DNA from: a virus
Taxonomy: Duplodnaviria; Caudoviricetes
DNA: 64,000 nucleotides
IMG/VR virus record: IMGVR_UViG_3300028886_000003
Location: 1-64,000 of that record
Direction: 5' to 3' (one strand)
How positions within the stretch are numbered: the stretch's first letter is position 1; the number at the start of each line of letters is the position of its first letter. Below the pieces are notes generated by a model, which saw only the letters and a program-made list of their open reading frames with translations, ran no database searches and was not told the origin of the DNA. A program made the translations under genes and the position numbers. This document shows positions 1-64,000 of the stretch, one piece after another.

Positions 1-2
1 CT

Positions 3-3000
3 AGAAAAACAGTTATTGATTTAGGTGATGAATATAGAGAAAAATTTGCTGGAAACAAAAAAGAAGGACCAACGTTTTATGGCTCTGAAACAGGAGAACT
101 ATATACTGAGCCGCCTTGGGAACAAGAATATGATATGTCATATATGGCTAACATGGATATTCAAGGATATCATGATGTAAAAACATTAGGAAGTCATCAA
201 CAATTATCAGGTTATAAAAAAGGAGAGCAAAGTGTTAATAAAATTAAAAATATGCTTCTTGATAGTGCTACTAATGTTGTTGACCGTATATATAATTGGG
301 CAGGAGAATCAGACAGTAGTGAAAATGTCAATAAAATTGATAATTTTACTAATCGTATTTCCAACACTACAGAAATATTAAAAGGATTTTCATCTTATAT
401 GCAAGATACCAGTGAAGTGTTCCCACCATTAATTGGAGCTGTTGTAGCTTTAGAAGGTGTAATTAATGGTTTATCAATGGTTGAAAGTGGAGGTAGTGCA
501 ATAAGTGGATTTTTAAATATTGCTAACAAAATTGGAAATGAAGATAATCCTTTAGAAATATTTGGGCAAACTATTGAAGAAGACTCAAATATTGCAAAAT
601 TATTAATATCTGCTTCATCAACTTTAAACACTGTAATGTCAAGTATATTATCATTTGTTGAAGCATTTTTAGGTCCATTAATTTTAATAGCAGGGGCCTT
701 AGCTGCAACAAAAATAGCATTAGATTGGTCTTACCAATCACATGAAAAATATCTTAAATCATTAGAAGAAGAACAAAAAGCTAAAAGATCAAAAGCAAAA
801 GGATTACAATCAATTAATGAAAATGCTCAAAAAGCAGCAAGAGAAAATACAGCCCCAAGACAACAAGATAGACTAAACAGAAATGCACAATTAGCACAAA
901 CACAAGTTGATAACGCTAACATGACAAGAACACATGGTGCTATAGAACTAACACAAGCTAAAAATGATACATTATGGGGAGATTATGGAATTGCATCAGG
1001 CTTAGGAAAAATATCCGGAAATTATGAATCAACCGCACAAGAATATGAAGGAACAACAGAACAAATACGTAAAATCAAAGAAGAAACTCTAGCAAATCCA
1101 TTTGCTACTGATGCTATGAAACAATCTGCCGCATACTACGATGCTAACCAATTAACTTTCGGTATAATAGATGAATATAAAGATGAATTAGGTAAATTAT
1201 ATGATTCCGAAACAAGTGCAATGTTAAAATACAAAAGCGATGATGTAAGAGAGTCACCTGAGTTCCAAAAAGCATTAGATGATTTTGTAGAAGCAACAGG
1301 TATTACAAGAGATCATGCAAAACAATATTTAGACTATATGCAAACAGAACATGAAGTTGATAAAGCTACACAAAGTATGCAAGCACAAGCTGATCAAATT
1401 TCAGCAAGTACAGAATTAAAAGTACAAGCTATAGCATTTGGAGGTAACCCAGCCGATGTATTAGGTTTAAATGGTATTGAAGCACAACAAGATTCAATGA
1501 TAAAAGCACAAGCAGATATGATTAAATTAGAATTATCAGGTCAATTATGGTGGAAAGCTGTATGGGCAACAATTAGTTCACCATTTAAATTATTACTATC
1601 TCCATTATTAGTAATTACCGATTTATTAGGAGCTATATGGTCATTAATGACAGGTAATTGGAGTGATGCATTCGAAAAAGGTGGCAGAGCTGGATCAAGA
1701 TTAAATGTATTCGGAGAAGCAGCCACATATTGGGGTGCGTGGGCTGATGTAGAAAGTACAGACTTTAATGCTATAGGACAAGGAGCAACTGATAGTTATA
1801 ATAGGGCTAATTATGGAAATGTACAACAACCTGCTTCGGGTGGATACCATCCGACTCATTTCGTAAATGCAAACACTGGAGAAGACAGAAGAGAAGGACG
1901 TGCTGCATCAAATAGTTTTAACTTTAATGGAGGTGGAGGTAATGGTCCATCAGGAAATGTTGGAGTAGGAAGCTCATCACATAAAGGAAGTTATCATTTT
2001 GTTAATGGTTCACCAAGTCAGCCAATGGAAAGCGCTAATCCACTAACCAGTGGTGGAGGTATTTTAAGCGGTATAGCATCTGCTTTAAGTACAATAATCG
2101 GTATTTTAACCACAGGATTATTAGCTGGTGGAGGTATATATGGTATTTATAAATTCTTAAAATCTGACTTATCATTAAAAGATCTTGGAGGAGGAATACT
2201 AAAAGCTATCACCGGTGAAGGTAGTGATATATTTAGTGGTATGTTCAAAGAAGGAACATGGTTAGGTAAAATTAAAGATAAATTATTACCTAATTTTGAT
2301 GGAATATTTAAGGAAGGAACATTACTTGGTAAATTAAAAGATAAAGTTGCACCTCATTTAGGTGGTGTAAAAGAATCATATGATATTCGTAAAGATCAAA
2401 TAAAAGATTTCTTTAAAATTGGTACTGGCGAAGAAGGAGCAAAAGATATATTTGGCAATTTAAAAGATCGTATCTCTGGAATCAAAGATCACTTTGAAGA
2501 ACTGCCTGATGATTCTATTCAAGGACGTATATATAATAAGATTAGTAATAAAACTGGAGGCATATTAAGAGATGCTGAAGCATATAACAATATCGATCCT
2601 AATGGTGGAAATTATCCTACACATATAAAAGAAGCAATGGAAAAATCACGTGAAAATACATCATTTTCTACAAAAATGGTTGCAAAAGGATTACGTGTTA
2701 AAGATTCATTAAATAAATGGAAAGACTATGGAATTGATAAAGCACAAGGATTTATGGCTGGTAGAATTCAAAAAGATGATGAATATCAAAAATATAGTAA
2801 GTCTAAGCGTAGTCATTTAAATAAAGATCAGCAAAATTATTTAGTAGATAAATATTTAGATAAAGATGAATTTGATGAAAGTAATTTTGGATCAAGTAAA
2901 CAAAGAAGTAAGGCCATTAGAAATAAATTAGATGATATGGGCAAATGGAATGAAGCTAGTACTGATTTATATGCTAATGAAAATGGTGGATATGCTCAAG

Positions 3001-5639
3001 CAATGGGTAAAAGTATTATTAATAGATATACAAAACCTTGGAGAGAATATGGTGAAAAACAATATGGTAATTTAAAACAAAAAGCACAAGAATATAATGA
3101 AAATCCTACAGAAGATGCTTCTATGCCTGTAAAAGTTATGGCAAAAGGAATGCAAATCAAAGAAGCTGTTGAAGATCCTGACAAAATGATTGATATGGTA
3201 AAAGGATATGCTAATAAATATATTGATATGCAAGGTGAAGGATCTACATTAGGTAAATATAGAGAGAAATATCAAAAAGGTAAAGAAATTTTATCTGATC
3301 CAGCAAAAGCGGAAGAATGGGCTACTAACAAATACCAAGAAATAAAAGAAGACCCAGCATTGCAAGAAGAATATGATTGGTATAAACAAGGAGGGGCAAT
3401 GCGATTTGGTGATTTATCAAAAGAAAATAAAGTTAGAGCTATCGGAGATAAAATAAGTGAAGTAAAACAAAACACCTTTGGAATGGAAGAAGGGGAATCT
3501 GTCAGAGATATGTTACAGAATCCAGAACGTACAATGGAAGTATTAAAAACTGGATTTGAAAATATGCGTGAAAATGGTGTCATGGAATCATTAGGATTAG
3601 ATGAAGATTTCGGCATTATGGACGCTACAAAAGAAAAAATTTCAGGAATATTTGACCAAGTTAAAGAAGGTATAACTGATGGTATTGACGAAGATGATGA
3701 AAATGCTAGTTTCATCGATAAAGCTAAAAAGAAAATTGCAGGATTCTTTGGCTGGACAAAAGATGAACCTGAAGATAATAAGGATGCACTAAAAGAAGAA
3801 ATGGATTGGTACAAAGCAGGAGAACTTAATTATTCTGACTTAGAATATGAAAATAAAATAAAAGGTATTGATCCTACTTTAGAAAGGGATACATTCGGTG
3901 CGAAAAATGACTCATATTATGCTGATCCTAATGGAGAAGAAAGTCCTTTAAGAAAAATGACACGTAAATTAGCTAATGTTGAAACAGAAGATACAACTGA
4001 AGAAGAAGGAGAAGAAAAAGGTGGAATAATTCATAAATTAAAACGTAAAGTGTCAGGTATAAGAAAGTCTAAAAAAGATGATGATACTGAAGAGTCAGAA
4101 TCTTCATCAGATGATGATAAAAAAGAATCAAAAGGTATATTCCGTGGTGTTTTCGATACACTTAAACAGGCTCATCAAATAGATAAAAATCCTATTAAAG
4201 AAGAAATGAAAATGAATAAAGAGGCAGTAAAAAATGTTGTAACAGGAAAAGCATTTGATGTACAACAAAAACCTGATGTTGAAGGAGCTATGGCACAAAA
4301 ACAAATGAAAGTACCTAGTACTGCACAAAGTACTAAGCCAGTATTTAAAGAAGAACAACCTGGTGCAGCAACATCTTCACCATCTATTATGAAGATTAAT
4401 GAGGGTAGTAGTGTTGGTCATGCTAGCCAAAGAATAATGAGTGGAGAAGACCCTACTGATGTGGCGCTCGATACTGTTAAAGAAAAATTAACAGGAGGAG
4501 AAGGAGGAGTAAAAGGAGCTAACAATGCATTGAAAAAGACAGGTAAAATAACATCTAAAGTAGGAGAAATGGCTAAAGGTAAAGGGGGTAAAATTGGAAA
4601 AGTTGGAAATGTCTTAGAAAAAGTAGGAGGAGGAGCATCTAAAGCTGGTAATAAAGGTGTAACTAATGTTGCTAAAAGTGGTTTAGGAAAAGTAGCGAAA
4701 AGTGGAGTAGGAAAGGCTGCAAAAAGTGGTTTAGGTAAAGTGGCAAAAGGAGGAATAGGTAAAGCAGCGAAAGGAGGTTTGGGTAAAGTTGCTGGTAAAG
4801 TAGGGGGCAAAGTATTGGGTAAAGTTGGAGGAAAAATTGCTGGTAAAGTAGGAGCACAAGTAGCCTCAAAAGTACTTGCAGGTGGATTAGCTGCTACAGG
4901 AGTTGGTGCGCCATTAGCTGCAATTATGGCATCACCAATAGGAGGATTTTTAATGGAAGGTGCTATGGACTTAGGTGGAAAAGCATTAGGTGCTGTAGGA
5001 GGCGCTGTAGGTAATATAGGTAAAGCAATAGGAGGCTTCTTAGGCTTTGGACCTAAAAAAGCTAACAACCCTAGTGGTGGAATGAACCCATTAATGATGG
5101 CTTCACCATTAGGTGCTTTAGGAGCAATGGCTGGTGGCATAGGCTCAATGCTAGGAGGAGGAGGTGGTGGTAGTCCAATGGGTGCTGGTGTCGGAGGAGC
5201 TCCAGGTATGGGAGGTCCATTAGCTATGATGGCATCTCCATTAATGATGGGAGTTGGTTTATTAGGATCTATATTTAAAACTAATAAAGATCAAAAGAAT
5301 CAAAGTGCTGGTATTGGAGATATTGCAAAACGTATTCTTAAGAATATTGTTGATGGAAATAAAGGAGAATCCGGTGGTGGAAATGGAGGTAGTATAAAAA
5401 TACAAAATATTAATATTAATACCGCTGATGATCCTGAAGCAATTAAAGCAATGTTCTTAGAATTATTAATAGAATTGCAAGAACAAGTTAATCCTAGACT
5501 TGTATCAAGAACTGCTGGTAAACCTCCGGCTTCAAATGATACAAGTTCTACTGATACAAGTACAGAAACTGAAGATCAGACAGCAAATGAAAATAATACA
5601 GATACATCACAAACAAATTCAAATCAACAACAAAATTAG
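3..5639 (+). CDS. Tail tape measure protein (5'-truncated; frame is open from base 3)
   Basis: More than 1870 aa, helical and Ala/Gly-rich with hydrophobic segments and a C-terminal 'IKIQNININT' strand. It lies immediately upstream of the tail-tip genes, and there is no in-frame stop between base 3 and the ATG at 135. Confidence 0.8.
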   Translation, partial: RKTVIDLGDEYREKFAGNKKEGPTFYGSETGELYTEPPWEQEYDMSYMANMDIQGYHDVKTLGSHQQLSGYKKGEQSVNKIKNMLLDSATNVVDRIYNWAGESDSSENVNKIDNFTNRISNTTEILKGFSSYMQDTSEVFPPLIGAVVALEGVINGLSMVESGGSAISGFLNIANKIGNEDNPLEIFGQTIEEDSNIAKLLISASSTLNTVMSSILSFVEAFLGPLILIAGALAATKIALDWSYQSHEKYLKSLEEEQKAKRSKAKGLQSINENAQKAARENTAPRQQDRLNRNAQLAQTQVDNANMTRTHGAIELTQAKNDTLWGDYGIASGLGKISGNYESTAQEYEGTTEQIRKIKEETLANPFATDAMKQSAAYYDANQLTFGIIDEYKDELGKLYDSETSAMLKYKSDDVRESPEFQKALDDFVEATGITRDHAKQYLDYMQTEHEVDKATQSMQAQADQISASTELKVQAIAFGGNPADVLGLNGIEAQQDSMIKAQADMIKLELSGQLWWKAVWATISSPFKLLLSPLLVITDLLGAIWSLMTGNWSDAFEKGGRAGSRLNVFGEAATYWGAWADVESTDFNAIGQGATDSYNRANYGNVQQPASGGYHPTHFVNANTGEDRREGRAASNSFNFNGGGGNGPSGNVGVGSSSHKGSYHFVNGSPSQPMESANPLTSGGGILSGIASALSTIIGILTTGLLAGGGIYGIYKFLKSDLSLKDLGGGILKAITGEGSDIFSGMFKEGTWLGKIKDKLLPNFDGIFKEGTLLGKLKDKVAPHLGGVKESYDIRKDQIKDFFKIGTGEEGAKDIFGNLKDRISGIKDHFEELPDDSIQGRIYNKISNKTGGILRDAEAYNNIDPNGGNYPTHIKEAMEKSRENTSFSTKMVAKGLRVKDSLNKWKDYGIDKAQGFMAGRIQKDDEYQKYSKSKRSHLNKDQQNYLVDKYLDKDEFDESNFGSSKQRSKAIRNKLDDMGKWNEASTDLYANENGGYAQAMGKSIINRYTKPWREYGEKQYGNLKQKAQEYNENPTEDASMPVKVMAKGMQIKEAVEDPDKMIDMVKGYANKYIDMQGEGSTLGKYREKYQKGKEILSDPAKAEEWATNKYQEIKEDPALQEEYDWYKQGGAMRFGDLSKENKVRAIGDKISEVKQNTFGMEEGESVRDMLQNPERTMEVLKTGFENMRENGVMESLGLDEDFGIMDATKEKISGIFDQVKEGITDGIDEDDENASFIDKAKKKIAGFFGWTKDEPEDNKDALKEEMDWYKAGELNYSDLEYENKIKGIDPTLERDTFGAKNDSYYADPNGEESPLRKMTRKLANVETEDTTEEEGEEKGGIIHKLKRKVSGIRKSKKDDDTEESESSSDDDKKESKGIFRGVFDTLKQAHQIDKNPIKEEMKMNKEAVKNVVTGKAFDVQQKPDVEGAMAQKQMKVPSTAQSTKPVFKEEQPGAATSSPSIMKINEGSSVGHASQRIMSGEDPTDVALDTVKEKLTGGEGGVKGANNALKKTGKITSKVGEMAKGKGGKIGKVGNVLEKVGGGASKAGNKGVTNVAKSGLGKVAKSGVGKAAKSGLGKVAKGGIGKAAKGGLGKVAGKVGGKVLGKVGGKIAGKVGAQVASKVLAGGLAATGVGAPLAAIMASPIGGFLMEGAMDLGGKALGAVGGAVGNIGKAIGGFLGFGPKKANNPSGGMNPLMMASPLGALGAMAGGIGSMLGGGGGGSPMGAGVGGAPGMGGPLAMMASPLMMGVGLLGSIFKTNKDQKNQSAGIGDIAKRILKNIVDGNKGESGGGNGGSIKIQNININTADDPEAIKAMFLELLIELQEQVNPRLVSRTAGKPPASNDTSSTDTSTETEDQTANENNTDTSQTNSNQQQN
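4670..4860 (+). repeat. Degenerate 24-bp/12-bp coding tandem repeat (KSGLGKVA / GKVG units) in the TMP
   Basis: Translation reads AKSGLGKVAKSGVGKAAKSGLGKVAKGGIGKAAKGGLGKVAGKVGGKVLGKVGGKIAGKVG. Confidence 0.85.
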
Positions 5640-5650
5640 AGGTTATTAAA

Positions 5651-6595
5651 ATGGGAAATGAAGGCGGATCATATATGGCAAATGGCTCAGCAAATGAAGC
5701 ATGGAATGGTACAGATGCATACGATCTATTACACCTTGGAGGAGCTTTAAGTGGATTAACAGGTGTTGGAAGTGGTGCAGAAGAGTTTGAACGTATGAAA
5801 CAATGGGATAGAATGGGTGGTATGATGAAAATTGAACCTGTAATGAAAAAACAAAATTTTCAAAATACCACAGTAGCATATATTGCTAATGGTTTACCTT
5901 ACCCACAAATACAACGTGTACCTATTCAAAGTGCCAAAATTACTCCTCATCAAATTTCATTCGATTTCTTTGATACATCAGAAGGAAAAGTTGGTGTTTC
6001 AAATGCATCAGAAAAACATATGATACTTGAATGTGATATATTAGTAAGTGATATTATTTATTTTATGTGGAATCACGCAGGATCACAAAATGCAGGACAT
6101 ATTGGTGGATTTGATGGAACTGGAGGAATGGGAGCTTATACAGGAATGAGATTTTTCAAGCAACAAGAAGAAGCTGTTAATAGTCTTATTGATGCTTGTA
6201 GTAAAGGAAAACAAAGTAGTGAATATGAAAAAGGTATTTATAATAAAAATGGTGAAGGATTAGGAAATTGGTTAGCAAGTAATCTTAATCCTTGGAATCG
6301 TACAGTAAATGATTTTCAAGAAACACAAGCTTTTATTGATTTCAGAAACACCTTTTTACAACAATTTAGTGGGTGGGTCTGCAAATTTACAAGTGAAGTA
6401 TTCGGTGTTTTTGACGGAGTAATGACTGACATTAGTTATGAAATTGAAGATGGTTTTTTAGATGCAAAATGGCATTTAAAAGTACAAGAGGCAATATTTA
6501 CAGAAGATTATAGTGAAGATGGAAAAAAACCCCAAGAAACAAGTGAAGGATCACAGGATGATTCCGGATCTATTCAGGCTGAGTCAAATGATTAA
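5651..6595 (+). CDS. Putative tail-tube initiator / distal-tail-like protein
   Basis: Directly follows the TMP, has an AGAGG RBS, and ends in the beta pattern 'FGVFDGVMTDISYE...WHLKVQE'. Function is inferred from position. Confidence 0.45.
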   Translation: MGNEGGSYMANGSANEAWNGTDAYDLLHLGGALSGLTGVGSGAEEFERMKQWDRMGGMMKIEPVMKKQNFQNTTVAYIANGLPYPQIQRVPIQSAKITPHQISFDFFDTSEGKVGVSNASEKHMILECDILVSDIIYFMWNHAGSQNAGHIGGFDGTGGMGAYTGMRFFKQQEEAVNSLIDACSKGKQSSEYEKGIYNKNGEGLGNWLASNLNPWNRTVNDFQETQAFIDFRNTFLQQFSGWVCKFTSEVFGVFDGVMTDISYEIEDGFLDAKWHLKVQEAIFTEDYSEDGKKPQETSEGSQDDSGSIQAESND

Positions 6596-8060
6596 TAGAA
6601 CTAGAGTGTCAGATAGTATATATAAAATACTTGATGAAGATCCAAAAGAAATTAATAAATATATAGAAGCTGAGGCTAAGAAAAAGCCTGAGCAAAAAGA
6701 GAAAGAAAAAGAAGCTAGAAATAAAAAGAGTAGTATTGAAGATGTTAATTTAAATGAAAATCTTAATAATCAAGAAAGTGAACCATCTAATCAGGTAATT
6801 ATACACACCGAAGCAGATAATTTAGTTCATAATTATTTTCATTTCTTTAATATGTATTGGGACTCTAAAGATCCATTATCAAGTGCTATACTTAAATTAC
6901 CTAAAACAGATACAGGAAACACTAAGTATTGGATTACATATACAGGTGAAATAACTATTTATTTAGGTAGTGATATTAAGAAAAAGCAAGAACAAACAAC
7001 AAATGATAAAAATAATACTACATCTAGTGAAACATATTGGGGATTACAAGGTGCACAACCAATATTTAGAGGAGATATAGGAAGAATAAAAGAATTTAAT
7101 GATACATTAGAGATACATGTTGATTCAATAGGAAAAAGGTTTAAACAAAAAATACCTGATGAATTTAGACAAGCATTTATTAATAATCAAAATGTTAGAG
7201 ATGCTTTTCAAGCTATTTGTGAATTTCTTGGCGTGAAATACATATGTCCACCAGGAGCACCACCTGAGGAAGATGAAGGAACTGATGAAACTTCACCTGC
7301 TGATGGAACAGAAAATAATGTAAATGGGACTACTCAACAAGAACAACAATTGGCAAGTGCAGCAAGTCAACAAGCTGCAAGTGCAATTCAAAATGCATCA
7401 CAAAATAATACAAATGGTGATCAAAATAATCAAAGTACTGACCCTAATGCTCAAAATGCTAACACCGAAGATTCATTAAATGAAGATGGTGAGCAAAGTG
7501 ATATACAAAATGGTTATTCAGATATATCATTCGATGCAAATGGGTCAATTGTTCATGGTTCAACCGCAATTGAAACAAGCCCAGACATGGAAGACACTTT
7601 ATTAGCATTAGAAGAACACCCATTAGATAAGTACCTTGAAGACACAACATATGTTGCAACAGATGTAAAAAGATTTTTAGATGGAGAAATGTTCGATACA
7701 GTACATAATTCTGTTATGAACTATGATGCAATTACCATAGAACCTAAATCATCAGCATCATCAGAGATGTCAAGTGTAGGTGGAGGCGTAGCTGGCGGTG
7801 ATGCTAGCGGTGCAAATTCAGGAAATGGATCTCCAGAAGCTAATTCTGGTAATGTATCAGCTACAATTGGACGTCCGAATCTTGGTTTAAATGTTGATGT
7901 AAATGTTCATAATGGAGGAATATATTTATCAAATGAATATATTAATAGCCTTCCTCCTGCACAAGCTGGTGCAAAATTAAGATGTTGTGCTAGTAATTAT
8001 AATACATCTACACGTGCAAGACTTTTTAAAAGAAGCATAGGTGGATTTGCAACAGGGTGA
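6588..8060 (+). CDS. Baseplate hub-like protein, N-terminal half (paralog A)
   Basis: Contains 'PIFRGDIGRIKE...IHVDSIGKRFKQK...RDAFQAICEFLGV', like gp27/Mu gp44-type hubs. The start is probably the ATG at 6588 overlapping the upstream stop (the track gives 6513). Confidence 0.55.
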   Translation: MINRTRVSDSIYKILDEDPKEINKYIEAEAKKKPEQKEKEKEARNKKSSIEDVNLNENLNNQESEPSNQVIIHTEADNLVHNYFHFFNMYWDSKDPLSSAILKLPKTDTGNTKYWITYTGEITIYLGSDIKKKQEQTTNDKNNTTSSETYWGLQGAQPIFRGDIGRIKEFNDTLEIHVDSIGKRFKQKIPDEFRQAFINNQNVRDAFQAICEFLGVKYICPPGAPPEEDEGTDETSPADGTENNVNGTTQQEQQLASAASQQAASAIQNASQNNTNGDQNNQSTDPNAQNANTEDSLNEDGEQSDIQNGYSDISFDANGSIVHGSTAIETSPDMEDTLLALEEHPLDKYLEDTTYVATDVKRFLDGEMFDTVHNSVMNYDAITIEPKSSASSEMSSVGGGVAGGDASGANSGNGSPEANSGNVSATIGRPNLGLNVDVNVHNGGIYLSNEYINSLPPAQAGAKLRCCASNYNTSTRARLFKRSIGGFATG

Positions 8061-8066
8061 TTAAAT

Positions 8067-9968
8067 ATGCCGGATTCAGATCAACAAAATAATAATTCAG
8101 ATCAAAATAATACTAATAATTCTAATACACAAAATAGCACTAATCCAGCTGCTGGTGGAGGAAAAAAAATATGTTTTGGTGCTGATAATGGATGTAGACA
8201 AGAAGATTGTGCAAAAATACAAAAAGGATTAGAAGATTGTGGAAATACAGTAAAATTCACATGTATTGACCCAAACCAAGAAACACATATGAAGGGTAGT
8301 GGTGCTGATTTTAATGTGTTCTTTTGTAATGGTGTAGGGGCGGCAACAATGTGGAGTTTTAGGGATGCAATTAAATCAGGTTCACTACCGTATACTATTT
8401 TTGCATTTGTTACAGGTCCACCATATCATAATCCTAATGAACCTAATGGAACATTAGCAAGTATGGAAACAATACGTGCAGAACCATTTAAACCTGAACA
8501 TGATGCAGGACAATTTATGGATAGTGGTAGTGCCGCATCAATGGGAAAAGAAAAAGAAGGCGATGGAACATTAGGAGCATGGATTGATAAAAACTCACAA
8601 TATCTTGGATTATGTAGTGGGAATACTCCGGAAGAATTAGCCCAAAATATTTGCTCAGGTAGCTGTGGAGGAGGAAGTGGTACTGGTGGTGGCTCTTCAA
8701 GTGGTGGAAGCGCACAAGTAAAAGATAAAACTTTTGAAAACTGTATTAAAAGAATATGTGCCGCAACTGATTCAGTATTTTTAGTAGAAAATAATGCTGC
8801 TGTTTTATTTCCATACACAGATTGGATGGCATTTACATTACGTAGACAAGTAAATAAAATATCTGCCAAAGATATGGACCCTGATTTATTTGAAATTAAT
8901 TATAATACAGATGGTTTTTATAATAAAGTAACTGTAGTTTGGGGTGCTAGTGATGAAGATGTTGCAGCAGCTGATGAAAAAGTACGACAAATGCAAGAAG
9001 AAAAAATGAAAAGTGTTAAAGATAAAGCAAGAAGCAAAGGTAATACTAATGAAGATAATCAAAATAATCAACAAACTTCAAGTACAACTATTGGTAATGT
9101 AACTACAGTACAAAAAGTTATGCCTAGTGGTGGAACACAATTATCTGAACAATATGATCCATTAGTTAAAATATATGGTGAATTAGAAAAAAAAGTAACT
9201 ACTAATTTTCCTAATGAAGAAACAGCACATTTTGTAATGAATTCATTATTAATACAATATATACGTGATTTTAATAATAGTTGTAGAGTAAGAACTATTC
9301 ATAATCAAAAATTAATTGGTGGAACATTTTATGCTGTGGAAAATCCAAATAATAATGAAGTAGAATTATTTTATCTTAATGGATATACATTATTTAAAGA
9401 AAAGGATCAACCATTAGTCACAGATGTTGAATTTAAATATGGACCTGAAGGTGCAGAAGAAGTATTAGATTATCAAGCTTATGGTGGTGGAGGAGGTGGA
9501 AGCACTGGTGCAACAGATACATCATCAGAAGAGGCAATTTGGAAAGGAACACAAAAAGCATGTCATCAATGGACATGTGGAGATTTACGTACAGGTGAAT
9601 CAGATACACAAGATCCAAAAGTTGCAGAAGAATATTATAATAAAAATGTACAAGCTGGTAAAAAATTTTGTTTAACATGTTATGGTATGAGTGCTTGGCT
9701 ATATTATCAATTTAATTATAAAGCAAACATTCCTTGTCGAGTTATTGGAAATAGTGGACACCATGTTGTAGAATTATTTAAAAATAATGCGTGGTATAAA
9801 CCAACAAAAGAATATAGTAAATATTGCGAAGAAGGCTATCGTTATAATGATTTTTGTAAAGGTAATGCTCCTGTTCTTTTAGATGCACCAAATCCTCCAT
9901 CTGGAAGTAGTACTAATTCTAATCCTAGTGGTAATACTGCAGATCAATCTAATGGTGGTAATTCATAA
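8067..9968 (+). CDS. Baseplate hub C-terminal half fused to a transglutaminase-like (PeiW/PeiP-type) tail-associated lysin domain
   Basis: Hub-like segment 'TFENCIKRICAATDSVFLVENN...NKVTVVW...LVKIYGE'. The C-terminal 'CYGMSAWLY...GHHVVELFKNNAW' has a Cys-His pattern. Gly/Ser linkers separate the domains. Confidence 0.6.
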   Translation: MPDSDQQNNNSDQNNTNNSNTQNSTNPAAGGGKKICFGADNGCRQEDCAKIQKGLEDCGNTVKFTCIDPNQETHMKGSGADFNVFFCNGVGAATMWSFRDAIKSGSLPYTIFAFVTGPPYHNPNEPNGTLASMETIRAEPFKPEHDAGQFMDSGSAASMGKEKEGDGTLGAWIDKNSQYLGLCSGNTPEELAQNICSGSCGGGSGTGGGSSSGGSAQVKDKTFENCIKRICAATDSVFLVENNAAVLFPYTDWMAFTLRRQVNKISAKDMDPDLFEINYNTDGFYNKVTVVWGASDEDVAAADEKVRQMQEEKMKSVKDKARSKGNTNEDNQNNQQTSSTTIGNVTTVQKVMPSGGTQLSEQYDPLVKIYGELEKKVTTNFPNEETAHFVMNSLLIQYIRDFNNSCRVRTIHNQKLIGGTFYAVENPNNNEVELFYLNGYTLFKEKDQPLVTDVEFKYGPEGAEEVLDYQAYGGGGGGSTGATDTSSEEAIWKGTQKACHQWTCGDLRTGESDTQDPKVAEEYYNKNVQAGKKFCLTCYGMSAWLYYQFNYKANIPCRVIGNSGHHVVELFKNNAWYKPTKEYSKYCEEGYRYNDFCKGNAPVLLDAPNPPSGSSTNSNPSGNTADQSNGGNS

Positions 9969-11011
9969 TGGATAGTGGAGAATTATTTCAATCATTAAAC
10001 TCAAAAGGCCGTAATTTACAAACTAATGTTCAAATTATTACTTTAGATGATAATTTAAGTCATCCATATTTTACATCAGTTAATATGGCTAAAGATAATC
10101 TTAGACCTATGGGTTCTGTTGTAGTAGAAACAATGTACACACCTTATATTTCAGATTATTGGATTAAATATAGAGGTATTGTTGTTGTAAGTTTTGATAT
10201 TAAAGAAATGCATTATACTAATACTAATACTAAATCATATTTAGAGGAACATGAATTAAAACAAAGAATTAATAATACAGAATATAATTATTCTTTTGTT
10301 GGGCGAGTTGGACAATTTAAACAAAAAGGTAATAAATTTATTATTCATTTTCAAGATGTAGGGTGGAAATTTTTACAAAAAGTACCTAAGGAATTTCGTG
10401 ATACCTATATAGCAAATCAACCTTTAGACCAAGCTTTTCAGGCTATATGTGAGTTCCTTGGAGTTCAATTTGCTTATAGTATCGAGGATTTACATGAATT
10501 TAATTTTGGAGCTGATGGTTATTCTGTTACAAAAGATAATCAAGTAATAGAAGATGTTAAAACTATTTTATCGGAATGGGGGCAAGCTCCTGAAGAAGAA
10601 GAGGAAAATGAAGAAGAGGATGAATTAGCAGATCCAAAACTTGAAAATGAGGGATTAATAGAAATAGATAAAAAAAATAAAGATAATAAAGATTATGTTA
10701 AAAAAGAAAATAATGATAAAAAAATAGAAGAAAATAAAGATGATACACAAGCTACAATAGATAAATATCAAGAAGAGTTTGATGAAAAAATACGTGATCT
10801 TTTTATTGGTAATAGTTATTATGAGTCAGATGTAGCAAGTAATGTTATGAATTATGATCAAATTACAGTAACACCTGTAGCTCCAGCAAATGATACAACA
10901 ACAACTAATTCAAGTATGGATACTACTGAAGAAGGAAATCAACAAACTGATGGAACTGGTACTGCTGATCAAAATTCATCTGATCAAAATCAAACTAATA
11001 CCACATCATAA
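9968..11011 (+). CDS. Baseplate hub-like protein, N-terminal half (paralog B)
   Basis: Shares 'QKxPxEFR...NQ..xxAFQAICEFLGV' and 'VMNYDxITxxP' with 6588..8060. Confidence 0.55.
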   Translation: MDSGELFQSLNSKGRNLQTNVQIITLDDNLSHPYFTSVNMAKDNLRPMGSVVVETMYTPYISDYWIKYRGIVVVSFDIKEMHYTNTNTKSYLEEHELKQRINNTEYNYSFVGRVGQFKQKGNKFIIHFQDVGWKFLQKVPKEFRDTYIANQPLDQAFQAICEFLGVQFAYSIEDLHEFNFGADGYSVTKDNQVIEDVKTILSEWGQAPEEEEENEEEDELADPKLENEGLIEIDKKNKDNKDYVKKENNDKKIEENKDDTQATIDKYQEEFDEKIRDLFIGNSYYESDVASNVMNYDQITVTPVAPANDTTTTNSSMDTTEEGNQQTDGTGTADQNSSDQNQTNTTS

Positions 11012-11029
11012 TTAATTAGAGGTTTTAAA

Positions 11030-12502
11030 ATGAGTCAAAAAATATTTAGACATACACCATATAGAGGTGCTGACGCAATAAAAATTTTAGCAGGTACAAA
11101 AACTAATGCTACTATTAGAGATATTGAAGAAACTATAGAAGATATTGAAGAAAAAGAAGGTACTGTTGTTTCTATTGATAAAGATAAAATTAATGGAAAT
11201 GGTTGGACTGTAAAAGATGATGAAGGAACAGAATATCAATGTAATTGTGCTTCAAATATGTATCAATTACCTGAAACAGAGGAATATGGTGGGATGTATT
11301 ATCCAAAAGAGCCAGTAACAGTAAAATTTACACTTAACCCTGTTTTACGTACAGCTACAATTACTGAAATTACATCATTAGGAAAAGATGAAGAATCACT
11401 TGATTTATCAAAATGGAAACATGGTGATAAAGCTACTAAAATTATAGCAAGTCCTAAGTCTGCAATATCAATATCAGATGGAATTATAAGTTTTAATTAT
11501 GATAACAATAATAAAATAAATATTGATGAAGAGGAAGCAGGTATTGACGGAAAAAAAACTTCTATTCGTACAAATGCTTTAGAAATAAAAAGTCAAGATA
11601 TAAGTATACAAGATATGCCTCTTGTAGATTATGTTGAAAAATATGCACAAGAAGCGACAAATCAAATGAATACTCAATTAAAAGCAAGTACAAGTGCTTG
11701 GCAAGTAGATAATATTGGGCAATTAAATTTAAATATTAAGAGCATTAATATTCCTGCAGATCAACAACGTATCATAAAAGATTTAAAAGATCCAAGTATG
11801 TATCCACAAGAAAAACAACGACATATATTATTAGTTGGAGATAATATCGATGAATTATATATATATCCTAATGGTTTAGTAACAGTAAAATCTCGTGGAG
11901 CACCAAGAACTGATAAAGACTTATTTAATACATATAATTGGATTGCATCACCTTACTCTTATAAAAATTTAATAGTAGTAACTGTATCTAAAACCTGTGT
12001 ATGTTGTACTGAGGATATTAGAGGAACTCAAACATATTTTAATTATTGTCCGCATTGTAAAACTTGGAATACATTATATCATAGTAGTAACACTATAGCA
12101 TGTAATGCTTGTCATAATAATTGGTGTCAAGCTTGTGGGCATATGATAGGTACTGATTGTAGTAATAGACAATACAATTTAAAAAGATATAATGATTTTG
12201 TTATATCTGTAGAAAGTATTCCTTGTGATTATTGCAAAGATGAAATTCCACAAGGTAAAAAACGTCAATATGCTAATTATTGTCCTAAATGTCATGGCTG
12301 GAATTATTTAGATATTAGTGATGAATATGTAAAAGGAGAAAATCGTAGATATTTACATTGTAGTAATTGTGGTGAGTCTTATTGTGCTAATTGTTCTATA
12401 TCACAAGGGAAAAGTTTTATTAAATCATTTTTAAATGATAATTATGGTTACAATGCATTTGTATCAAATTTTAGAAAAATTAAACATATAAAGGATGAGT
12501 AA
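11030..12502 (+). CDS. Putative baseplate spike (gpV-like) with two C-terminal 8-Cys metal-binding repeats
   Basis: OB-fold-like N-terminus ('EGTVVSID...GWTV'), then short beta repeats, then two CxxC...NYCPxC..WN...CxxC...CxxC units. It sits just before gpJ. Confidence 0.5.
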   Translation: MSQKIFRHTPYRGADAIKILAGTKTNATIRDIEETIEDIEEKEGTVVSIDKDKINGNGWTVKDDEGTEYQCNCASNMYQLPETEEYGGMYYPKEPVTVKFTLNPVLRTATITEITSLGKDEESLDLSKWKHGDKATKIIASPKSAISISDGIISFNYDNNNKINIDEEEAGIDGKKTSIRTNALEIKSQDISIQDMPLVDYVEKYAQEATNQMNTQLKASTSAWQVDNIGQLNLNIKSINIPADQQRIIKDLKDPSMYPQEKQRHILLVGDNIDELYIYPNGLVTVKSRGAPRTDKDLFNTYNWIASPYSYKNLIVVTVSKTCVCCTEDIRGTQTYFNYCPHCKTWNTLYHSSNTIACNACHNNWCQACGHMIGTDCSNRQYNLKRYNDFVISVESIPCDYCKDEIPQGKKRQYANYCPKCHGWNYLDISDEYVKGENRRYLHCSNCGESYCANCSISQGKSFIKSFLNDNYGYNAFVSNFRKIKHIKDE

Positions 12503-12504
12503 AT

Positions 12505-13677
12505 ATGGTTGAATTGATTATTAATAATGGAGAAGATTTATTAACACGCCTATGGAATAATGCTATATCAAGAGGCCTTGTTAATAGACGTATAGATAGT
12601 TCTAGGTTAGGTTTATTATTTTCTGCAATTGCAAGTGAACAAAATACAGTTATTAGTCTAATACAATCATATTTAAATCAATTTGCATTAGCTACAAGTA
12701 CTGATAAAATAATTGTTGAAAATTTAGCAAGAATGTTTGCTGTTCGTAGATTATCAAGTAAATCTAAGGTAGTACTTGAATTTTATCGTTTACAAGATGA
12801 AAATTCTACTATACGTATTAAAGCAGGATTTAAGGTTGGTTCTAGGTCAGATTCACGAGTTGCTTTCAGAACTATCTCTGATGCATATCTTTTTAAAGGT
12901 TCACAATCTGTTACAGTTATAGCATATTCTGTTTCTTCAGGTTCTAAAAATAATGTAGAAGCAGGAGTATTAAATAAATTTGAAAATAATGGATATAATG
13001 CTCAAATTGGTGTTATTAACCCAGAACCAGCATTCGGTGGATATAATGATGAATCTATTGAATCTCTACGTAGAAGAGCAACAGGATTTAGATATGATCG
13101 TGATGGCACAAAATATAACATACAACAATTATTATATCAAAATGGAATTCCTACATATAGATATGCTTTACGAGAATATAGTGATGGACCAGGAACTTTT
13201 CAAGTTTGTATAGACACAAGTTCAGATGCTGAATTCGATGACATAGTAAGATCATTAAATTACAGACAGTTTGTAGGTGTAAAACCTAATTATGTTCGTG
13301 CAACAAGAGTATACATTAATATTTATGTTTCTATCACAACAACAGGAGAAAAAGATTACACACCACTTGAAAAACAAAATATTTACAATCAAGTAAATAC
13401 TCGTATACAACGTTTCTTTGCAACTTATTGTGCCGTTGGTAGTGATTTAAATATTAGTAATTTAAAATCATCATTATATTCCGAATTAAGTAGTTTTGAA
13501 ATTGAAAATATAACTTTAAGCTTTGATCATGGAATTGTAGTTAATAAGAACAATACAATTGTTATTCCTGATGAATCTCGTGTATTCCCTAGCAGAATAA
13601 TCACAGATATTAATTATAATGGAGATTATACTTTTGTAGCAGATACTGATGATAGTACACTTTTCGAAGGTGAATAA
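12505..13677 (+). CDS. Baseplate J-like wedge protein
   Basis: Motifs 'VRRLSSKSKVVLEF', 'G..NNV.AG.L' and 'VINPEPAFGGYNDESIESLRRRA' are typical of Baseplate_J. Confidence 0.85.
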   Translation: MVELIINNGEDLLTRLWNNAISRGLVNRRIDSSRLGLLFSAIASEQNTVISLIQSYLNQFALATSTDKIIVENLARMFAVRRLSSKSKVVLEFYRLQDENSTIRIKAGFKVGSRSDSRVAFRTISDAYLFKGSQSVTVIAYSVSSGSKNNVEAGVLNKFENNGYNAQIGVINPEPAFGGYNDESIESLRRRATGFRYDRDGTKYNIQQLLYQNGIPTYRYALREYSDGPGTFQVCIDTSSDAEFDDIVRSLNYRQFVGVKPNYVRATRVYINIYVSITTTGEKDYTPLEKQNIYNQVNTRIQRFFATYCAVGSDLNISNLKSSLYSELSSFEIENITLSFDHGIVVNKNNTIVIPDESRVFPSRIITDINYNGDYTFVADTDDSTLFEGE

Positions 13678-13679
13678 AA

Positions 13680-14231
13680 ATGGTTATATGTAATCGTGAA
13701 ATAGTTAAAACAATTACTTCAGATAATATTGATATTGATTCAGATTTTGATGAAAGAAAATGTCAAAATTTAAATCCTAATGCTGATATGTTAGATTTTA
13801 GAACTGCAATGGATAATCTTTCTTTTTATGAAAAAACAGATTTTGAACCATGTCAAGATCTATGGATGGTTTCAGATGCAGAATGCTTATGGCAATGTAT
13901 TGTTGGAGAAGTAAAAACACCATATCGTTCATTAAGTAATTCTTTAGGGCAATTAAATTATGGTTGTAAAATTTGGCAAATGATTGGTAGAAATTTAGAC
14001 CCACTTGAAATTAAAGATTTTGAGCATTATATTATTGAAACATGTTTGAAATATAATGAAGTAAATAATGTAACTAAAATTGATACTAAAATTGCAAGAA
14101 ATGGAGGAGCTCTACTTTGTGAATTAACTGTTGATAGTATTTATGGAGTTTTTGATGGAAAAATAAGAATACCAAGAGCTTTCCCAAGTAAACACAATTG
14201 GATATCAAAAGACAAATATGGTATCTCTTAA
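13680..14231 (+). CDS. gp25/gpW-like baseplate wedge (sheath initiator)
   Basis: Contains 'NYGCKIWQMIG...IIETCLKYNEVNNV'. Size and position match the gp25-like family. Confidence 0.65.
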   Translation: MVICNREIVKTITSDNIDIDSDFDERKCQNLNPNADMLDFRTAMDNLSFYEKTDFEPCQDLWMVSDAECLWQCIVGEVKTPYRSLSNSLGQLNYGCKIWQMIGRNLDPLEIKDFEHYIIETCLKYNEVNNVTKIDTKIARNGGALLCELTVDSIYGVFDGKIRIPRAFPSKHNWISKDKYGIS

Positions 14232-14235
14232 ATAC

Positions 14236-14260
14236 ATTAGAAGTAATAAATTATCATAAT
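14236..14260 (+). promoter_or_regulatory. Putative viral promoter motif ATTAGA-N13-CATAAT
   Basis: Intergenic, 51 nt upstream of the ATG at 14287. Similar motifs occur at 31202, 36337, 43577 and 57882 (-). Confidence 0.4.
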
Positions 14261-14286
14261 TATTTTTATCATTGAGGTTTTATTAA

Positions 14287-17200
14287 ATGAAATATAGTGA
14301 AATAATTGATAATATTGATTTTCATAAAAATATGCAAGAAACAAATTGGCTAAAGCTCTTTCCAAAATGGTGGTCTGAAAATGATCCATTATTAAAAATT
14401 ATTGGAGATGAAATTGAGTTAATGAAAGCTCAAGCTATTTTTGAGTTACTTAACACAGTTTTAAAGCCACCTGTAATGATTTGGCAAGAGTCTATTGATC
14501 ATAAAGAATATAAAGAATCTTTTTCAATTGTTGATGAAAAAAATGAATCAATTAAATTGCCAGGACCTCAATATAAAACATATGGAAAAATTAAAATAAA
14601 AAATAATACAATAGATGATATTAGTGATTTAAAAATTTATTTAAATGAAACTGACTATATTGTAATATTAGATACAATAACAACAGATGATGAAATACTT
14701 ATTAATGTTGGTAATTCAGAAAAAGTATATATTAATAACGAAGAAGCTAATATCAAAAAATATGGAAAAGGATTATCTTATTTTTCAACAGTAGCAAATT
14801 TAAAAAAGATTGACCCAACAGTTACTAAAACTAATAAAGATGGGCATACAGTTATATTCGAAATAGATATGCCTGATGATTATGTAGGGCATTTAAAAAT
14901 TACTGATGATCAGAAAGTTGTTGTATTTGATGAAGATATTACAAATGAAGATGGAACACTCTCTATTCAAGTAAATGATTTAAAATATATAAATAGAAAC
15001 TTTATATTAAAATTTACAAACAGTAATGAATACCTTGATACTATATACAATGTAAAAGATAAAACATCAATAGTAAATACTGATAATCTAAAACCTTTAC
15101 ATAATGAAGCTATTATGGTTTCAATTGATTGTGATAAAAAAGTTAATTTTGATATAGATGTTATACTTGATAATGTTGTTTTTATTAATGAACAAAATAT
15201 AGAAGTTCATGGATTAGAACTAATACCAATCGATAGAATAGAAATGTTTGCTTTATATGATTTTCCATATAACCAAAGAGTTAGTGGATGGTTTAAAGTA
15301 TATGAAAAAGAATATGATGAAAATACAAGTGTTGTATATGATATGATAACAACACATTTCTATACAAAAAAATTCTATGTTGAAGTATATTTCAAAGGAT
15401 TAGATCTCCCATACAAAGTTGGATTCCCTGCTTATAAAGATGCTGAAAAACAATCTATGTACCATATTAATGAGCACATTGATGAATGGGGTAAATATTT
15501 TGGATTAAAACGAAGAGATTACAAAACTTCTATTCCAGATAAAGACTATCCTTTTACATATCCAAAGTTTTATCCTTTTGATATTGAACAAGATTATTGG
15601 TATTATCAAAGATTAATTAATGAATATGCATGGAATGACTTAGCTATTAATGAAGTCGATTTAATTGATACAGAAGGAAATCCTATGGTACGATTGCATT
15701 CTATTGATCCTTTTGTTCAGGATTTTGTTGTTTATGCTAATTCAAGGTATCCGAAAGAACGTGAAAATATTGATTATAGTTTATTTAATGTTACAAATGT
15801 AGATTATAAACATCTTGAAGCAGAATATAAACGTGCAGGATTTGCTGATTTACAGAATTTACTTCATTATGATGATAATAAAGCATATGTAATATTAGGA
15901 AATAAAAAAGGATTACATATTTCATCAGAAGCATATAAATCAAAACCATTAAAGACTAATTTTGATTTAACTTATTTACCTGAGGATATTGATATTGAAG
16001 ATATTGTTGTTTTAGTAGAGGGGGAAGCTACTGATAATAATGTAGATAAATTTAGTAACGAAGAAACAGGTATTATTATTCATGGAATTGATGAAGATAA
16101 AGTTTTTAAAATGAATCCATCTGATATATATGGAATGGAAGAAAAAACTATAGAATATCATTTATCTGATAGCATTAAAGACATAAAGAAATCTATTCAT
16201 CAATATGATGCAAATATTGTGCACAAAGCAATTATTAAACCTTTTACTGCTAAACAAGGAACATACGTTAATATTCCTTTTGTTTTAAAAGAAAATGGTG
16301 AAATTGTTGATGATATTACTGAAGTATATGTTACATATGATGGAATTAAAACTTATCAAGCTGAATATTATTCTGATGAAAATGGAAGATATATAAGAGT
16401 ATGGCTGCCAATTTCAACTATTAATTATACAACAATGTCTATTTCATGTAAAAGTAATAAATATAATTCTTTTAGCATAGGAAACATTGCAATAGAAAAC
16501 GTTGTTCAAGAAGAGGAAATCTCAGGCGATATAAAAAATGTTCATTATATATCTGCTCCTATTATCGATGGTAAACAAAAAACATTATATAGTGAAGATG
16601 AATGGCATACAGGAGATTTAAGAAATATCTTACAAAAAGATAGTATTTCCTTTGTAAATACAATAGAAAATAGTAATGAAACCAACACACCTACTATTTT
16701 TATTAAAAACGTTCAATTAAAAATAAAACATAAAGAAAAAAAATCAAGTTTTAAATTACAAACAAGAATAAACACTCAAAACATTCAAGCTCCTAATATA
16801 GGTCAATTATTAGTTACAATCACAAATACTGGAACTACTCAATTATTAACTAAGATTGATATTGTTAATGCTAATAATATTAAATTATCTCAGAATTATA
16901 TTGATGTAGATTTAAATGTCGGACAATCTGACACTATTGCGATTAATATTATACCTGAATATCCTATTTTAGATGGAAGATATGAAATATTAACTATTTG
17001 TGAGGATAAAACTTGTAATAATTCTATATTATTATCATCAAGTGGTTTAATACAAACAGGAGTTAAAATAGATCCAATATATAGTGTATATGGAGCACCT
17101 ATTAATTTAGTTGCATCAGTTGTTAGTAATGATACTAAAATAAATGAAGGAAAGGTTTCTTTTTATATAGATAATTTTAAAATTACAGATTGTGATGTAA

Positions 17201-20200
17201 TTGATGGAAAAGCACAAAAAATAGATAACTCTAAAATCATAACACCAGGTATTCATGTAATAGAAGCACGTTACAGTGGTAGTCCTCGATTTGCATCATC
17301 AAGAATTGCATCATCATTAATCATAACTAAAAATAAAACAGAAATTGCTTTGGATTGTGATCCAACACCAGTATATAATAAAGAATATAGTATTCAGGCA
17401 AGAGTTACAAGTAATGATAGCCCTATAAAAGAAGGAGCTGTTTCCTTTTATATAGATGATGAGTTTATTGGTAAAAAAGAAGTTATTAATGGTAAAAGTA
17501 ATTTTGTTATTCAAAATCTTCAATATTCTCCAAGAGAACATACTCTAAAAGCAATATATGAAGGTACATATAATTATGCAAAAGAAGAAACATCTCAAAT
17601 TATTAATATTATAGGTGGAGAAACAAAAGTAACTGTATTTAAAATTAATGCAAAACCAAAAGATGAAATTATTTTAAAAGCTTTTATTAGTAATGTTTTT
17701 GATATTCCAATATCAACTGGTATAGTTAATTTCTCTATTATGGAAGGAAATAATGTTTTTAAGGCATTTGATTCAATTCCTGTAAAGAAAGGATTTGCAG
17801 AAGTACCATATCAAATACCTAATAATATATTAGAAAATTACGATATTAATGAAGAAAGAACATTTACTATTGTAGCAAATTATGTAGATAATGATAAAGA
17901 GATATATCAGTCTAGCACTAATGAAAATTTACTTGTTGTAAAGCGTGGAGATGTTATTATTGATTGTAATAATATCTTCTTTGGGTCACAACATGAACCA
18001 TTAGGTTTCTTAATTCAAATTAAAGATGAAAGTACTTTAGAGCCTATTAATAAAGGTTTAGTTAAAGTATCTATACCAAGTTTAAGTATAGAATCTGAAT
18101 CAGTAGAAATAGATAATGATGGATATGCTAGAATTATATGTAATCCATTACATTTTACATCTGATGAATTTGAACAATTATTGAATTTTTACTTTAAAGA
18201 AGGAACATTATTACCTCATTCAGATGAAAATAACAACTCTATTAATATATATACAAGTCCAAATGAAGAGTTAGAAAGTATTAATGATGAAAATCTATAT
18301 AGAATATATGATGGAAAAATTGAAGATTTAGATTTAATGGATTTTGATATTGATGCAAACAATCATTTAATATATAGAATAACTAATAAAGATGGAACTG
18401 AAGAAGATATGGAGCAAATTTTTATCGGTGAAGATAAAAGATTATATGCACGAACAACATTTGATGCACGAGATATTCGTCAATATCAAGAAGGACTATT
18501 TTCTGTTAACATTAATTATACACCTGATGAGTCATATAATGAAAAAAATAAAAATAACACAATACAATTAAGAAGATCTGTTGTTAATATAGATGTTCAT
18601 TCTCATAAAATTAAATATAACGATAAGGAAAAAAATATTATTTGTTATGTGAGTGAATATAATTTAGATTCTGAGCAAGGCAATAATATAAATGATGGGC
18701 AAGTAGTTTTCTTTATTGATAATAAAAAGATTAAAACAAGTGATATAGTAGATGGAAAAGCTATTTTATCTCCTAATGATTTATATAGCGTTCAACATGG
18801 TAACCATTTATTAACAGCAGAATATATAGGGAATAATGTTCCTCATACCTATACTTATGCTTTTATAGATGTTGAACCGATTACTTCTGTAATTACATAT
18901 AATTTTGATAAACAATTTAAGGGTGAAAAATCAAAACTAACAGTAACGATAGGAATTGAAAAATCACAAATACCTATTACTGGAGATATTGATTTATTTT
19001 TAGATGATAAACTTATAGCATCACAAAAATTATTAGGATTGGAAGACATCCAAGGAAATATTTCTAATGATGTATATAATGAAAAACATATGTCTATAAG
19101 TTCAGTAGATTTTATTATTGATATGCCTAATGATATTGATATTAATAGACATACATTAGTTATTAAATATTCAGGTGATAAACATATACTACCACAAAGT
19201 GAAACATTAGTTTTACATGAAGAACCTATAGATATTCATATTAAGAATATTTATGATGTTTATGTTGCTCAAAATAATACTTGCAACATTATTTATGAAT
19301 TATGCTCAAAAAGTAATAATTTTATTAATGAAGGCAAATTGGTATTAGCTAATAGTATTACTCAAGAAATTAAAGCAAAAGGATATGTAAAAAATAATAA
19401 AGTAAAATTATCATTTTATGTCAATGAATTACCAGACACATACATTTATAGTTTAAAATACATAAATAGTACACATTACAAAATGAAAGAGGAAGCACAA
19501 AATATTATTGTGCAAGAGCCTAAAAATGATGTATATGTAATGCAAAATGCTGAAAATAATGTATTTCATGTTAATACAATCGAAGATGCTTTACAATGCA
19601 TATCTGATAATGGTAATATACATATTGTAGATTATGCTAATATTGGAGAAGATTTAATCATTAATAAAAATGTTAATATAATTGGACATAATAATTCTGA
19701 GTTAAGAAAAGATATAGATGATTTATTATCTGATAGTAATAGCGCTATTAAGAAATATTCATTCTCTGATTTTAATGAAACAATATATGAAATTGTAGGA
19801 TTAACAAAAGAACATTTAAATAAAACAGATTTCTACATTGATGGTGTAGACATCTTCTTTGTTAATGATCAAAAATTAATTCCTATTTTCTTACTAAACG
19901 ATGATAAATTTTACTCATATGAACAATTATTAATATCAGATATATTAAGCAATGTTAGCTTAACTCTTAATGGTAATATTAATATTGAAAATGTTCATAT
20001 TTATTCAAATGATTTTAATAATGCAAATGATTTAATAATAATTAATAATGGCCAATTAAATATTGACAAAGCAATTATTGACACCAACGTAAGTATAAAC
20101 AATCAAGGAAACTTAAATATTCATAATAGTGCATTATATTGTAATATTGTTGGTTCAAAAAAATATGATTTAGATAATAATTGGTGGGGGTCAAATCACA

Positions 20201-23200
20201 CTCCAAAATATGAAATTAATAATCAAATAAAATTAGATATTTGGACTGAAGAAGAACCACCGGTTATTGGTGAAGATATACAAATATATGCTGGTTTGGT
20301 AAGTAACGATGGTATGCCTCACCATTTACCAAATTTAGAGTATAATTTTAATGCTAATAGTGGAGATTTTAGTAGTGCTACTGGTTTTTTAATTGGCAAT
20401 ATAGCACGAACAACATATTATGACGGCACAGAAGAAGGAAAAGTATATTGTACAGTCGATCAAGAAACAGTAAGCTTGGATATTTTTAATTATAATCGTA
20501 AAACAGAAATTATTTTAGAACCAGCAACAGACATACCAATTGGATATCAAATTCCATTTCATGCAAGAGTACAAAGTGTAGCTGACACATATTATCTATT
20601 TGACGATAATTTAAATGTTATGCCAAAAGAAAATGATGTAAATGGATATATGAACTTTTATTTAAATGATAAAAAAATTGGTCATGTTCCTGTAAAAAAT
20701 GGTTTTGCTGAATTACCAGTATTTTTATCATCAAAAAAATATAGACCTTCAACAATCTTAACTTTAAAAGCTGAATATATATCAGATGATTATTATTTTA
20801 ATTCAACTGCCTCAAAAGACATTACTTTAATTAATGATCAAAATACATGTTTCGTATCACCTTCAAGCAATGAAGATGGTGATGGTACTTTTGGAAATCC
20901 ATTTGACTCAATAAGAAAAGCAATTTTATCTAACAATACAACTATATATTTAAAAGATGGTACATATTTAGACAATAATATAGAAATTAATTCAGATGTT
21001 ACTATTAAGTCATACAATAATAATTGTATTTTTGAAAATAATGAACAACCTATTTTCATATATAAAGATGGAATATTATCAATTGAAAAATTAACCTTCC
21101 AAAATAATAATAATTTTGTTATTAGTTCAAATATAATAGATACTGATAATAATAAAATTATTAATATAAAGCAATGTATCTTTACTGATCATCAATCTAA
21201 TGCTATTATTGATAATAAACAAAAAACTAATATTACATATTCAGCTATTATAATTAAAAATGATACTAAAATATTTAATCAAGTTTATGAAGGTAGTACA
21301 TTAAAAAAATGTTGGTTCGGTACTAATACACCTAATGATGACCTAAATGAAGATATCGAATTAAATAACTATATTGTAATGGATTTTGATTCATCATTAG
21401 TAAAAAATATTGATGATGAGAATCAATCATATGTTTATATTGGTGCTGTAACTTTATTAAAAGCTACATTATTACATTATTATAATGGAGAGTATTATTT
21501 ATTACCTACTGATGGTGTGCCTCTTCCTTTAAGAATTGCACAATTTTATACTACACATGGTACTTTAATGCCAACTTACGATTATACATATTCTCATAAA
21601 GCTGTGGCATTTTTAAATACTAATACAAGTAATAATGCTGATAAAATAATTTTAACAACACCTGAAAATCAAAATTATCTTAATCAACCTGTAACACTAA
21701 AATGCTATGTTAATGATGCGCAAGGGAATAATATACAAAAAGGTAGTGTTAGATTTAAATTTACATATAATGATGAAGATATTGTGTTAAAGGGTTCTAT
21801 TAATAATGGGGTTGCAAAAGTAACTCATCCTACTCCAATTTTAAAAGGAGAGTATACATTAGAATGTTCTTATGATAAATATACACATATAAGTACTTTT
21901 AAAGTTTCTCAACCTCAAATTATTGTTTCTAATTTTAATATTCAAGATGGTGATCATTTATATAATTTACATTTTGATTTAGAAGCAAAAGATTCATTAA
22001 ATTATGATGTAGATCAAGTGGTTAGTATATATATAGATGATGTTTTTGTTAAAAAAGATAAAATTATAAAAGGAAAACTTAGTGCAAATCTCATATATGA
22101 TTTCTTATCACTTGGTAAGCATAAATTAACAATATCAACTAAAAATATTAGTAGTGATTATGATACTTTTGTTAAAATTGAATATTTCACAGTTAATAAA
22201 AAAGATACATATATTGACTTCCCTTATATTGGAGCATCATTAGGAGAGCCAATTAATTTAATTGTAAAAGTATATGATAATAATCAACGTCCTGTTAAAA
22301 ATGGATATATTAGCGTTTTTTATGATGATGAGATTGTTTATACAGATAATAATTACAGATATAATTTAAATGGTAGAATTAGTAGTATTCCTGTTGTTAA
22401 TGGAATTGCAACTTTATATAATTTTAATACTCAAGAAAAAGGACAACATTCATTAGTAATACATTATTATGGTACTAATACATCTTATAATGATTGTATT
22501 TTTATTAATAATATATTTAATGTAGGATTAGAAGAAGTAGTAATTGAATCTGATGAATTAACTGAACAATTAAATGTAGATATTGGAAAAGAAATGAAAT
22601 TACATTTCCCAATAAAAGATAAATATGGAAATAGTATTAAACGTGGAGTAGTAAAAATTTTATTAGATAACTCAATTCCAATGAATCAAGTACCTCTTAG
22701 TGTAAAAGATGGATATGTTGATTTTGTTGGCACTCTTCCAAATAATACTAAAGCTATGATGCATGATATATCTATAACATATTGTGATCCATTAAACAAG
22801 TATTCAACAACAACATATCAAACTAAATTAAATGTTAAAAAAATTAAAACACAAATTATTATAGATACAATTAATACACCACCTAATACACAAACTAATA
22901 TTGCATATAAGATAGAATCAATTTATGGAATTGTTAATACTGGAGTATTAGAAGCTTATTATAATGACTCTTTAATTGATAGTGCAGATGTATCTGACTC
23001 AGCAAATGAAATTACTTTAAATATACCTCTCTTATCAGCTGAAAATATGTATAAAATCATATTTAAATATGTTAGTAAAACACAAAGTAGTTATGAAAGT
23101 AGTGAAGCAGAAGTTAATATGACTATATCTAAAATTCCTGTTACTATAGAGCCTATTACAACTGAATATTATCCTAAAAAAGATTTTGAATATGGAGTAC

Positions 23201-25893
23201 ATATTACTGATATTAATGGAAAAAATATTGATTTTGGTACAGTTACATTATATATAGATAATGTAAAAATAACAACAAAAGATGTTCAATTAGGTTATGT
23301 ATCTATTCCATTATCTTTGGATACAGTTAAAGATTATAAATTTTTAGTTGTATACAATGAAAATAATTATTATCAAGAAACACCTTATCCACATACTTTT
23401 AATGTGAAAGATATTAAAATTAATGATATTTGGTTAGAATCATCAACAAGTATACCTAATACTACATTTGAAACTAAAGTATACTTTGATACTCCAAATA
23501 AGGTTAATGTTTCTGATGGTTTCATTGATATTAAAATAGATGATATAAAAGTTGGTAATTTTGCTATAGTAGAAGAAGAAGACAAATATGTACAATTTAA
23601 TGTACCTGATTTAAGTGCAGATGAAGAACATATTTTAACTATTGATTATTGTGGATCTGAAATTTTCAAAAATGATCAATTTATTTCAAGCTTTACAATT
23701 ATAAAACAAGATATTCATATGTCTGTGCCATCATTAGATGTGGATGAAGATGGTAATCCATTATTAACAGTTTCTTTAAATGATACTATTGATTTTACAA
23801 CAAAAATAGAAGAAACATTAGATGGTGTATTAAAATATTCATTAGTTGTAGATGAAGATGGTAATGAGTATGAACGTCCAATTGGAATAAATCAAATAAA
23901 TAAAGAGCATGATATTGACTTCTCTTATCAATTGCCACCGAGTTTAAATCAAATAACAAATGCTGATTGTAAAATTGTTGTTTATTTCATTGAGAATGAG
24001 CAATATAATGGTCAAACTTTGGAAATTTCTTTAATTATTGAAAAAGGAGAAGTTGATTTAAGTATTGATATTCCTAATAAAGTAGAATACCAATCATCTA
24101 TACGCATATTAGCAGATACTATAATGAATAATTCTACTTTAGTAAAATTTTATTTAGATGATAAAAAAATTGGTGAGTCTGAAACAAAGAATAGAAATGA
24201 TCAAAATTTAATTGAAATTAATTATATGTTAGATTCAAGTATTAAACCTGATACAGAGCATACAATTAAAGCAGTTATTGAAGAATCAATAAGTTATACA
24301 GGAAAAGAAATTGAAAAAACTTTTAATATAACAAAATCAATCCCTATATTAGATGTAGGAAGCATTAATGCTTTTGTAGGAGAAAAAATTGTATTACCTA
24401 CAAATTTAACTAATAAAAAAGGATATGATATTAACGATGGTACATTAACTTTCCATATAGATGAGCAAGAAATTATATGTGCACCACAAGAAGATATTAC
24501 CTACCAATTAAGTAATAAATATGTTAAAGAAAAAAATATAACTGTTTCATACGAACCTACAGAAGATAGTAATTATGAAAGCATAGAGCAAACAATAACA
24601 ATATTCTTGAAAAAGAATAACTTAAACATACAAATTAGTAATCTTGATCCAATTACTAGAGGACAACCAATTAATAAAGATATTATAATTTCATCACCAA
24701 CACATGAAGATGTTTCTAGTGTGTCATATGAGGTTTATTTGGAAAATCAACTTATAAATGATATAACAAAATATATAGTCCCAATTTCATTACCTACTCA
24801 AGAATATTATACATTAACTGTTAAAATTAATGATAATGATATGTTTGAGGCAGAACCACAAGATTTTGACTTAATAAATAAAAATGTATCAAGCATTGAT
24901 GTAGATAATAAAATTAGCTTAGAAAAAGCAATGGAATTAATAGCAGATAGAGGTACAATAAATATTAAAACTGATATTGAAAAAGTATCTATAACAAATA
25001 ATAAACATATTACTATCATTGGAAATAATCATACATTTACAAATTGTAATATAGAAAATTATAATTTCTTAGATATTAGTAATGCAACATTTAAAGATTC
25101 TAAAAAAAGTGTAATTTATAATAATGCAGAACTTATCGTACAAAAATGTACATTTAAGAGCAATAGTGCACAATATGGTGCAGCTATATATATAGATAAT
25201 AAAAATATTAATACAAAGATTAGTGAGTGTACTTTTAATCAAAATAGCGCTTCAATATATGGTGGTGCAATCTTTTCAAAAACAGGAAATGACGTCACTA
25301 TTGAAAAATCTGTATTCGCTAATCAAAATTGTGCAGGATATCAAGGTTCATCTATATCAGTTAAAGGATATATGTATCTTTCTCAAAATATGTTCTATAA
25401 CAACAATAAAAATGGAGCAGATAATGATGAAAATAGAGCAGAAATTCAAGTTATTAGTGGAGAGGTTACTGCAGAAAATAATTACTTTGATGGAAGTAAA
25501 CAATCTATTATAAAAGTTAGTGGAAAAATTAATTGTGATTTAAATTATTGGGGATACAATGATATTAATGATATTGAAGAACATAATCCTAATATTGAAA
25601 TTAACTCATGGTTAATTAGTAGATATGAAATAGATTATACTGAAGAACAATTAGGTAATATACGTCAAAAAATAACAACAAAAATTGATCAATATAAAAA
25701 TAGATTAGAAAATGAAAACTCATTATATAAAGATGTTATTGGTAATGTTCCAATTACAATAACTGAAGATGGAAATGATGACGAAATTGAAGATGAAAAT
25801 GATAAACAACCAACATTAAATGAAACAATTGATAAACCAAATAAACATCTTCAAATTATTATAGGACAAGAAATTTTTAATATTGGAGGCTAA
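14287..25893 (+). CDS. Giant (3868 aa) baseplate-anchored adhesin: wedge-like N-terminus, many Ig-like repeats and three beta-helix modules
   Basis: Has the gpI-like motif 'IDEWGKYFGLKRR' and repeated 'G.V.FYID...G.A...G.H...A.Y.G' Ig units. Also has DUF1565-like 'DGDGTFGNPFDSIRKAI', 'GGAI' repeats and 'NWWGSN/CWFGTN/NYWGYN' motifs as in Methanobrevibacter adhesin-like proteins. Confidence 0.75.
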   Translation: MKYSEIIDNIDFHKNMQETNWLKLFPKWWSENDPLLKIIGDEIELMKAQAIFELLNTVLKPPVMIWQESIDHKEYKESFSIVDEKNESIKLPGPQYKTYGKIKIKNNTIDDISDLKIYLNETDYIVILDTITTDDEILINVGNSEKVYINNEEANIKKYGKGLSYFSTVANLKKIDPTVTKTNKDGHTVIFEIDMPDDYVGHLKITDDQKVVVFDEDITNEDGTLSIQVNDLKYINRNFILKFTNSNEYLDTIYNVKDKTSIVNTDNLKPLHNEAIMVSIDCDKKVNFDIDVILDNVVFINEQNIEVHGLELIPIDRIEMFALYDFPYNQRVSGWFKVYEKEYDENTSVVYDMITTHFYTKKFYVEVYFKGLDLPYKVGFPAYKDAEKQSMYHINEHIDEWGKYFGLKRRDYKTSIPDKDYPFTYPKFYPFDIEQDYWYYQRLINEYAWNDLAINEVDLIDTEGNPMVRLHSIDPFVQDFVVYANSRYPKERENIDYSLFNVTNVDYKHLEAEYKRAGFADLQNLLHYDDNKAYVILGNKKGLHISSEAYKSKPLKTNFDLTYLPEDIDIEDIVVLVEGEATDNNVDKFSNEETGIIIHGIDEDKVFKMNPSDIYGMEEKTIEYHLSDSIKDIKKSIHQYDANIVHKAIIKPFTAKQGTYVNIPFVLKENGEIVDDITEVYVTYDGIKTYQAEYYSDENGRYIRVWLPISTINYTTMSISCKSNKYNSFSIGNIAIENVVQEEEISGDIKNVHYISAPIIDGKQKTLYSEDEWHTGDLRNILQKDSISFVNTIENSNETNTPTIFIKNVQLKIKHKEKKSSFKLQTRINTQNIQAPNIGQLLVTITNTGTTQLLTKIDIVNANNIKLSQNYIDVDLNVGQSDTIAINIIPEYPILDGRYEILTICEDKTCNNSILLSSSGLIQTGVKIDPIYSVYGAPINLVASVVSNDTKINEGKVSFYIDNFKITDCDVIDGKAQKIDNSKIITPGIHVIEARYSGSPRFASSRIASSLIITKNKTEIALDCDPTPVYNKEYSIQARVTSNDSPIKEGAVSFYIDDEFIGKKEVINGKSNFVIQNLQYSPREHTLKAIYEGTYNYAKEETSQIINIIGGETKVTVFKINAKPKDEIILKAFISNVFDIPISTGIVNFSIMEGNNVFKAFDSIPVKKGFAEVPYQIPNNILENYDINEERTFTIVANYVDNDKEIYQSSTNENLLVVKRGDVIIDCNNIFFGSQHEPLGFLIQIKDESTLEPINKGLVKVSIPSLSIESESVEIDNDGYARIICNPLHFTSDEFEQLLNFYFKEGTLLPHSDENNNSINIYTSPNEELESINDENLYRIYDGKIEDLDLMDFDIDANNHLIYRITNKDGTEEDMEQIFIGEDKRLYARTTFDARDIRQYQEGLFSVNINYTPDESYNEKNKNNTIQLRRSVVNIDVHSHKIKYNDKEKNIICYVSEYNLDSEQGNNINDGQVVFFIDNKKIKTSDIVDGKAILSPNDLYSVQHGNHLLTAEYIGNNVPHTYTYAFIDVEPITSVITYNFDKQFKGEKSKLTVTIGIEKSQIPITGDIDLFLDDKLIASQKLLGLEDIQGNISNDVYNEKHMSISSVDFIIDMPNDIDINRHTLVIKYSGDKHILPQSETLVLHEEPIDIHIKNIYDVYVAQNNTCNIIYELCSKSNNFINEGKLVLANSITQEIKAKGYVKNNKVKLSFYVNELPDTYIYSLKYINSTHYKMKEEAQNIIVQEPKNDVYVMQNAENNVFHVNTIEDALQCISDNGNIHIVDYANIGEDLIINKNVNIIGHNNSELRKDIDDLLSDSNSAIKKYSFSDFNETIYEIVGLTKEHLNKTDFYIDGVDIFFVNDQKLIPIFLLNDDKFYSYEQLLISDILSNVSLTLNGNINIENVHIYSNDFNNANDLIIINNGQLNIDKAIIDTNVSINNQGNLNIHNSALYCNIVGSKKYDLDNNWWGSNHTPKYEINNQIKLDIWTEEEPPVIGEDIQIYAGLVSNDGMPHHLPNLEYNFNANSGDFSSATGFLIGNIARTTYYDGTEEGKVYCTVDQETVSLDIFNYNRKTEIILEPATDIPIGYQIPFHARVQSVADTYYLFDDNLNVMPKENDVNGYMNFYLNDKKIGHVPVKNGFAELPVFLSSKKYRPSTILTLKAEYISDDYYFNSTASKDITLINDQNTCFVSPSSNEDGDGTFGNPFDSIRKAILSNNTTIYLKDGTYLDNNIEINSDVTIKSYNNNCIFENNEQPIFIYKDGILSIEKLTFQNNNNFVISSNIIDTDNNKIINIKQCIFTDHQSNAIIDNKQKTNITYSAIIIKNDTKIFNQVYEGSTLKKCWFGTNTPNDDLNEDIELNNYIVMDFDSSLVKNIDDENQSYVYIGAVTLLKATLLHYYNGEYYLLPTDGVPLPLRIAQFYTTHGTLMPTYDYTYSHKAVAFLNTNTSNNADKIILTTPENQNYLNQPVTLKCYVNDAQGNNIQKGSVRFKFTYNDEDIVLKGSINNGVAKVTHPTPILKGEYTLECSYDKYTHISTFKVSQPQIIVSNFNIQDGDHLYNLHFDLEAKDSLNYDVDQVVSIYIDDVFVKKDKIIKGKLSANLIYDFLSLGKHKLTISTKNISSDYDTFVKIEYFTVNKKDTYIDFPYIGASLGEPINLIVKVYDNNQRPVKNGYISVFYDDEIVYTDNNYRYNLNGRISSIPVVNGIATLYNFNTQEKGQHSLVIHYYGTNTSYNDCIFINNIFNVGLEEVVIESDELTEQLNVDIGKEMKLHFPIKDKYGNSIKRGVVKILLDNSIPMNQVPLSVKDGYVDFVGTLPNNTKAMMHDISITYCDPLNKYSTTTYQTKLNVKKIKTQIIIDTINTPPNTQTNIAYKIESIYGIVNTGVLEAYYNDSLIDSADVSDSANEITLNIPLLSAENMYKIIFKYVSKTQSSYESSEAEVNMTISKIPVTIEPITTEYYPKKDFEYGVHITDINGKNIDFGTVTLYIDNVKITTKDVQLGYVSIPLSLDTVKDYKFLVVYNENNYYQETPYPHTFNVKDIKINDIWLESSTSIPNTTFETKVYFDTPNKVNVSDGFIDIKIDDIKVGNFAIVEEEDKYVQFNVPDLSADEEHILTIDYCGSEIFKNDQFISSFTIIKQDIHMSVPSLDVDEDGNPLLTVSLNDTIDFTTKIEETLDGVLKYSLVVDEDGNEYERPIGINQINKEHDIDFSYQLPPSLNQITNADCKIVVYFIENEQYNGQTLEISLIIEKGEVDLSIDIPNKVEYQSSIRILADTIMNNSTLVKFYLDDKKIGESETKNRNDQNLIEINYMLDSSIKPDTEHTIKAVIEESISYTGKEIEKTFNITKSIPILDVGSINAFVGEKIVLPTNLTNKKGYDINDGTLTFHIDEQEIICAPQEDITYQLSNKYVKEKNITVSYEPTEDSNYESIEQTITIFLKKNNLNIQISNLDPITRGQPINKDIIISSPTHEDVSSVSYEVYLENQLINDITKYIVPISLPTQEYYTLTVKINDNDMFEAEPQDFDLINKNVSSIDVDNKISLEKAMELIADRGTINIKTDIEKVSITNNKHITIIGNNHTFTNCNIENYNFLDISNATFKDSKKSVIYNNAELIVQKCTFKSNSAQYGAAIYIDNKNINTKISECTFNQNSASIYGGAIFSKTGNDVTIEKSVFANQNCAGYQGSSISVKGYMYLSQNMFYNNNKNGADNDENRAEIQVISGEVTAENNYFDGSKQSIIKVSGKINCDLNYWGYNDINDIEEHNPNIEINSWLISRYEIDYTEEQLGNIRQKITTKIDQYKNRLENENSLYKDVIGNVPITITEDGNDDEIEDENDKQPTLNETIDKPNKHLQIIIGQEIFNIGG

Positions 25894-25895
25894 AA

Positions 25896-27188
25896 ATGGA
25901 TAATAAATTAAAATATGTTGATAATAATGTAGCAGCTACAATTGATAATGAAACTCAACATATAAATGTTTATGAAATTATTAAATTTAAAACATACTTT
26001 ACTTTAAATAATAATATTAACACAATATTAGAAAAACCTATTGATATTAATTTATATTTAAAATATATAAATGGAAATAATAAATCTGAACTTATACCAA
26101 AAGGGTATGTTGATATTATAATAACAGATATTTCTAATAAAAATATATTATTAAAAACAACAGTTAATTTTAATAATGGAAAAATAGAAACACAAATAAA
26201 AAATAATCTACCAATAGGAACATATATATTAACAATAAAATATCCTGGTAACAAATATTATGAAGAAAAAACAATTAGCTTTCAATTTTTAATTAGTCAT
26301 AAAACTGCAAAATGTATATTTGAAAAAGATTTTTATGAAGAATATCCAAATAAGATTTTTAACATAAATATGAGGTTATTAGATGTCTATACAAACAAAA
26401 AAATTAGTAATTGTACTATTAATTACTCTTTTAATAATTTTGATTATATTACAAAAACAGATGAAAATGGGTTTGCTAACTTAATAATTAACACACCTGA
26501 CATAGATCCAAGTAAATGTACAAGTAATTTTAAATATCCATTAAAAGTATATATAGACGATCCATCATATAGATTGTCATCTGAAACAAGTATTGATGTA
26601 TATATAAAAAAATATAAAACAAGTATAATTTATACTTCATCAATTGATAATGATATAATAAAAATTATAGGTGATATATATGGATATGATGATGATGAAA
26701 AAATTGTTAATGTAGAATATGGAACTGTAGATTTTGATATTTTAAATATTAATAAACAAATTAGCACAGATGTAGATACAAATGGACATTTTAATCTTGA
26801 TATTCCAATTGATTTAACAGAAAATGCCAATATAGAACCACAAGAATTAGAAAATTATTCAGTACCTCAAACAACAAAAATAGAAGTTGATTTGCCAAAT
26901 GGTACAACAATGACACGTAATTATGTAAAAAAGAATAGAATAAAAATTGTAGCAAATGTTACATCAAAAGATAAGCCAGTTCCTTATGGTATGGTTAGTT
27001 TTATTATTAGTCAAGAAAATAAAGAAATTTACAGATATGTTAGTGAATTGGATATGGAGGGAACATGTGTTTTTCATTTTGATGTATCTACTGTAGGTTC
27101 ATATCAAGTTAAAGCAGAATATCATAGTATTTTTGAATATCAACCATCGATAAGTGAAACTAAAAAATATACAATAGAGGATGAATAA
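25896..27188 (+). CDS. Ig-like repeat adhesin/fibre protein
   Basis: Ig-like motifs 'LPIGTYILTIKYPGNKYY', 'TKTDENGFA' and 'VGSYQVKAEY'. Confidence 0.65.
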   Translation: MDNKLKYVDNNVAATIDNETQHINVYEIIKFKTYFTLNNNINTILEKPIDINLYLKYINGNNKSELIPKGYVDIIITDISNKNILLKTTVNFNNGKIETQIKNNLPIGTYILTIKYPGNKYYEEKTISFQFLISHKTAKCIFEKDFYEEYPNKIFNINMRLLDVYTNKKISNCTINYSFNNFDYITKTDENGFANLIINTPDIDPSKCTSNFKYPLKVYIDDPSYRLSSETSIDVYIKKYKTSIIYTSSIDNDIIKIIGDIYGYDDDEKIVNVEYGTVDFDILNINKQISTDVDTNGHFNLDIPIDLTENANIEPQELENYSVPQTTKIEVDLPNGTTMTRNYVKKNRIKIVANVTSKDKPVPYGMVSFIISQENKEIYRYVSELDMEGTCVFHFDVSTVGSYQVKAEYHSIFEYQPSISETKKYTIEDE

Positions 27189-27189
27189 A

Positions 27190-27756
27190 ATGGCATGGAT
27201 AAAAGATTTAGGTAAAGTAAAAGGTGAAAATGGAGATATATATACACCTAATATTGAAACTAATAAAAATAAAGCAACAATTAAATGGAATAAGAAACTT
27301 GATGCTGATAGTAGCTCTTTATTAGAACAAAGCTTTATAATTCCTGTTTATGTTCCTACATATGATGAAGCAGAAGGAAAATTAATTTTTGAGCTAAATA
27401 CATCAGGAATTCTTGATGTTGATACTTATACTTTGCCATTACTAAAAGTACAAAAAACTATTAATAATGGATTTGAATTAAGATCATTTACAGGCGATCC
27501 TAATAATATTGAGAACAAAGAGCCAGGTGTATTTTATATTGAAGATACTGATAATGATAATTATAGAGTATATATATATGATACAAGTAAAAAGAAAATG
27601 GTTGCAATAGAAGGTCTTGCTTTTGATGATTTCGATAATTATTACACTAAAGACCAAATAGATGAAAAAATTGGAAGTATAGCAGAACAGCAAGAATATA
27701 TTAGTGAAATGCTTGGTATTCCTTATGTTGAGGAAGTACCTACAAATAATGGTTAG
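27190..27756 (+). CDS. Putative tail fibre connector protein
   Basis: Fibre-type motifs 'DLGKVKGENG' and 'NYYTKDQID'. The start is at 27190 or 27181. Confidence 0.45.
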   Translation: MAWIKDLGKVKGENGDIYTPNIETNKNKATIKWNKKLDADSSSLLEQSFIIPVYVPTYDEAEGKLIFELNTSGILDVDTYTLPLLKVQKTINNGFELRSFTGDPNNIENKEPGVFYIEDTDNDNYRVYIYDTSKKKMVAIEGLAFDDFDNYYTKDQIDEKIGSIAEQQEYISEMLGIPYVEEVPTNNG

Positions 27757-27767
27757 AGGTTTTTTAA

Positions 27768-30700
27768 GTGTTTGATAAGGCTATAGAAAGATATGCATAT
27801 ATTAAAGAATCTATTGAAGAATTAACTTCTTTGTTACAATATCAGTTAGAAAAAGCAAATGTAGATTTTGATGATGATGCTATTTTTTCAGACTTAATTA
27901 AAGAAATAAAAAATATAAATGCTATATATAAAAAAGAAGAAACACCAATCGAGCCAATATATAATGAATATGAACTTTATAGTAAATACGATTCTATTAC
28001 AAAATTTAATATTATACTATTAAAAAGAATAAAATATCTTCAAGAGTATTTAAAATTTTATTTAGACAATATGGGTGTAGATGAAAACTATATTCAAGAA
28101 GCAACAACATTAAAAGACTTAATACTTCTTATTGATAAAATAGAAAAAGTAGAAAATACTCATATTATTTATAATGTAAATACAGATTCAGGGCCAGTAG
28201 AATCAAATGTTATTAATTTAACAGTTGATATAAATAATACACTTGATATAAAAGTTATTACTGATGAATTAAGTGAAGTATCAACTGGTAATATAGACGT
28301 ATACTATGAAAATATACTTATAAATAGTTTTAATATTGGAGATGAAATAATTATAAAACCTCTTGAGGTTCAAGATAATATAGAATACACTTTTAAATTT
28401 AATGATAGCACTGGCAGATATAACCCATCTGAAAAAACATTTACTGTTAATATCTTGCCCCCACATTTAGAAGGACAAATAGAATTAACAAATACAACAA
28501 ACTATAGCCAATATTATGAAAGCCATTATGAAGGATATACAACAGATTTATGGGATATAAGAGTAAATATTAAAAATACAAGTGGACAAAGCGCTAACAT
28601 AGAAATTCCTTTTAAAATATGCCTACATGATGAAAGCCATACAATAATAGAAGGAAACACAAATGTCGCAGGAGAAGCTATATTTCATAATGTTTCTATA
28701 CCAAATCCAAGTTCAGATTTTATTTCAAATGAAGATACAAATGAGGAGGGCAATATAAATTATAATATATCAATATTTTTAGAAACTACATTATTAGATA
28801 CAAGTCAATATATTAATATTAAAGAATATTCTACCGTTAAAATATATAATTCTCCTGTGCAAATACCTAATGATTATGAATATTATGCAACCGACCCTAA
28901 TATGCCAACGTTTATTGTTTTGGAATTACATGATGAATATACAAATGAATTAATAGATGATTCTTCATATTATGTTATGCTGGGAGATAGAAAAATTACA
29001 AATATTAATGATCCTGTTGAATATAATTTTAATAATTTACATGTAGGAGAAGAAACTATAATTTTTGATGTTTATTATAATGAGCAAAAAATAACTGAAG
29101 CAAGGAAAAATATTATAATAAAATCTAATTTTGATATACCTGTTCAACAAAGATATTATTTGCCTAATACTCCAAATATATATTATAAACCTTATGGTGA
29201 AGCTAAAAAAAGTAATGATGGTGTTATAGTAAATGATGAAGAGGTAGCAACAAATGAATATGGATTAATCACTAATATTAAAAATATAAAAGATGCTGGA
29301 ACACACGAATTAAATATGCAGGCAAATACAAATGGATTAACAGAAATAGTATCTTATTCATATCAATTATATGAACCTTTTACAATAAATCAAATAGCAT
29401 ATGATTCTAAAAAGGTTATTATATATAGAATTATAATAAATACAGAAGATGGTGGTTTAAGTAATAAAAATATAGAAGATTTTGTAACAATAAAAAACCA
29501 TAATAAAGATATACCACTTACCGACCCTAATGTTTTTATTGATGTTGAATTACATAGTGATTATATACTAAGAGCAATTATTTTGATTGTAACAAATGAA
29601 ATAACTCATGGTAATAATACATTAATAGTAAATTTCAATGGATATGAAGAAAGAGATGATTTTACTTTATCTTATTATAGTGATGTATTTACTCTTTTAA
29701 CAACAGAAATTAATGCTGGATATAATAAAACAATAGAAATAGAATGTGTTGACCCAGATATTGAAGATATTACAATCGAGGGAAATGGTATTACTTTTAA
29801 TAATTGTATAAAAAATAATAATGTATTTACACTTAATTGTGATTTTTTAGTTACTGGAGATATTAATATTAACATTATAAGTGATGAAGGACGAGAATCG
29901 GACACTATTAAAGTATTAAAAAACGATATAAATGCAAGAATAGATATCGAAGGAACTCATACTGAAGATAACGAATGTGATATAAGTAATGTTTATAATG
30001 GTAATACTAATTTAGTTTTTGAGAGTATTGATTCAATACCAGTTATATTAAATAATGGGGAAGCTTCATCTTCTTATGAAAATTTTATTGGTATAACAAA
30101 TATGAATATGCCTAATAAACCTGGCATATATACCGCAACCTTTACTTTTAATGGTAATGATTTATATAATTCTTCTTTTAAAACATTATTATATAAAGTT
30201 TTACCTAATAATAATACTTCTTTAAATTTAACCACAGACTCTTATTTAATTGATGATATAAGTTCATCTGCTACTCTTACAGCAACATATATGCAAGAAG
30301 ATTGTAATTATCCTATTGCTAATGCTCAAATAATATTAAAAAAGAATGGGAAATTTTATGCAGAAGGAACAACTGGTACAAATGGTAAAGTATCTTTTAC
30401 TGTAACAGATCCTAATGAATATATTGCTGAAGCTGTAAGTGAAGATACTACAATGTATACATCAAACTCCATACAAATACAAGGTATAGTAGAGGAAAAT
30501 GAAGATCATATTATTAGTGATATAGAATTATCATATGAAAGCTCAGAGTTAATTGCTACAGTATATGACCAATATAGAAATAAAGTAAAAAATAAAACAG
30601 TTAATTTTTATAAAATATTAGAGGATACAGAGTTTGAAATAACTGATTATTCTCAAAGCATAATATATAGTGAGAGAGCATATATTAATGGAAAATTATC

Positions 30701-31199
30701 AAGTAATGGAAGTGGATTAGCAAACAAAACAATTAAAATTAAATATAACAATCAAACAGATATTGTTACTACAAATACAGATGGTACTTTCACATATGCT
30801 AACCAAGCATTACCAAGCGGTAATATTACACTTACTCTTGTCTTTGAAGGCGATACTATATATGACGAAGCTACAATACAAAGAACAATTGCAATTAGTA
30901 AAATACCAACAAGTATATCTTTTAATACTGATGGAGGTAGCTCCTATACTCAAGTTACTGGATTTTTAAAAGATGATTATAATAATGTTTTCTTAGCAGA
31001 TAAGGAAGTAGTAATAAGAGTATTTATAGCTACAAATACAGCTCAATCTTATACAACTACAACAAGTAATAGTATTGATGAATTAGGAAAATATTTATTC
31101 CATTTTCAACAACCAATTACATCAGTTCGTAGATTTATAGTATACTTTGCTTCTGATGATATTTATGATGCCGCAACTTATGATACTGGATATTTATAA
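27768..31199 (+). CDS. Ig-like repeat adhesin/fibre protein (1143 aa) with a helical N-terminal anchor
   Basis: GTG start after an AGAGG RBS. The helical N-terminus is duplicated ('..L.DLI..I..I'), followed by Big_1-like units 'GTTGTNGKVSF' and 'TTNTDGTF'. Confidence 0.65.
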   Translation: MFDKAIERYAYIKESIEELTSLLQYQLEKANVDFDDDAIFSDLIKEIKNINAIYKKEETPIEPIYNEYELYSKYDSITKFNIILLKRIKYLQEYLKFYLDNMGVDENYIQEATTLKDLILLIDKIEKVENTHIIYNVNTDSGPVESNVINLTVDINNTLDIKVITDELSEVSTGNIDVYYENILINSFNIGDEIIIKPLEVQDNIEYTFKFNDSTGRYNPSEKTFTVNILPPHLEGQIELTNTTNYSQYYESHYEGYTTDLWDIRVNIKNTSGQSANIEIPFKICLHDESHTIIEGNTNVAGEAIFHNVSIPNPSSDFISNEDTNEEGNINYNISIFLETTLLDTSQYINIKEYSTVKIYNSPVQIPNDYEYYATDPNMPTFIVLELHDEYTNELIDDSSYYVMLGDRKITNINDPVEYNFNNLHVGEETIIFDVYYNEQKITEARKNIIIKSNFDIPVQQRYYLPNTPNIYYKPYGEAKKSNDGVIVNDEEVATNEYGLITNIKNIKDAGTHELNMQANTNGLTEIVSYSYQLYEPFTINQIAYDSKKVIIYRIIINTEDGGLSNKNIEDFVTIKNHNKDIPLTDPNVFIDVELHSDYILRAIILIVTNEITHGNNTLIVNFNGYEERDDFTLSYYSDVFTLLTTEINAGYNKTIEIECVDPDIEDITIEGNGITFNNCIKNNNVFTLNCDFLVTGDININIISDEGRESDTIKVLKNDINARIDIEGTHTEDNECDISNVYNGNTNLVFESIDSIPVILNNGEASSSYENFIGITNMNMPNKPGIYTATFTFNGNDLYNSSFKTLLYKVLPNNNTSLNLTTDSYLIDDISSSATLTATYMQEDCNYPIANAQIILKKNGKFYAEGTTGTNGKVSFTVTDPNEYIAEAVSEDTTMYTSNSIQIQGIVEENEDHIISDIELSYESSELIATVYDQYRNKVKNKTVNFYKILEDTEFEITDYSQSIIYSERAYINGKLSSNGSGLANKTIKIKYNNQTDIVTTNTDGTFTYANQALPSGNITLTLVFEGDTIYDEATIQRTIAISKIPTSISFNTDGGSSYTQVTGFLKDDYNNVFLADKEVVIRVFIATNTAQSYTTTTSNSIDELGKYLFHFQQPITSVRRFIVYFASDDIYDAATYDTGYL

Positions 31200-31236
31200 C
31201 TATTAGATTCTAAATTTTATTTCAATAGTGATTATA

Positions 31237-31923
31237 ATGATTTTAGAATTTTCAGTTGGTCATGACATATTAAAACGAAATAGTTCTCCTAGTGTTGTAG
31301 ATCAAAATACTGGTTATTATAAATGTAAATTTTTCCCCAAAAAAGAACTTTGGTCAGGGAGAGAATTAAACGCAACTTTTATTAATGATCTTGGATATAT
31401 TGAAACGGTAAAACTTGGAGAATATGCTGAGTTATTAACTTGTTTAGTGCCAACAAGGATAGCTTCAGGTGGATATTTTCGTTTATATATATTCTCTGAA
31501 GATCATATTAAAACTAATACAATTTCAGTTGCATTAACTAATCACTATCAAAAAGCTGAAGAAAAATGTAATGTTATTTCTGAGATTTTTGCTCAAGTAA
31601 ATGAAAAAATTGACGATATTGTATATGAAAATTATCAATTAAAATTTTATAGCGATGGTACGTTAAAAGATGTTATTTACTTAGGCAATATTGATGAAGA
31701 TTTAGTTATAAATCTTGTTAAAGAAGAAATAGATACATTTAGAAGTACATTGGCTACTGTAGCTTTTACAGGATCATATAATGATTTAGTTGATGTACCT
31801 GAAAGTTTTCCTCCATCTAAACATAGTCATATGACAGATGATGTTGAAGATTTTGAGGAAGCAGACCAAAATAATTTAGATAAACTTTTATCTACGTTAA
31901 AAAATGAATTAGATTTAATTTAA
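31237..31923 (+). CDS. BppU-like / fibre-attachment protein
   Basis: Beta-rich N-terminus plus the fibre motif 'ATVAFTGSYNDL..VP' and an HSH motif. Confidence 0.5.
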   Translation: MILEFSVGHDILKRNSSPSVVDQNTGYYKCKFFPKKELWSGRELNATFINDLGYIETVKLGEYAELLTCLVPTRIASGGYFRLYIFSEDHIKTNTISVALTNHYQKAEEKCNVISEIFAQVNEKIDDIVYENYQLKFYSDGTLKDVIYLGNIDEDLVINLVKEEIDTFRSTLATVAFTGSYNDLVDVPESFPPSKHSHMTDDVEDFEEADQNNLDKLLSTLKNELDLI

Positions 31924-31934
31924 AGGATGATATT

Positions 31935-33026
31935 ATGGCTTTAGATCAATCAAAAGTAAGAGCATTTATTAATGCGTTAAAAGCAAAGTTCGAAGAAAAA
32001 AGTAATAAAGTAACCTCTTGGAGTGCAACAGTATCAGATGAAAAATATCCATCTGAAAAATTAGTAAAAAATAGTTTAGATAACAAATTAGATGCATCTG
32101 ACGTTCCAACCAAAACATCAGATTTAACTAATGATGGTGATGGAGATAATGCATTTTTAACATCACATGCACCAGTTGATTCTTCATTAAGTACAAGTTC
32201 AACTAATGCAGTACAAAATGCAACAGTATCCACAGCATTAAATACAAAAGAAAATACATCTAACAAAGTTAGCTCTTGGAGTTCAACAGTATCAAACGAT
32301 AATTATCCATCTGAAAAACTAGTAAAAGATAGTTTAGATGATAAAGCTGATAAAACAGAAATACCTACTGCAACATCAGATTTAACTAATGATGGTGATG
32401 GAGATAATGCATTTTTAACATCACATCAATCTTTATCTGACATTGGTGGAGAAGTTTCAGTAGAAAAACAAACAACCGCAGAAACCGGTTACGCAGCAAC
32501 TTACGTTATTAAACAAGGTACTTCCTCTTCAAAAACTCAAGCAGGAGTAAAAATTAATATCCCTAAAGACTTCTTAGTAAGATCTGGTGAAGTAAAAACT
32601 GCAACAGCTGCTGATTTATCAACATTAGGACAAGGTTATACCACAGGAGATAAATATATTGATTTTGTTGTCAATACTGAAGATGCTTCTGAAACCCCAG
32701 AACACATTTATATTAATGTAAAAGATTTAGTAGAAGATACAACATACGATGCTGATGGAACTACACTTGAATTAAATGCAAATGGAGTATTCTCTGTTAA
32801 AGCAGGTGGAATTGGTACAACAGAATTAGATGAAGATATTGTAACATCATTAGGTTATGCAGATGATTATCATGGTAGCCCTGCTAGTAGTATTACCACA
32901 ACAGAAATTAATAATTGGAATTCACACATTAGACATACTATTTTAACAGAATCAGATGTTGAGGATAAAATTGAAGCATGTCTAACAGATATTACAAATG
33001 AATTACAAGGTGCAAATTCAGAATAA
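31935..33026 (+). CDS. Tail or head fibre shaft protein with an internal 86-aa duplication
   Basis: Repeats 'NKV.SW..TVS...YPSEKLVK.SLD.K' and 'TSDLTNDGDGDNAFLTSH', plus a 'GVKINIPKDFLV' module. Confidence 0.6.
   Translation: MALDQSKVRAFINALKAKFEEKSNKVTSWSATVSDEKYPSEKLVKNSLDNKLDASDVPTKTSDLTNDGDGDNAFLTSHAPVDSSLSTSSTNAVQNATVSTALNTKENTSNKVSSWSSTVSNDNYPSEKLVKDSLDDKADKTEIPTATSDLTNDGDGDNAFLTSHQSLSDIGGEVSVEKQTTAETGYAATYVIKQGTSSSKTQAGVKINIPKDFLVRSGEVKTATAADLSTLGQGYTTGDKYIDFVVNTEDASETPEHIYINVKDLVEDTTYDADGTTLELNANGVFSVKAGGIGTTELDEDIVTSLGYADDYHGSPASSITTTEINNWNSHIRHTILTESDVEDKIEACLTDITNELQGANSE
32114..32426 (+). repeat. Direct repeat: exact 55 bp at 32114-32168 and 32372-32426 (258-bp period)
   Basis: aacatcagatttaactaatgatggtgatggagataatgcatttttaacatcacat occurs twice, and the flanks are degenerate copies. 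Confidence 0.9.
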
Positions 33027-33049
33027 AAAAATAAATAGAAGGTAATATT

Positions 33050-34060
33050 ATGACAAACAAAAGAACACAACAAGTAATTGATTTTGCTAACACAATAAAA
33101 GGATTAATTACAGCACATTATAATATTACCGGAAATTCTTCACAAAAAGGACATGTTCAAGCGGGTGGCGCACCACAAGATATTGGAACATCAAGTGCTG
33201 CAGGAACAGACAATGGTTATTATGCAAGAGCAGACCACGTACATAAAGCATCTTATGATAATTTAATAAATAAACCTACAATTCCATCCGCTAATACAAC
33301 AGCAAGTAATATTAAAATGGACGGAACACAGAGTGCTGGCTCTGCTACAACTTATGCAAAAGCTGACCATATACACCCAACCGACACAAGTAGAGCAGCA
33401 TCTAACCATACACATAATGAATATGCTAGTAGTACACATACACACAGTGGATATATTACTTTAAGTGATATATATCAAACAAAAATTGAAGCAAGTAACT
33501 ATAATGTAAGTATAGACTCAACTGATAATGTTATTACAGTTACATTATTAGATTTTAATAATCAACCAGTAACAAACAAAAGTGTAACATTAACATGTGA
33601 CAAAGGATATTTCACAAAAAAAGGCAGTACCAATATCAGTGGTAAAACAACAAAAAGCGTATCAGTTAACACTGATAGTAATGGGAAAATTACTGCAACT
33701 TGGACAGCATCAGAATGGGGATTATGTACCTTTTCAGCAAACAGTAACAAAGTACAAATTAATGTAAAAGGTTGTAGAACATCAAGTAATCAGTATATTA
33801 ATAAATATGAATTTGAAACATATTATCAAATAGTTATTGTTAAAAATACAAATTATAGTGTAACACCTAATTATCAAGATTTAGGAAGTATATTATCTTC
33901 AGTAGAAGCACCAGAAGTAGATATTTATCAAAGAAGTAATGGTAATGATAATGTATTAATTAGATTAGGTTCAAATGGTCATGTATTATTCAGAACCACA
34001 GATTCAAGTCGTGTTACATCAAATTTGATATCTCAATTTATATATCGTAAAAAATGGTGA
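33050..34060 (+). CDS. Tail fibre / receptor-binding protein
   Basis: Trimeric-fibre HxH motifs ('YARADHVH', 'YAKADHIHP', 'HTH'), a Big_1 domain ('VNTDSNGKITATW') and a beta-sandwich-like C-terminal head. Confidence 0.7.
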   Translation: MTNKRTQQVIDFANTIKGLITAHYNITGNSSQKGHVQAGGAPQDIGTSSAAGTDNGYYARADHVHKASYDNLINKPTIPSANTTASNIKMDGTQSAGSATTYAKADHIHPTDTSRAASNHTHNEYASSTHTHSGYITLSDIYQTKIEASNYNVSIDSTDNVITVTLLDFNNQPVTNKSVTLTCDKGYFTKKGSTNISGKTTKSVSVNTDSNGKITATWTASEWGLCTFSANSNKVQINVKGCRTSSNQYINKYEFETYYQIVIVKNTNYSVTPNYQDLGSILSSVEAPEVDIYQRSNGNDNVLIRLGSNGHVLFRTTDSSRVTSNLISQFIYRKKW

Positions 34061-34298
34061 AGGATTAGCAGAATTAAATCTACATTATGCTCAGTCTGCT
34101 GCAATTGGACCTATTGGTCATTGGTGGACTATAGACTCACCATATAGACCAAGACAAGATGTAGCTACAATAAGAAACAATTATGGTGTCTATTGGGTTA
34201 TCAATGCAACCTCACAAGGGCAAATACAAATTGGTACATTGAATAATAGTAATACAACATTAGGTGGTTTGTGGGGGCAGATAGTTTATAGATATTAA
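34029..34298 (+). pseudogene. Start-less open frame encoding an alternative receptor-binding head domain
   Basis: 89 sense codons in the +1 frame relative to 33050..34060: YLNLYIVKNGEGLAELNLHYAQSAAIGPIGHWWTIDSPYRPRQDVATIRNNYGVYWVINATSQGQIQIGTLNNSNTTLGGLWGQIVYRY*. There is no in-frame ATG. Confidence 0.6.
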
Positions 34299-34340
34299 AT
34301 TCTATGATTATTTATGAAAAAGAACTGCTTAGGTGAAAAA

Positions 34341-35024
34341 ATGGCTAGAAAATTAATTGGGAGTGTAATAACCGATAATAATGGTGAAGCTCATTTAAAT
34401 TATGAAATAAATGAATCAACAACTTTTGTTAGTACAGTAAATAATTTAGAAGATACAATTACTTACAATCCAATACTTTATAATCCATCTTTTACATCAG
34501 AAAATCCTGCTCCAACAACACGATTAGGAAATGGATATAGAGTAACACAAGCTAATGGAGAAATTACTCTTATAGATGCTTGCTTGACTGATGGATGGAG
34601 CAACGAAGGATTATGGGAATGCGATTACGATGTTAAATGGAGTAACCTACGATATGTATGGTTCAGAACACTAATGGCATTACCCAATACTGTACTAACC
34701 GGTGGATGGGAAGGATGTGTAGTTACTACTCAGGCAGGATTAGGTAGTAATGTTCAGAGAGATAATAATGATTGTTTAACAGTATTACATACTAGTATTT
34801 GGAATAATCCCTCTGTACCATATGTACATATTAATATTAAAAAAACTTCACCAACTACCCTTGTTGTTACTAAAACAGGTGATACAGCTAATAATGGTAC
34901 TGTTACTTTTACTAATTGTGATTTATTAGATACATATGATAAATTAAGTATTGGTGCTACATGTAATAATGGAAACAGTATTGGCTTACCAACAATTCGT
35001 AATTTAATAGTTAAACCATTATAA
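34341..35024 (+). CDS. Putative receptor-binding / lectin-like fibre tip protein
   Basis: AGGTGA RBS before the ATG at 34341. The N-terminus 'RKLIGSVITDNNGEA' is a partial Ig motif, and the rest is a Trp-rich beta domain. Confidence 0.5.
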   Translation: MARKLIGSVITDNNGEAHLNYEINESTTFVSTVNNLEDTITYNPILYNPSFTSENPAPTTRLGNGYRVTQANGEITLIDACLTDGWSNEGLWECDYDVKWSNLRYVWFRTLMALPNTVLTGGWEGCVVTTQAGLGSNVQRDNNDCLTVLHTSIWNNPSVPYVHINIKKTSPTTLVVTKTGDTANNGTVTFTNCDLLDTYDKLSIGATCNNGNSIGLPTIRNLIVKPL

Positions 35025-35027
35025 TAT

Positions 35028-35046
35028 TTTTTTTATATACTTTATA
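35028..35046 (+). promoter_or_regulatory. Oligo-T terminator overlapping a TTTATATA box upstream of the endolysin
   Basis: Sequence tttttttttatatactttata, followed by an AGGTGA RBS and the ATG at 35075. Confidence 0.4.
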
Positions 35047-35074
35047 ATAGATAGGACACATAGGTGAGAATTAA

Positions 35075-36043
35075 ATGACTCAAATAACTAAAAAAGAAGT
35101 TTATTTTATCGCAAAAGTTTTAAAAAAAACTATTAAGAAAGATAAAAAACTTCCATCTAAAATTACAATAAATAAACAAACATATTCATATGAAGAATGC
35201 GCGTATATACTTGCACATGGTATAAATCATTTAAATGAAAAATTTACATTAATTAATATTAAAAAACCATCCAATATTACTGGAGAAAAAATTAATGAAA
35301 ATATTGCTAAAGATGATTTCTTAGACCAAGCTAAACGTGTAGAAGCATATATTAAAGAACATAAACAATGCCCAAGTACTGTAAAAACAGTTAAATCAAA
35401 AACTAAAGTTGGAGTAGTTGATTATATATATGCATTTGCAAGAATAGTTGTATGGTATTATAAACATAAAAAAACATTACCAAAACAATGTTTATACAAA
35501 AATGTTATAGCACCTAAAACTGCAAGCAAAAAGAAAAAATATGGTCACGCTACACAGCATGGTTGCGACCAAATGGGACAAAACACAGGATATTATTGCG
35601 GAGTACACAGTTTACAAGAAGTATTCAGAAACTTAACTGGTATTGTTGTAAAACAATCAACATTAGCATCAGTTGCAGGAACAACTACATCAGGAACTCC
35701 ACATTCAGGATTAGACACTACAGTTGCTTGGTTTAACAGAACTTATGATTTTGATCTAGAAGTTGAATGGAAAAACTTCTCTGACTTAGGCTGGGGTGGA
35801 ATTAAAAAGATTATTGAATCTGATAATAAAGATTGTGTAGTGCACAACCTCTATCGTAACCAATGGGGTCATTACGAAACTGTTAATGGTGTTTCGGATT
35901 CCAATATTAAAGTTCAAAATTCATTAGGAAGTTATTGCGGCCCATGTTATTGTGGATATGTAGAAAATAGAGCACCAAGTACTTTTAGAAGTTATATTGG
36001 TGGAATTAGTCAAAAATCTATTATGGTTATTGAAAGGAAGTAG
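35075..36043 (+). CDS. Pseudomurein endoisopeptidase / endolysin (PMBR repeats + C39-like peptidase, PeiR-like)
   Basis: N-terminal PMBR-like repeats ('AKRVEAYIKEHKQCP', 'YIYAFARIVVWYYKHKKTLP'). The C-terminal 'QNTGYYCG...GT...GHYETV...VQNS' is a papain-like Cys-His-Asn arrangement. Confidence 0.8.
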   Translation: MTQITKKEVYFIAKVLKKTIKKDKKLPSKITINKQTYSYEECAYILAHGINHLNEKFTLINIKKPSNITGEKINENIAKDDFLDQAKRVEAYIKEHKQCPSTVKTVKSKTKVGVVDYIYAFARIVVWYYKHKKTLPKQCLYKNVIAPKTASKKKKYGHATQHGCDQMGQNTGYYCGVHSLQEVFRNLTGIVVKQSTLASVAGTTTSGTPHSGLDTTVAWFNRTYDFDLEVEWKNFSDLGWGGIKKIIESDNKDCVVHNLYRNQWGHYETVNGVSDSNIKVQNSLGSYCGPCYCGYVENRAPSTFRSYIGGISQKSIMVIERK

Positions 36044-36048
36044 ATATA

Positions 36049-36234
36049 ATGAAAATTTTAAATAAATATCATGCTTGGAAAATGAACAGAATGCAAAAAA
36101 ATGTTGATAAAGAAGTAGAAGTAAAAGGATTTGATGATGATATCCTTGATAAACAATTAATTATCAACAAAAAAAGAAACAAATTAGATATAGCCGACCC
36201 TGAAACTTTAGATGATGATGGTTGGGCACAGTAA
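36049..36234 (+). CDS. Small hypothetical protein downstream of the endolysin
   Basis: 61-aa ORF starting 5 nt after the endolysin stop, with no transmembrane segment. Confidence 0.55.
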   Translation: MKILNKYHAWKMNRMQKNVDKEVEVKGFDDDILDKQLIINKKRNKLDIADPETLDDDGWAQ

Positions 36235-36284
36235 AATTTAAATATCATAATATATTAAAAGATATATTGTAACAAATATGTATT

Positions 36285-36332
36285 ATAAGTTTGATGATAG
36301 CTGCTTGATTCATCTAACTTATCTTTTTTTTT
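36285..36332 (+). terminator. Hairpin plus T9 intrinsic terminator
   Basis: ataagtt-t-gatga (12-nt loop) tcatc-t-aacttat followed by cttttttttt. Confidence 0.65.
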
Positions 36333-36383
36333 ATATTTTAGAACCCAAAAATTATAATTAATTTATTTTAACGAGGGTTAAAC

Positions 36384-37094
36384 ATGTCAATTTCAGATAC
36401 ATGGGTAAACATTAAAGAATATTTTACTAAATGGCATAAAAATGATTATAAGACTTTACATACAGGTGAAACAGATCAAATTACTAATCGTACTCCTGAT
36501 TCAGATTATTTAGTTAAAAGTAAAGCTGTATATGATAAAGTAAATGAAATAAATACTGGTATAAATAATATAAACGTTAATTTAGATAAAAAATGTAATT
36601 TAAATCAAATAGCACAAGGAGATAGTATTAGTTTAGAAAAAACACAGAATGGTTTTGAAATAAATTATCATTCTGTTTCAGATGGACTAATGACAGGAAA
36701 AGATCAATCTTTTTTAAGAAGTACCGGTATGTGGATAAAAAGAAGCAAAAGTACAAATCCTCCATGGGGTTCTGTACCAGATTATTCAACTGTATGGGTC
36801 AACCCTATTTTACAATTAGTATACTTTTATTACAATGAACCAAATTGTCCTAGACTAAAAAAAGACAAAGAATATAGTACACCTGATAGACCAGCAGTTA
36901 GTGACTGGTTTTATCGTATTCATCCAGTAGCACATATTTGGGGGGGAACAAATACCCCAGGTGTACACATAGGAGTTTCAAGTAATGGTGTTTTTAATAT
37001 TAAATCAGATAGAACAATCACAAGCTTTAATCTTGTTGGATCTTTAATGTGGTTTTATGGTCCTAATGGAGATAGTAATACATATAATGGGTGA
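36384..37094 (+). CDS. Tail fibre protein with a C-terminal receptor-binding head
   Basis: Fibre motif 'SDGLMTGKD'. The C-terminal head is 'VWVNPILQLVYF...IHP...IGVSSNGVF...GSLMWFY'. Confidence 0.55.
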   Translation: MSISDTWVNIKEYFTKWHKNDYKTLHTGETDQITNRTPDSDYLVKSKAVYDKVNEINTGINNINVNLDKKCNLNQIAQGDSISLEKTQNGFEINYHSVSDGLMTGKDQSFLRSTGMWIKRSKSTNPPWGSVPDYSTVWVNPILQLVYFYYNEPNCPRLKKDKEYSTPDRPAVSDWFYRIHPVAHIWGGTNTPGVHIGVSSNGVFNIKSDRTITSFNLVGSLMWFYGPNGDSNTYNG

Positions 37095-37101
37095 ATAAAT
37101 A

Positions 37102-38073
37102 ATGACAAATGAAGAGTTAAAAGTTGTTAATTTAAAAGATGTAATTAAAGAATTTACATATGTTAAAAATGATTTTTTATCAAAAATAGAAGAAGCAAAT
37201 AAGGAATCTATAGCTCCAGCATCAACTAAAGCTATTGTAGAATATATAACAAATGAAAAAGGTGCGATTAATACAGAAATTAATAGTAAACTTAATAGTG
37301 ATTATTTACCCAAAGAAACAATTAAAAGTACATATTTAACAAAAAATGATGCTTCAATTACTTATGCCACAAAAGATAATCTTAATCATTACTTAACCGA
37401 AGATAATGCTAACAATCTTTATTCTTTAAAAGATCATACTCACGATAATTTAACTTTTAATATTTTTGCAAATCCTGCTGAAACAACATTATTAATAGAT
37501 GAATTAATTGAACCAGGATATTATAAATATATAGGAAATACTGCTGCAATTAGTTGTGCACCTGATAATGTTATTTATTATAAAAATGGACTTATTCGAG
37601 TTGAAAAACAAGGCAATCGTATTGTACAAACTTTATATGCTACATCACAATATGATGATAATTTTGTCATTGATGGTAGACAATTTATTAGATATGGTTT
37701 TATTGATGACGAAGATAATTTTATACGAAATGATTGGTGTGTAAAACATTTACCTTATAAAGAAAGGCCTGATTTGGTTAATAGAAAAGGAGATAATGTT
37801 GATAGTTTTACAATTTTTGAAAATACTTTCGGATATCATTTCAAATGGCTACAATCAAATGATAAATATTTCTTACCAATGGACCAATATCAATTTTACA
37901 CAATCGCAAAATTTTCTAAATTACCTATTGCCTATCCACATATTATAGGTAACCTTATAGGCCATATAGATACTAAAATTACAGACACTGAGTTTAAAAT
38001 TAGATCAGTCAATAAAAAAGGAGAATATGTTACTGGAGTTAATAATACTTTCTTCATTCCACGTATAAACTGA
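37102..38073 (+). CDS. Tail fibre protein (pyocin-knob-like domain plus head)
   Basis: Shaft motifs 'YLTKNDASITYATK' and 'HTHD', and a knob-like 'PGYY...NGLIRVEK...IVQT...FIRYG'. Confidence 0.55.
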   Translation: MTNEELKVVNLKDVIKEFTYVKNDFLSKIEEANKESIAPASTKAIVEYITNEKGAINTEINSKLNSDYLPKETIKSTYLTKNDASITYATKDNLNHYLTEDNANNLYSLKDHTHDNLTFNIFANPAETTLLIDELIEPGYYKYIGNTAAISCAPDNVIYYKNGLIRVEKQGNRIVQTLYATSQYDDNFVIDGRQFIRYGFIDDEDNFIRNDWCVKHLPYKERPDLVNRKGDNVDSFTIFENTFGYHFKWLQSNDKYFLPMDQYQFYTIAKFSKLPIAYPHIIGNLIGHIDTKITDTEFKIRSVNKKGEYVTGVNNTFFIPRIN

Positions 38074-38077
38074 TACT

Positions 38078-40879
38078 ATGACAGAAAAAATATTTAATAC
38101 AAAAGCAACATACAATAGCAATTGTCATTATAAAAAATCAAGTAATACACAAGATATTACAACTACAATGACAAAAATAAATATAAATATGCATATATTA
38201 GACAATGATAATCCTGTTAGTAATAAAATATATTATAATGATACTGTAAAAATTGAAGTAAATTGCACACAAAATATTAATAATGAAGAAAAAACAATAA
38301 GCTGGGGTAATGTTACTTTTTATTTTGCTGATGAAAATGCTCCTTTTGATAAGAAAGTAATTAACAAAATACCAGTACCTATTGATGTAAATGGATATGC
38401 TGCAGTTAGTTTTATTCCTCATAATAATGGTCAAATATATGCTGAATATTATGGAGAGCCATATCATGTTGCTGATGAAGTATCAGAATATATTATATTA
38501 GAGCCACGTCCTGTTAATATAAAATTTCAAGAATATTCTCCATATTTAGTTAATGAATCAGATACAATAGACATGAATGTTAATGTTACCGATGTATACA
38601 CAAACGAAGATATTGATTATGGTTTAGTTACTTTTATGAATTATCATGAATGGAACAATAGAGAAGAGAAAATTATAGGTAATCCTAAATATTTAATTGA
38701 TGGAAAAGCTAGTATTAGATATTCTCCAATTCAATTAGGAACTAATGATCTCTTTCATAATATTGAATTAATTAGAGCATCATATAATTATGATAATGAA
38801 AAATATGGTGTAAAATGGAAATATTATGGAACACATGATGATTTTACAGCAATAGCTATTAGAAGAAATAATCAAATTAATATTAATATACCACAAATTC
38901 AAAAAAGTGAAAATACATATGAGCGATTAAAGATTGAAGAAACAGGTTTATTTATTGCACAAACATCTGATGCCTTATTATGCCAATGTGAAGTTACAAT
39001 AGATGAAGATTTTTTTGTTTCAGATGCAGATGTTAGTTTTGTGGTTACTGGAAAAGAAAAAGTATATCAAAATGATAATTATGAAGAAAAAAGCTTTACT
39101 AATGTTTATAATAATGTTGATACAAAAGAACAAACTATTGAAGGAAAAAAATATACTTATTTTGAGTGTTTGATTGAACATTTGCCTGAGGGTTTTTATG
39201 AAATTTATGCAAAAATAAAGAATAAAGAAGTAACCATTAATAATGAAACATATACATTACCTGTTGTTGAAAATGATTTACCTGAAGGAGAACAAATACA
39301 AAGCAATAACAGAATATCAGAAGATACTGAAAGATATATTAAAGATGGAATATATTTAAAATCTAACCAGTCAGAAAGTTTTTTCATTAAAATTGAACCA
39401 TCTCCAACTCCAATAGCATTAACACTAAATAATATAAAAGGAGTATATACAAATAAAAAAATAGAAAAAGGTGATATAGAATTAGTTGTTACAGGAACAT
39501 CAGACGATGATGAATATGTGAATGTTTTAAAACATGAAAAATGCTACTTTTATATTCCTCAACTTAAAGCAACATATGAAGGAGCAATCGAGGAAGAACT
39601 TGATGGCAGAATAATTGGCAGATTAAAAGATCCTATTAATTTTAATTATACTGGAAATTATAATATATATGGATATATAAAAGCAGGAGATTATATAGAC
39701 ATAGTTGATAATACTATAATAGTTAGGCATTGTGCGACAACATATAGTAATACTGTTCCAATTAAAGTAATTGATGAACCTCAAATATCACTGAGATTAC
39801 AGACAGACTCAATTGCATATCCTCAAAATATTAATTATATTATCCAAAAGGATGATTTAAATGATGAGTTTATACCTATTAATGTTTATATAGATAATGA
39901 ACAATTAATTGGTCAATATACATTATCAAATTTAAATAAGAGAATAATAAAAAATATTCCTCCATTAAAACCTGGTGTTCATACTATTAATATAAAAATT
40001 ATGAATGATGATTATCATACTGTCTTTACTCCATTAGAATTTACAGTAATTAAAGGAGATTTAAACATAGAATTACTAAATGAAGAGCCAGTTCTTACAA
40101 GTACAGTAACAGATTTATTTTTTGATATTACAAATAAAGAAGGAAAAAATTTAGAAAATATTGATACAAATAATTTTAATATTACAACAGAAGTACAAGA
40201 TATTTCTTTCGAATGGGGTAGTACATTAGACGATATAAATGATAAAAAATTAAAATTAAAAGGAACTGGTGGATTATATACAGCTGATGATTGGACTGTA
40301 AAAATTGAATATAAAGATAATGAATATTATAACGATCCTAATAAAGTAATTAATTTTAAAACAACAAATGTATCTCCAGTTTGTGTTATTAATAATCAAA
40401 CAAGTGATTGTATTGAAAATAAAGTTATATATGATAGAAATATCAAATATATTCAAGAAGAAAATAATGGGCAAATAATAGTAAGAGAAGAGGTTGAATA
40501 TTCAAGTTTAGAACAAAATATTTTAGTTATTACTAAATTAATTAAAGATGAAAATGATTATATTACTTATGTAAATATTACAGATATAACTGGAGAATAT
40601 TTAATTAATAAACCATCTGATATGAGTGATATTGAATGGCAACAATATAATATTTTAGAATATCATATTTGTCCACAACATGAAGTCTTAGATGCTTTTA
40701 AAGAAATCAATAATGATGAAGGAATTATAGAAGCTTTTGAATCTGTATTCCCTCAACATAATTGTACCAATAATGAGATTGAAACTTTGTATAACAATAG
40801 TAAAAATTATCATTTTACTACTTTATTTGTTGGATATGATGAAGTACAAGACACAATTACATTAGATCAAGGTGAGTAA
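38078..40879 (+). CDS. Ig-like repeat structural/adhesin protein (933 aa)
   Basis: Ig-like motifs 'GNVTFYF...VNGYA...AEYYG', 'LPEGFYEIYA' and 'LKPGVHTI'. Confidence 0.55.
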   Translation: MTEKIFNTKATYNSNCHYKKSSNTQDITTTMTKININMHILDNDNPVSNKIYYNDTVKIEVNCTQNINNEEKTISWGNVTFYFADENAPFDKKVINKIPVPIDVNGYAAVSFIPHNNGQIYAEYYGEPYHVADEVSEYIILEPRPVNIKFQEYSPYLVNESDTIDMNVNVTDVYTNEDIDYGLVTFMNYHEWNNREEKIIGNPKYLIDGKASIRYSPIQLGTNDLFHNIELIRASYNYDNEKYGVKWKYYGTHDDFTAIAIRRNNQININIPQIQKSENTYERLKIEETGLFIAQTSDALLCQCEVTIDEDFFVSDADVSFVVTGKEKVYQNDNYEEKSFTNVYNNVDTKEQTIEGKKYTYFECLIEHLPEGFYEIYAKIKNKEVTINNETYTLPVVENDLPEGEQIQSNNRISEDTERYIKDGIYLKSNQSESFFIKIEPSPTPIALTLNNIKGVYTNKKIEKGDIELVVTGTSDDDEYVNVLKHEKCYFYIPQLKATYEGAIEEELDGRIIGRLKDPINFNYTGNYNIYGYIKAGDYIDIVDNTIIVRHCATTYSNTVPIKVIDEPQISLRLQTDSIAYPQNINYIIQKDDLNDEFIPINVYIDNEQLIGQYTLSNLNKRIIKNIPPLKPGVHTINIKIMNDDYHTVFTPLEFTVIKGDLNIELLNEEPVLTSTVTDLFFDITNKEGKNLENIDTNNFNITTEVQDISFEWGSTLDDINDKKLKLKGTGGLYTADDWTVKIEYKDNEYYNDPNKVINFKTTNVSPVCVINNQTSDCIENKVIYDRNIKYIQEENNGQIIVREEVEYSSLEQNILVITKLIKDENDYITYVNITDITGEYLINKPSDMSDIEWQQYNILEYHICPQHEVLDAFKEINNDEGIIEAFESVFPQHNCTNNEIETLYNNSKNYHFTTLFVGYDEVQDTITLDQGE

Positions 40880-40881
40880 TA

Positions 40882-43572
40882 ATGGATATTGATGAAATAA
40901 AATTGTATACTCATAAAACAAAAGAAATAAAAGTAATAAATAAAAATAAACATTCATTATATAAATATGTTGTTTTAAAAATAAATGGCGACAAATGGAT
41001 GGTAAGAGATGATGAAACCATTCGTTTTAGCTTATCACCAACCGATGATTTTATTGATCACCAACAAATTGAAAAAGATTACTATTGTTATATTCCTAAT
41101 ATTTTAAATAATGAATTTTTAATATATGTACATTTTTTTCCATCTGATTTATATATTTACGAAATGTTAGATGACCTTGTATCAGAGTATGATTTTGAAA
41201 CACTAATGCAAGATGCAATAATTGAGTCAGAATATTACGAACAAGAATTTGACGAAAGTGGTAGATTAATTATTCAATCCACCGATTCAAATAGTATAAA
41301 TAATGTGCATAACCCTAATTATAAAAATTATACCAATGTTAATCCAAATATTAATAAAACTGGACAGGGATTTTTCCCATTGTCTAGTAGATATAGAACT
41401 TATCAAAATTGGCAAGTGCCTAATATTGAAAACCCAAGCCCAGAATGGAACATAACAAATAATAAAAATCCTTTTTGGCAAGCAAGAATTCCTTTTAATG
41501 ACTTAAATACTCCTACTAATGTTTTTATTAATTATGAATACTTACCAACATCAAGAGAATACCATCAGCATTACTTTGGTTTTGAACCAAAAGATATGAC
41601 TATTCTAAATAATGATTGTAAAACTCTTAATGTATTTGAAGGAACTAATATTAATCTATTAGATGATAAATTTGGGAGTAAAAAAAATTATCGTATTATT
41701 AACTTAGGAAATCCTTATGATGATACTTATAGCATGCTTGTTGAGCATGGTCAAACTATACCTGTTGATTTTGATAATTTAATACAATACAATAAAAATA
41801 CACAGATGTGTAGATGGAAAAAACATAAATGCAAAAATTATTATATTTATACTCCAGTTAATAATGATAATAACCCTCATTATTGTTATAGAGAAATTTC
41901 ATTAGAAAAAGATTCTTATTACAGTTTATTATACTATATCTATATTCCTTCTCAAACTAATATTAAAAATGAGGAAGGATATATTGATGTTGAAGTAGAT
42001 AATGTTAGTCATAAAATTGATGAAGGATTTCTTTTTAAAGACAAGCAATTACGAGATCAATGGATTTATCATGAAGTACCTTTTATTGCTGGTGATAAAA
42101 ATATAATAAAAATTTTTGGTCCACAAAAATATGATGAAAATAGTGATTATCCAAATTCTATTTATTTCCACTATTTAGAACTAAAGAAATTAGAGCAATA
42201 TTCTCCAACACTTAAATATACTGATATTGGATTAAATGTTACAGAGCAAAATCAGAAAATTTTTAGACCATTAGATAATAAGCCATGTACAAAAGTATCT
42301 ATTAATCCTGATAATAAAACTTATGAACCAAGTATTAAAGAATTTAGTACACCACACAGTAATATAAATATTGTATCAAAAGATGAAAAATATGTTTATT
42401 ATGATAAATATACAAGTGATCTTATATATGTAACGGATTCAGATGATGGAGCAATTGATTATATTGAAGAAACTAGTGATTTAATTTTTCCTGGTAATGA
42501 AGATATTAATTTTTATATTAATGATTATTCTTTATACTGTGATAGTAATAGAAAAATTACAGGAGTATATGGCCCAAATAATATCTTCTCTTTCGATTTT
42601 GTTGATGAAAATGATAATTTTATAAAAGAGGGAGAAGTTGAGGTAAGTATTTTAACACAAAAAGATAAAAGTATTGATAATAAAGGATTGCGTGTAACAC
42701 GAAGTTTTGTTCCAGTAACTGGCTCTATGGTTTTTAATAATGTTGATTTAACCTCTTTAAAACAAGATAATGATACTGATGAATATTTTATAAGATTATA
42801 TTATACTTCTAAATGCTTAGATGAACCTATAATTGTATTTAAAAAATTATATATGTATGATGAAGAGATTAGTATAAATAAAATAAAAATAAATGATACT
42901 GAATATAATGTTGAAGAAATTACAGAATATGTTATCGATGATGTACATGACTTCCCACTAAAAATAGAAGTACAATCTATCAATCAAAATAATGGAATAC
43001 AAACAGAAGGATATTATGAATTATCTATTAACGATGAATTAAATCAAAGCACTTTGATAGATAATGGGTGGGGTGATTTTTACCTACGGCAAGATGATCT
43101 TCAAATAGGAACACAAACAATTAAAATATCATATTATAGAAAAAATTATAGCTCATTAGCTTTTGTATATTTTAATATAAAAGTTGATAATTTAAAAAAT
43201 TTACAAGATTATGTTCCTATCGATTTAAAAATATTTAAAGATGGATTTACACAAGCATTACCATTAAATGACACAATTGAAGTAGAAAGTGATGATTGTG
43301 CATTATCAGTTATTGAAACAAAAAATCATAGTAAATTTAGAATAGAAGTATATCGTAATGATAAATTAATTATCAAAAAGAATATTTATAATCCAGTTGC
43401 ATCAGATATTAGTTTTGTGCACGCCGAATGGGATGAATGGCAAGAGCATGACCAATATACTTTCAAAATTGTTACAGGCAATATGTATGATGACAGTGGA
43501 AATATTATTCAAGACTTATATCGTGATTATGAGCGAACATTTGTAATTAGAAAAATACCAAAACCGATTTAA
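40882..43572 (+). CDS. Structural/adhesin protein with CBM-like and Ig-like domains (896 aa)
   Basis: Jelly-roll pattern 'ISLEKDSYYSLLYYIYIP...DQWIYHEVPF' and the Ig motif 'LQIGTQTIKISY'. Confidence 0.5.
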   Translation: MDIDEIKLYTHKTKEIKVINKNKHSLYKYVVLKINGDKWMVRDDETIRFSLSPTDDFIDHQQIEKDYYCYIPNILNNEFLIYVHFFPSDLYIYEMLDDLVSEYDFETLMQDAIIESEYYEQEFDESGRLIIQSTDSNSINNVHNPNYKNYTNVNPNINKTGQGFFPLSSRYRTYQNWQVPNIENPSPEWNITNNKNPFWQARIPFNDLNTPTNVFINYEYLPTSREYHQHYFGFEPKDMTILNNDCKTLNVFEGTNINLLDDKFGSKKNYRIINLGNPYDDTYSMLVEHGQTIPVDFDNLIQYNKNTQMCRWKKHKCKNYYIYTPVNNDNNPHYCYREISLEKDSYYSLLYYIYIPSQTNIKNEEGYIDVEVDNVSHKIDEGFLFKDKQLRDQWIYHEVPFIAGDKNIIKIFGPQKYDENSDYPNSIYFHYLELKKLEQYSPTLKYTDIGLNVTEQNQKIFRPLDNKPCTKVSINPDNKTYEPSIKEFSTPHSNINIVSKDEKYVYYDKYTSDLIYVTDSDDGAIDYIEETSDLIFPGNEDINFYINDYSLYCDSNRKITGVYGPNNIFSFDFVDENDNFIKEGEVEVSILTQKDKSIDNKGLRVTRSFVPVTGSMVFNNVDLTSLKQDNDTDEYFIRLYYTSKCLDEPIIVFKKLYMYDEEISINKIKINDTEYNVEEITEYVIDDVHDFPLKIEVQSINQNNGIQTEGYYELSINDELNQSTLIDNGWGDFYLRQDDLQIGTQTIKISYYRKNYSSLAFVYFNIKVDNLKNLQDYVPIDLKIFKDGFTQALPLNDTIEVESDDCALSVIETKNHSKFRIEVYRNDKLIIKKNIYNPVASDISFVHAEWDEWQEHDQYTFKIVTGNMYDDSGNIIQDLYRDYERTFVIRKIPKPI

Positions 43573-43576
43573 ATAT

Positions 43577-43601
43577 ATTAGAAAATAGATATGCCTATAA
43601 T
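43577..43601 (+). promoter_or_regulatory. Putative viral promoter motif ATTAGA-N13-TATAAT
   Basis: Intergenic, 50 nt upstream of the ATG at 43627, with the same spacing as the copy at 14236. Confidence 0.4.
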
Positions 43602-43626
43602 ATTTATACAATATGAGGCATATTAA

Positions 43627-46600
43627 ATGGCAGATAAGATATATATTTATCCTAAAAAAATTCAAACAAGTACTGGGCAATCTATTGAACATAATACTCA
43701 GAAAATTACAAATCCTAGTTTTTTATGCTCTTCAAATCAATCTTTAGCATATTGGGGAGTTAAAAATCCAACATATGTTGGAAATTATTTACGTAATTAT
43801 TACGATAGTGTTACAAGTATCACTGGATCTTATTATAAGCCTGAACCAATATATGCCATCTCTTGGGATATTGATGAATTATCTAGTGATGATAAAATTA
43901 ATAGTATCATAGTACAATACAAATGGGAGCAAATAAGTTACTCATGTGGTACTAATGCTTGTTATGGAGATTTTGATAAACCAACTATATCTATTATTTA
44001 TGATGGAAAAGTTATTGCAAGTGGTAAAGGATCTAAGCCTGACGCAGTACGTTACAATAATAACAAAACAAATGAAGAAAAAATGAATGTAAATTCTGCT
44101 GAATTATCTACTTTACATTCACAAACTTTTAAGATTCCTGAAAAATATAATTTAACTGCCAAAAAATTAAAAGATGTAAAAATAAAATTTGCCCCTGCAA
44201 AAAATACCTCACATAATCATTGCCGTATTGTTATGCAATTTTTACGTATGAAAGTAGATTATACACCATATGTAAAACAAGTTGAAACAGTTCCTAATTA
44301 TAGAGTTAATAGTGCTTATATTTCTGCAAGAGAGCCAGATCGATATAATCCTACTATTACTTGTAACTCAGAACATGTAGAATTTTCTTATTTTTGTTCC
44401 ATTAGAAATAGTAATAAATATAATAAAAATACTACTTGTAAATTTACTATACCTGATGATATTACTGTTATTGAAGCTAAGCCTTATAATGGTGATTATG
44501 ATTATTCAACTAATACATGGAATATACCAAGCTTTGAAGGATATAAAACATATATACAATTGGTATGTAGCTGCAGTAATGTTGGAAGTAAAAAAATAAT
44601 AGCTAATATTAATCAGTATGCTGATTCAATTAATAAGAGTAAAGAATGTAGTTTTGAAGTAAAAAAAATTGAAGATAGTTTTGAATGGAATGTTTCAATT
44701 GATGGAGATAATGCTCCATATATATATAATGGAAAAGATTCATTGAAAAAACGTTTAAGGGTAGATATTCATAGAATATGTGATTCTAATCGTCAAGAAA
44801 ATGTTATTATTGATACACAAAATTGGATTACAGAAAATATATGGCGTGTTAGTAATGATGAAAGTAATTACGATTACAATAATATTAAATATTTAGGCGA
44901 AGGAAAATGGGAATTTAAAAATATTATTGGTAAAGATATTGCAATTATTAGTAATAAAAATGGAGCATATCCTACTTTAAATCCTGGAGAATATCATATA
45001 ACTGTAACACATCAAGAAAGTAGAAAAAAAGATGAAGTAAAAAATATTGATATTTATGTAACTTATGATAAATTACCAATGGATTATTTTAAATTAAGAC
45101 TTGAAGATGGTTCTGATATTAGATATAATTCATTTATAGTGTCAGAGGGAGATGATTTACAGTTCCCAATTACATATGAACCTCTTCCTGATAATCTTGC
45201 CGATAATATTACTATTTATGGAGAGGATAAACGTATTCCTGTAAGTGAAGCAAGATATGTTACATATACAATTGATAGTAAAGTAAATTTAAAAAATGTA
45301 TTATGTGAAATAGAGGTTATTGGATCAAATTATATTGAAGAAGAAGGTCAAACTTATTATTCTGATAGTTCTGAAATAATTATTGGTGTTGATAATCAAG
45401 CTGAATTATTAACAGGTATTGATAAAAAATTCTGTGTTATTAATGAAATAAAAGCAGATGAAAGTAAGAAAATTCAATTTATAGTTCAGTCTGATATGGA
45501 ACAAGATTGTGTTTTTAAATTAAATTTGTTAGGTTATAATGAAAAATATGAAACTAAGGATTGGAAGCCTGCTAATATTATTTTTAAAGATGTACCTAAT
45601 GTAAAATTATCAATAGATGTTAATGATGATGATTTATCTATTCCTGATAATGATACAATTGAAGTGCAATATATTATTGAAAATCAATCAATGGTAGATG
45701 GTACAGATATAAAATTCCAACTAAAAGAACCATCATCTTTTAAAGTTCAAAACTTTGACTATAAAGGATCACAAGTTAAATATGCACTTTATCAACCACC
45801 AAATGAAGAAAGATTACCACAAGAACCTATCTTTGACCCATATAAAAGAATAATAACTTTCCCAACTTTATGGGGGAAAAAATATTCAGAATTACAACAA
45901 TCATATGTTACACAAAAACATATTTTAAAAATAGTATACAAAGCTACACAAAAAGGTATTTATAACCTCAAATTAGAAACACTTGATGATAAAAATACTT
46001 TTGAAGATGATCAACAAAAAAATAGTACAACAAAAAGAATTATAGTTGATACATCTAGTAAAATTAAAGTAAAAACATCTGTTAATAACAATACTCCTTT
46101 TGTTAATGAATTAATTGATTATAAAATTAGTTTCAAAAATTATATAAAATCCCAAGATAATATTAAATTTATTATTAAAGATATTGGTAATTACGATGAT
46201 TTACATGAAACAAATGATTATAAATTAGAATATGATTTAAAAACAAAAGGTAAATTAAAAACAAAATTTAATAACAATAATATAGGAATATGGAAAATTA
46301 AACAAGTAGATGTAAATGAAGAGCAAGAATTAACCCTAACATTAAGACCGCAACAATTAGGGTATCATATAATTGAAGCAACCTTAATTGATAATGATGG
46401 ACAAAAAGAAACCTTTTCCAATATTGTTAATGTACTTGAGCCTAATAAACAAATAGATTTTAATGTTTATCATGCTGTAGGAACAACAAAAGATACTGAC
46501 TGTTCTGATTTCGACAATATTATTGAAATTTGTGATAATGATTATATTGATTTAGGAGATACTTTATTTTATGTATGTGAAGTAAAAAACAACAATAGAA

Positions 46601-49600
46601 ATACAATTGAAGATACAACACATGTATACATAAGATTAAATGATAGCTTCTTAGATAATGATATAATATGTAGCACTCATAATATCACAAGACAAGATAA
46701 TAATCTTCTACATATTCGTATTCCTCAAATTGGTGGTTGCCAAACTGAAAAAATTTGTTTCAAGATTCAACCATCTAAAATTGGTACTTATATAAGTAAT
46801 TTTATGTTAAGCAATCGTAATGCACATATATATCATAAAAAACTAACTATTAATGTTGATACAGAATTTAATCAAAAAAAATTAGAACACGAAATTACCA
46901 TTTACAATTTTGAAAAAACAAACCATTACTTCAGATATGAGCTTGATGGTAATAATGATATTTTTAAATTCTTCAACAGAGGAGCAGATAAATCATTAAG
47001 ATTAGTAGATATTGAAAATTATGAAAATGGAAGTATTGAAACATATAGAGGGTCTAATATTAAAAAACTTATTAGAGATATATCTAATAATTCAAAATAT
47101 GTTGAACCTGAATTATTAAACATAGGTAATAATAAATTAGCTCCAAAAGGATATGAAATATATCCTGATGGTTTTATACGAAGATTTGGATTATTAAACT
47201 CAGAAGTATTTCATTATACTGGTCAATTACCTACAATAAGTTTCTTAGTAGATAGAGCTATGAGATGGAATCAAGATAATTGGGATGAAAAATTTTGGGC
47301 TGGTGATGATTATGATAATGGTGTTTTTGATTTAACTATTGATTATAATAAAATACCTACTAATTTCAATATCTTAGAGGTAGAGAATCCAATTAAAAAT
47401 TTACAAGCACTTGTTGATAAAACAAAACCATATGGTACAAAAGCATTATGTTATTATTCAACAAAATTATATTTAGATTTAAAAGTTGATGCTCAATTAT
47501 ATGATTTTGAAATTGGAGCAAATGCTAGTTTGTTTAATAAATTAAAAAAGCTTGGACTAATCTCGTTATATCATAAACATGACAAAAGTATAGCAGCTAT
47601 TTATGATTTGTTTGAATTTGGATTAAAAACTAATATGGACTTATATGAATTAGTAGAATTATCAAAAGCGAAAAATGAATATACTAATCAATATAAAGCA
47701 GAACCATATAATAACTTAGGATTAGCAACTAATACAATGCTTGTAGCAGAAGTATTTGATCAACAATATTCAAAAAAATATATTAATGAATGCTATGATA
47801 TTGTAAATATGCTTTATAGTCATAATTCAAATATTTCCAATATAGACATTATAAAAGACTACAATTATAAAGAAAATCATTCAAATAATAATTTCGCATT
47901 AATGCTAAATGAAATTTATAGTTTTGAATATACAGATAAAGATACAACATCTATTTTTATTGATGATAAAAAATATGAAATAAAATGTATTGAAGATGAT
48001 TTAGAGCAATTTATTGGTTTTAAAATTACACAAGATGATAAAGAATTATTTAGTACAAATTTCTATACTAACATTTCAAAATATAATATTCAAATACAAA
48101 TGTGTGATATTCCTAATGTTAATAATAAGTATATTGTTCATATTTTTTCAAGTATTAATGAAAAACCATATGTACATATTGGATATATAATAATTGATAT
48201 ACATAATGAGATTATAATACAACCAAGTGAATACAATTCATATTCATATGATACTAATGATCAAAAAATTAAATTTAGAATATCAGACAATATAAAAACA
48301 TTAAAAGAATCAGTAAGTAAAGTAGTACAATTTGATAAAACATATAAGTGGAAAGGATTAAACAATATTACTAATAATAATAAATATGCTTATATTGAAA
48401 ATAATATCGATATTGATAAAGAATGTAAAGAAACTGAAGTTAAAACACCAACAATTGGTTTAAAATATGATAAATTTAATCTTAGCAACCAAGATGAAAT
48501 TATAGATATTGGTGTTAAAATTAAAGCAAAAACAAACAAAGAAAACTTTTTAGATGATGTTAGAATAAATCTTTATCAAAATGGTGATTACTATATTCCT
48601 GAAAATAATATAGCAAGAAAAATACACTACCCTCAATCAGTACAAAATATGTATGATGATTATGTAAATACTATTTTTGTACAACAACCTAATATTACTA
48701 TTTGTTCACATTGTATGCATACTCATATCGGTTTACTTGATTATTGTCCAGATTGTCAATCTGATCAAGTATCCCAGTATGATGAAAAAAAATCTGTTAC
48801 AATATGTAGAAATCCTGAATGTGAATGGATTACAGATGATTGGCATGATTATTGTCCTCATTGTTTATCAAAGGATGTTGAAAAAACAAAGGTTGATTTT
48901 AATAGGACATATTGTTTTGATTGTCAAGTTGTTTTCAATGATTATTATCCTGTATGTCCTAAATGTGGTAAAAAAAATATTGTTCATACAAATAAAGATG
49001 AACAAAAGTATGTGATTGCTGGTAGTGAAAAAGAAAATATTGATAAGATAACTATACATAGTGATACAAATCGTGTAAACATTTGTAATTTAGAAATCAA
49101 AGTACAGGATGTTATTGATAAATATAAATTATTTGATACTTTAAAATTACATTTAAAAGGTCAGAATTATAATAATGGGCATTTTTACTATTGTCCTTCT
49201 TGTGAGAAAATTTTCTTAGATGATCATAATCATTGTCCGTATTGTAATAATAAAAATATTGAAGAATATAGTGATTTTAATAATACAAATATATATGTAT
49301 ATATACAAGATGGTAGTTCAATAAGTGAGATAAAAATAGATGAAGAATATGGTCAATTAAAAGATAGTTTTGATGTTCCAATTGATATATTATCAATTGT
49401 TGATAGCATTAAACAACCAAGTTTTAGTCTATTGATATATGCTGAAAATTTATTATATGATAATGTTAATAATCTCATTGAAGAATTAGACACAGACGAG
49501 GAAAGTTATGATTTGTATGTAAATAATCTCCCAGTAATGAACCTAACCTTAGATAACATTTATTATGAACAACAATACAAAGGAGAAACAGAATGGGAAG

Positions 49601-51039
49601 GATTAGATAAACTACAATATGCTAATCATACAGGTATCAAATATAGTACAGATAACGAAGAAACAACAAGATATATTCGATTTGATGACTTTGATATACA
49701 ATCAGATGAATATAATCATTTATATTTAACAATTGCTGGAATCAATAAATCAAGCAAACATATAAGTCTAACAATAAATGTTAACACAAAAAATACAGAC
49801 ACAGAAGAACATGTAATATCAGGAATTGAACCTGACTTATTTGAAGAAAAAATTGATTTATTTAATTTTATGAAAATAAAACAAGTGCAAGATATTTCAA
49901 TACAAATACAATTTACAGATTTAGAAGAACAATCAGAAATTATAATTACACATGTATCATTAACAACAGAAAAAGAACAAAACAAAAACATATTATATGG
50001 AAATACAAAAACACAAGACTATCATATAGCAAATGAAAATGATACTTATTTGTTTACTACATATGATATTTTCAATATAATTAATAATCATCCATTTTAT
50101 ATTGATAATAGATTATTGGATACAAATTTAGTATGTTATTTAGATTTCGGATATTTACATAATCAAGAATATATACGTTTGTATGATGTAGAATTGGTTA
50201 TATTATATAAAAATAAATATGGAAAAATGATTACAGAATATATAGACTTATATGATGAGCAATACGATAAACAATTATCTAATGCTAAAATACAAAAAAA
50301 TGATGCTGAAATTTGGGGAGCAATACAAACATCAGTTAATACATTAAATAATTTAGAATCTCAAATATTTAATAATGTTGAAGAAGAGGATTTACAATCA
50401 ACTTCTTTGAAAAAAGAATTATTACAATCATTTACAACATTAACAAACGATATAAGTCAAATTAGATTAGATTACGATGGTTATATTGGATATCCAAGCG
50501 ATATGATTACAGTACAAATATTTGATAATTATCAAAATAAACCTGATAATCTTTTATTCTCAAATACTATTATGACACCATCAACAAAAGACGAAATGTG
50601 TATAGATATTAATTTAGACAATATTGCACAAGGTAAATATTGGATTAAACTAATAGATGAAGAAGCTGATGATAATAATTATCATAAATTTTGTCATAAT
50701 AGAAATTTAGATATTGGTAACCTTATAATACAAGATAAAAATGGAAAATACCAATATGATGAAAATAAAGTATTAAGTTTTGCTGTTGACTCACATAGTG
50801 ATATACAACAGTATTATAATACACCGACAACAATAGATGTTGATAATATTTTAGATTTCAAAACATGCTATACTTTGTATAGATATAATACACAAAGTAA
50901 TAGTAATGCTTATATTTCTGATATAAAAAATGAATTAGGATATTTACAATACACTGATCAAAATGATATTGAAATAGAGGATACTTATGATGCAGAAGAA
51001 CTTCAAGATCAAAGCGACACAGATATTACAAATTCATAA
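43627..51039 (+). CDS. Giant (2470 aa) virion protein with DUF11-like Ig domains, a wedge-like motif and zinc ribbons
   Basis: DUF11-like 'NNNTPFVNELIDYKISFKN...GIWKI' and wedge-like 'LVDKTKPYGTK'. Four CxxC...CPxC ribbons lie at 48703-49245. Confidence 0.6.
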   Translation: MADKIYIYPKKIQTSTGQSIEHNTQKITNPSFLCSSNQSLAYWGVKNPTYVGNYLRNYYDSVTSITGSYYKPEPIYAISWDIDELSSDDKINSIIVQYKWEQISYSCGTNACYGDFDKPTISIIYDGKVIASGKGSKPDAVRYNNNKTNEEKMNVNSAELSTLHSQTFKIPEKYNLTAKKLKDVKIKFAPAKNTSHNHCRIVMQFLRMKVDYTPYVKQVETVPNYRVNSAYISAREPDRYNPTITCNSEHVEFSYFCSIRNSNKYNKNTTCKFTIPDDITVIEAKPYNGDYDYSTNTWNIPSFEGYKTYIQLVCSCSNVGSKKIIANINQYADSINKSKECSFEVKKIEDSFEWNVSIDGDNAPYIYNGKDSLKKRLRVDIHRICDSNRQENVIIDTQNWITENIWRVSNDESNYDYNNIKYLGEGKWEFKNIIGKDIAIISNKNGAYPTLNPGEYHITVTHQESRKKDEVKNIDIYVTYDKLPMDYFKLRLEDGSDIRYNSFIVSEGDDLQFPITYEPLPDNLADNITIYGEDKRIPVSEARYVTYTIDSKVNLKNVLCEIEVIGSNYIEEEGQTYYSDSSEIIIGVDNQAELLTGIDKKFCVINEIKADESKKIQFIVQSDMEQDCVFKLNLLGYNEKYETKDWKPANIIFKDVPNVKLSIDVNDDDLSIPDNDTIEVQYIIENQSMVDGTDIKFQLKEPSSFKVQNFDYKGSQVKYALYQPPNEERLPQEPIFDPYKRIITFPTLWGKKYSELQQSYVTQKHILKIVYKATQKGIYNLKLETLDDKNTFEDDQQKNSTTKRIIVDTSSKIKVKTSVNNNTPFVNELIDYKISFKNYIKSQDNIKFIIKDIGNYDDLHETNDYKLEYDLKTKGKLKTKFNNNNIGIWKIKQVDVNEEQELTLTLRPQQLGYHIIEATLIDNDGQKETFSNIVNVLEPNKQIDFNVYHAVGTTKDTDCSDFDNIIEICDNDYIDLGDTLFYVCEVKNNNRNTIEDTTHVYIRLNDSFLDNDIICSTHNITRQDNNLLHIRIPQIGGCQTEKICFKIQPSKIGTYISNFMLSNRNAHIYHKKLTINVDTEFNQKKLEHEITIYNFEKTNHYFRYELDGNNDIFKFFNRGADKSLRLVDIENYENGSIETYRGSNIKKLIRDISNNSKYVEPELLNIGNNKLAPKGYEIYPDGFIRRFGLLNSEVFHYTGQLPTISFLVDRAMRWNQDNWDEKFWAGDDYDNGVFDLTIDYNKIPTNFNILEVENPIKNLQALVDKTKPYGTKALCYYSTKLYLDLKVDAQLYDFEIGANASLFNKLKKLGLISLYHKHDKSIAAIYDLFEFGLKTNMDLYELVELSKAKNEYTNQYKAEPYNNLGLATNTMLVAEVFDQQYSKKYINECYDIVNMLYSHNSNISNIDIIKDYNYKENHSNNNFALMLNEIYSFEYTDKDTTSIFIDDKKYEIKCIEDDLEQFIGFKITQDDKELFSTNFYTNISKYNIQIQMCDIPNVNNKYIVHIFSSINEKPYVHIGYIIIDIHNEIIIQPSEYNSYSYDTNDQKIKFRISDNIKTLKESVSKVVQFDKTYKWKGLNNITNNNKYAYIENNIDIDKECKETEVKTPTIGLKYDKFNLSNQDEIIDIGVKIKAKTNKENFLDDVRINLYQNGDYYIPENNIARKIHYPQSVQNMYDDYVNTIFVQQPNITICSHCMHTHIGLLDYCPDCQSDQVSQYDEKKSVTICRNPECEWITDDWHDYCPHCLSKDVEKTKVDFNRTYCFDCQVVFNDYYPVCPKCGKKNIVHTNKDEQKYVIAGSEKENIDKITIHSDTNRVNICNLEIKVQDVIDKYKLFDTLKLHLKGQNYNNGHFYYCPSCEKIFLDDHNHCPYCNNKNIEEYSDFNNTNIYVYIQDGSSISEIKIDEEYGQLKDSFDVPIDILSIVDSIKQPSFSLLIYAENLLYDNVNNLIEELDTDEESYDLYVNNLPVMNLTLDNIYYEQQYKGETEWEGLDKLQYANHTGIKYSTDNEETTRYIRFDDFDIQSDEYNHLYLTIAGINKSSKHISLTINVNTKNTDTEEHVISGIEPDLFEEKIDLFNFMKIKQVQDISIQIQFTDLEEQSEIIITHVSLTTEKEQNKNILYGNTKTQDYHIANENDTYLFTTYDIFNIINNHPFYIDNRLLDTNLVCYLDFGYLHNQEYIRLYDVELVILYKNKYGKMITEYIDLYDEQYDKQLSNAKIQKNDAEIWGAIQTSVNTLNNLESQIFNNVEEEDLQSTSLKKELLQSFTTLTNDISQIRLDYDGYIGYPSDMITVQIFDNYQNKPDNLLFSNTIMTPSTKDEMCIDINLDNIAQGKYWIKLIDEEADDNNYHKFCHNRNLDIGNLIIQDKNGKYQYDENKVLSFAVDSHSDIQQYYNTPTTIDVDNILDFKTCYTLYRYNTQSNSNAYISDIKNELGYLQYTDQNDIEIEDTYDAEELQDQSDTDITNS

Positions 51040-51139
51040 TGATGATACAAATGAAACTGAATATTTAATCGAAAAAGATGGTGAATGGGTAAAAATTACT
51101 GAAGATAAATATGAACAAATAAGAGGTAAAGTATGTTAG
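50987..51139 (+). CDS. Small hypothetical protein (50 aa, not in the ORF track)
   Basis: AGAGG RBS at 50976-50980. Translation MMQKNFKIKATQILQIHNDDTNETEYLIEKDGEWVKITEDKYEQIRGKVC*. It fills the gap and overlaps both neighbours. Confidence 0.55.
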   Translation: MMQKNFKIKATQILQIHNDDTNETEYLIEKDGEWVKITEDKYEQIRGKVC

Positions 51140-51543
51140 AAAAATATATTACAGAAGAAGGTAAAAAACATTGGCTTAAATTAGGTTTTTTAACCGATGA
51201 TAATTCAAGTAACTTTAATTATGTAGCTCTAGGTGTTTCAGACAGTAGTGCAGCAATTAATAATGGACAAGGCTTTACAGAAGCTAATGGAAATGATTAT
51301 GCTCGTGTACAATTTGTAGAAGAAAATCAAATAGACAATACTGGAACATCAATTACACTTTCAGCTACTTTTGATAGTACAAACTTTAATCCATCTGAAC
51401 CAGTTACTATATCAGAGATAGGAATTGTTAATCAGGACATTGCAAATAACAATGATGTATTTTTTGCTTATATGAGTGTACCAACAATTGAAAAAAGCTC
51501 TAATGTTAGTCTTAAGTATACTGTAATCATTGGATTAGAATAG
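51133..51543 (+). CDS. Tail-collar / fibre-base-like protein (DUF3751-like)
   Basis: Pattern 'ITEEGK...YVALG...TISEIGI...FAY...K'. Confidence 0.6.
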   Translation: MLEKYITEEGKKHWLKLGFLTDDNSSNFNYVALGVSDSSAAINNGQGFTEANGNDYARVQFVEENQIDNTGTSITLSATFDSTNFNPSEPVTISEIGIVNQDIANNNDVFFAYMSVPTIEKSSNVSLKYTVIIGLE

Positions 51544-51553
51544 AGGTAATATT

Positions 51554-54500
51554 ATGCCATACTATAAACAAGTATTAGGAATTGAATCCACAAAACTTGC
51601 ACAGGCTGAACATATTAATTTAATACAAAGCCATGTGAATAATGCTTTTGTAGAATGCTTAAGTGATCTATTTGGGAATGGATGTATATTAGATGATGAT
51701 GAAGAAGCATTAAAAGTAACCCCTACACCATATCATATTGATGCATCTAATAAAAATTTTGAGAATGAAAATGATTATATTTCTTTTTATGACAGATATT
51801 TAAGACAAGAATTTGAAACAAATAAATCAGAAATACAATCTTTTAATTTAAAGATGCACAATACATCTAATCTTAAACCAACAATTTTTGCTGAAATAAG
51901 AGATACTGATATGAATTTTATTGCAGAAGCTCATACAGAACTCCCAATTACGACTGGTGAAACTGGACCAGCTGATGTTAAATTTATTTTTAACTTAAAA
52001 CATCAACCTACTAGTACATATTATTTCGTTCTAAGACCTATAGATATTAGTGCTACAGATTTTAATGATGTTAGCGAAACAATTGTTCCTGATATGTTTA
52101 CTGTTAAATTTGATAGATCTGGAAGTCTTAATCAAGGACTATATGCATCTTATAATGGTGTAGATTATTTGCAATCTAATATGCTTGATGATCAAGTAAC
52201 ATTAGATACAGGTGAATATTCAGTATCTTCAGATGTTAATTATGATTTATATTTTGAAGAAGTTTTTAGTAATGGTAACACATATACAATTGATAAAGCA
52301 ACATGTTTAGTTAATGGAGAAAAAGTAATGCCAATTGACACACATGTAGTTATTGATGGACCATCAAAAGGACATAATAGAATAGATTTAGTTACATTAG
52401 ATATAGAAGGACATTTCAATGTAACAGAAGGAGTACCTTTTATTGGTCAAGCAACAGAAGATAAATATCCTACTAATGATTTAGGATTAAAAGTTGCATA
52501 TATAACTACTTATGCTAATTCAGCTGATACATGGACATGTCCAAATTGTAATACTGTAAACGATGGAAATGTTTTAAGCTGTGTAGAATGTGATACAACA
52601 ACAAATAATAAAATTCCATTAATTGAGCAAAGTGATGAAAATGGTAAAACTAGACAAAGAGATTTAATGGAAAGAATTCGTAGACTTGAAAAAAAGGTGG
52701 ATTATCAAATTAAAAATAATACTCCATCTCGTGTCAAATACACTTGTGCTGTTGACCCAACAATTGCTACCGCTGGAGAAGTTGTTAGAACAGAAGATGG
52801 CGGTGAAATATTTGTAGCTGCAGAAGATAAATATAATATACAATATGAAACAAATGAAAATGGGGAAAATGTTGCTGTTTTCAGAGGAACAAATAGTGAA
52901 ACTTTTGCATGGTCAATTATTAAAGAAATTACAACAAAAAAGGTTAAAAAGGTTGAAGGAATGGCAAAAATGTCAACAACAGACATATCTATTCCGGCCA
53001 AAAAACCTAAAAAACCAAAAGATAGTCAATATTATACTCTAAATGTTAAACGTAGAGAAACAAAAACTATATACAAAAAACAAACAAGTGAAGATGGAGT
53101 TGAAAGAGATGATGTAACTTCATATTATACTTCAGCCTATAACATTCCTATTGATTTATATATTATAAAAATTGTTAAAAAAGAAGTAAAAAGTAAAAAT
53201 GCAAAAGATAAAAAAATTAAAGAAATTCAAGAAGAAAAAAAGATAGTAGAAAAAATTAAAAATAAAAGAACTAATGCAAACGGTAATATCAATATTGATT
53301 TATGGAATTATAAATTAAGTAAAGGAAAATATTACATGGTTGCAAAATATGATGATAAAAAATTAACTTCTGTTATCTATATTGATCAAGATGATGTTAA
53401 ACTAGAAAAAAGAGGTCCTATTGAAATTAAAATCTCAGAAAAACCTATAGAAAAAACTTCAGTTAATGTACAGGATAATGTTTTCACAGGTAATGATTCA
53501 TTTTATACTAAAAATATGAAAGTAGATGAAGATATTGGTGAAGTATCTATTGAAACATTAGACACTAGTAGTTTGAAAAAGGAAGATTGGATGAACATTC
53601 CTAAAGAAAAACAAACCAAAGATGCAAATGTTTCTAAAGCAAGTTTTAAAATTGATGCAACCAATACCTGTGAATATTGTATGTATAGTTTTGATGTCGA
53701 TCATGATTGTATTGCATATAATATAACTCCATTCCTTTATGCTTTTGAAAATATTAAAGCCTTTAAAATAGTTTTATTTGAAAATCCGAAAATATTTGAA
53801 ATTAACAATACAAGAACATCATATGAAAAATTTTTAGATAAAGATAAGGCAGAAAAAACAGTTTTCAAAAATTTATACGAATCAGATTGGATAAAAGTAA
53901 AAGGTGCTAGTAAAGATAGTAAAGTAAAAGTTTCTGAGAAAAAACAAACAACCTTTGATTTCGGCCAAGATGGAATATTACTTAAAAAAGGTGTATATAG
54001 TATAGTATTCATTGGAGCTCTATATAGTAAAAAGAAAGAAGGAAAAATCTATATTGAAGAATATCATACAAGTAAAGCAACAAAATATGGTGGTATTTCA
54101 TATGTATATGGTTCATACAATCCTAATAAAATTTATATTCAAAAAAATGGTTTAAGAAATAGAGCAATTATTTTTAAAATGAATAGAGCATTATTAACAC
54201 ACTATAGTTCAGGAACATTAGTTTCAAGAATAATAGAAACACAACATCAAATTTCATCATGTAAAATTAAACCTAATTATGAGATTCCTCCTGGCTGTGA
54301 TGTATTTACATATGTATCGAATAATGGGGGAAGAACGTATGTAGAAACAAAAGATAATAGTAATACTGTAACTTTTCCTGGCTTAGGAAGTCAATTTAGA
54401 TGGCGTATTACTTTTAATGGTACTGCATTAAAAACTCCTAAACTTAAATTTAATGGGAAATATGCTATTAAATTTGAATTATCAGAAAAAGAAAATTATA

Positions 54501-56689
54501 TTACATATGAAGATTATGGACGTTGTTTTGCTACACCTATATTAAATGCAAATACAATTACAAGATCAGTAGCATTAAATAACAATATAAAAAATAAATT
54601 TGCCGAATGGGAATTTGCTAGACTATGGATGGAAGATGAAGATCTAGCGTCCAATATGGATATATGTTTTGCTTATGATAATAAGAATTATGATACAACA
54701 GTAGAACATACACAAAAAGAATGGCCTAATAGTATTTTCTTTAGTCAAGTATTAGGAAACTTAACACTTGAAGATTTTGATCAAACTTCTATTGATTATA
54801 GTAATTATGATGCTGACACAGAACCTGATGAAAATAATTTCAGACTTAAATATGATACAGATATGGCAAATACAGGTGACATAATTGTAGCAACACCTTT
54901 GGCAAATGAGGATGGAGATAGGTATAATTATTCATATGGTAATATTAATGTAGAAAATAATGATATGGAGAATTTTACTTATTCTTTAACAAAAAACACA
55001 ACACTTTATAAAGATAATACAAATGATGTATCAAATAAATATAGTGGTGTACATTTGGTAACTGGTTCATATTATCAAGCGTTATATAATAAAACTACTA
55101 ATACAACAGAAAGTACAAAAAGAATATGGGCTAGTGATGGTGGAGATCCAACATATGATCCAGAGGCTTGTATTATTGGAGTTCAATATCAAAATGGATT
55201 AGAAATTACAGATAATTATACCTCATTAACTGTTGATATTTTTGCAAATTTACGTGACCATCTTGAACAGGTAGTAGCATCAACAACTACTACAACAAGT
55301 GAGGAAGGGGAACCGGAAAATTCAACATCTAATCCGGCTGATCAATTATCTGATATTGGTATATTACAATATGAAAATGGAGAACCTGTAATAAATACTA
55401 ACAGAACAATTGATCAAACAAAATATATGTATGAAGATAAGTGTTATTATATTCCACAAGGTACACTTGAGTTAGTTGTTTCATTAAATCCAAATGGATT
55501 GATTGAAGAAAATAATGCAACATATGGAAAAGTATATACTGTTGATATTCCAATTCGATCATGTAAACATACACCTTTTACTATTAATTTATCCGATCTA
55601 TATGGTAGTACTATATATAGTATAGGACTTCGTGTTAACAAAACAGTAGTAGAAAAAGCAGAAGATGGAGTATTAAAACATCCATCTTTACATGAAGGAG
55701 ATATATTAGCATTAGGTAACATATCCTTAAATGGAGAAAATATTAAACCATATACTCCTTATATTTATAGTGGTGATACAAATAGATGGAATTGGACTGC
55801 TTTAGATAAAACACAAGTATCAACTGCATATGTATTATATGAATCAGTTAAACCTGATAATACTGAGCCAAGAATGTCATATTTACCAATTTATAAATTA
55901 GGAGATCCAGCTGGAAAATATTCATATCCTTATCCTGGAACAGGAGATAATATACAATATTCAGATCCAGTATTCCACAATGGAACATTAAATTTATATG
56001 AACAAGATGGTACTGCATTAATTTTAAGAGAAAGTAATTTAGAACAAATTAGTGTAGATAAAGCTAGAGATTCAAATGAAATTAGTCTTTATTATCTAAA
56101 AGAAAATCAAGAAAGAGGTGATTTATTTAGGAAAAGCACAGAAAATGCAAACAGTATAATGTTCCATATTAATGTTAATGATTTTGCGCGTGGATCTTTA
56201 TTTAAAATCGATACTGATGTTAATTTAACACCATATGATTGGATTGAGGTTGAATATTATCTTGAGCATATAAAAGAAACAGAATCTGAAAGTAATGTTA
56301 TGAATGAATATAATATCTTAAAAGGAGAAGTATTTTTAGATTTATATGATACAGTTGACTATAAAAATGCAGAGCCAGTTGAACAGCTTCCATTGCCGGC
56401 ATGGGGTAAAACACAGAATAATTATAATCAATCAAATAAAACAGTTCATGCATGGTTTAAAATACATAGTGATGCTGCATCTGTAAAATGTATTGTTTTA
56501 AGAACAGAAAAATTAAATTGCAGAACACCTGCTGATTTACGTTTAGTTATTGCTGATATTGTATTCTTAAATACTGATACAGTGCCGGCTTTAGGACCAC
56601 AAATGCAAATGCGTATTTATCCAAAAAATGAAAGCGCATTAACTAATACAAAAATTAGAAAATTTGGTTGTGTATATAGATTGGGATGA
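51554..56689 (+). CDS. Large virion structural protein (DUF4815-like) with an inserted RanBP2-type zinc finger
   Basis: 'RIDLVTLDIEGHFNVTEGVP...RDLMERIRRLEKKVDY' resembles DUF4815. 'YVSNNGGRTY...FRWRITF' is also present. Confidence 0.55.
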   Translation: MPYYKQVLGIESTKLAQAEHINLIQSHVNNAFVECLSDLFGNGCILDDDEEALKVTPTPYHIDASNKNFENENDYISFYDRYLRQEFETNKSEIQSFNLKMHNTSNLKPTIFAEIRDTDMNFIAEAHTELPITTGETGPADVKFIFNLKHQPTSTYYFVLRPIDISATDFNDVSETIVPDMFTVKFDRSGSLNQGLYASYNGVDYLQSNMLDDQVTLDTGEYSVSSDVNYDLYFEEVFSNGNTYTIDKATCLVNGEKVMPIDTHVVIDGPSKGHNRIDLVTLDIEGHFNVTEGVPFIGQATEDKYPTNDLGLKVAYITTYANSADTWTCPNCNTVNDGNVLSCVECDTTTNNKIPLIEQSDENGKTRQRDLMERIRRLEKKVDYQIKNNTPSRVKYTCAVDPTIATAGEVVRTEDGGEIFVAAEDKYNIQYETNENGENVAVFRGTNSETFAWSIIKEITTKKVKKVEGMAKMSTTDISIPAKKPKKPKDSQYYTLNVKRRETKTIYKKQTSEDGVERDDVTSYYTSAYNIPIDLYIIKIVKKEVKSKNAKDKKIKEIQEEKKIVEKIKNKRTNANGNINIDLWNYKLSKGKYYMVAKYDDKKLTSVIYIDQDDVKLEKRGPIEIKISEKPIEKTSVNVQDNVFTGNDSFYTKNMKVDEDIGEVSIETLDTSSLKKEDWMNIPKEKQTKDANVSKASFKIDATNTCEYCMYSFDVDHDCIAYNITPFLYAFENIKAFKIVLFENPKIFEINNTRTSYEKFLDKDKAEKTVFKNLYESDWIKVKGASKDSKVKVSEKKQTTFDFGQDGILLKKGVYSIVFIGALYSKKKEGKIYIEEYHTSKATKYGGISYVYGSYNPNKIYIQKNGLRNRAIIFKMNRALLTHYSSGTLVSRIIETQHQISSCKIKPNYEIPPGCDVFTYVSNNGGRTYVETKDNSNTVTFPGLGSQFRWRITFNGTALKTPKLKFNGKYAIKFELSEKENYITYEDYGRCFATPILNANTITRSVALNNNIKNKFAEWEFARLWMEDEDLASNMDICFAYDNKNYDTTVEHTQKEWPNSIFFSQVLGNLTLEDFDQTSIDYSNYDADTEPDENNFRLKYDTDMANTGDIIVATPLANEDGDRYNYSYGNINVENNDMENFTYSLTKNTTLYKDNTNDVSNKYSGVHLVTGSYYQALYNKTTNTTESTKRIWASDGGDPTYDPEACIIGVQYQNGLEITDNYTSLTVDIFANLRDHLEQVVASTTTTTSEEGEPENSTSNPADQLSDIGILQYENGEPVINTNRTIDQTKYMYEDKCYYIPQGTLELVVSLNPNGLIEENNATYGKVYTVDIPIRSCKHTPFTINLSDLYGSTIYSIGLRVNKTVVEKAEDGVLKHPSLHEGDILALGNISLNGENIKPYTPYIYSGDTNRWNWTALDKTQVSTAYVLYESVKPDNTEPRMSYLPIYKLGDPAGKYSYPYPGTGDNIQYSDPVFHNGTLNLYEQDGTALILRESNLEQISVDKARDSNEISLYYLKENQERGDLFRKSTENANSIMFHINVNDFARGSLFKIDTDVNLTPYDWIEVEYYLEHIKETESESNVMNEYNILKGEVFLDLYDTVDYKNAEPVEQLPLPAWGKTQNNYNQSNKTVHAWFKIHSDAASVKCIVLRTEKLNCRTPADLRLVIADIVFLNTDTVPALGPQMQMRIYPKNESALTNTKIRKFGCVYRLG

Positions 56690-56692
56690 TAA

Positions 56693-57032
56693 AATGGTAG
56701 AAGAAACAATTGAAATACAAACAGTAGATGAAGTACATCAGATTGATGAACGAAGACAAATGTCAGAAGTAATAGATAATCAAGCAGAAGAACACAATAC
56801 TAACTTAGAGAATATTAATAATCAATTAACTTCTATATCTGATACAATAGATAATATACAAATCGGTGATGTTGATTTAAGTGAAGTAACAGATAAAATT
56901 GATGAATTAGATACAACAATGATTACTACACAAAATCAAGATATACTTGAAACATTGTCTGCACAACAAAATCAAATAAATAGTATAGAAGATAAAATAG
57001 ATAATATCTTAAAAGTTATTAAAGAGATGTAA
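56693..57032 (+). CDS. Acidic coiled-coil hypothetical protein
   Basis: Heptad-like pattern. The start is likely 'MVEET' near 56693 (the track gives 56664). Confidence 0.55.
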
Positions 57033-57034
57033 GT

Positions 57035-57628
57035 ATGGACAGAATTAAGGACGAAATACATGATATGTCTGAGAAGATATATGATCTACAGAATAAAACA
57101 GAGCACTTAACAAATGGACAAAGATATGCTGCTATTAATGAAATAGAAAAAAGTATTGCGCCCTTAAGAAATGACTTACATCATTTAGAACATAAACTAT
57201 ATAAACAGCAACATAATGAAGAGGAAATTGAAAAAGAAGTAAATCAAATATTAAGCCAAATTGCTGAACTTGAAAATTTAAAATCCGATCTTATAGCACG
57301 TATTAACACAGAAACAGAACACACACGTAAATACTATCATGATGAAGTTATGCAGTTTATGAAAAATGAGATTACACCATTGCATGATAGTGTTGTGAAG
57401 CATGAGCAGGAAATTGCTATTTTAAAATCAGATATAAAAAAAGAGTTTGCTCAATTTAGATTAGAACTTACTGAAGCAAATAAAAAAAGAGAAGTTGAGG
57501 ACGCCAAAAAATTTGATAAAATCAACATACTAATAGCTGGTTCAATAGGCGTTGTAGGCGGCCTCGGAACTCTTTTTATGTATTTTCAACCAGTATTACA
57601 AACTTTTGTGAAAATATTCTTTGGATAA
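57035..57628 (+). CDS. Coiled-coil protein with a C-terminal transmembrane helix (putative holin/XhlA-like)
   Basis: Long coiled coil followed by 'INILIAGSIGVVGGLGTLFMYFQPVL'. It is the last gene of the late arm. Confidence 0.5.
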   Translation: MDRIKDEIHDMSEKIYDLQNKTEHLTNGQRYAAINEIEKSIAPLRNDLHHLEHKLYKQQHNEEEIEKEVNQILSQIAELENLKSDLIARINTETEHTRKYYHDEVMQFMKNEITPLHDSVVKHEQEIAILKSDIKKEFAQFRLELTEANKKREVEDAKKFDKINILIAGSIGVVGGLGTLFMYFQPVLQTFVKIFFG

Positions 57629-57829
57629 TTATTTTAATGCCATTTTAATATCTTCAACTTTTACAGTTTCTCTACCAGCATGAGTAGCTAATCTTTTAGC
57701 TTTTTGAGTAATAGAAACACCTTCTGTTTCTAAAAATTCATTCAAGTATCTAACTGCATCTTCACTAATTCTGTTAGCTCCGGAATTTTTCATTAACCTT
57801 TTGGTTGGAGCAAATAATAATTCAGACAT
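57629..57829 (-). CDS. Archaeal histone (HMf/HMt family), virus-encoded
   Basis: MSELLFAPTKRLMKNSGANRISEDA...LATHAGRETVKVEDIKMALK aligns without gaps to HMfB, with R10, G16, R19, H49, R52, T54 and D59 conserved. GGGAG RBS. Confidence 0.93.
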   Translation of the reverse strand: MSELLFAPTKRLMKNSGANRISEDAVRYLNEFLETEGVSITQKAKRLATHAGRETVKVEDIKMALK

Positions 57830-57900
57830 TTATATCAATCTCCCTAATTTTAATATGTTTATTTTATAATAAACACTCTAATATCTATTTATCAAAGTAT

Positions 57901-58341
57901 TTAAACTTTTGGTTCTATCCAAAATTTATTTTTCTTACATTGTTGAATAAAAAATTTATATTCTTCAAAAGTAAAATTATATTTACGTAAAAAAATAGGT
58001 AAATCATATAACAAATTATTAAAAACACCAGGAATATCATACATAGTTACACGTGTATTAACAACTTTATCATAATCAATACCCTCTATTTTAATATCAG
58101 AATATTGCTTTAATTTATTAATAATTGTTTCTTCGTAATGTTCATTACCTTTTTCATAAAAATATAAATTTTTTTGTTCTTTTGTACAATCTCTACAATA
58201 ATAAGACAAATTATCTTTATTATTTTTATTTTTACTAAATTTATTTAATGGTAAAACTCTACCACATATATTACACTTCTTCTTTTCCACCTTAATCACA
58301 ATAAAAAAATAAATAAGGGGAGTATTTAATGAACGTTCCAC
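57901..58341 (-). CDS. Zinc-finger protein
   Basis: 'KKCNICGRVLPLNKFSKNK...YCRDC' is a finger of the type seen N-terminal to phage endonucleases. The start is uncertain. Confidence 0.55.
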   Translation of the reverse strand: MERSLNTPLIYFFIVIKVEKKKCNICGRVLPLNKFSKNKNNKDNLSYYCRDCTKEQKNLYFYEKGNEHYEETIINKLKQYSDIKIEGIDYDKVVNTRVTMYDIPGVFNNLLYDLPIFLRKYNFTFEEYKFFIQQCKKNKFWIEPKV

Positions 58342-58592
58342 ATTTTATAATAAAAATCAAATGGATAATAGTAACGATTAACAGTATAATAAGGATAGCG
58401 ATAATTATTTCTTTCTTTTTTATCTTCTTCCTTATCATCTGATTCAAATAAATCGCTAAAATCTTTCTTAATTTCTTTATTTTTCCTATGTTTAATCAAA
58501 AATTCACAAATTTTAATAATATCTTCCAATCTTTGAATTTCATAATCATCATTCAAATCGTCATTACAACAACAATGTCCATCACAATTCAT
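58326..58592 (-). CDS. Hypothetical protein
   Basis: GAGG RBS and an ATGA overlap with the upstream gene. Confidence 0.55.
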   Translation of the reverse strand: MNCDGHCCCNDDLNDDYEIQRLEDIIKICEFLIKHRKNKEIKKDFSDLFESDDKEEDKKERNNYRYPYYTVNRYYYPFDFYYKMWNVH

Positions 58593-58828
58593 TTTTTTAC
58601 CTCATTATAACCTGCTAAAAGCTGTTCATTATCTTGCAACCAATTAATGACATATTGGAGATTAGAGATTTTTTCACTATCATATTCATCATTATTTATA
58701 ACACCAATTGCAAAACTATAAAATATTGATGAAGCTAATTTTTGATGATCTAATAATTGTTTATTTTTAGGTTGTAAAAATTCTTCTACAATTTCTAACA
58801 AAATTTGATCAATTTCTTCTTCTAACAT
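58589..58828 (-). CDS. Hypothetical protein
   Basis: 79-aa ORF in a tightly packed run. Confidence 0.55.
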   Translation of the reverse strand: MLEEEIDQILLEIVEEFLQPKNKQLLDHQKLASSIFYSFAIGVINNDEYDSEKISNLQYVINWLQDNEQLLAGYNEVKK

Positions 58829-58851
58829 AATAATACTTTAACCATAATTTT

Positions 58852-59067
58852 TTATCTTGAAAACCACGCTCTCATTCTTCTATGCGGCTTTCTTGACCCT
58901 GGTGAACAAAATGTTTGTATAATAGGATAATTTTGAACAATGGATTCAATATCAAAATTATAAACTAAAAGTAATGTTTCAATCTCTTCTTGACATATTT
59001 CAATTTCTTTCTGTAGTTTTTGATATTTTTGTAATTTCTCTAATAGTTGATTTTCATATTGATCCAT
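58852..59067 (-). CDS. Hypothetical coiled-coil protein
   Basis: GAGGT RBS; 71 aa. Confidence 0.55.
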   Translation of the reverse strand: MDQYENQLLEKLQKYQKLQKEIEICQEEIETLLLVYNFDIESIVQNYPIIQTFCSPGSRKPHRRMRAWFSR

Positions 59068-59219
59068 TGAATAAACCTCGTATAAAATTTTAATTGTCTT
59101 TCATAATGCCGACAACATTCTTTTTCAATATGTAACTGCTCACAATAAGAGCAATAATATAATTTTGAAAAAAATTTTGATGGAACTTTATATCCATATT
59201 TGCATCGCCGACATTTCAT
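59040..59219 (-). CDS. Small Cys-rich protein (59 aa, not in the ORF track), probably leaderless
   Basis: MKCRRCKYGYKVPSKFFSKLYYCSYCEQLHIEKECCRHYERQLKFYTRFIQWINMKINY*. A TATATATA box lies about 25-30 nt upstream and there is no RBS. Confidence 0.5.
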   Translation of the reverse strand: MKCRRCKYGYKVPSKFFSKLYYCSYCEQLHIEKECCRHYERQLKFYTRFIQWINMKINY

Positions 59220-59252
59220 ATATATATTTTAGAAAATTATCATATATATACT

Positions 59253-59474
59253 TTAGATTTTTTCCACTTTTTTTGGTGTAAGCATCATCCAATAACGAGC
59301 ATGAAAATTACAATGACCTTCAAGTGAAGGGCCACCATAATGCCCAAAATCATAATAAGACTTATCCCAAGCAGAATGCTCATCTCTTTGTATTATAAAA
59401 GGAACTGGTTGCTTACGGCCATACAAATCTTTATCATGTAATATTTCTGGCCAAAATTTATAATGACAATCCAT
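59253..59474 (-). CDS. Hypothetical protein
   Basis: GGAGG RBS; 73 aa. Confidence 0.55.
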   Translation of the reverse strand: MDCHYKFWPEILHDKDLYGRKQPVPFIIQRDEHSAWDKSYYDFGHYGGPSLEGHCNFHARYWMMLTPKKVEKI

Positions 59475-59477
59475 TTA

Positions 59478-59515
59478 TTAATCCTCCATAAAATCATCTA
59501 AAATAACTAATCTTT
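59478..59515 (-). pseudogene. Relic 3' end of an HNH gene copy
   Basis: 59482-59512 is 29/31 identical to 60942-60972. It translates RLVILDDFMED*, versus GLVTLDDFMEE* in the intact gene. Confidence 0.7.
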
Positions 59516-59520
59516 TTTTA

Positions 59521-59823
59521 TCATACATTCTTTTCAAAAGAATAAATTAAAGATATATAATGCCCTGCACTTACTACAATTCTTGAACAATCTATATCCA
59601 AATAATTATTAATATCTCTAATAACACCAAAAGGAATATTATTTGTTTGAAAAGTAACTGCTATCTCAACATCAGATAAATAATTATGAAAATCAATTTT
59701 ATATGAACCATGATCATTAAAATATTTTATTTCATATTTTTTAATAATAGCTTCAATACCATTTTTTACTATATCATATTTTGAAAAACCATTCACTAAT
59801 TCTTTTACATTTTTATTTTTCAT
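59521..59823 (-). CDS. Hypothetical protein
   Basis: AGGTGA RBS before the ATG at 59823. Confidence 0.55.
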   Translation of the reverse strand: MKNKNVKELVNGFSKYDIVKNGIEAIIKKYEIKYFNDHGSYKIDFHNYLSDVEIAVTFQTNNIPFGVIRDINNYLDIDCSRIVVSAGHYISLIYSFEKNV

Positions 59824-59828
59824 TTTTA

Positions 59829-60044
59829 TCACCTAAAAAAATATTGACCACCTGTTCTAAAAAAATTATCTTTAAATAAATACCAAGCCCTTAACCATAC
59901 ACCATGCCCATCATTCCGTATAAGATAAGGTACACAAGCTCGTTTTTCCTCAGGGTCAAAACCCCCATATTTAATTTTTGTTTTATAAGATGCACAATGT
60001 TTTGTTGGACATCTGTATACATAAGTATTCCAATCTATACTCAT
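59829..60044 (-). CDS. Hypothetical protein
   Basis: GGAGGAG RBS within the end of the upstream HNH gene. Confidence 0.55.
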   Translation of the reverse strand: MSIDWNTYVYRCPTKHCASYKTKIKYGGFDPEEKRACVPYLIRNDGHGVWLRAWYLFKDNFFRTGGQYFFR

Positions 60045-60049
60045 ATTTA

Positions 60050-60922
60050 CTACTCCTCCATAAAATCATCCAAAGTAATTATGCCTTCTTTCCATTCTTC
60101 CACAAATTTCCAAAATTGCTCTTCAGTATTATCTCCATAACCATGCTTTTGATGAAAAGCATCATGTAATTCTTCACAAATAACAACAACATTATCCAAA
60201 TCAATCCTACCTTCAACACACCAGTTATAACCATTTAAATGATGAACAACTAAATTATTAGTTTTTTTACCAGTAATTTCACATTTACCATTAGCCCTTT
60301 CACGTGCTGGTATAAATAAATCTAAAAAATAACTACCCTGATCAAAACATTCTAATTCCCTTTGAACAAGAAATGGTGGTACAAAACTTTTTAAATCTTC
60401 AATAGATATATCATATTTTTTAGATAATTCTTTATACACTTGTTCATATCTTTTTTTTTGATATTCTTTTTGATGTTCTATTATTTTTTCTTTATTATTT
60501 TGATAATATTGTCTTTTTTGTTTTTTTATTTTTTCTTTATTGTCTTGATAATATTGTTTTATTTTTTCTTTATTATCTTGACAATATTGTTTTTGATGTT
60601 CTTTTATTTTTTCTTTATTTTTTTGATAATATCGTCTATTCTGTTCTTTTATTTTTTCTTTATTATCTTGTTTATATTGTCTATTCTGTTCTTTTATTTT
60701 TTCTTTATTATTTTGATAATATTGTTTAAAATATTTTTTATTTTTTTGATAATATTGTCTATTCTGTTCTTTTATTTTTTCTTTATTATCTTGACAATAT
60801 TGTCTATTCCGTTCTTTCATTTTTTCTTTATTATTTTCTTCACTACATTCTTTAGAACAAGTAATAGTATTTCCTTTTGCATCAAATTCTTTACCACAAA
60901 TTACACAATTCTTTACCACCAT
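60050..60922 (-). CDS. HNH endonuclease with an N-terminal Zn finger and a 15-aa repeat coiled coil (copy 1)
   Basis: CxxC...CSxxC finger, YYQDNKEKIKE repeats, and 'CEITG...VVHHLNG...DNVVVICEELHDAFH'. Confidence 0.8.
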   Translation of the reverse strand: MVVKNCVICGKEFDAKGNTITCSKECSEENNKEKMKERNRQYCQDNKEKIKEQNRQYYQKNKKYFKQYYQNNKEKIKEQNRQYKQDNKEKIKEQNRRYYQKNKEKIKEHQKQYCQDNKEKIKQYYQDNKEKIKKQKRQYYQNNKEKIIEHQKEYQKKRYEQVYKELSKKYDISIEDLKSFVPPFLVQRELECFDQGSYFLDLFIPARERANGKCEITGKKTNNLVVHHLNGYNWCVEGRIDLDNVVVICEELHDAFHQKHGYGDNTEEQFWKFVEEWKEGIITLDDFMEE

Positions 60923-62310
60923 AAAAACATCACCTTATTACTCTTCCATAAAATCATCTAAAGTAACTAATCCTTTTTCCCATTCTTCAACAAATTTCCA
61001 AAATTGCTCTTCAGTATTATCTCCATAACCATATTTATTATGAAATGCAATATGCAATTCTTCACAAATAACAACAACATTATCTAAGTCCATTCTACCT
61101 TCAACACACCAGTTATAACCATTTAAATGGTGAACAACTAAATTCTTAGTTTTTTTACCAGTAATTTCGCATTTGCCATTAGCTCTTTCATGTGCTGGTA
61201 TAAACAAATCTAAAAAATAACTACCCTGATCAAAACAGTCCAGTTCTCTTTTAACAATAAATAGTGGCAAATAAACTTTTAAATCTTCAATAGATATATC
61301 ATATTTTTTAGATAATTCTTTATACACTTGCTCATATTTTTCTTTTTGATATTCTATTTGATATTCTATTATTTTTTCTCTATTATTTTGATAATATTCT
61401 TTTACTTTTTCTTTATTTTTTTGATAATACTGTCTTCTTCGCTCTCTTTCTTTTTCTTTATTATCTTGATAATACTGTCTTCTTTGTTTATTTATTTTTT
61501 CTCTATTTTCTTGACGATATCGTCTGCTTTGTTCTTTTAGTTTTTCTTTATTTTTTTGACGATATTGTCTACTTCGTTCTCTTTCTTTTTCTTTATTATC
61601 TTGATAATACTGTCTTCTTTGTTCATTTATTTTTTCTTTATTATCTTGACGATATTGTCTTTGATATTCTTTTACTTTTTCTTTATTATCTTGATAATAC
61701 TGTCTTTGATATTCTCTTTGATATTCTTTTACTGTTTCTTTATTTTTTTGATAATACTGTCTTCGATATTCATTTACTTTTTCTTTATTATTTTGACGAT
61801 ATTGTTTTCGATTTTGCTGTCTTCTTTTTATACTACATTTTTTAGAACAAGTAATAGCATTTCCTTTTGCATCAAATTCTTCACCACAAACTACACAATT
61901 TTTCATCACCATAAAAACATCACCTTATTGTTTCTCCTTATTTTTTTGATAATATTGTCTTTGATATTCTTTTAGTTTTTCTTTATTGTCTTGATAATAC
62001 TGTCTTCTTTGTTCATTTATTTTTTCTCTATTTTCTTGATAATACTGTCTTCTTTGTTTATTTATTTTTTCTTTATTGTCTTGATAATACTGTCTTCTTT
62101 GTTTATTTATTTTTTCTCTATTTTTTTGACGATATTGTCTTTGATATTCTTTTATTTTTTCTTTATTGTCTTGATAATATTGTTTTATTTTTTCTTTATT
62201 ATCTTGACAATATTGTTTTTGATGTTCTTTTATTTTTTCTTTATTATTTTGATAATATCGTTTATATTGTTCCCTTATTTTTTCTCTATTTTTTTGATAA
62301 TATTCTTTTT
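60440..62310 (-). repeat. Three tracts of degenerate ~45-bp (and 33-bp) coding tandem repeats
   Basis: Unit is approximately QYYQDNKEKIKEQxR. 60524-60619 is identical to 62150-62245 (96 bp). Confidence 0.9.
60938..61912 (-). CDS. HNH endonuclease with an N-terminal Zn finger and repeat coiled coil (copy 2)
   Basis: Nearly identical N- and C-terminal domains to copy 1, with a longer repeat tract. Confidence 0.8.
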   Translation of the reverse strand: MVMKNCVVCGEEFDAKGNAITCSKKCSIKRRQQNRKQYRQNNKEKVNEYRRQYYQKNKETVKEYQREYQRQYYQDNKEKVKEYQRQYRQDNKEKINEQRRQYYQDNKEKERERSRQYRQKNKEKLKEQSRRYRQENREKINKQRRQYYQDNKEKERERRRQYYQKNKEKVKEYYQNNREKIIEYQIEYQKEKYEQVYKELSKKYDISIEDLKVYLPLFIVKRELDCFDQGSYFLDLFIPAHERANGKCEITGKKTKNLVVHHLNGYNWCVEGRMDLDNVVVICEELHIAFHNKYGYGDNTEEQFWKFVEEWEKGLVTLDDFMEE

Positions 62311-62446
62311 TAGCTAACTTAACATATGGAGCACAATATTGTCTATATTTATCAAATCTTTTTTTATGACATTCTTTAGAACAAGTAATAGCAGTTGTTC
62401 TTGTTTCAAATTCTTTACCACAAGTTACACATTTTTTTATCACCAT
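61925..62446 (-). CDS. Zn finger + repeat coiled-coil paralog lacking the HNH domain (copy 3)
   Basis: AAGGTGA RBS before the ATG at 62446 (MVIKKC...). It ends right after the repeat tract. Confidence 0.75.
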   Translation of the reverse strand: MVIKKCVTCGKEFETRTTAITCSKECHKKRFDKYRQYCAPYVKLAKKEYYQKNREKIREQYKRYYQNNKEKIKEHQKQYCQDNKEKIKQYYQDNKEKIKEYQRQYRQKNREKINKQRRQYYQDNKEKINKQRRQYYQENREKINEQRRQYYQDNKEKLKEYQRQYYQKNKEKQ

Positions 62447-62496
62447 AAATATCACCTTATTATTTTTTTTTGTAATTATTATTTTATCAATACTCA

Positions 62497-62512
62497 TATA
62501 TAAATGTTTTGG
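62497..62512 (-). promoter_or_regulatory. Archaeal BRE/TATA promoter for the HNH cluster
   Basis: Minus strand reads ccaaaacaTTTATATA, about 50 nt upstream of the ATG at 62446 and just after the oligo-T tract that ends nrdD. Confidence 0.6.
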
Positions 62513-62526
62513 AATATTAAAAAAAA

Positions 62527-63999
62527 TTATGCTATCTTTTGTCGATAGCGATCTTTAAATTCTTGTTTTTTCCCATTATTAAATGTATCAATACATAAAT
62601 AATAGCCCGTTATTCTGTCATATATATATAAATGCTCTGATTCACACATAGGACATACATTAAGATTATCATTAATTGTAAAACCACATTCAGGACAATA
62701 AGTAAATACCTTACTATACGCCCAAAATATTACACCTGTTTCAAGTATTTTTTTATTTAATGACCAAAGAGCTTCACCATCACTCCAAACTTCTCCAAGC
62801 CAAATATGTAATATATTACCACCAAGAGATAATGGATGATAAATTGCTGCATTTTTAATATGATCCACAATATTTGTTTCTTGTGATACAGGAATATGAG
62901 AAGAGTTAGTTAAATAATAACTACCTTTTACTCCTTGAATTGGTGCATTAGGATATTTTTCTTTTATTATTTCCGCAAATCTATGAGATGCAGATTCAGC
63001 TGGACTACCAATAACAGACCATCTTAATCCATCTTTTTCATGGAATAAATCCTTTTTACTATTAATTGCATTAAGTATTGCTTCTCCACTTTCATCTCCA
63101 AGTATTTGCAAGCATTCATACAATCCACAATAACCAATTGTAATTGTAGTACGATCAATATCCCATAATGGTTCTCCAGTTTCTTGATCTTTTTGTAATA
63201 AAAAATCAGACATATGTTTATTATATATAGCATCTATTACACATTTTTCTCTATAAATAAGTGTATCATATATAATATCACAATAATGGAATAATAAATT
63301 ATAAAATTCTTGTCTTAACGATGTATTAGCTTTAGAATCTTCTGACATCTCTTCATATTTATCTTTAGCAGCCAATGCTATAAGTGGTAAATTAAGAGTA
63401 CTATACATAAAATTACCAGTGTTCATACTATCTTTTTCATAATCACCTGTATAATTAACTGGTAAAGCAGTTCTACATCCCATTACAGTACGTTCCATTT
63501 CCATACAATTTACATAATAAAGAGTTGGATTGTTTGCTCCTTTCTCATGAAGCAATTTACAATTTCCAGTATACTCATCAAGATCTCCTTTACGAATATT
63601 AAATAATATATTTGGGAAGCGATGATAAGCACCTGATCCATCTTTTTCTTCACTTACTTCAAGTATTGCTCTAAAAATAAGATCTGCTTCTTCTTGATAA
63701 TCACCATATACTCCATTTGCCACACCTTCAGGTCCAATTGCTGGTTCATTTTTAAGCACATCAGGTATTGATAAATCGACTCCAATGCTTGAAAATAATA
63801 TTTGACCTCCACGACAAACTAAACTCATATTACAATTAAATATAAAACCTTGGATTGCTTGTTTGATTTCCTCATAAGTTCTACCTCTTGCAAATGGTGC
63901 AAGTAGTGTGTTAAAATTAACATATCCTTGACCACCGGAAAATACTACAGCTCCTGCCATAAATGCTTGCAAAAGATGATTTAATAATACTTCAAGAGT
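62527..63999 (-). CDS. nrdD: Anaerobic ribonucleoside-triphosphate reductase (class III), 5'-truncated by the window end
   Basis: Motifs 'SGGQG', 'RGGQ..FSS', 'MGCRT', 'PAES...RFA', 'Y.TNS.H', the Zn site CPEC...CPMC and the glycyl-radical loop 'RITGYY'. The frame is open to the window end. Confidence 0.95.
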   Translation of the reverse strand, partial: TLEVLLNHLLQAFMAGAVVFSGGQGYVNFNTLLAPFARGRTYEEIKQAIQGFIFNCNMSLVCRGGQILFSSIGVDLSIPDVLKNEPAIGPEGVANGVYGDYQEEADLIFRAILEVSEEKDGSGAYHRFPNILFNIRKGDLDEYTGNCKLLHEKGANNPTLYYVNCMEMERTVMGCRTALPVNYTGDYEKDSMNTGNFMYSTLNLPLIALAAKDKYEEMSEDSKANTSLRQEFYNLLFHYCDIIYDTLIYREKCVIDAIYNKHMSDFLLQKDQETGEPLWDIDRTTITIGYCGLYECLQILGDESGEAILNAINSKKDLFHEKDGLRWSVIGSPAESASHRFAEIIKEKYPNAPIQGVKGSYYLTNSSHIPVSQETNIVDHIKNAAIYHPLSLGGNILHIWLGEVWSDGEALWSLNKKILETGVIFWAYSKVFTYCPECGFTINDNLNVCPMCESEHLYIYDRITGYYLCIDTFNNGKKQEFKDRYRQKIA

Positions 64000-64000
64000 C

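Follow-up and report, generated by a model that had tools for sequence, protein, structure and literature searches.

The window studied here covers the initial 64 kb of a virus record that is complete at 145,330 bp. Positions 14287 to 56689 of this window hold an uninterrupted run of 17 genes on the + strand, which code in order for proteins of 3868, 430, 191, 1143, 231, 363, 336, 236, 322, 61, 236, 323, 933, 896, 2470, 136 and 1711 aa; six of these products range from 896 to 3868 aa. The block measures 42,403 bp, or 29% of the genome and 66% of the window, and the ORF calls agree with a preliminary description of this DNA that had assigned two-thirds of the window to a block with six ORFs of that size. 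It begins 56 nt past the baseplate wedge genes, with which it makes up a single co-oriented operon. The first wedge gene codes for a baseplate J-like protein (12505-13677, +; PF04865, 9.7e-9; phrog_6, 1e-28) that is 28% identical to baseplate J of PhiF1, a 74-kb Methanobacterium virus (MK994522) whose host is Methanothermobacter and which is the closest cultured relative of the virus studied here. The second codes for a small wedge protein of 183 aa (13680-14231, +; phrog_120, phrog_975, phrog_261) homologous to PhiF1 ORF38. Further upstream, a 633-aa baseplate hub-region protein (8067-9968, +) is similar to PhiF1 ORF35, which sits between the tape measure and baseplate J; it has a paralogue at genome positions 123515-125377, and its homologue in L007 shows a faint Transglut_core match. 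At the other end, the co-oriented run extends to position 57628 through two further small genes, for coiled-coil proteins of 122 and 197 aa (56664-57628, +), which form the end of the operon and are conserved in the relatives G153 and G152; the 197-aa protein has a C-terminal transmembrane segment. The growth of the block through duplication of one fibre gene was considered and dropped, as an all-against-all BLAST among the six giants revealed no paralogy.

Genome, relatives and host of the virus

The record carries a 116-nt terminal repeat and is rated 100% complete by CheckV, which identifies it as a complete virus genome; its GC content is 28%. In a PHROG profile search, the large terminase subunit (TerL) matches phrog_2 (4.3e-36). 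The HK97-type major capsid protein matches phrog_1650 (5e-10) and shares 28% identity with its PhiF1 counterpart, and the tail sheath matches phrog_23 (1e-6) and is 32% identical over 342 aa to the "putative tail sheath protein" of PhiF1. The tail tube was recognized through PF18906 at a value (2e-5) under the curated cut-off, and an XkdN-like chaperone is also encoded on the record. The capsid protein bears a C-terminal Ig-like extension. The window opens inside the tape measure gene, of which it contains the last 1841 codons (1-5639, +); the gene starts at genome position 138392 and reads in frame across the 116-nt terminal repeat with no stop at the join; the complete protein has 4153 aa and its N-terminal part contains PF10145 (3.9e-18). 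PhiF1 ORF14, used as a BLAST query, found no match in the genome, and no portal gene was identified. Since TerL, capsid protein, sheath, tube, tape measure and baseplate J all lie on one record that is complete and has terminal repeats, the gene content supports the assignment of the element to the contractile-tailed viruses (Caudoviricetes, myovirus type), as the preliminary description had proposed. A tailocin or an extracellular contractile injection system is ruled out by the self-contained virus genome and by the capsid and terminase genes, whose presence in the flanks that description had left to be checked and which are both found on the record. It had also called the virus "large or jumbo". 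At 145 kb the virus is indeed large, but the term jumbo phage applies to genomes >200 kb, which excludes both this complete genome and those of its relatives.

The relationship to PhiF1 extends through much of the genome. Among 50,697 phage records, PhiF1 provides the best match to TerL (36% identity) and the sole match to baseplate J. The two viruses have about 20 genes in common, in the same order, which belong to the structural and replication modules (NrdD, DnaE, nucleases). After baseplate J, PhiF1 ORF38, 39, 40 and 41 respectively correspond to the 183-aa, 3868/2470-aa, 136-aa and 1711-aa proteins. PhiF1 ORF39 joins in one protein segments that are here divided between two giants, of 3868 and 2470 aa, with some 18 kb between them: the N-terminus of the former is 42% identical to ORF39 over 81 aa and residues 1134-1285 of the latter resemble it. 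The 136-aa protein (51133-51543, +) is a homologue of ORF40, and the N-terminal 400 aa of the 1711-aa protein are homologous to ORF41. Judging from these sequence correspondences, the block appears to be an expanded form of the PhiF1 module made up of J, the small wedge protein, ORF39, ORF40 and ORF41. The post-baseplate block occupies 13 kb in PhiF1 (with proteins of 1310, 836 and 1165 aa) against 43 kb here, and the tape measure has 1259 aa in PhiF1 against 4153 aa. The two viruses also differ in GC content (46% in PhiF1, 28% here) and in the position of the lysin gene, as PhiF1 has a PeiP-like lysin at the end of the block and the present virus has its lysin in the middle.

The clade of relatives is made up of uncultured viruses of about 139-156 kb. 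Homologues of the 3868-, 2470- and 1711-aa proteins (60, 77 and 35 clusters, respectively) are found on contigs of 141-156 kb, and the block is fully syntenic in G153, where it spans 47 kb, and G152 (~52 kb). Sequence comparison shows that the giants examined belong to the conserved core of this viral clade and that some of them are traceable to PhiF1 ORF39-41. An IMG/VR scan with baseplate J alone returned no relatives, and an alignment-based query was needed to recover them. Close relatives are filed in GenBank under the names of bacterial MAGs, so that viral contigs are mislabelled as bacterial in public databases. Enteric methane is driven by rumen and gut methanogens, very few of whose viruses have been cultured. 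The relatives seem to represent an abundant uncultured clade of large PhiF1-related myoviruses in ruminant guts, which devotes about 30% of its genome to putative attachment machinery.

The preliminary description had presented the block as an ensemble of adhesins and fibres. Not all its genes fit: the 322-aa gene (35075-36043, +) codes for a lysin with a pseudomurein-binding repeat (PMBR; PF09373, 3.6e-9, 36.7 bits versus a cut-off of 24.9), residues 165-213 of which match the endolysin families phrog_6007 and phrog_1519. This lysin is 34% identical to the product of a gene in a Methanobrevibacter MAG. Given the PMBR lysin, the position of PhiF1 as nearest cultured relative and the methanogen-type Ig domains discussed in the next section, the host is supported to be a pseudomurein-walled methanogen (Methanobacteriales), and the archaeal, methanogen-infecting nature of the virus put forward at the outset agrees with all three. 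A ruminant-gut Methanobrevibacter is the most likely host. A DNA search for CRISPR spacers, with 20 kb of the genome against 314 Methanobacteriaceae genomes, produced only AT-rich low-complexity matches (70-94% identity), mostly at 10.6-10.8 kb. It is hardly conceivable that the element is instead a phage of a low-GC bacterium from the Clostridia or Bacilli. Its GC content of 28% would fit such an origin, and the closest NrdD genes (62-71%) as well as one homologue of the 2470-aa protein come from contigs that carry the MAG labels Clostridia, Bacilli or Erysipelotrichaceae. Nevertheless, one of these contigs measures 146,781 bp, about as long as the present virus genome, and is very likely a mis-binned viral contig. 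A bacterial host is also contradicted by the PMBR of the lysin and its homologue in a Methanobrevibacter MAG, by the methanogen-type Ig domains and by PhiF1 being the only GenBank phage to match baseplate J and the best to match TerL.

Ig-bearing proteins and their relation to host adhesins

The Ig-like modules announced in the preliminary description were recovered with Pfam in several proteins of the block. The first gene codes for the 3868-aa giant (14287-25893, +), which matches Big_3_5 at 5.8e-38; an iterated HMM built here places 9-11 Big_3_5-type Ig domains over residues 930-3400. Its 60 homologue clusters range from 3664 to 4067 aa. The conserved N-terminal ~480 aa are likely to be the baseplate anchor. 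The structural model of this protein covers residues 1-700 and is mediocre (pLDDT 62); Foldseek gave no clear match for it. Within the model, residues 70-300 are predicted to form a galectin-like sandwich, to which a wide search with VIA-align matched phage Dit domains at Z 8.6-10.5. The following 430-aa protein (25896-27188, +) contains two Big_3_5 domains (3.4e-13); its N-terminal 270 aa are conserved among relatives and its C-terminus is variable. Conservation of the 191-aa protein (27181-27756, +) is confined to the N-terminal ~70 aa. The 1143-aa protein (27768-31199, +), weakly conserved in G152 and G153, has Ig-like domains at about residues 820-1100, with weaker Big_3_5/Big_1 matches. 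Three mid-size genes follow (31228-34060, +), whose products of 231, 363 and 336 aa show a patchy, mostly N-terminal conservation among relatives and are candidate exchangeable receptor-binding proteins; the 336-aa protein has a Big_1 match (1e-5). The 236-aa protein encoded just before the lysin (34314-35024, +) has no homologue in the three relatives compared; the 236- and 323-aa proteins encoded beyond it (36384-38073, +) are partly conserved. The combination of a conserved N-terminus with a variable C-terminus characterizes the 430-, 191-, 236- and 933-aa proteins.

The general reading of the preliminary description was that the giants are co-opted host-type adhesins, i.e. host adhesin-like proteins (ALPs) captured and reused as fibres, through which the virion would attach to mucus, feed particles or protozoal partners. 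It is true that the Ig domains in the 3868-aa protein belong to the methanogen type: a pair of them matches 90 of 151 Methanobacteriaceae genomes (best 62 bits), as against one of 151 Bacteroidota genomes and none of the 50,697 phage records. The matched host ORFs have bona fide adhesin-like architectures (Big_3_5 x11, or Beta_helix + Chlam_PMP + Big_3_5 + DUF11), and the ALPs of Methanobrevibacter and Methanosphaera carry arrays of Big_3_5-type "archaeal Big" Ig domains, as do the viral 3868-, 430- and 1143-aa proteins, whose Ig domains are homologous to the host arrays. An enrichment in Ig-like domains that includes the capsids, among them an Ig domain in the MSTV1 capsid, has also been published for gut Methanobacteriales viruses (Medvedeva et al. 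2023, as cited in PMC11375127). The Ig-like extension of the present capsid protein is a further likeness to these viruses, and what is gained here is anatomical detail and no general principle.

Yet the likeness to ALPs is restricted to the Ig modules, in which viral and host domains are only 20-36% identical. The 933-, 896-, 2470- and 1711-aa proteins have no match in the 151 Methanobacteriaceae genomes at E <= 1e-5 and those of the 1143-aa protein are confined to residues 900-1100, its Ig region; most of the viral giants have no ALP counterpart. A membrane-anchoring domain is the commonest or second-commonest domain type in the ALPs of two species (PMC11532034), whereas no 19-residue hydrophobic window exists in any of the giants. 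The viral proteins also appear to lack the right-handed beta-helices and PMP repeats of ALPs, since no Beta_helix or Chlam_PMP Pfam match was obtained for any block protein at E <= 0.01. The beta-helix modules initially attributed to the block were thus not recovered; PF13229 occurs in one of the 60 homologues of the 3868-aa protein. In the phylogeny of the Ig domains, those at equivalent positions of three viruses cluster together (support of 99/96 to 99/97), and no viral domain is strongly supported inside the repeat cluster of any host protein. The clustering of orthologous viral domains suggests an old inheritance within the virus lineage. The comparison with host adhesins, which the preliminary description had suggested, yields Ig domains of methanogen type but viral orthologues that group with one another. 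Since the giants are, in addition, vertically conserved in the clade and traceable to PhiF1, their derivation from captured ALPs appears quite improbable, and their recent co-option from the host is not supported by the sequences.

Conserved giants and the predicted adsorption apparatus

The other giants are encoded towards the end of the block. The 933-aa protein (38078-40879, +) is conserved over its N-terminal 270-540 aa and variable at its C-terminus, a pattern that is typical of fibres and receptor-binding proteins. The 896-aa protein (40882-43572, +) is conserved over its full length across the clade. The 2470-aa giant (43627-51039, +) is a core gene product of the clade whose 77 homologue clusters mostly measure 2350-2650 aa, some of them with DUF11 or TackOD1. 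The DUF11-like modules of the preliminary description hold for part of this family, as PF01345 is precomputed on about 14 of the 77 clusters, but the match of the present copy is below threshold. The 1711-aa giant (51554-56689, +) closes the block; its 35 homologue clusters are of nearly constant length. Pfam returned nothing meaningful for the 933-, 896-, 2470- and 1711-aa proteins, PHROGs had no match for these four or for the 1143-aa protein, and sequence searches of the PDB, run for the 3868-, 2470- and 1711-aa proteins, were equally empty.

Structure prediction, in which two homologues were left out of the alignment, gave fold matches for the 1711-aa protein as well. An AF2 model (pLDDT 72) predicts that its C-terminal 1200 aa form a chain of CBM-like jelly-roll domains, with CBM-like domains at residues ~640-980, 1105-1395 and 1395-1676. 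The Foldseek search with this region places baseplate chains of phage 812 on top (E 4e-9 to 3e-6, probability 1.0), and in VIA-align the highest scores go to the tail tip of Bxb1 (Z 11.6), the tail of HFTV1 (Z 11.1) and the 812 baseplate (Z 10.7), with many CBM families at Z 7-9 behind them; these are matches at the level of domains, with low global TM-scores of 0.1-0.3. Sandwich folds of the jelly-roll and Ig types are widespread. The top BFVD match of the protein is an 836-aa protein, equal in length to PhiF1 ORF41. A feature search of the ESM Atlas with the 1711-aa protein gave one unnamed viral cluster at 0.77, which is uninformative, and the Atlas shape search gave weak discoidin- and ConA-like rows only. 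The CBM-like modules of the preliminary description were thus recovered as predicted folds only, in these jelly rolls.

The fold matches invite a comparison with the baseplates of two Herelleviridae, Staphylococcus phage 812 and Listeria phage A511, which are made up of wedge, arm scaffold, tripod, RBP1 and RBP2. In phage 812, a large arm scaffold protein adjoins the wedge, and the tripod protein, which is read as receptor-binding, contains CBM16/61-like and Cwp84 lectin-like domains (PMC13433997). As in the description of the 812 tripod, the C-terminal region of the 1711-aa protein has CBM61-like and Cwp84 lectin-like matches, and judging by these and by chain length, the 812 chain matched is probably the tripod. 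CBM- or lectin-like beta-sandwiches are accordingly predicted in a protein of at least 1000 aa encoded past the wedge genes, as in tripod or baseplate-arm proteins of the phage 812 gp119 type. Like 812 and A511, the virus is a myovirus of large size whose host has a thick wall, and several peripheral proteins with multiple domains are encoded past its wedge genes. In contrast, there is no sequence similarity, the proteins here exceed theirs in number and are 1.5 to 3 times larger, and the host wall consists of pseudomurein instead of peptidoglycan with teichoic acid.

It seems likely that the block is a late operon for the outer baseplate and the host-adsorption apparatus of a 145-kb myovirus of a pseudomurein-walled methanogen. 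The preliminary description had suggested an elaborate baseplate, and its periphery indeed appears unusually elaborate, an enlarged baseplate and adsorption module. The analysis shows the order of the genes, their conservation, domain families and predicted folds, and the relationship to PhiF1; as to the presence of the proteins in the virion, their oligomeric state, their ligands and the identity of the host-binding ones, we infer the following arrangement. The 3868-aa protein would dock on the wedge by way of the conserved N-terminal stretch of ~480 residues, and its Ig-like domains, with other beta-sandwiches, would project as a long chain. A set of conserved proteins (933, 896, 2470, 136 and 1711 aa) would build arms or tripod-like complexes, whose lectin/CBM-like domains may recognize glycans of the cell wall or polymers associated with pseudomurein. 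Exchangeable receptor-binding heads that set the host range could come from the smaller genes located at 26-38 kb, whose products have conserved N-termini and variable C-termini; the PMBR lysin lies inside the same operon. The lectin- and Ig-like modules are, together with this lysin, candidates for studying the recognition and breaching of the pseudomurein wall.

One could alternatively suppose that the giants are mainly a scaffold (arms, braces, or a decoration of sheath or tail) needed for the assembly and stability of a very large baseplate at the end of an exceptionally long tail, and that recognition depends on the small variable proteins alone. The 3868-, 896-, 2470- and 1711-aa proteins are in fact conserved in length and sequence over their full extent in the clade, unlike hypervariable receptor-binding proteins, the tape measure reaches 4153 aa and a large protein beside the wedge of phage 812 serves as its arm scaffold (PMC13433997). 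Nevertheless, binding is the classic role of CBM/lectin-like and Ig-like domains, and the 812 counterpart of the 1711-aa protein is probably the tripod, which is read as receptor-binding (PMC13433997). A purely structural role of the giants seems rather unlikely, and scaffold and adhesin roles are compatible with each other. It is very unlikely that the giants are not tail components at all but capsid decoration, secreted or cell-surface proteins produced in the course of infection, or defence or superinfection-exclusion factors placed by chance in the late operon. Most of them have no family annotation that links them to tails, and the Ig-extended capsid protein indicates that Ig modules are used beyond the tail; yet the giants have no signal-anchor or transmembrane segments, the block shares an operon with the wedge genes, PhiF1 keeps the same gene order and the predicted folds match baseplate and tail-tip proteins.

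The outer baseplate and adsorption operon may be taken one step further, to a more speculative proposal that we consider doubtful. In this 140-155-kb clade from ruminant guts, the adsorption apparatus would be more elaborate than that of any other known archaeal virus, with about 15 baseplate proteins, among them three giants of 1.7-3.9 thousand residues, and a tape measure of 2.7-4.6 thousand residues (predicted tail of ~0.4-0.7 micrometres), and its Ig arrays, which share their domain family with host adhesins, would bind the partners of the host (protozoa, bacteria, plant particles, mucus). If this were true, the virus would wait where its host settles. At the upper end of this range of tape measures, the homologue in L007 has 4605 aa and also contains PF10145.

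Genome organization and structural module

The window covers bases 1-64000 of an IMG/VR virus record that is 145,330 bp long (GC 28%), with a 116-nt direct terminal repeat and a CheckV completeness of 100%. The structural module of the virus wraps around both record ends and comprises TerL (genome 125386-126936; phrog_2, 4.3e-36), the major capsid protein (genome 130259-131596; L005:7259-8596 in the corresponding stretch of the record), the sheath (genome 134773-136992), the tube (genome 137004-137480), an XkdN-like chaperone (genome 137579-138139), the tape measure, the hub-region genes and baseplate J (window 12505-13677; PF04865, 9.7e-9; phrog_6, 1e-28), directly followed by a 183-aa wedge protein. 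Capsid and terminase genes are present, so the refuting outcome named in the preliminary description (neither gene found, with chromosomal flanks) does not apply, and this is a virus and not a tailocin. The "large or jumbo" label of that description holds for large, but not for jumbo at 145 kb. No portal gene was recognized, and PhiF1 ORF14, which follows TerL in Methanobacterium virus PhiF1 (MK994522), the nearest cultured relative, has no BLAST match in this genome. The 1.4 kb located 3' of TerL (genome 126936-128297) contain small ORFs only. Six tRNA genes (Tyr, Gln, Ser, Arg, Trp, Leu) lie on the minus strand at about 80.2-83.0 kb of the genome (L002:16164-18979).

The 4153-aa ORF across the record ends is the tape measure: genome 138392-145330 (L006:392-7330) joins window 117-5639 in frame through the repeat, with no internal stops, and the ORF carries a PhageMin_Tail domain (3.9e-18). 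Because this gene crosses the record ends, the genome is probably circular or permuted and the 116-nt "terminal repeat" an assembly overlap. The tape measures of relatives have 2685, 2718 and 4605 aa. Tail length is usually about 0.15 nm per tape-measure residue, and the sizes in the clade predict tails of about 0.4-0.7 micrometres, which is extreme for any tailed virus. The capsid protein has 445 aa here, versus 304-312 aa in the relatives G152 and G153, and its roughly 120 extra C-terminal residues have weak matches to CarboxypepD_reg-like (Ig-like) domains (2e-4). This extension would be a putative capsid-fused Ig domain, comparable to the one reported in one MSTV1-like virus.

Layout, conservation and origin of the giant-protein block

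The ORFs downstream of baseplate J had been correctly described: 17 closely spaced plus-strand ORFs occupy window 14287-56689 and encode, in order, proteins of 3868, 430, 191, 1143, 231, 363, 336, 236, 322, 61, 236, 323, 933, 896, 2470, 136 and 1711 aa. The block covers 42,403 bp, corresponding to 66% of the 64-kb window and 29% of the whole genome. The run continues with two more small co-oriented genes (122 and 197 aa) as far as window 57628, where the coding strand switches. Further on, three paralogues lie in tandem (window 60050-62497, minus strand; 290, 324 and 190 aa; 53-69% identity); they have no family match and are poorly conserved in relatives.

The giants of the block are encoded by core genes of a clade and are not isolated cases. 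Homologues of the 3868-aa protein fall into 60 clusters (3664-4067 aa, 31-56% identity), those of the 2470-aa protein into 77 (mostly 2350-2650 aa) and those of the 1711-aa protein into 35 (1508-1799 aa); the long contigs that carry such homologues measure 141-156 kb. Three IMG/VR relatives were compared whole: G153 (152 kb), G152 (139 kb) and G155 (121 kb). Syntenic counterparts of almost all block genes, at 25-40% identity, are found in G153 and G152, where the block reaches 47 kb and about 52 kb, respectively; in G155 it is only about 17 kb. Two patterns of conservation occur in the block: the 3868-, 896-, 2470-, 136- and 1711-aa proteins are kept over their entire length, but the 430-, 191-, second 236- and 933-aa proteins only in their N-terminal parts, and one 236-aa gene has no counterpart. 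A conserved N-terminus with a variable C-terminus is usual in exchangeable receptor-binding proteins. The NrdD genes nearest to that of this virus (62-71%), as well as a homologue of the 2470-aa protein, sit on MAG contigs labelled Clostridia, Bacilli or Erysipelotrichaceae (L048, L049, L050, L053; P0135). These contigs come from ruminant guts, one is 146,781 bp long, and they look like mis-binned viral contigs of the same clade.

Among 50,697 GenBank phage records, PhiF1 is the best match of TerL (36% identity) and the sole match of baseplate J (28%). PhiF1 (74 kb, host Methanothermobacter) has the same genome plan, with structural genes on one strand. Its baseplate J is followed by a small ORF38, ORF39 (1310 aa), ORF40 (127 aa), ORF41 (836 aa), further large proteins and a PeiP-like lysin, then by NrdD, nucleases and DnaE on the other strand. 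Residues 347-427 of ORF39 correspond to residues 392-472 of the 3868-aa protein (42% identity) and its residues 449-598 to residues 1134-1285 of the 2470-aa protein; ORF40 aligns with the 136-aa protein from end to end, and ORF41 resembles the N-terminus of the 1711-aa protein with its own first 360 residues. Given these correspondences, the 43-kb block is an expanded form of a 13-kb module present in a cultured methanogen myovirus. Both Herelleviridae and T4 are known to have complex multi-receptor baseplates. The scale of this block, its four giants devoid of any family annotation and its traceable expansion from a PhiF1-type module seem to be new.

Relationship to host adhesins

The preliminary description had proposed a baseplate that uses co-opted host-type adhesins. 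A segment of the 3868-aa protein containing two Ig domains served as a query against Methanobacteriaceae, Bacteroidota and GenBank phages. It matched arrays of tandem Ig domains within giant ORFs in 90 out of 151 Methanobacteriaceae genomes (best E 5.5e-17, 62 bits; 20-36% identity), a single Bacteroidota genome out of 151 (best 27 bits) and none of the 50,697 phage records. Two of the matched host ORFs have a classical adhesin-like architecture (domain types as in PMC11532034), one with eleven Big_3_5 domains and the other with Beta_helix, Chlam_PMP, five Big_3_5 and DUF11. These matches and architectures place the viral Ig modules in the "archaeal Big domain" family of methanogens. That gut Methanobacteriales viruses are enriched in Ig domains has already been published, as cited in PMC11375127.

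Apart from the Ig modules, all observations argue against the co-option of whole adhesins. The 2470-, 1711-, 896- and 933-aa proteins have no match in the 151 host-family genomes, the host matches of the 1143-aa protein are confined to its Ig region, the giants lack membrane anchors and no beta-helix or PMP repeat was detected in the block proteins. In the Ig domain tree, the equivalent-position domains of three viruses group together (support 99/96-99/97) and host domains cluster inside their own proteins; the tree neither demonstrates monophyly of the viral domains nor rejects it (p-AU = 0.30). The Ig modules were therefore present by the time of the clade ancestor. Inside a 347-aa gene, an AT-rich stretch of low complexity (window 10580-10800) matches hundreds of sites in 288 of 314 Methanobacteriaceae genomes (70-90% identity). 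These matches swamped the search for spacers, and the stretch is probably a shared coding repeat of low complexity.

Predicted folds, proposed baseplate architecture and candidate lysis genes

Residues 1-700 of the 3868-aa protein were modeled from 16 sequences (pLDDT 62) as an N-terminal helix followed by beta sandwiches. The best matches of residues 70-300 are the galectin-like domains found in the phage distal tail (Dit) proteins of SPP1, 80alpha, Douge and p2 and in that of a monocin, with Z-scores of 8.6-10.5 that are modestly above a background of about 7-8. The model of residues 512-1711 of the 1711-aa protein (20 sequences, pLDDT 72) is all-beta. In Foldseek, chains from the baseplate of Staphylococcus phage 812 rank at the top (E 4e-9 to 3e-6, probability 1.0), and the Haloferax virus HFTV1 tail and CBM51 and reelin modules are also among the matches. 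VIA-align is led by the Bxb1 tail tip (Z 11.6), the HFTV1 tail (Z 11.1) and the phage 812 baseplate (Z 10.7), followed by many carbohydrate-binding modules (Z 7-9) over three separate segments of the model. The top BFVD match is an 836-aa protein (18% identity), the length of PhiF1 ORF41, followed by many phage tail proteins. The tripod protein on the phage 812 baseplate arms contains CBM16/61-like and Cwp84 lectin-like domains (PMC13433997); the same kinds of domains match the 1711-aa protein, a likeness at the level of domains with common folds. These resemblances support, without proving, a baseplate-peripheral, glycan-binding role.

We propose that the wedge (J and the 183-aa protein) would carry the 3868-aa protein by its conserved N-terminus, that the conserved 933-, 896-, 2470-, 136- and 1711-aa set may form arms or tripod-like complexes with lectin-like domains, and that the variable small proteins might supply the host-range heads; for all of these proteins, location in the virion, oligomeric state and ligands are inferences. 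The same operon also encodes a lysin: the 322-aa gene (window 35075-36043) has a pseudomurein-binding repeat (PMBR; PF09373, 3.6e-9, above the curated cut-off), matches endolysin PHROGs and is 34% identical to a gene of a rumen Methanobrevibacter MAG. The last gene of the operon (window 57035-57628) encodes the 197-aa protein, a coiled coil whose one transmembrane segment lies at the C-terminus (residues 163-183). This protein is conserved in G152 and G153 and is a candidate lysis or membrane-acting factor. Two paralogues with 24-25% identity, one of 633 aa in the hub region (window 8067-9968) and one of 620 aa immediately upstream of TerL (genome 123515-125377; L005:515-2377), each resemble PhiF1 ORF35. 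A homologue in the relative L007 has a faint transglutaminase-core match, and the ORF35-like protein could be a virion-borne wall-cleaving enzyme.

Follow-up and report, generated by a model that had tools for sequence, protein, structure and literature searches.

A probable decayed receptor-binding-head cassette behind a viral tail-fibre gene, with multi-cassette head loci in related viruses

Directly behind the tail-fibre gene of the virus studied here lies an open frame without a start codon, which is probably the decayed remnant (fossil) of a silent receptor-binding-head cassette. The window, which is the whole stretch of 64,000 nucleotides that was analysed, corresponds to the first 64 kb of a complete virus record of 145,330 bp with direct terminal repeats and a G+C content of 28%. 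In the lineage of this virus the small fibre protein appears to be modular: a constant Big_1 domain is followed, across a conserved junction, by a head of ~96 aa that can be exchanged. Its relatives carry additional start-less heads downstream of the gene; each of these begins with the junction motif, some are inverted, and recombination between inverted junction copies would attach a different head to the constant part. In the window virus head 1 would now occupy the expressed position, and a deletion or an illegitimate cross-over would have set the 3' end of head 1 against about codon 18 of head 2. This event would have taken the junction motif and the first two predicted beta-strands of head 2 and left a +1 offset, after which the fibre ORF would enter head 2 sequence for 8 nt and stop at TGA. 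We infer the order of these events, and likewise deletion as against insertion, and the orphan frame is presumably not translated. The features of the locus are the following.

33050..34060, plus strand: tail-fibre / receptor-binding protein gene, 336 aa (ORF list and translation)
aa 1-132 of the fibre: N-terminal module with HxH fibre repeats, matching the viral fibre loci L002-L007
aa 157-219 of the fibre: Ig-like Big_1 domain (Pfam PF02369)
33675..33774, plus strand: constant/variable boundary, ending ...NGKITATWTASEWGLCTFSANSNKVQINVKG; homologous to an inverted-repeat arm in relative L012
from 33734, plus strand: junction motif TCAGCAAAC...CAAATTAATGT, inside 33675..33774
aa ~243-336 of the fibre: expressed head 1, the C-terminal ~95 aa after the junction motif; second-best match of the head profile (E 9.6e-4)
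33775..34052, plus strand: head 1-specific DNA, 278 nt where L012 has 52 nt (blastn breakpoints)
34049..34054, plus strand: A6 run, putative recombination/deletion junction, where the fibre gene meets the orphan frame
34053..34298, plus strand: orphan head 2, 81 codons and TAA, +1 to the fibre gene, start-less
34299..34315, plus strand: cassette 3' flank, short and conserved; homology to L012 ends at 34309 and that to L017 at ~34315
34341..35024, plus strand: next gene, 227 aa from ATG 34341, with AGGTGA 5 nt upstream
35075..36043, plus strand: lysis enzyme with pseudomurein-binding repeats (Pfam PMBR, 36.7 bits against a cut-off of 24.9)

The Big_1 domain of the fibre was detected with an E-value of 1e-05 and a score of 26 bits, under the Pfam cut-off of 34.9 bits, and structural matches to the Ig domains of invasin and FdeC reached Z 5.0-5.6. 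The 3' end of the fibre gene reads CGT AAA AAA TGG TGA. The next gene lies outside the cassette and forms the right limit of the remnant, and its 227-aa form is also called in other assemblies. As the PMBR repeats of the neighbouring lysis gene score above the Pfam cut-off, this gene points to a pseudomurein-walled archaeon (Methanobacteriales) as the host of the window virus. Homologues of the lysis enzyme adjoin the fibre locus in the relatives L012 and L016, and the hosts of the related viruses are probably pseudomurein-walled methanogens. Pfam and PHROGs searches returned no match for the orphan or for most of the neighbouring proteins, none of 50,697 phage records matched the locus in blastn, and no promoter or terminator signals above chance were detected at the locus.

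The initial annotation had claimed that positions 34061-34340 are not noncoding and that they carry most of a start-less frame of 89 codons (34029-34298), in +1 to the fibre. This frame was confirmed exactly at base level: it begins at 34029 and remains without a stop until the TAA at 34296-34298. No ATG, GTG or TTG start in it gives a protein of at least 30 aa. The interval 34061-34313 holds no other ORF of at least 30 aa on either strand (the frame of the next gene opens at 34314), and the other forward frame (-1) behind the fibre gene is full of stops. From base-composition arithmetic, the chance of finding 89 open codons at 28% GC is approximately (0.917)^89 = 4e-4. A search with the orphan of 5.8 billion proteins, limited to longer proteins, returned one cluster, that of P0003, a 205-aa protein of another virus, and the orphan showed 78% amino acid identity to the C-terminus of P0003 over 97% of the orphan length. 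Since it is homologous to the C-terminus of a called protein, the orphan frame is, by this comparison, genuine coding-derived sequence, and the claim that the gap is not noncoding holds. Peptide-pattern scans of IMG/VR did not find the orphan and gave for the fibre only matches to the N-terminal repeats.

P0003 is encoded on contig L012, where the Big_1 domain (89% identical to that of the window) is fused directly and in frame to head 2 (...NVKGWKVVQGADNLNSYFHIRVNGEGLAELNIHY...LWGQIVYRY). Thus, a related genome carries the orphan head at the expressed site, the outcome that one of the proposed checks had looked for. Based on blastn, window positions 33462-33774 correspond to L012 6008-6320 (91.7%) and 34053-34309 to L012 6373-6629 (89.9% nucleotide identity). 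The lengths of the segments between these matches differ by 278-52 = 226 nt, or 3x75+1, and this difference explains the +1 offset of the orphan. The homology to head 2 restarts at 34053, inside the A6 run, and therefore the last codon and stop of the fibre gene (TGG TGA, 34055-34060) are head 2 sequence out of frame. Leftward homology to L012 beyond the junction was not significant (p 0.125), and the idea that the last strand of head 1 is homologous to the first strand of head 2 was dropped accordingly. The constant/variable boundary matched L012 6221-6320 in direct and 6947-7037 in inverted orientation (94.5%, blastn). At the other end of the remnant, the peptide ILNSMIIYEK had been read as the stub of a third head; its first half belongs to the conserved 3' flank, which L012 and L017 share, and the rest had no match, so that the resemblance can be put down to chance.

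The likeness of the two heads, as initially suggested, was found at the level of profiles and not in a direct alignment. BLASTP gave no alignment between head 1 and the orphan. However, a profile built only from six heads of relatives and run against the 1,069 six-frame ORFs of this genome matched the orphan with an E-value of 1.7e-29 and head 1 with 9.6e-4, and nothing else in the window genome was below E 0.4. A profile without any head-2-type sequence returned the same order, with E 0.0018 for the orphan and E 0.074 for head 1. These matches support the placement of head 1 and the orphan in one head family. A similarity to the C-termini of the genes at 36384..37094 and 37102..38073 had also been expected, and no profile match was obtained for these at E<10. 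In the multiple alignment head 1 reaches within one or two residues of the ends of the other heads, and for this reason head 1 looks complete. Word-index searches of the collection of 5.8 billion proteins (57-184 and 184-588 aa) gave no relatives of head 1.

The fold of head 2 was approached with the AF2 model of P0003, which had an overall pLDDT of 54 and of 58-79 in the head. The head 2 part of the model matched the receptor-binding heads of the lactococcal phages bIL170 (2fsd, Z 8.0) and TP901-1 (4ios, Z 7.9; 2f0c, Z 7.8), followed by that of p2 (2wzp, Z 6.7), with lower matches to Listeria PSA gp15 and to adenovirus and reovirus fibre heads. The lactococcal alignments at Z 7.8-8.0 covered 89-94 residues with a sequence identity of 8-12%, and the structural neighbours of the model in the ESM Atlas were C-termini of phage tail proteins. 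By this model of modest confidence, the fold of head 2 most resembles that of lactococcal phage receptor-binding heads. The Z scores are borderline, as a Z of about 8 may reflect no more than a common arrangement, but the theme is consistent. The AF2 model of head 1 (pLDDT 42) was too poor for a fold comparison.

The related viruses carry head cassettes in fuller sets. In L012 an inverted repeat with arms of 110 nt (6221-6330 and 6928-7037; 91% complementary, with a core of 91 nt at 97.8%) encloses 597 nt with two heads, head A on the plus strand and head B, which is start-less, on the minus strand. Head B shares its reading frame with NGKITATWTASEWGLCTFSANN.VQINV.GW, which is encoded in the right arm; judged by anatomy, a single inversion would join head B to the constant part. 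Read from the sequence, the layout of L012 is the anatomy of an inversion switch of the Mu G / P1 C / phiCh1 / Rin type. By analogy with such switches the relatives may actually invert their head segments. Both orientations were not seen, as L012, L013 and L030, from three samples, share one orientation, and no recombinase was found in ~25 kb of the relatives' contigs. A contig break of L031 inside the inverted repeat was considered as a sign of inversion and set aside, being explained by the repeat length in relation to the assembler k-mer.

An exhaustive HMMER search with the L012 head identified only one further relative, P0004, on contigs of 1.4 kb from two samples (L017 and L018). On the plus strand these contigs have three start-less cassettes in tandem, with the junction motif at the start of each, and they also hold one minus-strand head and the tail of a further head. 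L017 carries no fewer than four start-less head cassettes, of which three follow the conserved junction motif. The cassette motif in L017 and L018 is (Y/F)SAN..K.QI.V.G(W/Y), encoded by TCAGCAAAY...CAAAT..., and the boundary consensus of the family is ...CTFSAN..K.QINV.GW. In the more distant relative L016 the same small protein ends in a third, unrelated head, behind which no other cassette lies. A scan of IMG/VR with the junction DNA pattern gave five single matches, all of them unrelated. Alignment scans with the constant domain returned only L016 again from the JGI metagenomes and nothing from 185,579 prokaryote genomes.

The copy in the window shows several signs of decay. The orphan is without the junction motif, and its domain has lost the first ~17 codons; in the AF2 model of P0003 the missing residues form the first two of ~10 strands. 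The junction is present as a single copy in the window genome, where self-blastn showed no inverted repeat. In the complete 145-kb genome no match was found to PF00239 (Resolvase) or PF00589 (Phage_integrase) at E<=0.1, nor was an IS110 DEDD domain present. A lone Transposase_20 domain protein is encoded at 66640-66927. As the parts needed for re-use have been lost, we regard the window copy as a fossil and not as a usable spare.

Additionally, substitutions were assigned to branches for the orphan and for the expressed head of L012, with an L017 cassette as the single outgroup and 15 classified substitutions in total. The orphan branch had 13 substitutions, of which the 11 that could be classified were 9 nonsynonymous and 2 synonymous (6, 3 and 2 at the three codon positions). 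On the branch of the expressed L012 head there were 5 substitutions; the 4 classified ones were 0 nonsynonymous to 4 synonymous, all at third positions (Fisher p = 0.011 for the two branches). The dN/dS was 0.115 in the adjoining Big_1 region versus 0.60 for the orphan pair. These counts suggest that the orphan branch has been under relaxed constraint, although diversifying selection on a head still in use would likewise raise the nonsynonymous counts. With 14 random substitutions the frame remained open in ~29% of simulations, and for this reason the open frame is no evidence of selection.

A different account of the locus is a switch at the A6 run, in which the loss of one A or a +1 shift on AAA AAA produces a minor fibre of 415 aa with two heads. 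The frames meet exactly at the A6 run, the orphan is open over 89 codons, and the arithmetic initially given for this fusion is correct: when one A is removed at 34049-34054, 334 and 81 codons are joined into a clean fusion of 415 aa, with RK followed by NGEGLAELNLHY at the junction. The hypothetical fusion peptide across A6 is ...FIYRK-NGEGLAELNLHY (also given as FIYRK-NGEGLAELNLHYAQSAAIGPIGHWWTIDSPYRPR). A slip is also physically possible, as tRNA-Lys is slippery on A-runs and AAA AAA permits +1 re-pairing at the first Lys codon. However, an A6 run is ordinary in this genome: there are 338 A-runs of at least 6 in 145 kb (2.3 per kb), and many lie in frame within structural genes; one, an A7, is in frame in the fibre gene. 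Since 2.4% of the genome positions are within 2 nt of an A6 or longer run, the position of the orphan junction at A6 is a mild but real coincidence. The RNA after the A6 site folded no better than shuffled sequences (z -0.84), so there was no stimulatory structure, Rfam gave no match at the junction, and the A-run is not followed by a rare codon. The UGG before the stop cannot re-pair in +1, where tRNA-Trp would need GGU, and a -1 frameshift was rejected, since stops follow immediately in that frame. The appended domain would be without its first two predicted strands, and its frame does not appear to be under purifying selection (9:2 against 0:4 in the expressed relative, in small numbers). 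The proposed switch free of reverse transcriptase and invertase was thus left unsupported by the common A6, the lack of RNA structure, the truncated domain and the 9:2 changes. We consider the production of such a two-head fibre quite improbable, and that the orphan is still alive, with slippage or a +1 shift at A6 occasionally adding head 2 to head 1, very improbable. If the switch existed, it would widen or alter the host range without an invertase, and if the orphan were alive, a methanogen virus without inversion machinery would keep a second receptor specificity with neither recombinase nor reverse transcriptase.

The same run could hide an error, as homopolymers are classic error sites; with a true A5, the virus would make the 415-aa two-head fibre throughout. 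Against this, positions 33050-35024 are base-identical, with the A6 run included, in three contigs of other samples, one from JGI and two from Logan, and ENA ERZ27256887 has the same 336-aa gene call (a fourth assembly, as gene call only). A one-off assembly slip is unlikely, given that three assemblies share the A6 in their DNA and a fourth the gene call. The length polymorphism expected from the initial annotation was absent, all three other assemblies read as DNA having A6 and none A5, which also speaks against an active slippage switch. Moreover, the offset is part of the 226-nt length difference from L012 and not a single base in otherwise collinear sequence. An error of assembly or sequencing is therefore extremely unlikely. 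Alternatively, the orphan may serve as a silent donor that reaches the expressed position by homologous recombination, either inside the genome or during co-infection with relatives that have the junction and head 2 sequence in common with it. Relatives keep reservoirs of silent heads, the orphan DNA is 90% identical to an expressed head, and the conserved 3' flank has been retained. Yet the orphan has no 5' junction motif or upstream homology, hence no intragenomic cross-over can install it whole, and a cross-over inside it would give a head without N-terminal strands unless the partner supplies them. The nonsynonymous excess speaks against maintenance as well, and we judge the role of donor unlikely. 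Of the earlier proposal that an old head was pushed downstream as a reservoir, the displaced, silent head stands and is matched by the reservoirs in relatives, but the use as a reservoir does not, the parts for re-use being lost.

Read as a decayed cassette, the window remnant would be an ordinary stranded fragment from the exchange of receptor-binding tips, showing both a change of host specificity and the decay of a spare part. The wider interest lies in what appears to be a modular fibre of rarely sampled viruses, probably of methanogens, made of an Ig-like domain and a head of ~96 aa, with inversion-type, multi-cassette reservoirs and no recognisable invertase nearby. In our literature search, the inversion switches of such a kind that came up were all from phages of bacteria or viruses of haloarchaea. 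If confirmed, the relatives would extend fibre inversion switches to methanogen viruses and raise the question of the enzyme that does the flipping. For annotation, we propose as a rule that long 'intergenic' gaps behind the fibre genes of these genomes be screened for head cassettes without a start codon.

Among the targets of DNA inversion in bacteria, tail fibres form a recognised class (PMC9881135). In the Rin and Min shufflons a constant part is combined with variable C-terminal cassettes in both orientations, each preceded by a short repeat, and the heads are 6-30% identical to each other (PMC6109161). The layout of the relatives L012 and L017 is like that of Rin (Bifidobacterium prophages) and Min (p15B). 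In contrast, the window has one truncated cassette, without repeat or invertase, no recombinase gene was seen beside the arrays of the relatives, and the host here would be archaeal. The rix cross-over site is 11 bp, compared to a coding junction of ~40 nt here (up to 110 nt in L012). In Mu (G segment, Gin) and P1 (C segment, Cin) the C-termini of fibres face each other between intragenic inverted repeats, as in L012. Differently from these, no serine invertase was found, the heads are not each accompanied by a tail-fibre assembly gene, and the window locus is unable to invert.

In the capsid and tail proteins of the Listeria phage PSA a programmed +1 frameshift gives a C-terminal extension. 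The window locus is similar in that the structural gene is followed by a second frame that could lengthen the protein; however, it has no favourable shift site at the stop, and the extension would be a truncated domain without purifying selection.

The comparison within the archaea is with phiCh1, phiH1 and ChaoS9, tailed viruses that swap the C-termini of their fibres by inversion. These haloarchaeal viruses have a fibre inversion module driven by the tyrosine recombinase Int1 (PMC6471424; Klein et al. 2012, as cited in PMC10791045). In the phiCh1 type, whole convergent fibre genes flank int1 and clusters of repeats mediate the exchange, whereas the cassettes here are ~300 nt and are not separated by an int gene, and there is no sequence relationship between the proteins. 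The nonfunctional, disrupted second copy of ChaoS9 parallels the orphan of the window, which is dead in our preferred reading as a decayed cassette. As for the features of an inversion switch, the window has one expressed and one truncated head, and the full cassette sets are found in its relatives.

Comparison of the fibre locus with related virus contigs indicated that the module composed of the Ig-like Big_1 domain and the receptor-binding head occurs in two arrangements. In the window it is fused to an HxH fibre-repeat module (positions 33050-33450, aa 1-132), and in the related contigs L012 (L012:6001) and L016 (L016:4531) it is a stand-alone gene encoding 203-205 aa from a separate start (MIISD... 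and MQISD...), located in L012 behind a 564-aa Phage_fiber_rpt protein. The following features were found at these loci and elsewhere in the genome and related contigs.

L012:2655-4271, a 538-aa protein with a head-like C-terminus, encoded two genes ahead of the fibre in L012.
L012:6221-7037, an inverted repeat with 110-nt arms and the heads bracketed by it, inside the fibre coding sequence of this related virus.
G000 (the complete virus genome) 66640-66927, minus strand, a 225-aa frame with a Transposase_20 (IS110 C-terminal) domain (33 bits), 2.6 kb past the window.
Window 32003-32168 and 32261-32426, a direct repeat of 166 nt (84% identity) within a gene of 363 aa that lies upstream of the fibre.
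Window 35075-36043, a lysis protein with two pseudomurein-binding repeats (36.7 bits).
L017:1-1395 (and L018), short metagenome contigs consisting nearly entirely of start-less head cassettes.

The C-terminus of the 538-aa protein (...VTVRIEGNGEIWAKS...GVWGAIVYPYN) is similar to the cassette heads, and more than one fibre gene may use this head family. The segment enclosed by the inverted repeat in L012, a candidate for an invertible switch between heads, carries head A on the plus strand and the start-less head B on the minus strand, where head B is in frame with the repeat. The orientation of the segment was identical in three samples, and no recombinase gene was found near it. An independent short-read contig overlapping this locus (L031, ERR3275097) terminates at L012:7004, 33 nt into the right repeat arm; we rejected this break as a sign of inversion, since it is expected from the repeat length relative to the k-mer size. 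The Transposase_20 frame was the sole recombinase-related signal found in the G000 genome, where no DEDD catalytic domain was detected, and any connection of this frame to head switching is pure speculation.

Among the neighbours of the window fibre gene, the direct repeat corresponds to a 'SW S.TVS...YPSEKLVK.SLD.K' unit that is duplicated within the gene. The pseudomurein-binding repeats of the lysis protein, for which PHROGs gave weak endolysin matches at residues 165-213, point to a Methanobacteriales host for the virus.

The plus strand of L017 carries three tandem cassettes, each starting with the junction motif TCAGCAAAY...CAAAT that separates the constant Big_1 part from the exchangeable head, and cassettes a and c have a conserved leader of approximately 30 nt in common. 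Also present are a minus-strand head and the tail portion of a fifth one; the L017/L018 array is a candidate multi-cassette shufflon or reservoir.

What the first reader, a model, noticed from the sequence alone, without database searches (positions are those of the whole stretch)
57629..57829. Virus-encoded archaeal histone variant with a charge reversal in a DNA-binding loop
Seen: a full HMf-type histone. Against HMfB, the canonical RKT(I/V)K loop is RETVK (K53 to E), the N-terminal P4 is L and the AGA loop is SGA. The tetramer residues (L46, H49, D59), R10, R19 and G16 are kept. Established: R10, R19, K53 and T54 contact DNA, and archaeal histones heterodimerise. Inference: this variant could co-assemble with host histones and weaken or cap hypernucleosomes (chromatin takeover or anti-silencing), or package viral DNA. 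It carries the same upstream ATTAGA motif as the structural operons, which hints at late expression.
Basis: partly seen in the sequence, partly recalled or inferred. Interest (0 to 1): 0.75.

Follow-up and report, generated by a model that had tools for sequence, protein, structure and literature searches.

The report
Variant histone in methanogen virus
A complete 145-kb tailed virus of gut methanogens carries its own small histone gene, conserved across a widespread virus lineage, that has lost a DNA-contacting lysine kept by every host histone examined. Virus histones of this general type were already catalogued, and what this one does is untested.

Summary
It reads RETVK where HMfB reads RKTIK, L where HMfB has P4, and SGA for AGA. 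R10, K13, G16, R19, L46, H49, R52, T54 and D59 are kept.

The record is a complete 145,330-bp myovirus-like genome with direct terminal repeats, terminase, portal, head, sheath, baseplate and a pseudomurein-binding lysin. The gene is not chimeric. Orthologues at 61-98% identity lie in the same gene order on hundreds of contigs up to 175 kb. Its GC matches the virus, and dN/dS is about 0.3.

The virus histones form one long-branched clade. All lack K53: Q in 16 of 18 variants, E only in this sub-lineage. All 48 distinct Methanobacteriaceae histones sampled have K, and HAGR[E/Q]T[V/I] was absent from 121 host-family genomes. The clade also lost two of three hypernucleosome stacking pairs and gained K/R9. 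Net charge is not lower than the host's.

H49 is kept, so it is not a capstone. ATTAGA occurs at chance frequency and is not conserved; a BRE/TATA box is. HMf-like histones in Caudoviricetes were reported by Liu et al. 2025, and this scan met several on other DNA. Function is inferred only.

The parts
57629..57829 (-). 66-aa virus-encoded HMf-type histone (single histone fold). Its loop 2 reads RETVK.
   Evidence: ORF. Pfam PF00808 at E 2.2e-14. PDB matches to HPhA, HMfA and HMfB. It is the only histone match in the 145-kb genome.
57668..57670 (-). GAA codon for E54, equivalent to HMfB K53. Host histones have AAA here and the other clade members have CAA.
   Evidence: Codon table; pattern match at G000:C1:57663-57682.
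57840..57844 (-). Shine-Dalgarno-like GGGAG, 10 nt before the ATG.
   Evidence: Sequence. GGAGG sits at the same place in orthologues.
57897..57911 (-). CAAAAG-TTTAAATAC, a BRE/TATA-like element 68 nt upstream of the ATG. It overlaps the stop codon of the upstream gene.
   Evidence: It is the only long invariant block in the upstream alignment of window, L125, L126, L130, L131, L133 and L134. It is conserved across a 1-nt indel that changes the upstream reading frame. Its role as a promoter is inferred.
57877..57882 (-). It is not a conserved signal.
   Evidence: 107 copies in the window against 101 +/- 10 in shuffles. It is not present in orthologous upstream regions.
57901..58341 (-). Upstream neighbour, a 146-aa zinc-ribbon-like protein. 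It is syntenic in related viruses.
   Evidence: Weak Stc1/Zn_ribbon_2 matches. 85% identical to the neighbour in L125. A 136-aa gene holds the same position in L130-L134.
57035..57628 (+). Convergent neighbour, a 197-aa coiled-coil protein with a hydrophobic C-terminus. It is the last gene of the + strand structural block and abuts the histone stop codon with no gap.
   Evidence: ORF. 72% identical to the convergent neighbour in L126. A 199-aa gene is in the same place in L130-L134.

Best explanation
This is a genuine single-copy, virus-encoded nucleosomal (HMf-type) histone. It belongs to a widespread lineage of ~145-175-kb myovirus-like viruses of pseudomurein-walled gut or rumen methanogens, most likely Methanobrevibacter. 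The gene was probably captured long ago from a Methanobacteriaceae-like host and has since evolved as a virus-specific histone variant.

It keeps everything needed to fold, dimerise, form the four-helix-bundle tetramer and anchor DNA: R10, K13, R19, the R19-T54 pair and the R52-D59 clamp. It has systematically lost the loop-2 lysine K53 (Q in most members, E here) and two of the three inter-gyre stacking pairs of the HMfB hypernucleosome. It has gained a basic residue at position 9.

The most likely mechanism is inferred, not shown. The protein would be made from its own BRE/TATA promoter in the infected cell. It would bind DNA alone or co-polymerised with the abundant host histones, giving looser and more dynamic histone-DNA fibres. 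That would keep viral DNA, and possibly host DNA, accessible for replication, transcription and terminase-driven packaging. It would work as a chromatin-loosening variant rather than a chain-terminating capstone. The stated confidence is for the whole statement including this mechanism; the identity as a real virus-encoded histone is near certain.
For: Identity. Pfam and PDB matches.

Virus. Complete record with direct terminal repeats (116-bp repeat). Terminase, portal, major head, sheath, Baseplate_J and a pseudomurein-binding repeat.

Long residence and selection. Gene GC is 0.30 against 0.284 for the genome and 0.38-0.40 for host histone genes; dN/dS is 0.25-0.34. Orthologue P0163 is indexed in 745 blocks of the collection and seen on 488 contigs, the longest 175 kb. 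In all 5 places displayed it has the gene order NrdD ... 136-aa gene, histone, then a convergent 199-aa gene.

Separate clade. 100% SH-aLRT on a stem of 0.95 substitutions per site. The best cellular identity is 59%, to Methanobrevibacter.

Clade-specific changes against 48 distinct host-family histones: P4Q/L, V8T, G9K/R, K25V, A27Y, A29N, K/R48A/T, K53Q/E, mostly K56M, E34T. K53 is invariant in hosts, and HAGR[E/Q]T[V/I] is absent from 121 genomes.

Literature. Residues 10/19/53/54 contribute strongly to DNA binding and 46/49/59/62 to tetramerisation (PMC7776873). The stacking pairs are K30-E61, E34-R65 and R48-D14, and fewer such pairs are predicted to give 'floppy' hypernucleosomes (PMC6136690).

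Promoter. A dedicated conserved BRE/TATA.
Against: There are no expression, binding or structural data of any kind; the only RNA route was unavailable. Net charge and pI (+3, 9.5) are not lower than the host's (+2, about 9.1), and the new K/R9 and R18 could compensate fully for K53 loss. Eukaryotic H3 and H2B lack a lysine at this loop-2 position and still wrap DNA (own knowledge). Non-lysine residues occur at this site in about 23% of archaeal histone cluster representatives, including cellular Thermoplasmatales/Euryarchaeota histones with RET. The remodelled N-terminal half of helix 2 (V25, K/R26, Y27, N29) might favour homodimers, which would undercut co-assembly with host histones. The host genus is inferred, not shown.
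Confidence: 0.45

Rival explanations
1. It is an ordinary DNA-compacting histone for the virus's own replicating genome. The substitutions are neutral or charge-compensated. The protein coats viral DNA much as host histones coat the chromosome, for example to organise replication intermediates or shield them from nucleases or CRISPR.
For: All fold, tetramer and arginine-anchor residues are kept. Net charge is equal to or above the host's. Purifying selection acts on the gene. Other methanogen viruses carry canonical RKT histones: L002 has two and MFTV1 has one.
Against: The loss of K53, of K/R48 and of E34 is fixed across the whole virus clade, while these residues are invariant or nearly so in 48 host-family histones. 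This argues for a changed property and not for drift. The host already supplies abundant histones, so a plain copy would add little.
Confidence: 0.25
2. It is a regulatory histone-fold protein. It would act at specific viral or host sites such as promoters, an origin or a pac site, in the way NF-Y/TAF-like factors or the histone-assisted CRISPR leader do, and not as a bulk chromatin protein.
For: It is single-copy with its own promoter. The DNA-contact surface is redistributed towards the helix-1 N-terminus, with K/R9 gained and K53/K56 lost. Weak Pfam similarity to TAF/TFIID histone folds is seen, though that is generic for this fold.
Against: It has no extra domain, tail or partner gene. Its sequence is closest to bulk nucleosomal histones. 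The tetramer interface and G16 typical of polymerising histones are retained.
Confidence: 0.1
3. It is a virion-packaged histone that condenses the genome inside the capsid, as in Marseilleviridae.
For: The gene borders the structural module. In another methanogen virus (L002), histone genes sit about 3 kb upstream of the terminase gene.
Against: The gene lies on the opposite strand, at the end of the NrdD/replication-side block. Tailed viruses thread naked DNA through the portal with a terminase motor, so histone-wrapped DNA is hard to reconcile with that (established knowledge). The ATTAGA 'late' motif is not supported.
Confidence: 0.05
4. It is an artefact or passenger: a chimeric assembly, a very recent host capture or a decaying pseudogene.
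For: One related 734-bp contig (L125) has an in-frame TGA at codon 4. P0018 and P0019 are truncated or aberrant forms.
Against: Gene order is conserved in many independent assemblies. The genome is complete with direct terminal repeats. GC is virus-like and dN/dS is about 0.3. The frame is intact in the window and in L126, L127 and L130-L134.
Confidence: 0.02

Closest known systems
Archaeal nucleosomal histones HMfB/HMfA (M. fervidus), HPhA (P. horikoshii) and the chromosomal histones of Methanobrevibacter
   Same: Same length and three-helix histone fold, with end-to-end alignment. 59% identity to Methanobrevibacter histones. R10, K13, G16, R19, L46, H49, R52, T54 and D59 are kept.
   Different: It is encoded by a virus and sits on a separate long branch. 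K53 is E, and Q in its relatives. P4, K/R48 and E34 are lost, K/R9 is gained, and the N-terminus of helix 2 is remodelled to V-K/R-Y-L-N.
[quoted passage not shown] 2025, hLife, PMC13681535)
   Same: Same kind of object: archaeal-like histones in tailed-virus records of IMG/VR. [quoted passage not shown]
   Different: That paper names the cluster but gives no residue-level, phylogenetic, synteny or promoter analysis. The K53 loss, the stacking-pair loss and the spread of this lineage are not described there. I could not check whether this exact protein is in their set.
Capstone histone variants of Methanobacteriales (Msp_0383, Msm_1260; Stevens et al. 2020, PMC7776873)
   Same: The idea of a paralog that alters oligomer stability through single substitutions at structurally sensitive sites. 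Residue 53 is listed there among the sites that diversify in multi-histone archaea.
   Different: The capstone marker is an acidic or hydrophobic residue 49. Here H49 is kept, together with L46, D59 and M62. The changes lie in loop 2 and the stacking surface, not in the dimer-dimer interface.
Alpha3-truncated 'phage histones' (Schwab et al. 2024, PMC11390915)
   Same: Histone-fold proteins encoded by tailed viruses.
   Different: Those have a 3-4-residue helix 3, lack the RxTxxxD motif and carry a C-terminal tetramerisation helix. This protein has a full helix 3, the R-T-D motif and no extra domain.
Histone-fold proteins of other methanogen viruses: MFTV1 QNO11499.1 (annotated hypothetical) and the tandem pair in IMGVR_UViG_3300045988_184099 (L002)
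   Same: Histone folds in tailed viruses of methanogens.
   Different: These keep the canonical R-K-T loop, are only 43-48% identical and are not in the same clade. One L002 copy groups with a Methanosphaera-genome paralog.

Membership tests
Archaeal nucleosomal (HMf-type) histone, Pfam PF00808 | Single histone fold of about 65-70 aa scoring above the family's curated cut-off | tested here: met
   53.9 bits against a cut-off of 21.4, E 2.2e-14, covering profile positions 6-65 of 65. Full-length alignment to HPhA, HMfA and HMfB.
Archaeal nucleosomal (HMf-type) histone, Pfam PF00808 | Minor-groove arginine anchors R10 and R19, the R19-T54 pair and the R52-D59 clamp | tested here: met
   R11, R20, T55, R53 and D60 in query numbering. 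All are invariant in the virus clade apart from one R10I variant. Their roles are as described in PMC6136690 and PMC13260811.
Archaeal nucleosomal (HMf-type) histone, Pfam PF00808 | Loop-2 R-K-T motif with the DNA-contacting lysine K53 | tested here: not met
   The window has R-E-T and 16 of 18 clade variants have R-Q-T. K is present in 48 of 48 host-family histones and in 100 of 130 motifs among the top 150 cluster representatives.
Hypernucleosome-forming histone (criteria of Henneman et al. 2018) | Dimer-dimer interface L46, H49, D59, L62 | tested here: met
   L, H, D and M here; M62 also occurs in 15 of 48 host histones.
Hypernucleosome-forming histone (criteria of Henneman et al. 2018) | Small residue (G16) at the stacking interface | tested here: met
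   G17 in query numbering, invariant in the clade.
Hypernucleosome-forming histone (criteria of Henneman et al. 2018) | Stacking interactions 30-61, 34-65 and 14-48 | tested here: inconclusive
   The 30-61 pair is kept as E-K. The 34-65 pair is T-K here (T-N in the main branch) against E-K in hosts. The 14-48 pair is N-T or N-A against N-K/R in hosts. One of three pairs is clearly retained. The effect on fibre stability was not measured.
Hypernucleosome-forming histone (criteria of Henneman et al. 2018) | Wraps or compacts DNA into multimers | not testable with these tools
   This needs EMSA, MNase, tweezers or a structure with DNA.
Capstone histone variant (Stevens et al. 2020) | Acidic or hydrophobic residue at position 49 that destabilises the dimer-dimer interface | tested here: not met
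   H50 (HMfB H49) is invariant in all 18 clade variants. The marker is defined.
Alpha3-truncated phage histones (Schwab et al. 2024) | Helix 3 truncated to 3-4 residues, no RxTxxxD motif, C-terminal tetramerisation helix | tested here: not met
   Full helix 3 (VEDIKMALK), R53-T55-D60 present, and the protein ends at residue 66.
HMf-like viral histone-fold proteins of Caudoviricetes (Liu et al. 2025) | HMfA/B-profile hit encoded on a high-confidence IMG/VR Caudoviricetes genome with an archaeal host | tested here: met
   An IMG/VR virus record, complete with direct terminal repeats. Caudoviricetes hallmark genes. Pseudomurein-binding repeat. HMf similarity. Inclusion of this exact protein in their list was not checked.

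The most novel reading that the evidence does not exclude
A widespread lineage of large gut-methanogen viruses encodes a dedicated 'chromatin-opening' histone. It would enter host hypernucleosomes through an intact dimer and tetramer interface. Because it lacks the loop-2 lysine(s) and two stacking pairs, it would loosen or destabilise them. This would be the first viral counter-chromatin factor described for archaea, analogous to a dominant-negative histone variant. The Q-to-E step in this sub-lineage would be a further escalation.
Probability: 0.2. Interest if true: 0.8.

Novelty: new variant of a known kind. Interest (0 to 1): 0.45.

Why it matters
How archaeal viruses cope with histone-packaged host and viral DNA is essentially unknown. 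Here a natural virus-evolved histone differs from host histones at a handful of well-mapped positions: K53, K56, R48, E34, G9 and P4. It is conserved with its own promoter in an abundant virus lineage of gut and rumen methanogens. That gives a compact, directly testable system: one 66-aa protein, defined revertants and known host partners. It can be used to ask whether viruses manipulate archaeal chromatin, and what K53 and the stacking pairs contribute to hypernucleosome stability. If the substitutions prove neutral, it is simply one more catalogued viral histone.

Tried and rejected
1. The single-protein scan of viral contigs found no relative. The 15-sequence alignment was too diverse for the search for related loci. 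A 6-sequence alignment found only L002.

2. The word-indexed protein search gave only 2 hits. The exhaustive search and the cluster look-up were needed to find the lineage.

3. Two 'HAGRLT' pattern hits in host genomes looked like host paralogs lacking K53. They are ribosomal protein uL4, not histones.

4. ATTAGA as a shared late-promoter motif is rejected. The sigma-70/terminator scan is uninformative for an archaeal virus.

5. TTTAAATA alone is too frequent in this AT-rich genome (62 copies) to classify promoters.

7. Complex prediction was deliberately not run. A histone homo- or heterodimer would pass by likeness to solved structures, and the score of one chain cannot separate the dimer interface from the tetramer interface.

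8. PHROGs has no family for this protein.

9. The capstone reading is rejected because H49 is kept.

10. The tree cannot resolve the donor lineage: it has 68 columns and 47 of 80 inner branches are unsupported. The sister position next to one Methanobacterium sequence depends on midpoint rooting and is not trusted.

Full report
**1. The observation**

The minus strand of window 57629-57829 holds an ATG-started 66-codon ORF, with GGGAG 10 nt upstream. The product matches Pfam PF00808 (CBFD_NFYB_HMF) at E 2.2e-14, well above the curated cut-off. It aligns from first to last residue with solved archaeal histones: HPhA at E 1.4e-16, HMfA at 7.8e-14 and HMfB at 1.6e-12.

Query numbering is HMfB numbering plus 1.
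- Changed: RETVK for RKTIK (K53E), L at P4, SGA for AGA.
- Kept: R10, G16, R19, L46, H49, D59, and also K13, R52 and T54.

The GAA codon is present on at least six independent contigs, so it is not a sequencing error.

**2. What carries it**

The window is the first 64 kb of a 145,330-bp IMG/VR virus record classed as complete with direct terminal repeats. I found a 116-bp terminal repeat.

The genome encodes:
- terminase large subunit, portal, major head proteins, tail sheath and a minor tail protein;
- a Baseplate_J protein and Ig-like fibre proteins;
- an endolysin-like protein with a pseudomurein-binding repeat.

It is therefore a myovirus-like member of the Caudoviricetes. Pseudomurein points to a host in the Methanobacteriales. 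The low GC (0.28), the gut-metagenome origin of related contigs and best histone identity to Methanobrevibacter suggest that genus, but this is inference.

The genome has a + strand block (135-57628) of tail, baseplate and fibre genes. A long minus-strand block (57629 to about 120 kb) begins at the histone and contains NrdD and many small genes. The histone is the promoter-distal last gene of the minus block. It abuts the last structural gene tail to tail with no gap. It is the only histone-fold match in the genome.

**3. Not chimeric, not recent, not decaying**

Close relatives exist only in metagenomes:
- P0001 at 98% identity;
- P0002 and P0177 at about 75%;
- the P0163 group at 61-67%.

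Their contigs reproduce the window's neighbours. The convergent 197-aa gene is 72% identical in L126. The upstream Zn-ribbon gene is 85% identical in L125.

P0163 is indexed in 745 blocks of the assembly collection and seen on 488 contigs, the longest 175 kb. In all five places displayed, the order is NrdD, small genes, a 136-aa gene, the histone, then convergent 199-aa, 112-aa and ~1780-aa genes.

The gene's GC (0.30) matches the virus (0.284), not host histone genes (0.38-0.40). Pairwise dN/dS is 0.25-0.34, from only 66 codons with dS of about 0.7.

**4. Relationship to host histones**

A scan of one genome per prokaryote species found no cellular relative above 59% identity. The best were Methanobrevibacter, with Thermococcus and Archaeoglobus at 53-56%.

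In a maximum-likelihood tree of 83 distinct sequences, the virus proteins form one clade with 100% SH-aLRT support on a stem of 0.95 substitutions per site. Only 68 columns were available, so the donor lineage is unresolved.

I compared 18 distinct clade variants with 48 distinct Methanobacteriaceae histones. The clade-specific states, in HMfB numbering, are:

| Position | Host state | Virus clade state |
|---|---|---|
| P4 | P in 48/48 | Q/L |
| V/I8 | V/I/L | T |
| G9 | mostly G | K/R |
| Q/E18 | mostly Q/E | R/N |
| K25 | K in 40/48 | V |
| A27 | A in 36/48 | Y |
| A29 | A in 43/48 | N |
| K/R48 | K/R in 46/48 | A/T (V in one) |
| K53 | K in 48/48 | Q in 16, E in 2 |

Also frequent in the clade are K56M (16/18), E34T (15/18) and K65N (14/18).

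A DNA pattern for H-A-G-R-[E/Q]-T-[V/I] matched 0 of 121 Methanobacteriaceae genomes. With the codon left open, the same pattern found the histone genes of four host-family genomes, all with AAA, and the window's GAA. The two TTA hits were ribosomal protein uL4. So host paralogs do not carry this substitution.

Outside this family the site is less rigid. Among motifs found in the top 150 cluster representatives, K accounts for 100 of 130, E for 4, D for 2 and Q for 4. One RET cluster contains cellular Thermoplasmatales/Euryarchaeota MAG histones.

The codon series AAA (hosts), CAA (most of the clade), GAA (window) and the tree topology suggest K to Q at the base of the clade, then Q to E in this sub-lineage. 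This order is an inference.

**5. What the residues imply**

Published work assigns large DNA-binding contributions to residues 10, 19, 53 and 54, and tetramerisation to 46, 49, 59 and 62. It also shows that exactly these sites diversify in multi-histone archaea (PMC7776873).

Henneman et al. list three criteria for hypernucleosome formation: the dimer-dimer interface, G16, and the stacking pairs K30-E61, E34-R65 and R48-D14. They predict 'floppy' fibres when stacking pairs are few (PMC6136690).

The virus histone meets the first two criteria. It keeps the 30-61 pair as E-K, like its hosts. It has lost the acidic partner of 34-65 and the basic partner of 14-48.

The capstone marker of Stevens et al., an acidic or hydrophobic residue 49, is absent because H49 is kept.

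Net charge is +3 (pI 9.5) for the window protein and +4 for the main branch, against +2 for Methanobrevibacter histones. The protein is not an acidic decoy. Positive charge has moved from loop 2 and the stacking face towards the N-terminus of helix 1 (K/R9) and, in the main branch, loop 1 (R18).

My reading is inferential. The protein is still a DNA-binding, oligomerising histone, with weakened L1L2 contacts and weakened gyre stacking. Alone or mixed with host histones, it would give looser, more dynamic fibres.

The remodelled N-terminal half of helix 2 (V25-K/R26-Y27, N29) could alter partner preference. I could not test this.

**6. Expression signals**

ATTAGA occurs 107 times in the window against 101 +/- 10 in shuffles. 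It is enriched within 90 nt upstream of + strand starts: 11 of 26, where about 3 would be expected from its + strand density. But the contexts are heterogeneous, including ATTAGAGGT ribosome-binding sites and the ends of upstream coding sequences.

A composite TT(T/A)AATA(C/T)ATTAGA occurs only three times in the genome, all on the + strand. The sites are before the 3868-aa gene, the 2470-aa gene and a major-head-like gene. This is a plausible late promoter.

Upstream of the histone, the TATA box and the ATTAGA are 15 nt apart. ATTAGA is also missing from every orthologous upstream region.

What is conserved there is CAAAAG(A)TTTAAATAC (window 57897-57911). It is invariant in seven sequences even though a 1-nt indel changes the reading frame of the overlapping upstream gene. 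This fits a BRE/TATA promoter dedicated to the histone. Timing cannot be inferred, and RNA data could not be obtained.

**7. Comparison with what is known**

Liu et al. 2025 (PMC13681535) mined IMG/VR 4 with HMfA/B profiles. They reported archaeal-like histones and an 'M. fervidus HMf-like viral HFP' cluster in Caudoviricetes, without further description. [quoted passage not shown] I read that as Methanobacteriota hosts for the archaeal-like set.

Schwab et al. 2024 describe a different, alpha3-truncated 'phage histone'.

Among deposited virus genomes only MFTV1 matches. Its 94-aa 'hypothetical protein' has a canonical RKT loop. Another IMG/VR methanogen virus (L002) has two tandem canonical histones.

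Earlier agents of this scan met virus-encoded archaeal histones on several other genomes and reached the same 'rare but reported' verdict.

The kind of object is therefore known. What is new here:
- a well-delimited, abundant virus clade with conserved gene order and promoter;
- a consistent, host-absent set of substitutions at functionally mapped sites.

**8. Verdict**

I rate this a new variant of a known kind, with moderate interest (0.45). It offers a clean experimental handle on virus-chromatin interplay in archaea, but every functional statement remains inference.

Noticed in passing
L002:5771-5977 and L002:6001-6204 (IMGVR_UViG_3300045988_184099, 52 kb): Another methanogen tailed virus carries two tandem histone genes with canonical R-K-T loops, about 3 kb upstream of its terminase (L002:9332-10768). 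The first copy groups with a paralog in a Methanosphaera genome (L092) at 100% SH-aLRT on a long branch. That suggests either a separate capture or a provirus in that genome.
   Followed up: partly
L136:1489-1773 (MT711370.1, Methanocaldococcus fervens tailed virus 1, QNO11499.1): This cultured archaeal virus has a 94-aa 'hypothetical protein' that is a histone fold, with the motif ...KSGRKTIKKEDI.... It was the only hit for the window histone among 50,697 deposited phage and virus records (E 7e-4, 43% identity).
   Followed up: partly
window 14228-14241 and 43569-43582; genome 128546-128559 (+): The composite motif TT(T/A)AATA(C/T)ATTAGA occurs only three times in the 145-kb genome, all on the + strand. 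Each copy lies 45-60 nt before a giant structural gene (3868 aa or 2470 aa) or a major-head-like gene. It is a candidate late promoter.
   Followed up: partly
L125:408-410: One 734-bp gut-metagenome contig of the P0163-type orthologue has TGA where all others have TTA, at codon 4 of the histone. It may be a null allele or a sequencing error. The gene caller had read it with TGA=W.
   Followed up: partly
L130-L134, between NrdD and the small-gene run (about locus 1500-3100): The slot downstream of NrdD is variable among otherwise collinear related viruses. It holds an IS605 OrfB/TnpB (Cas12f1-like) gene in L131, rubrerythrin plus a 514-aa gene in L133, a GIY-YIG nuclease in L134, and other genes in L130 and L132.
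   Followed up: no
P0006 (1155 aa), P0005 (374 aa), P0003/P0008 (150 aa): The exhaustive search returned multi-histone-fold proteins. One is a 1155-aa protein with 17 matched histone-fold stretches, and there are several doublets. Their origin is unknown.
   Followed up: no
window 60050-60922 and 60938-61912 (-): Two adjacent paralogous genes encode long runs of a lysine/glutamine-rich repeat (QYYQ.NKEKIKEQNR...), followed by a conserved C-terminal domain ending ...FWKFVEEW..G..TLDDFMEE. They have no Pfam match.
   Followed up: no
window 57626-57631: The histone gene and the last gene of the structural block meet stop codon to stop codon with no intergenic base, and they overlap by 6 nt in L130-L134. 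Transcripts from either side must therefore terminate inside, or read into, the opposite gene.
   Followed up: no
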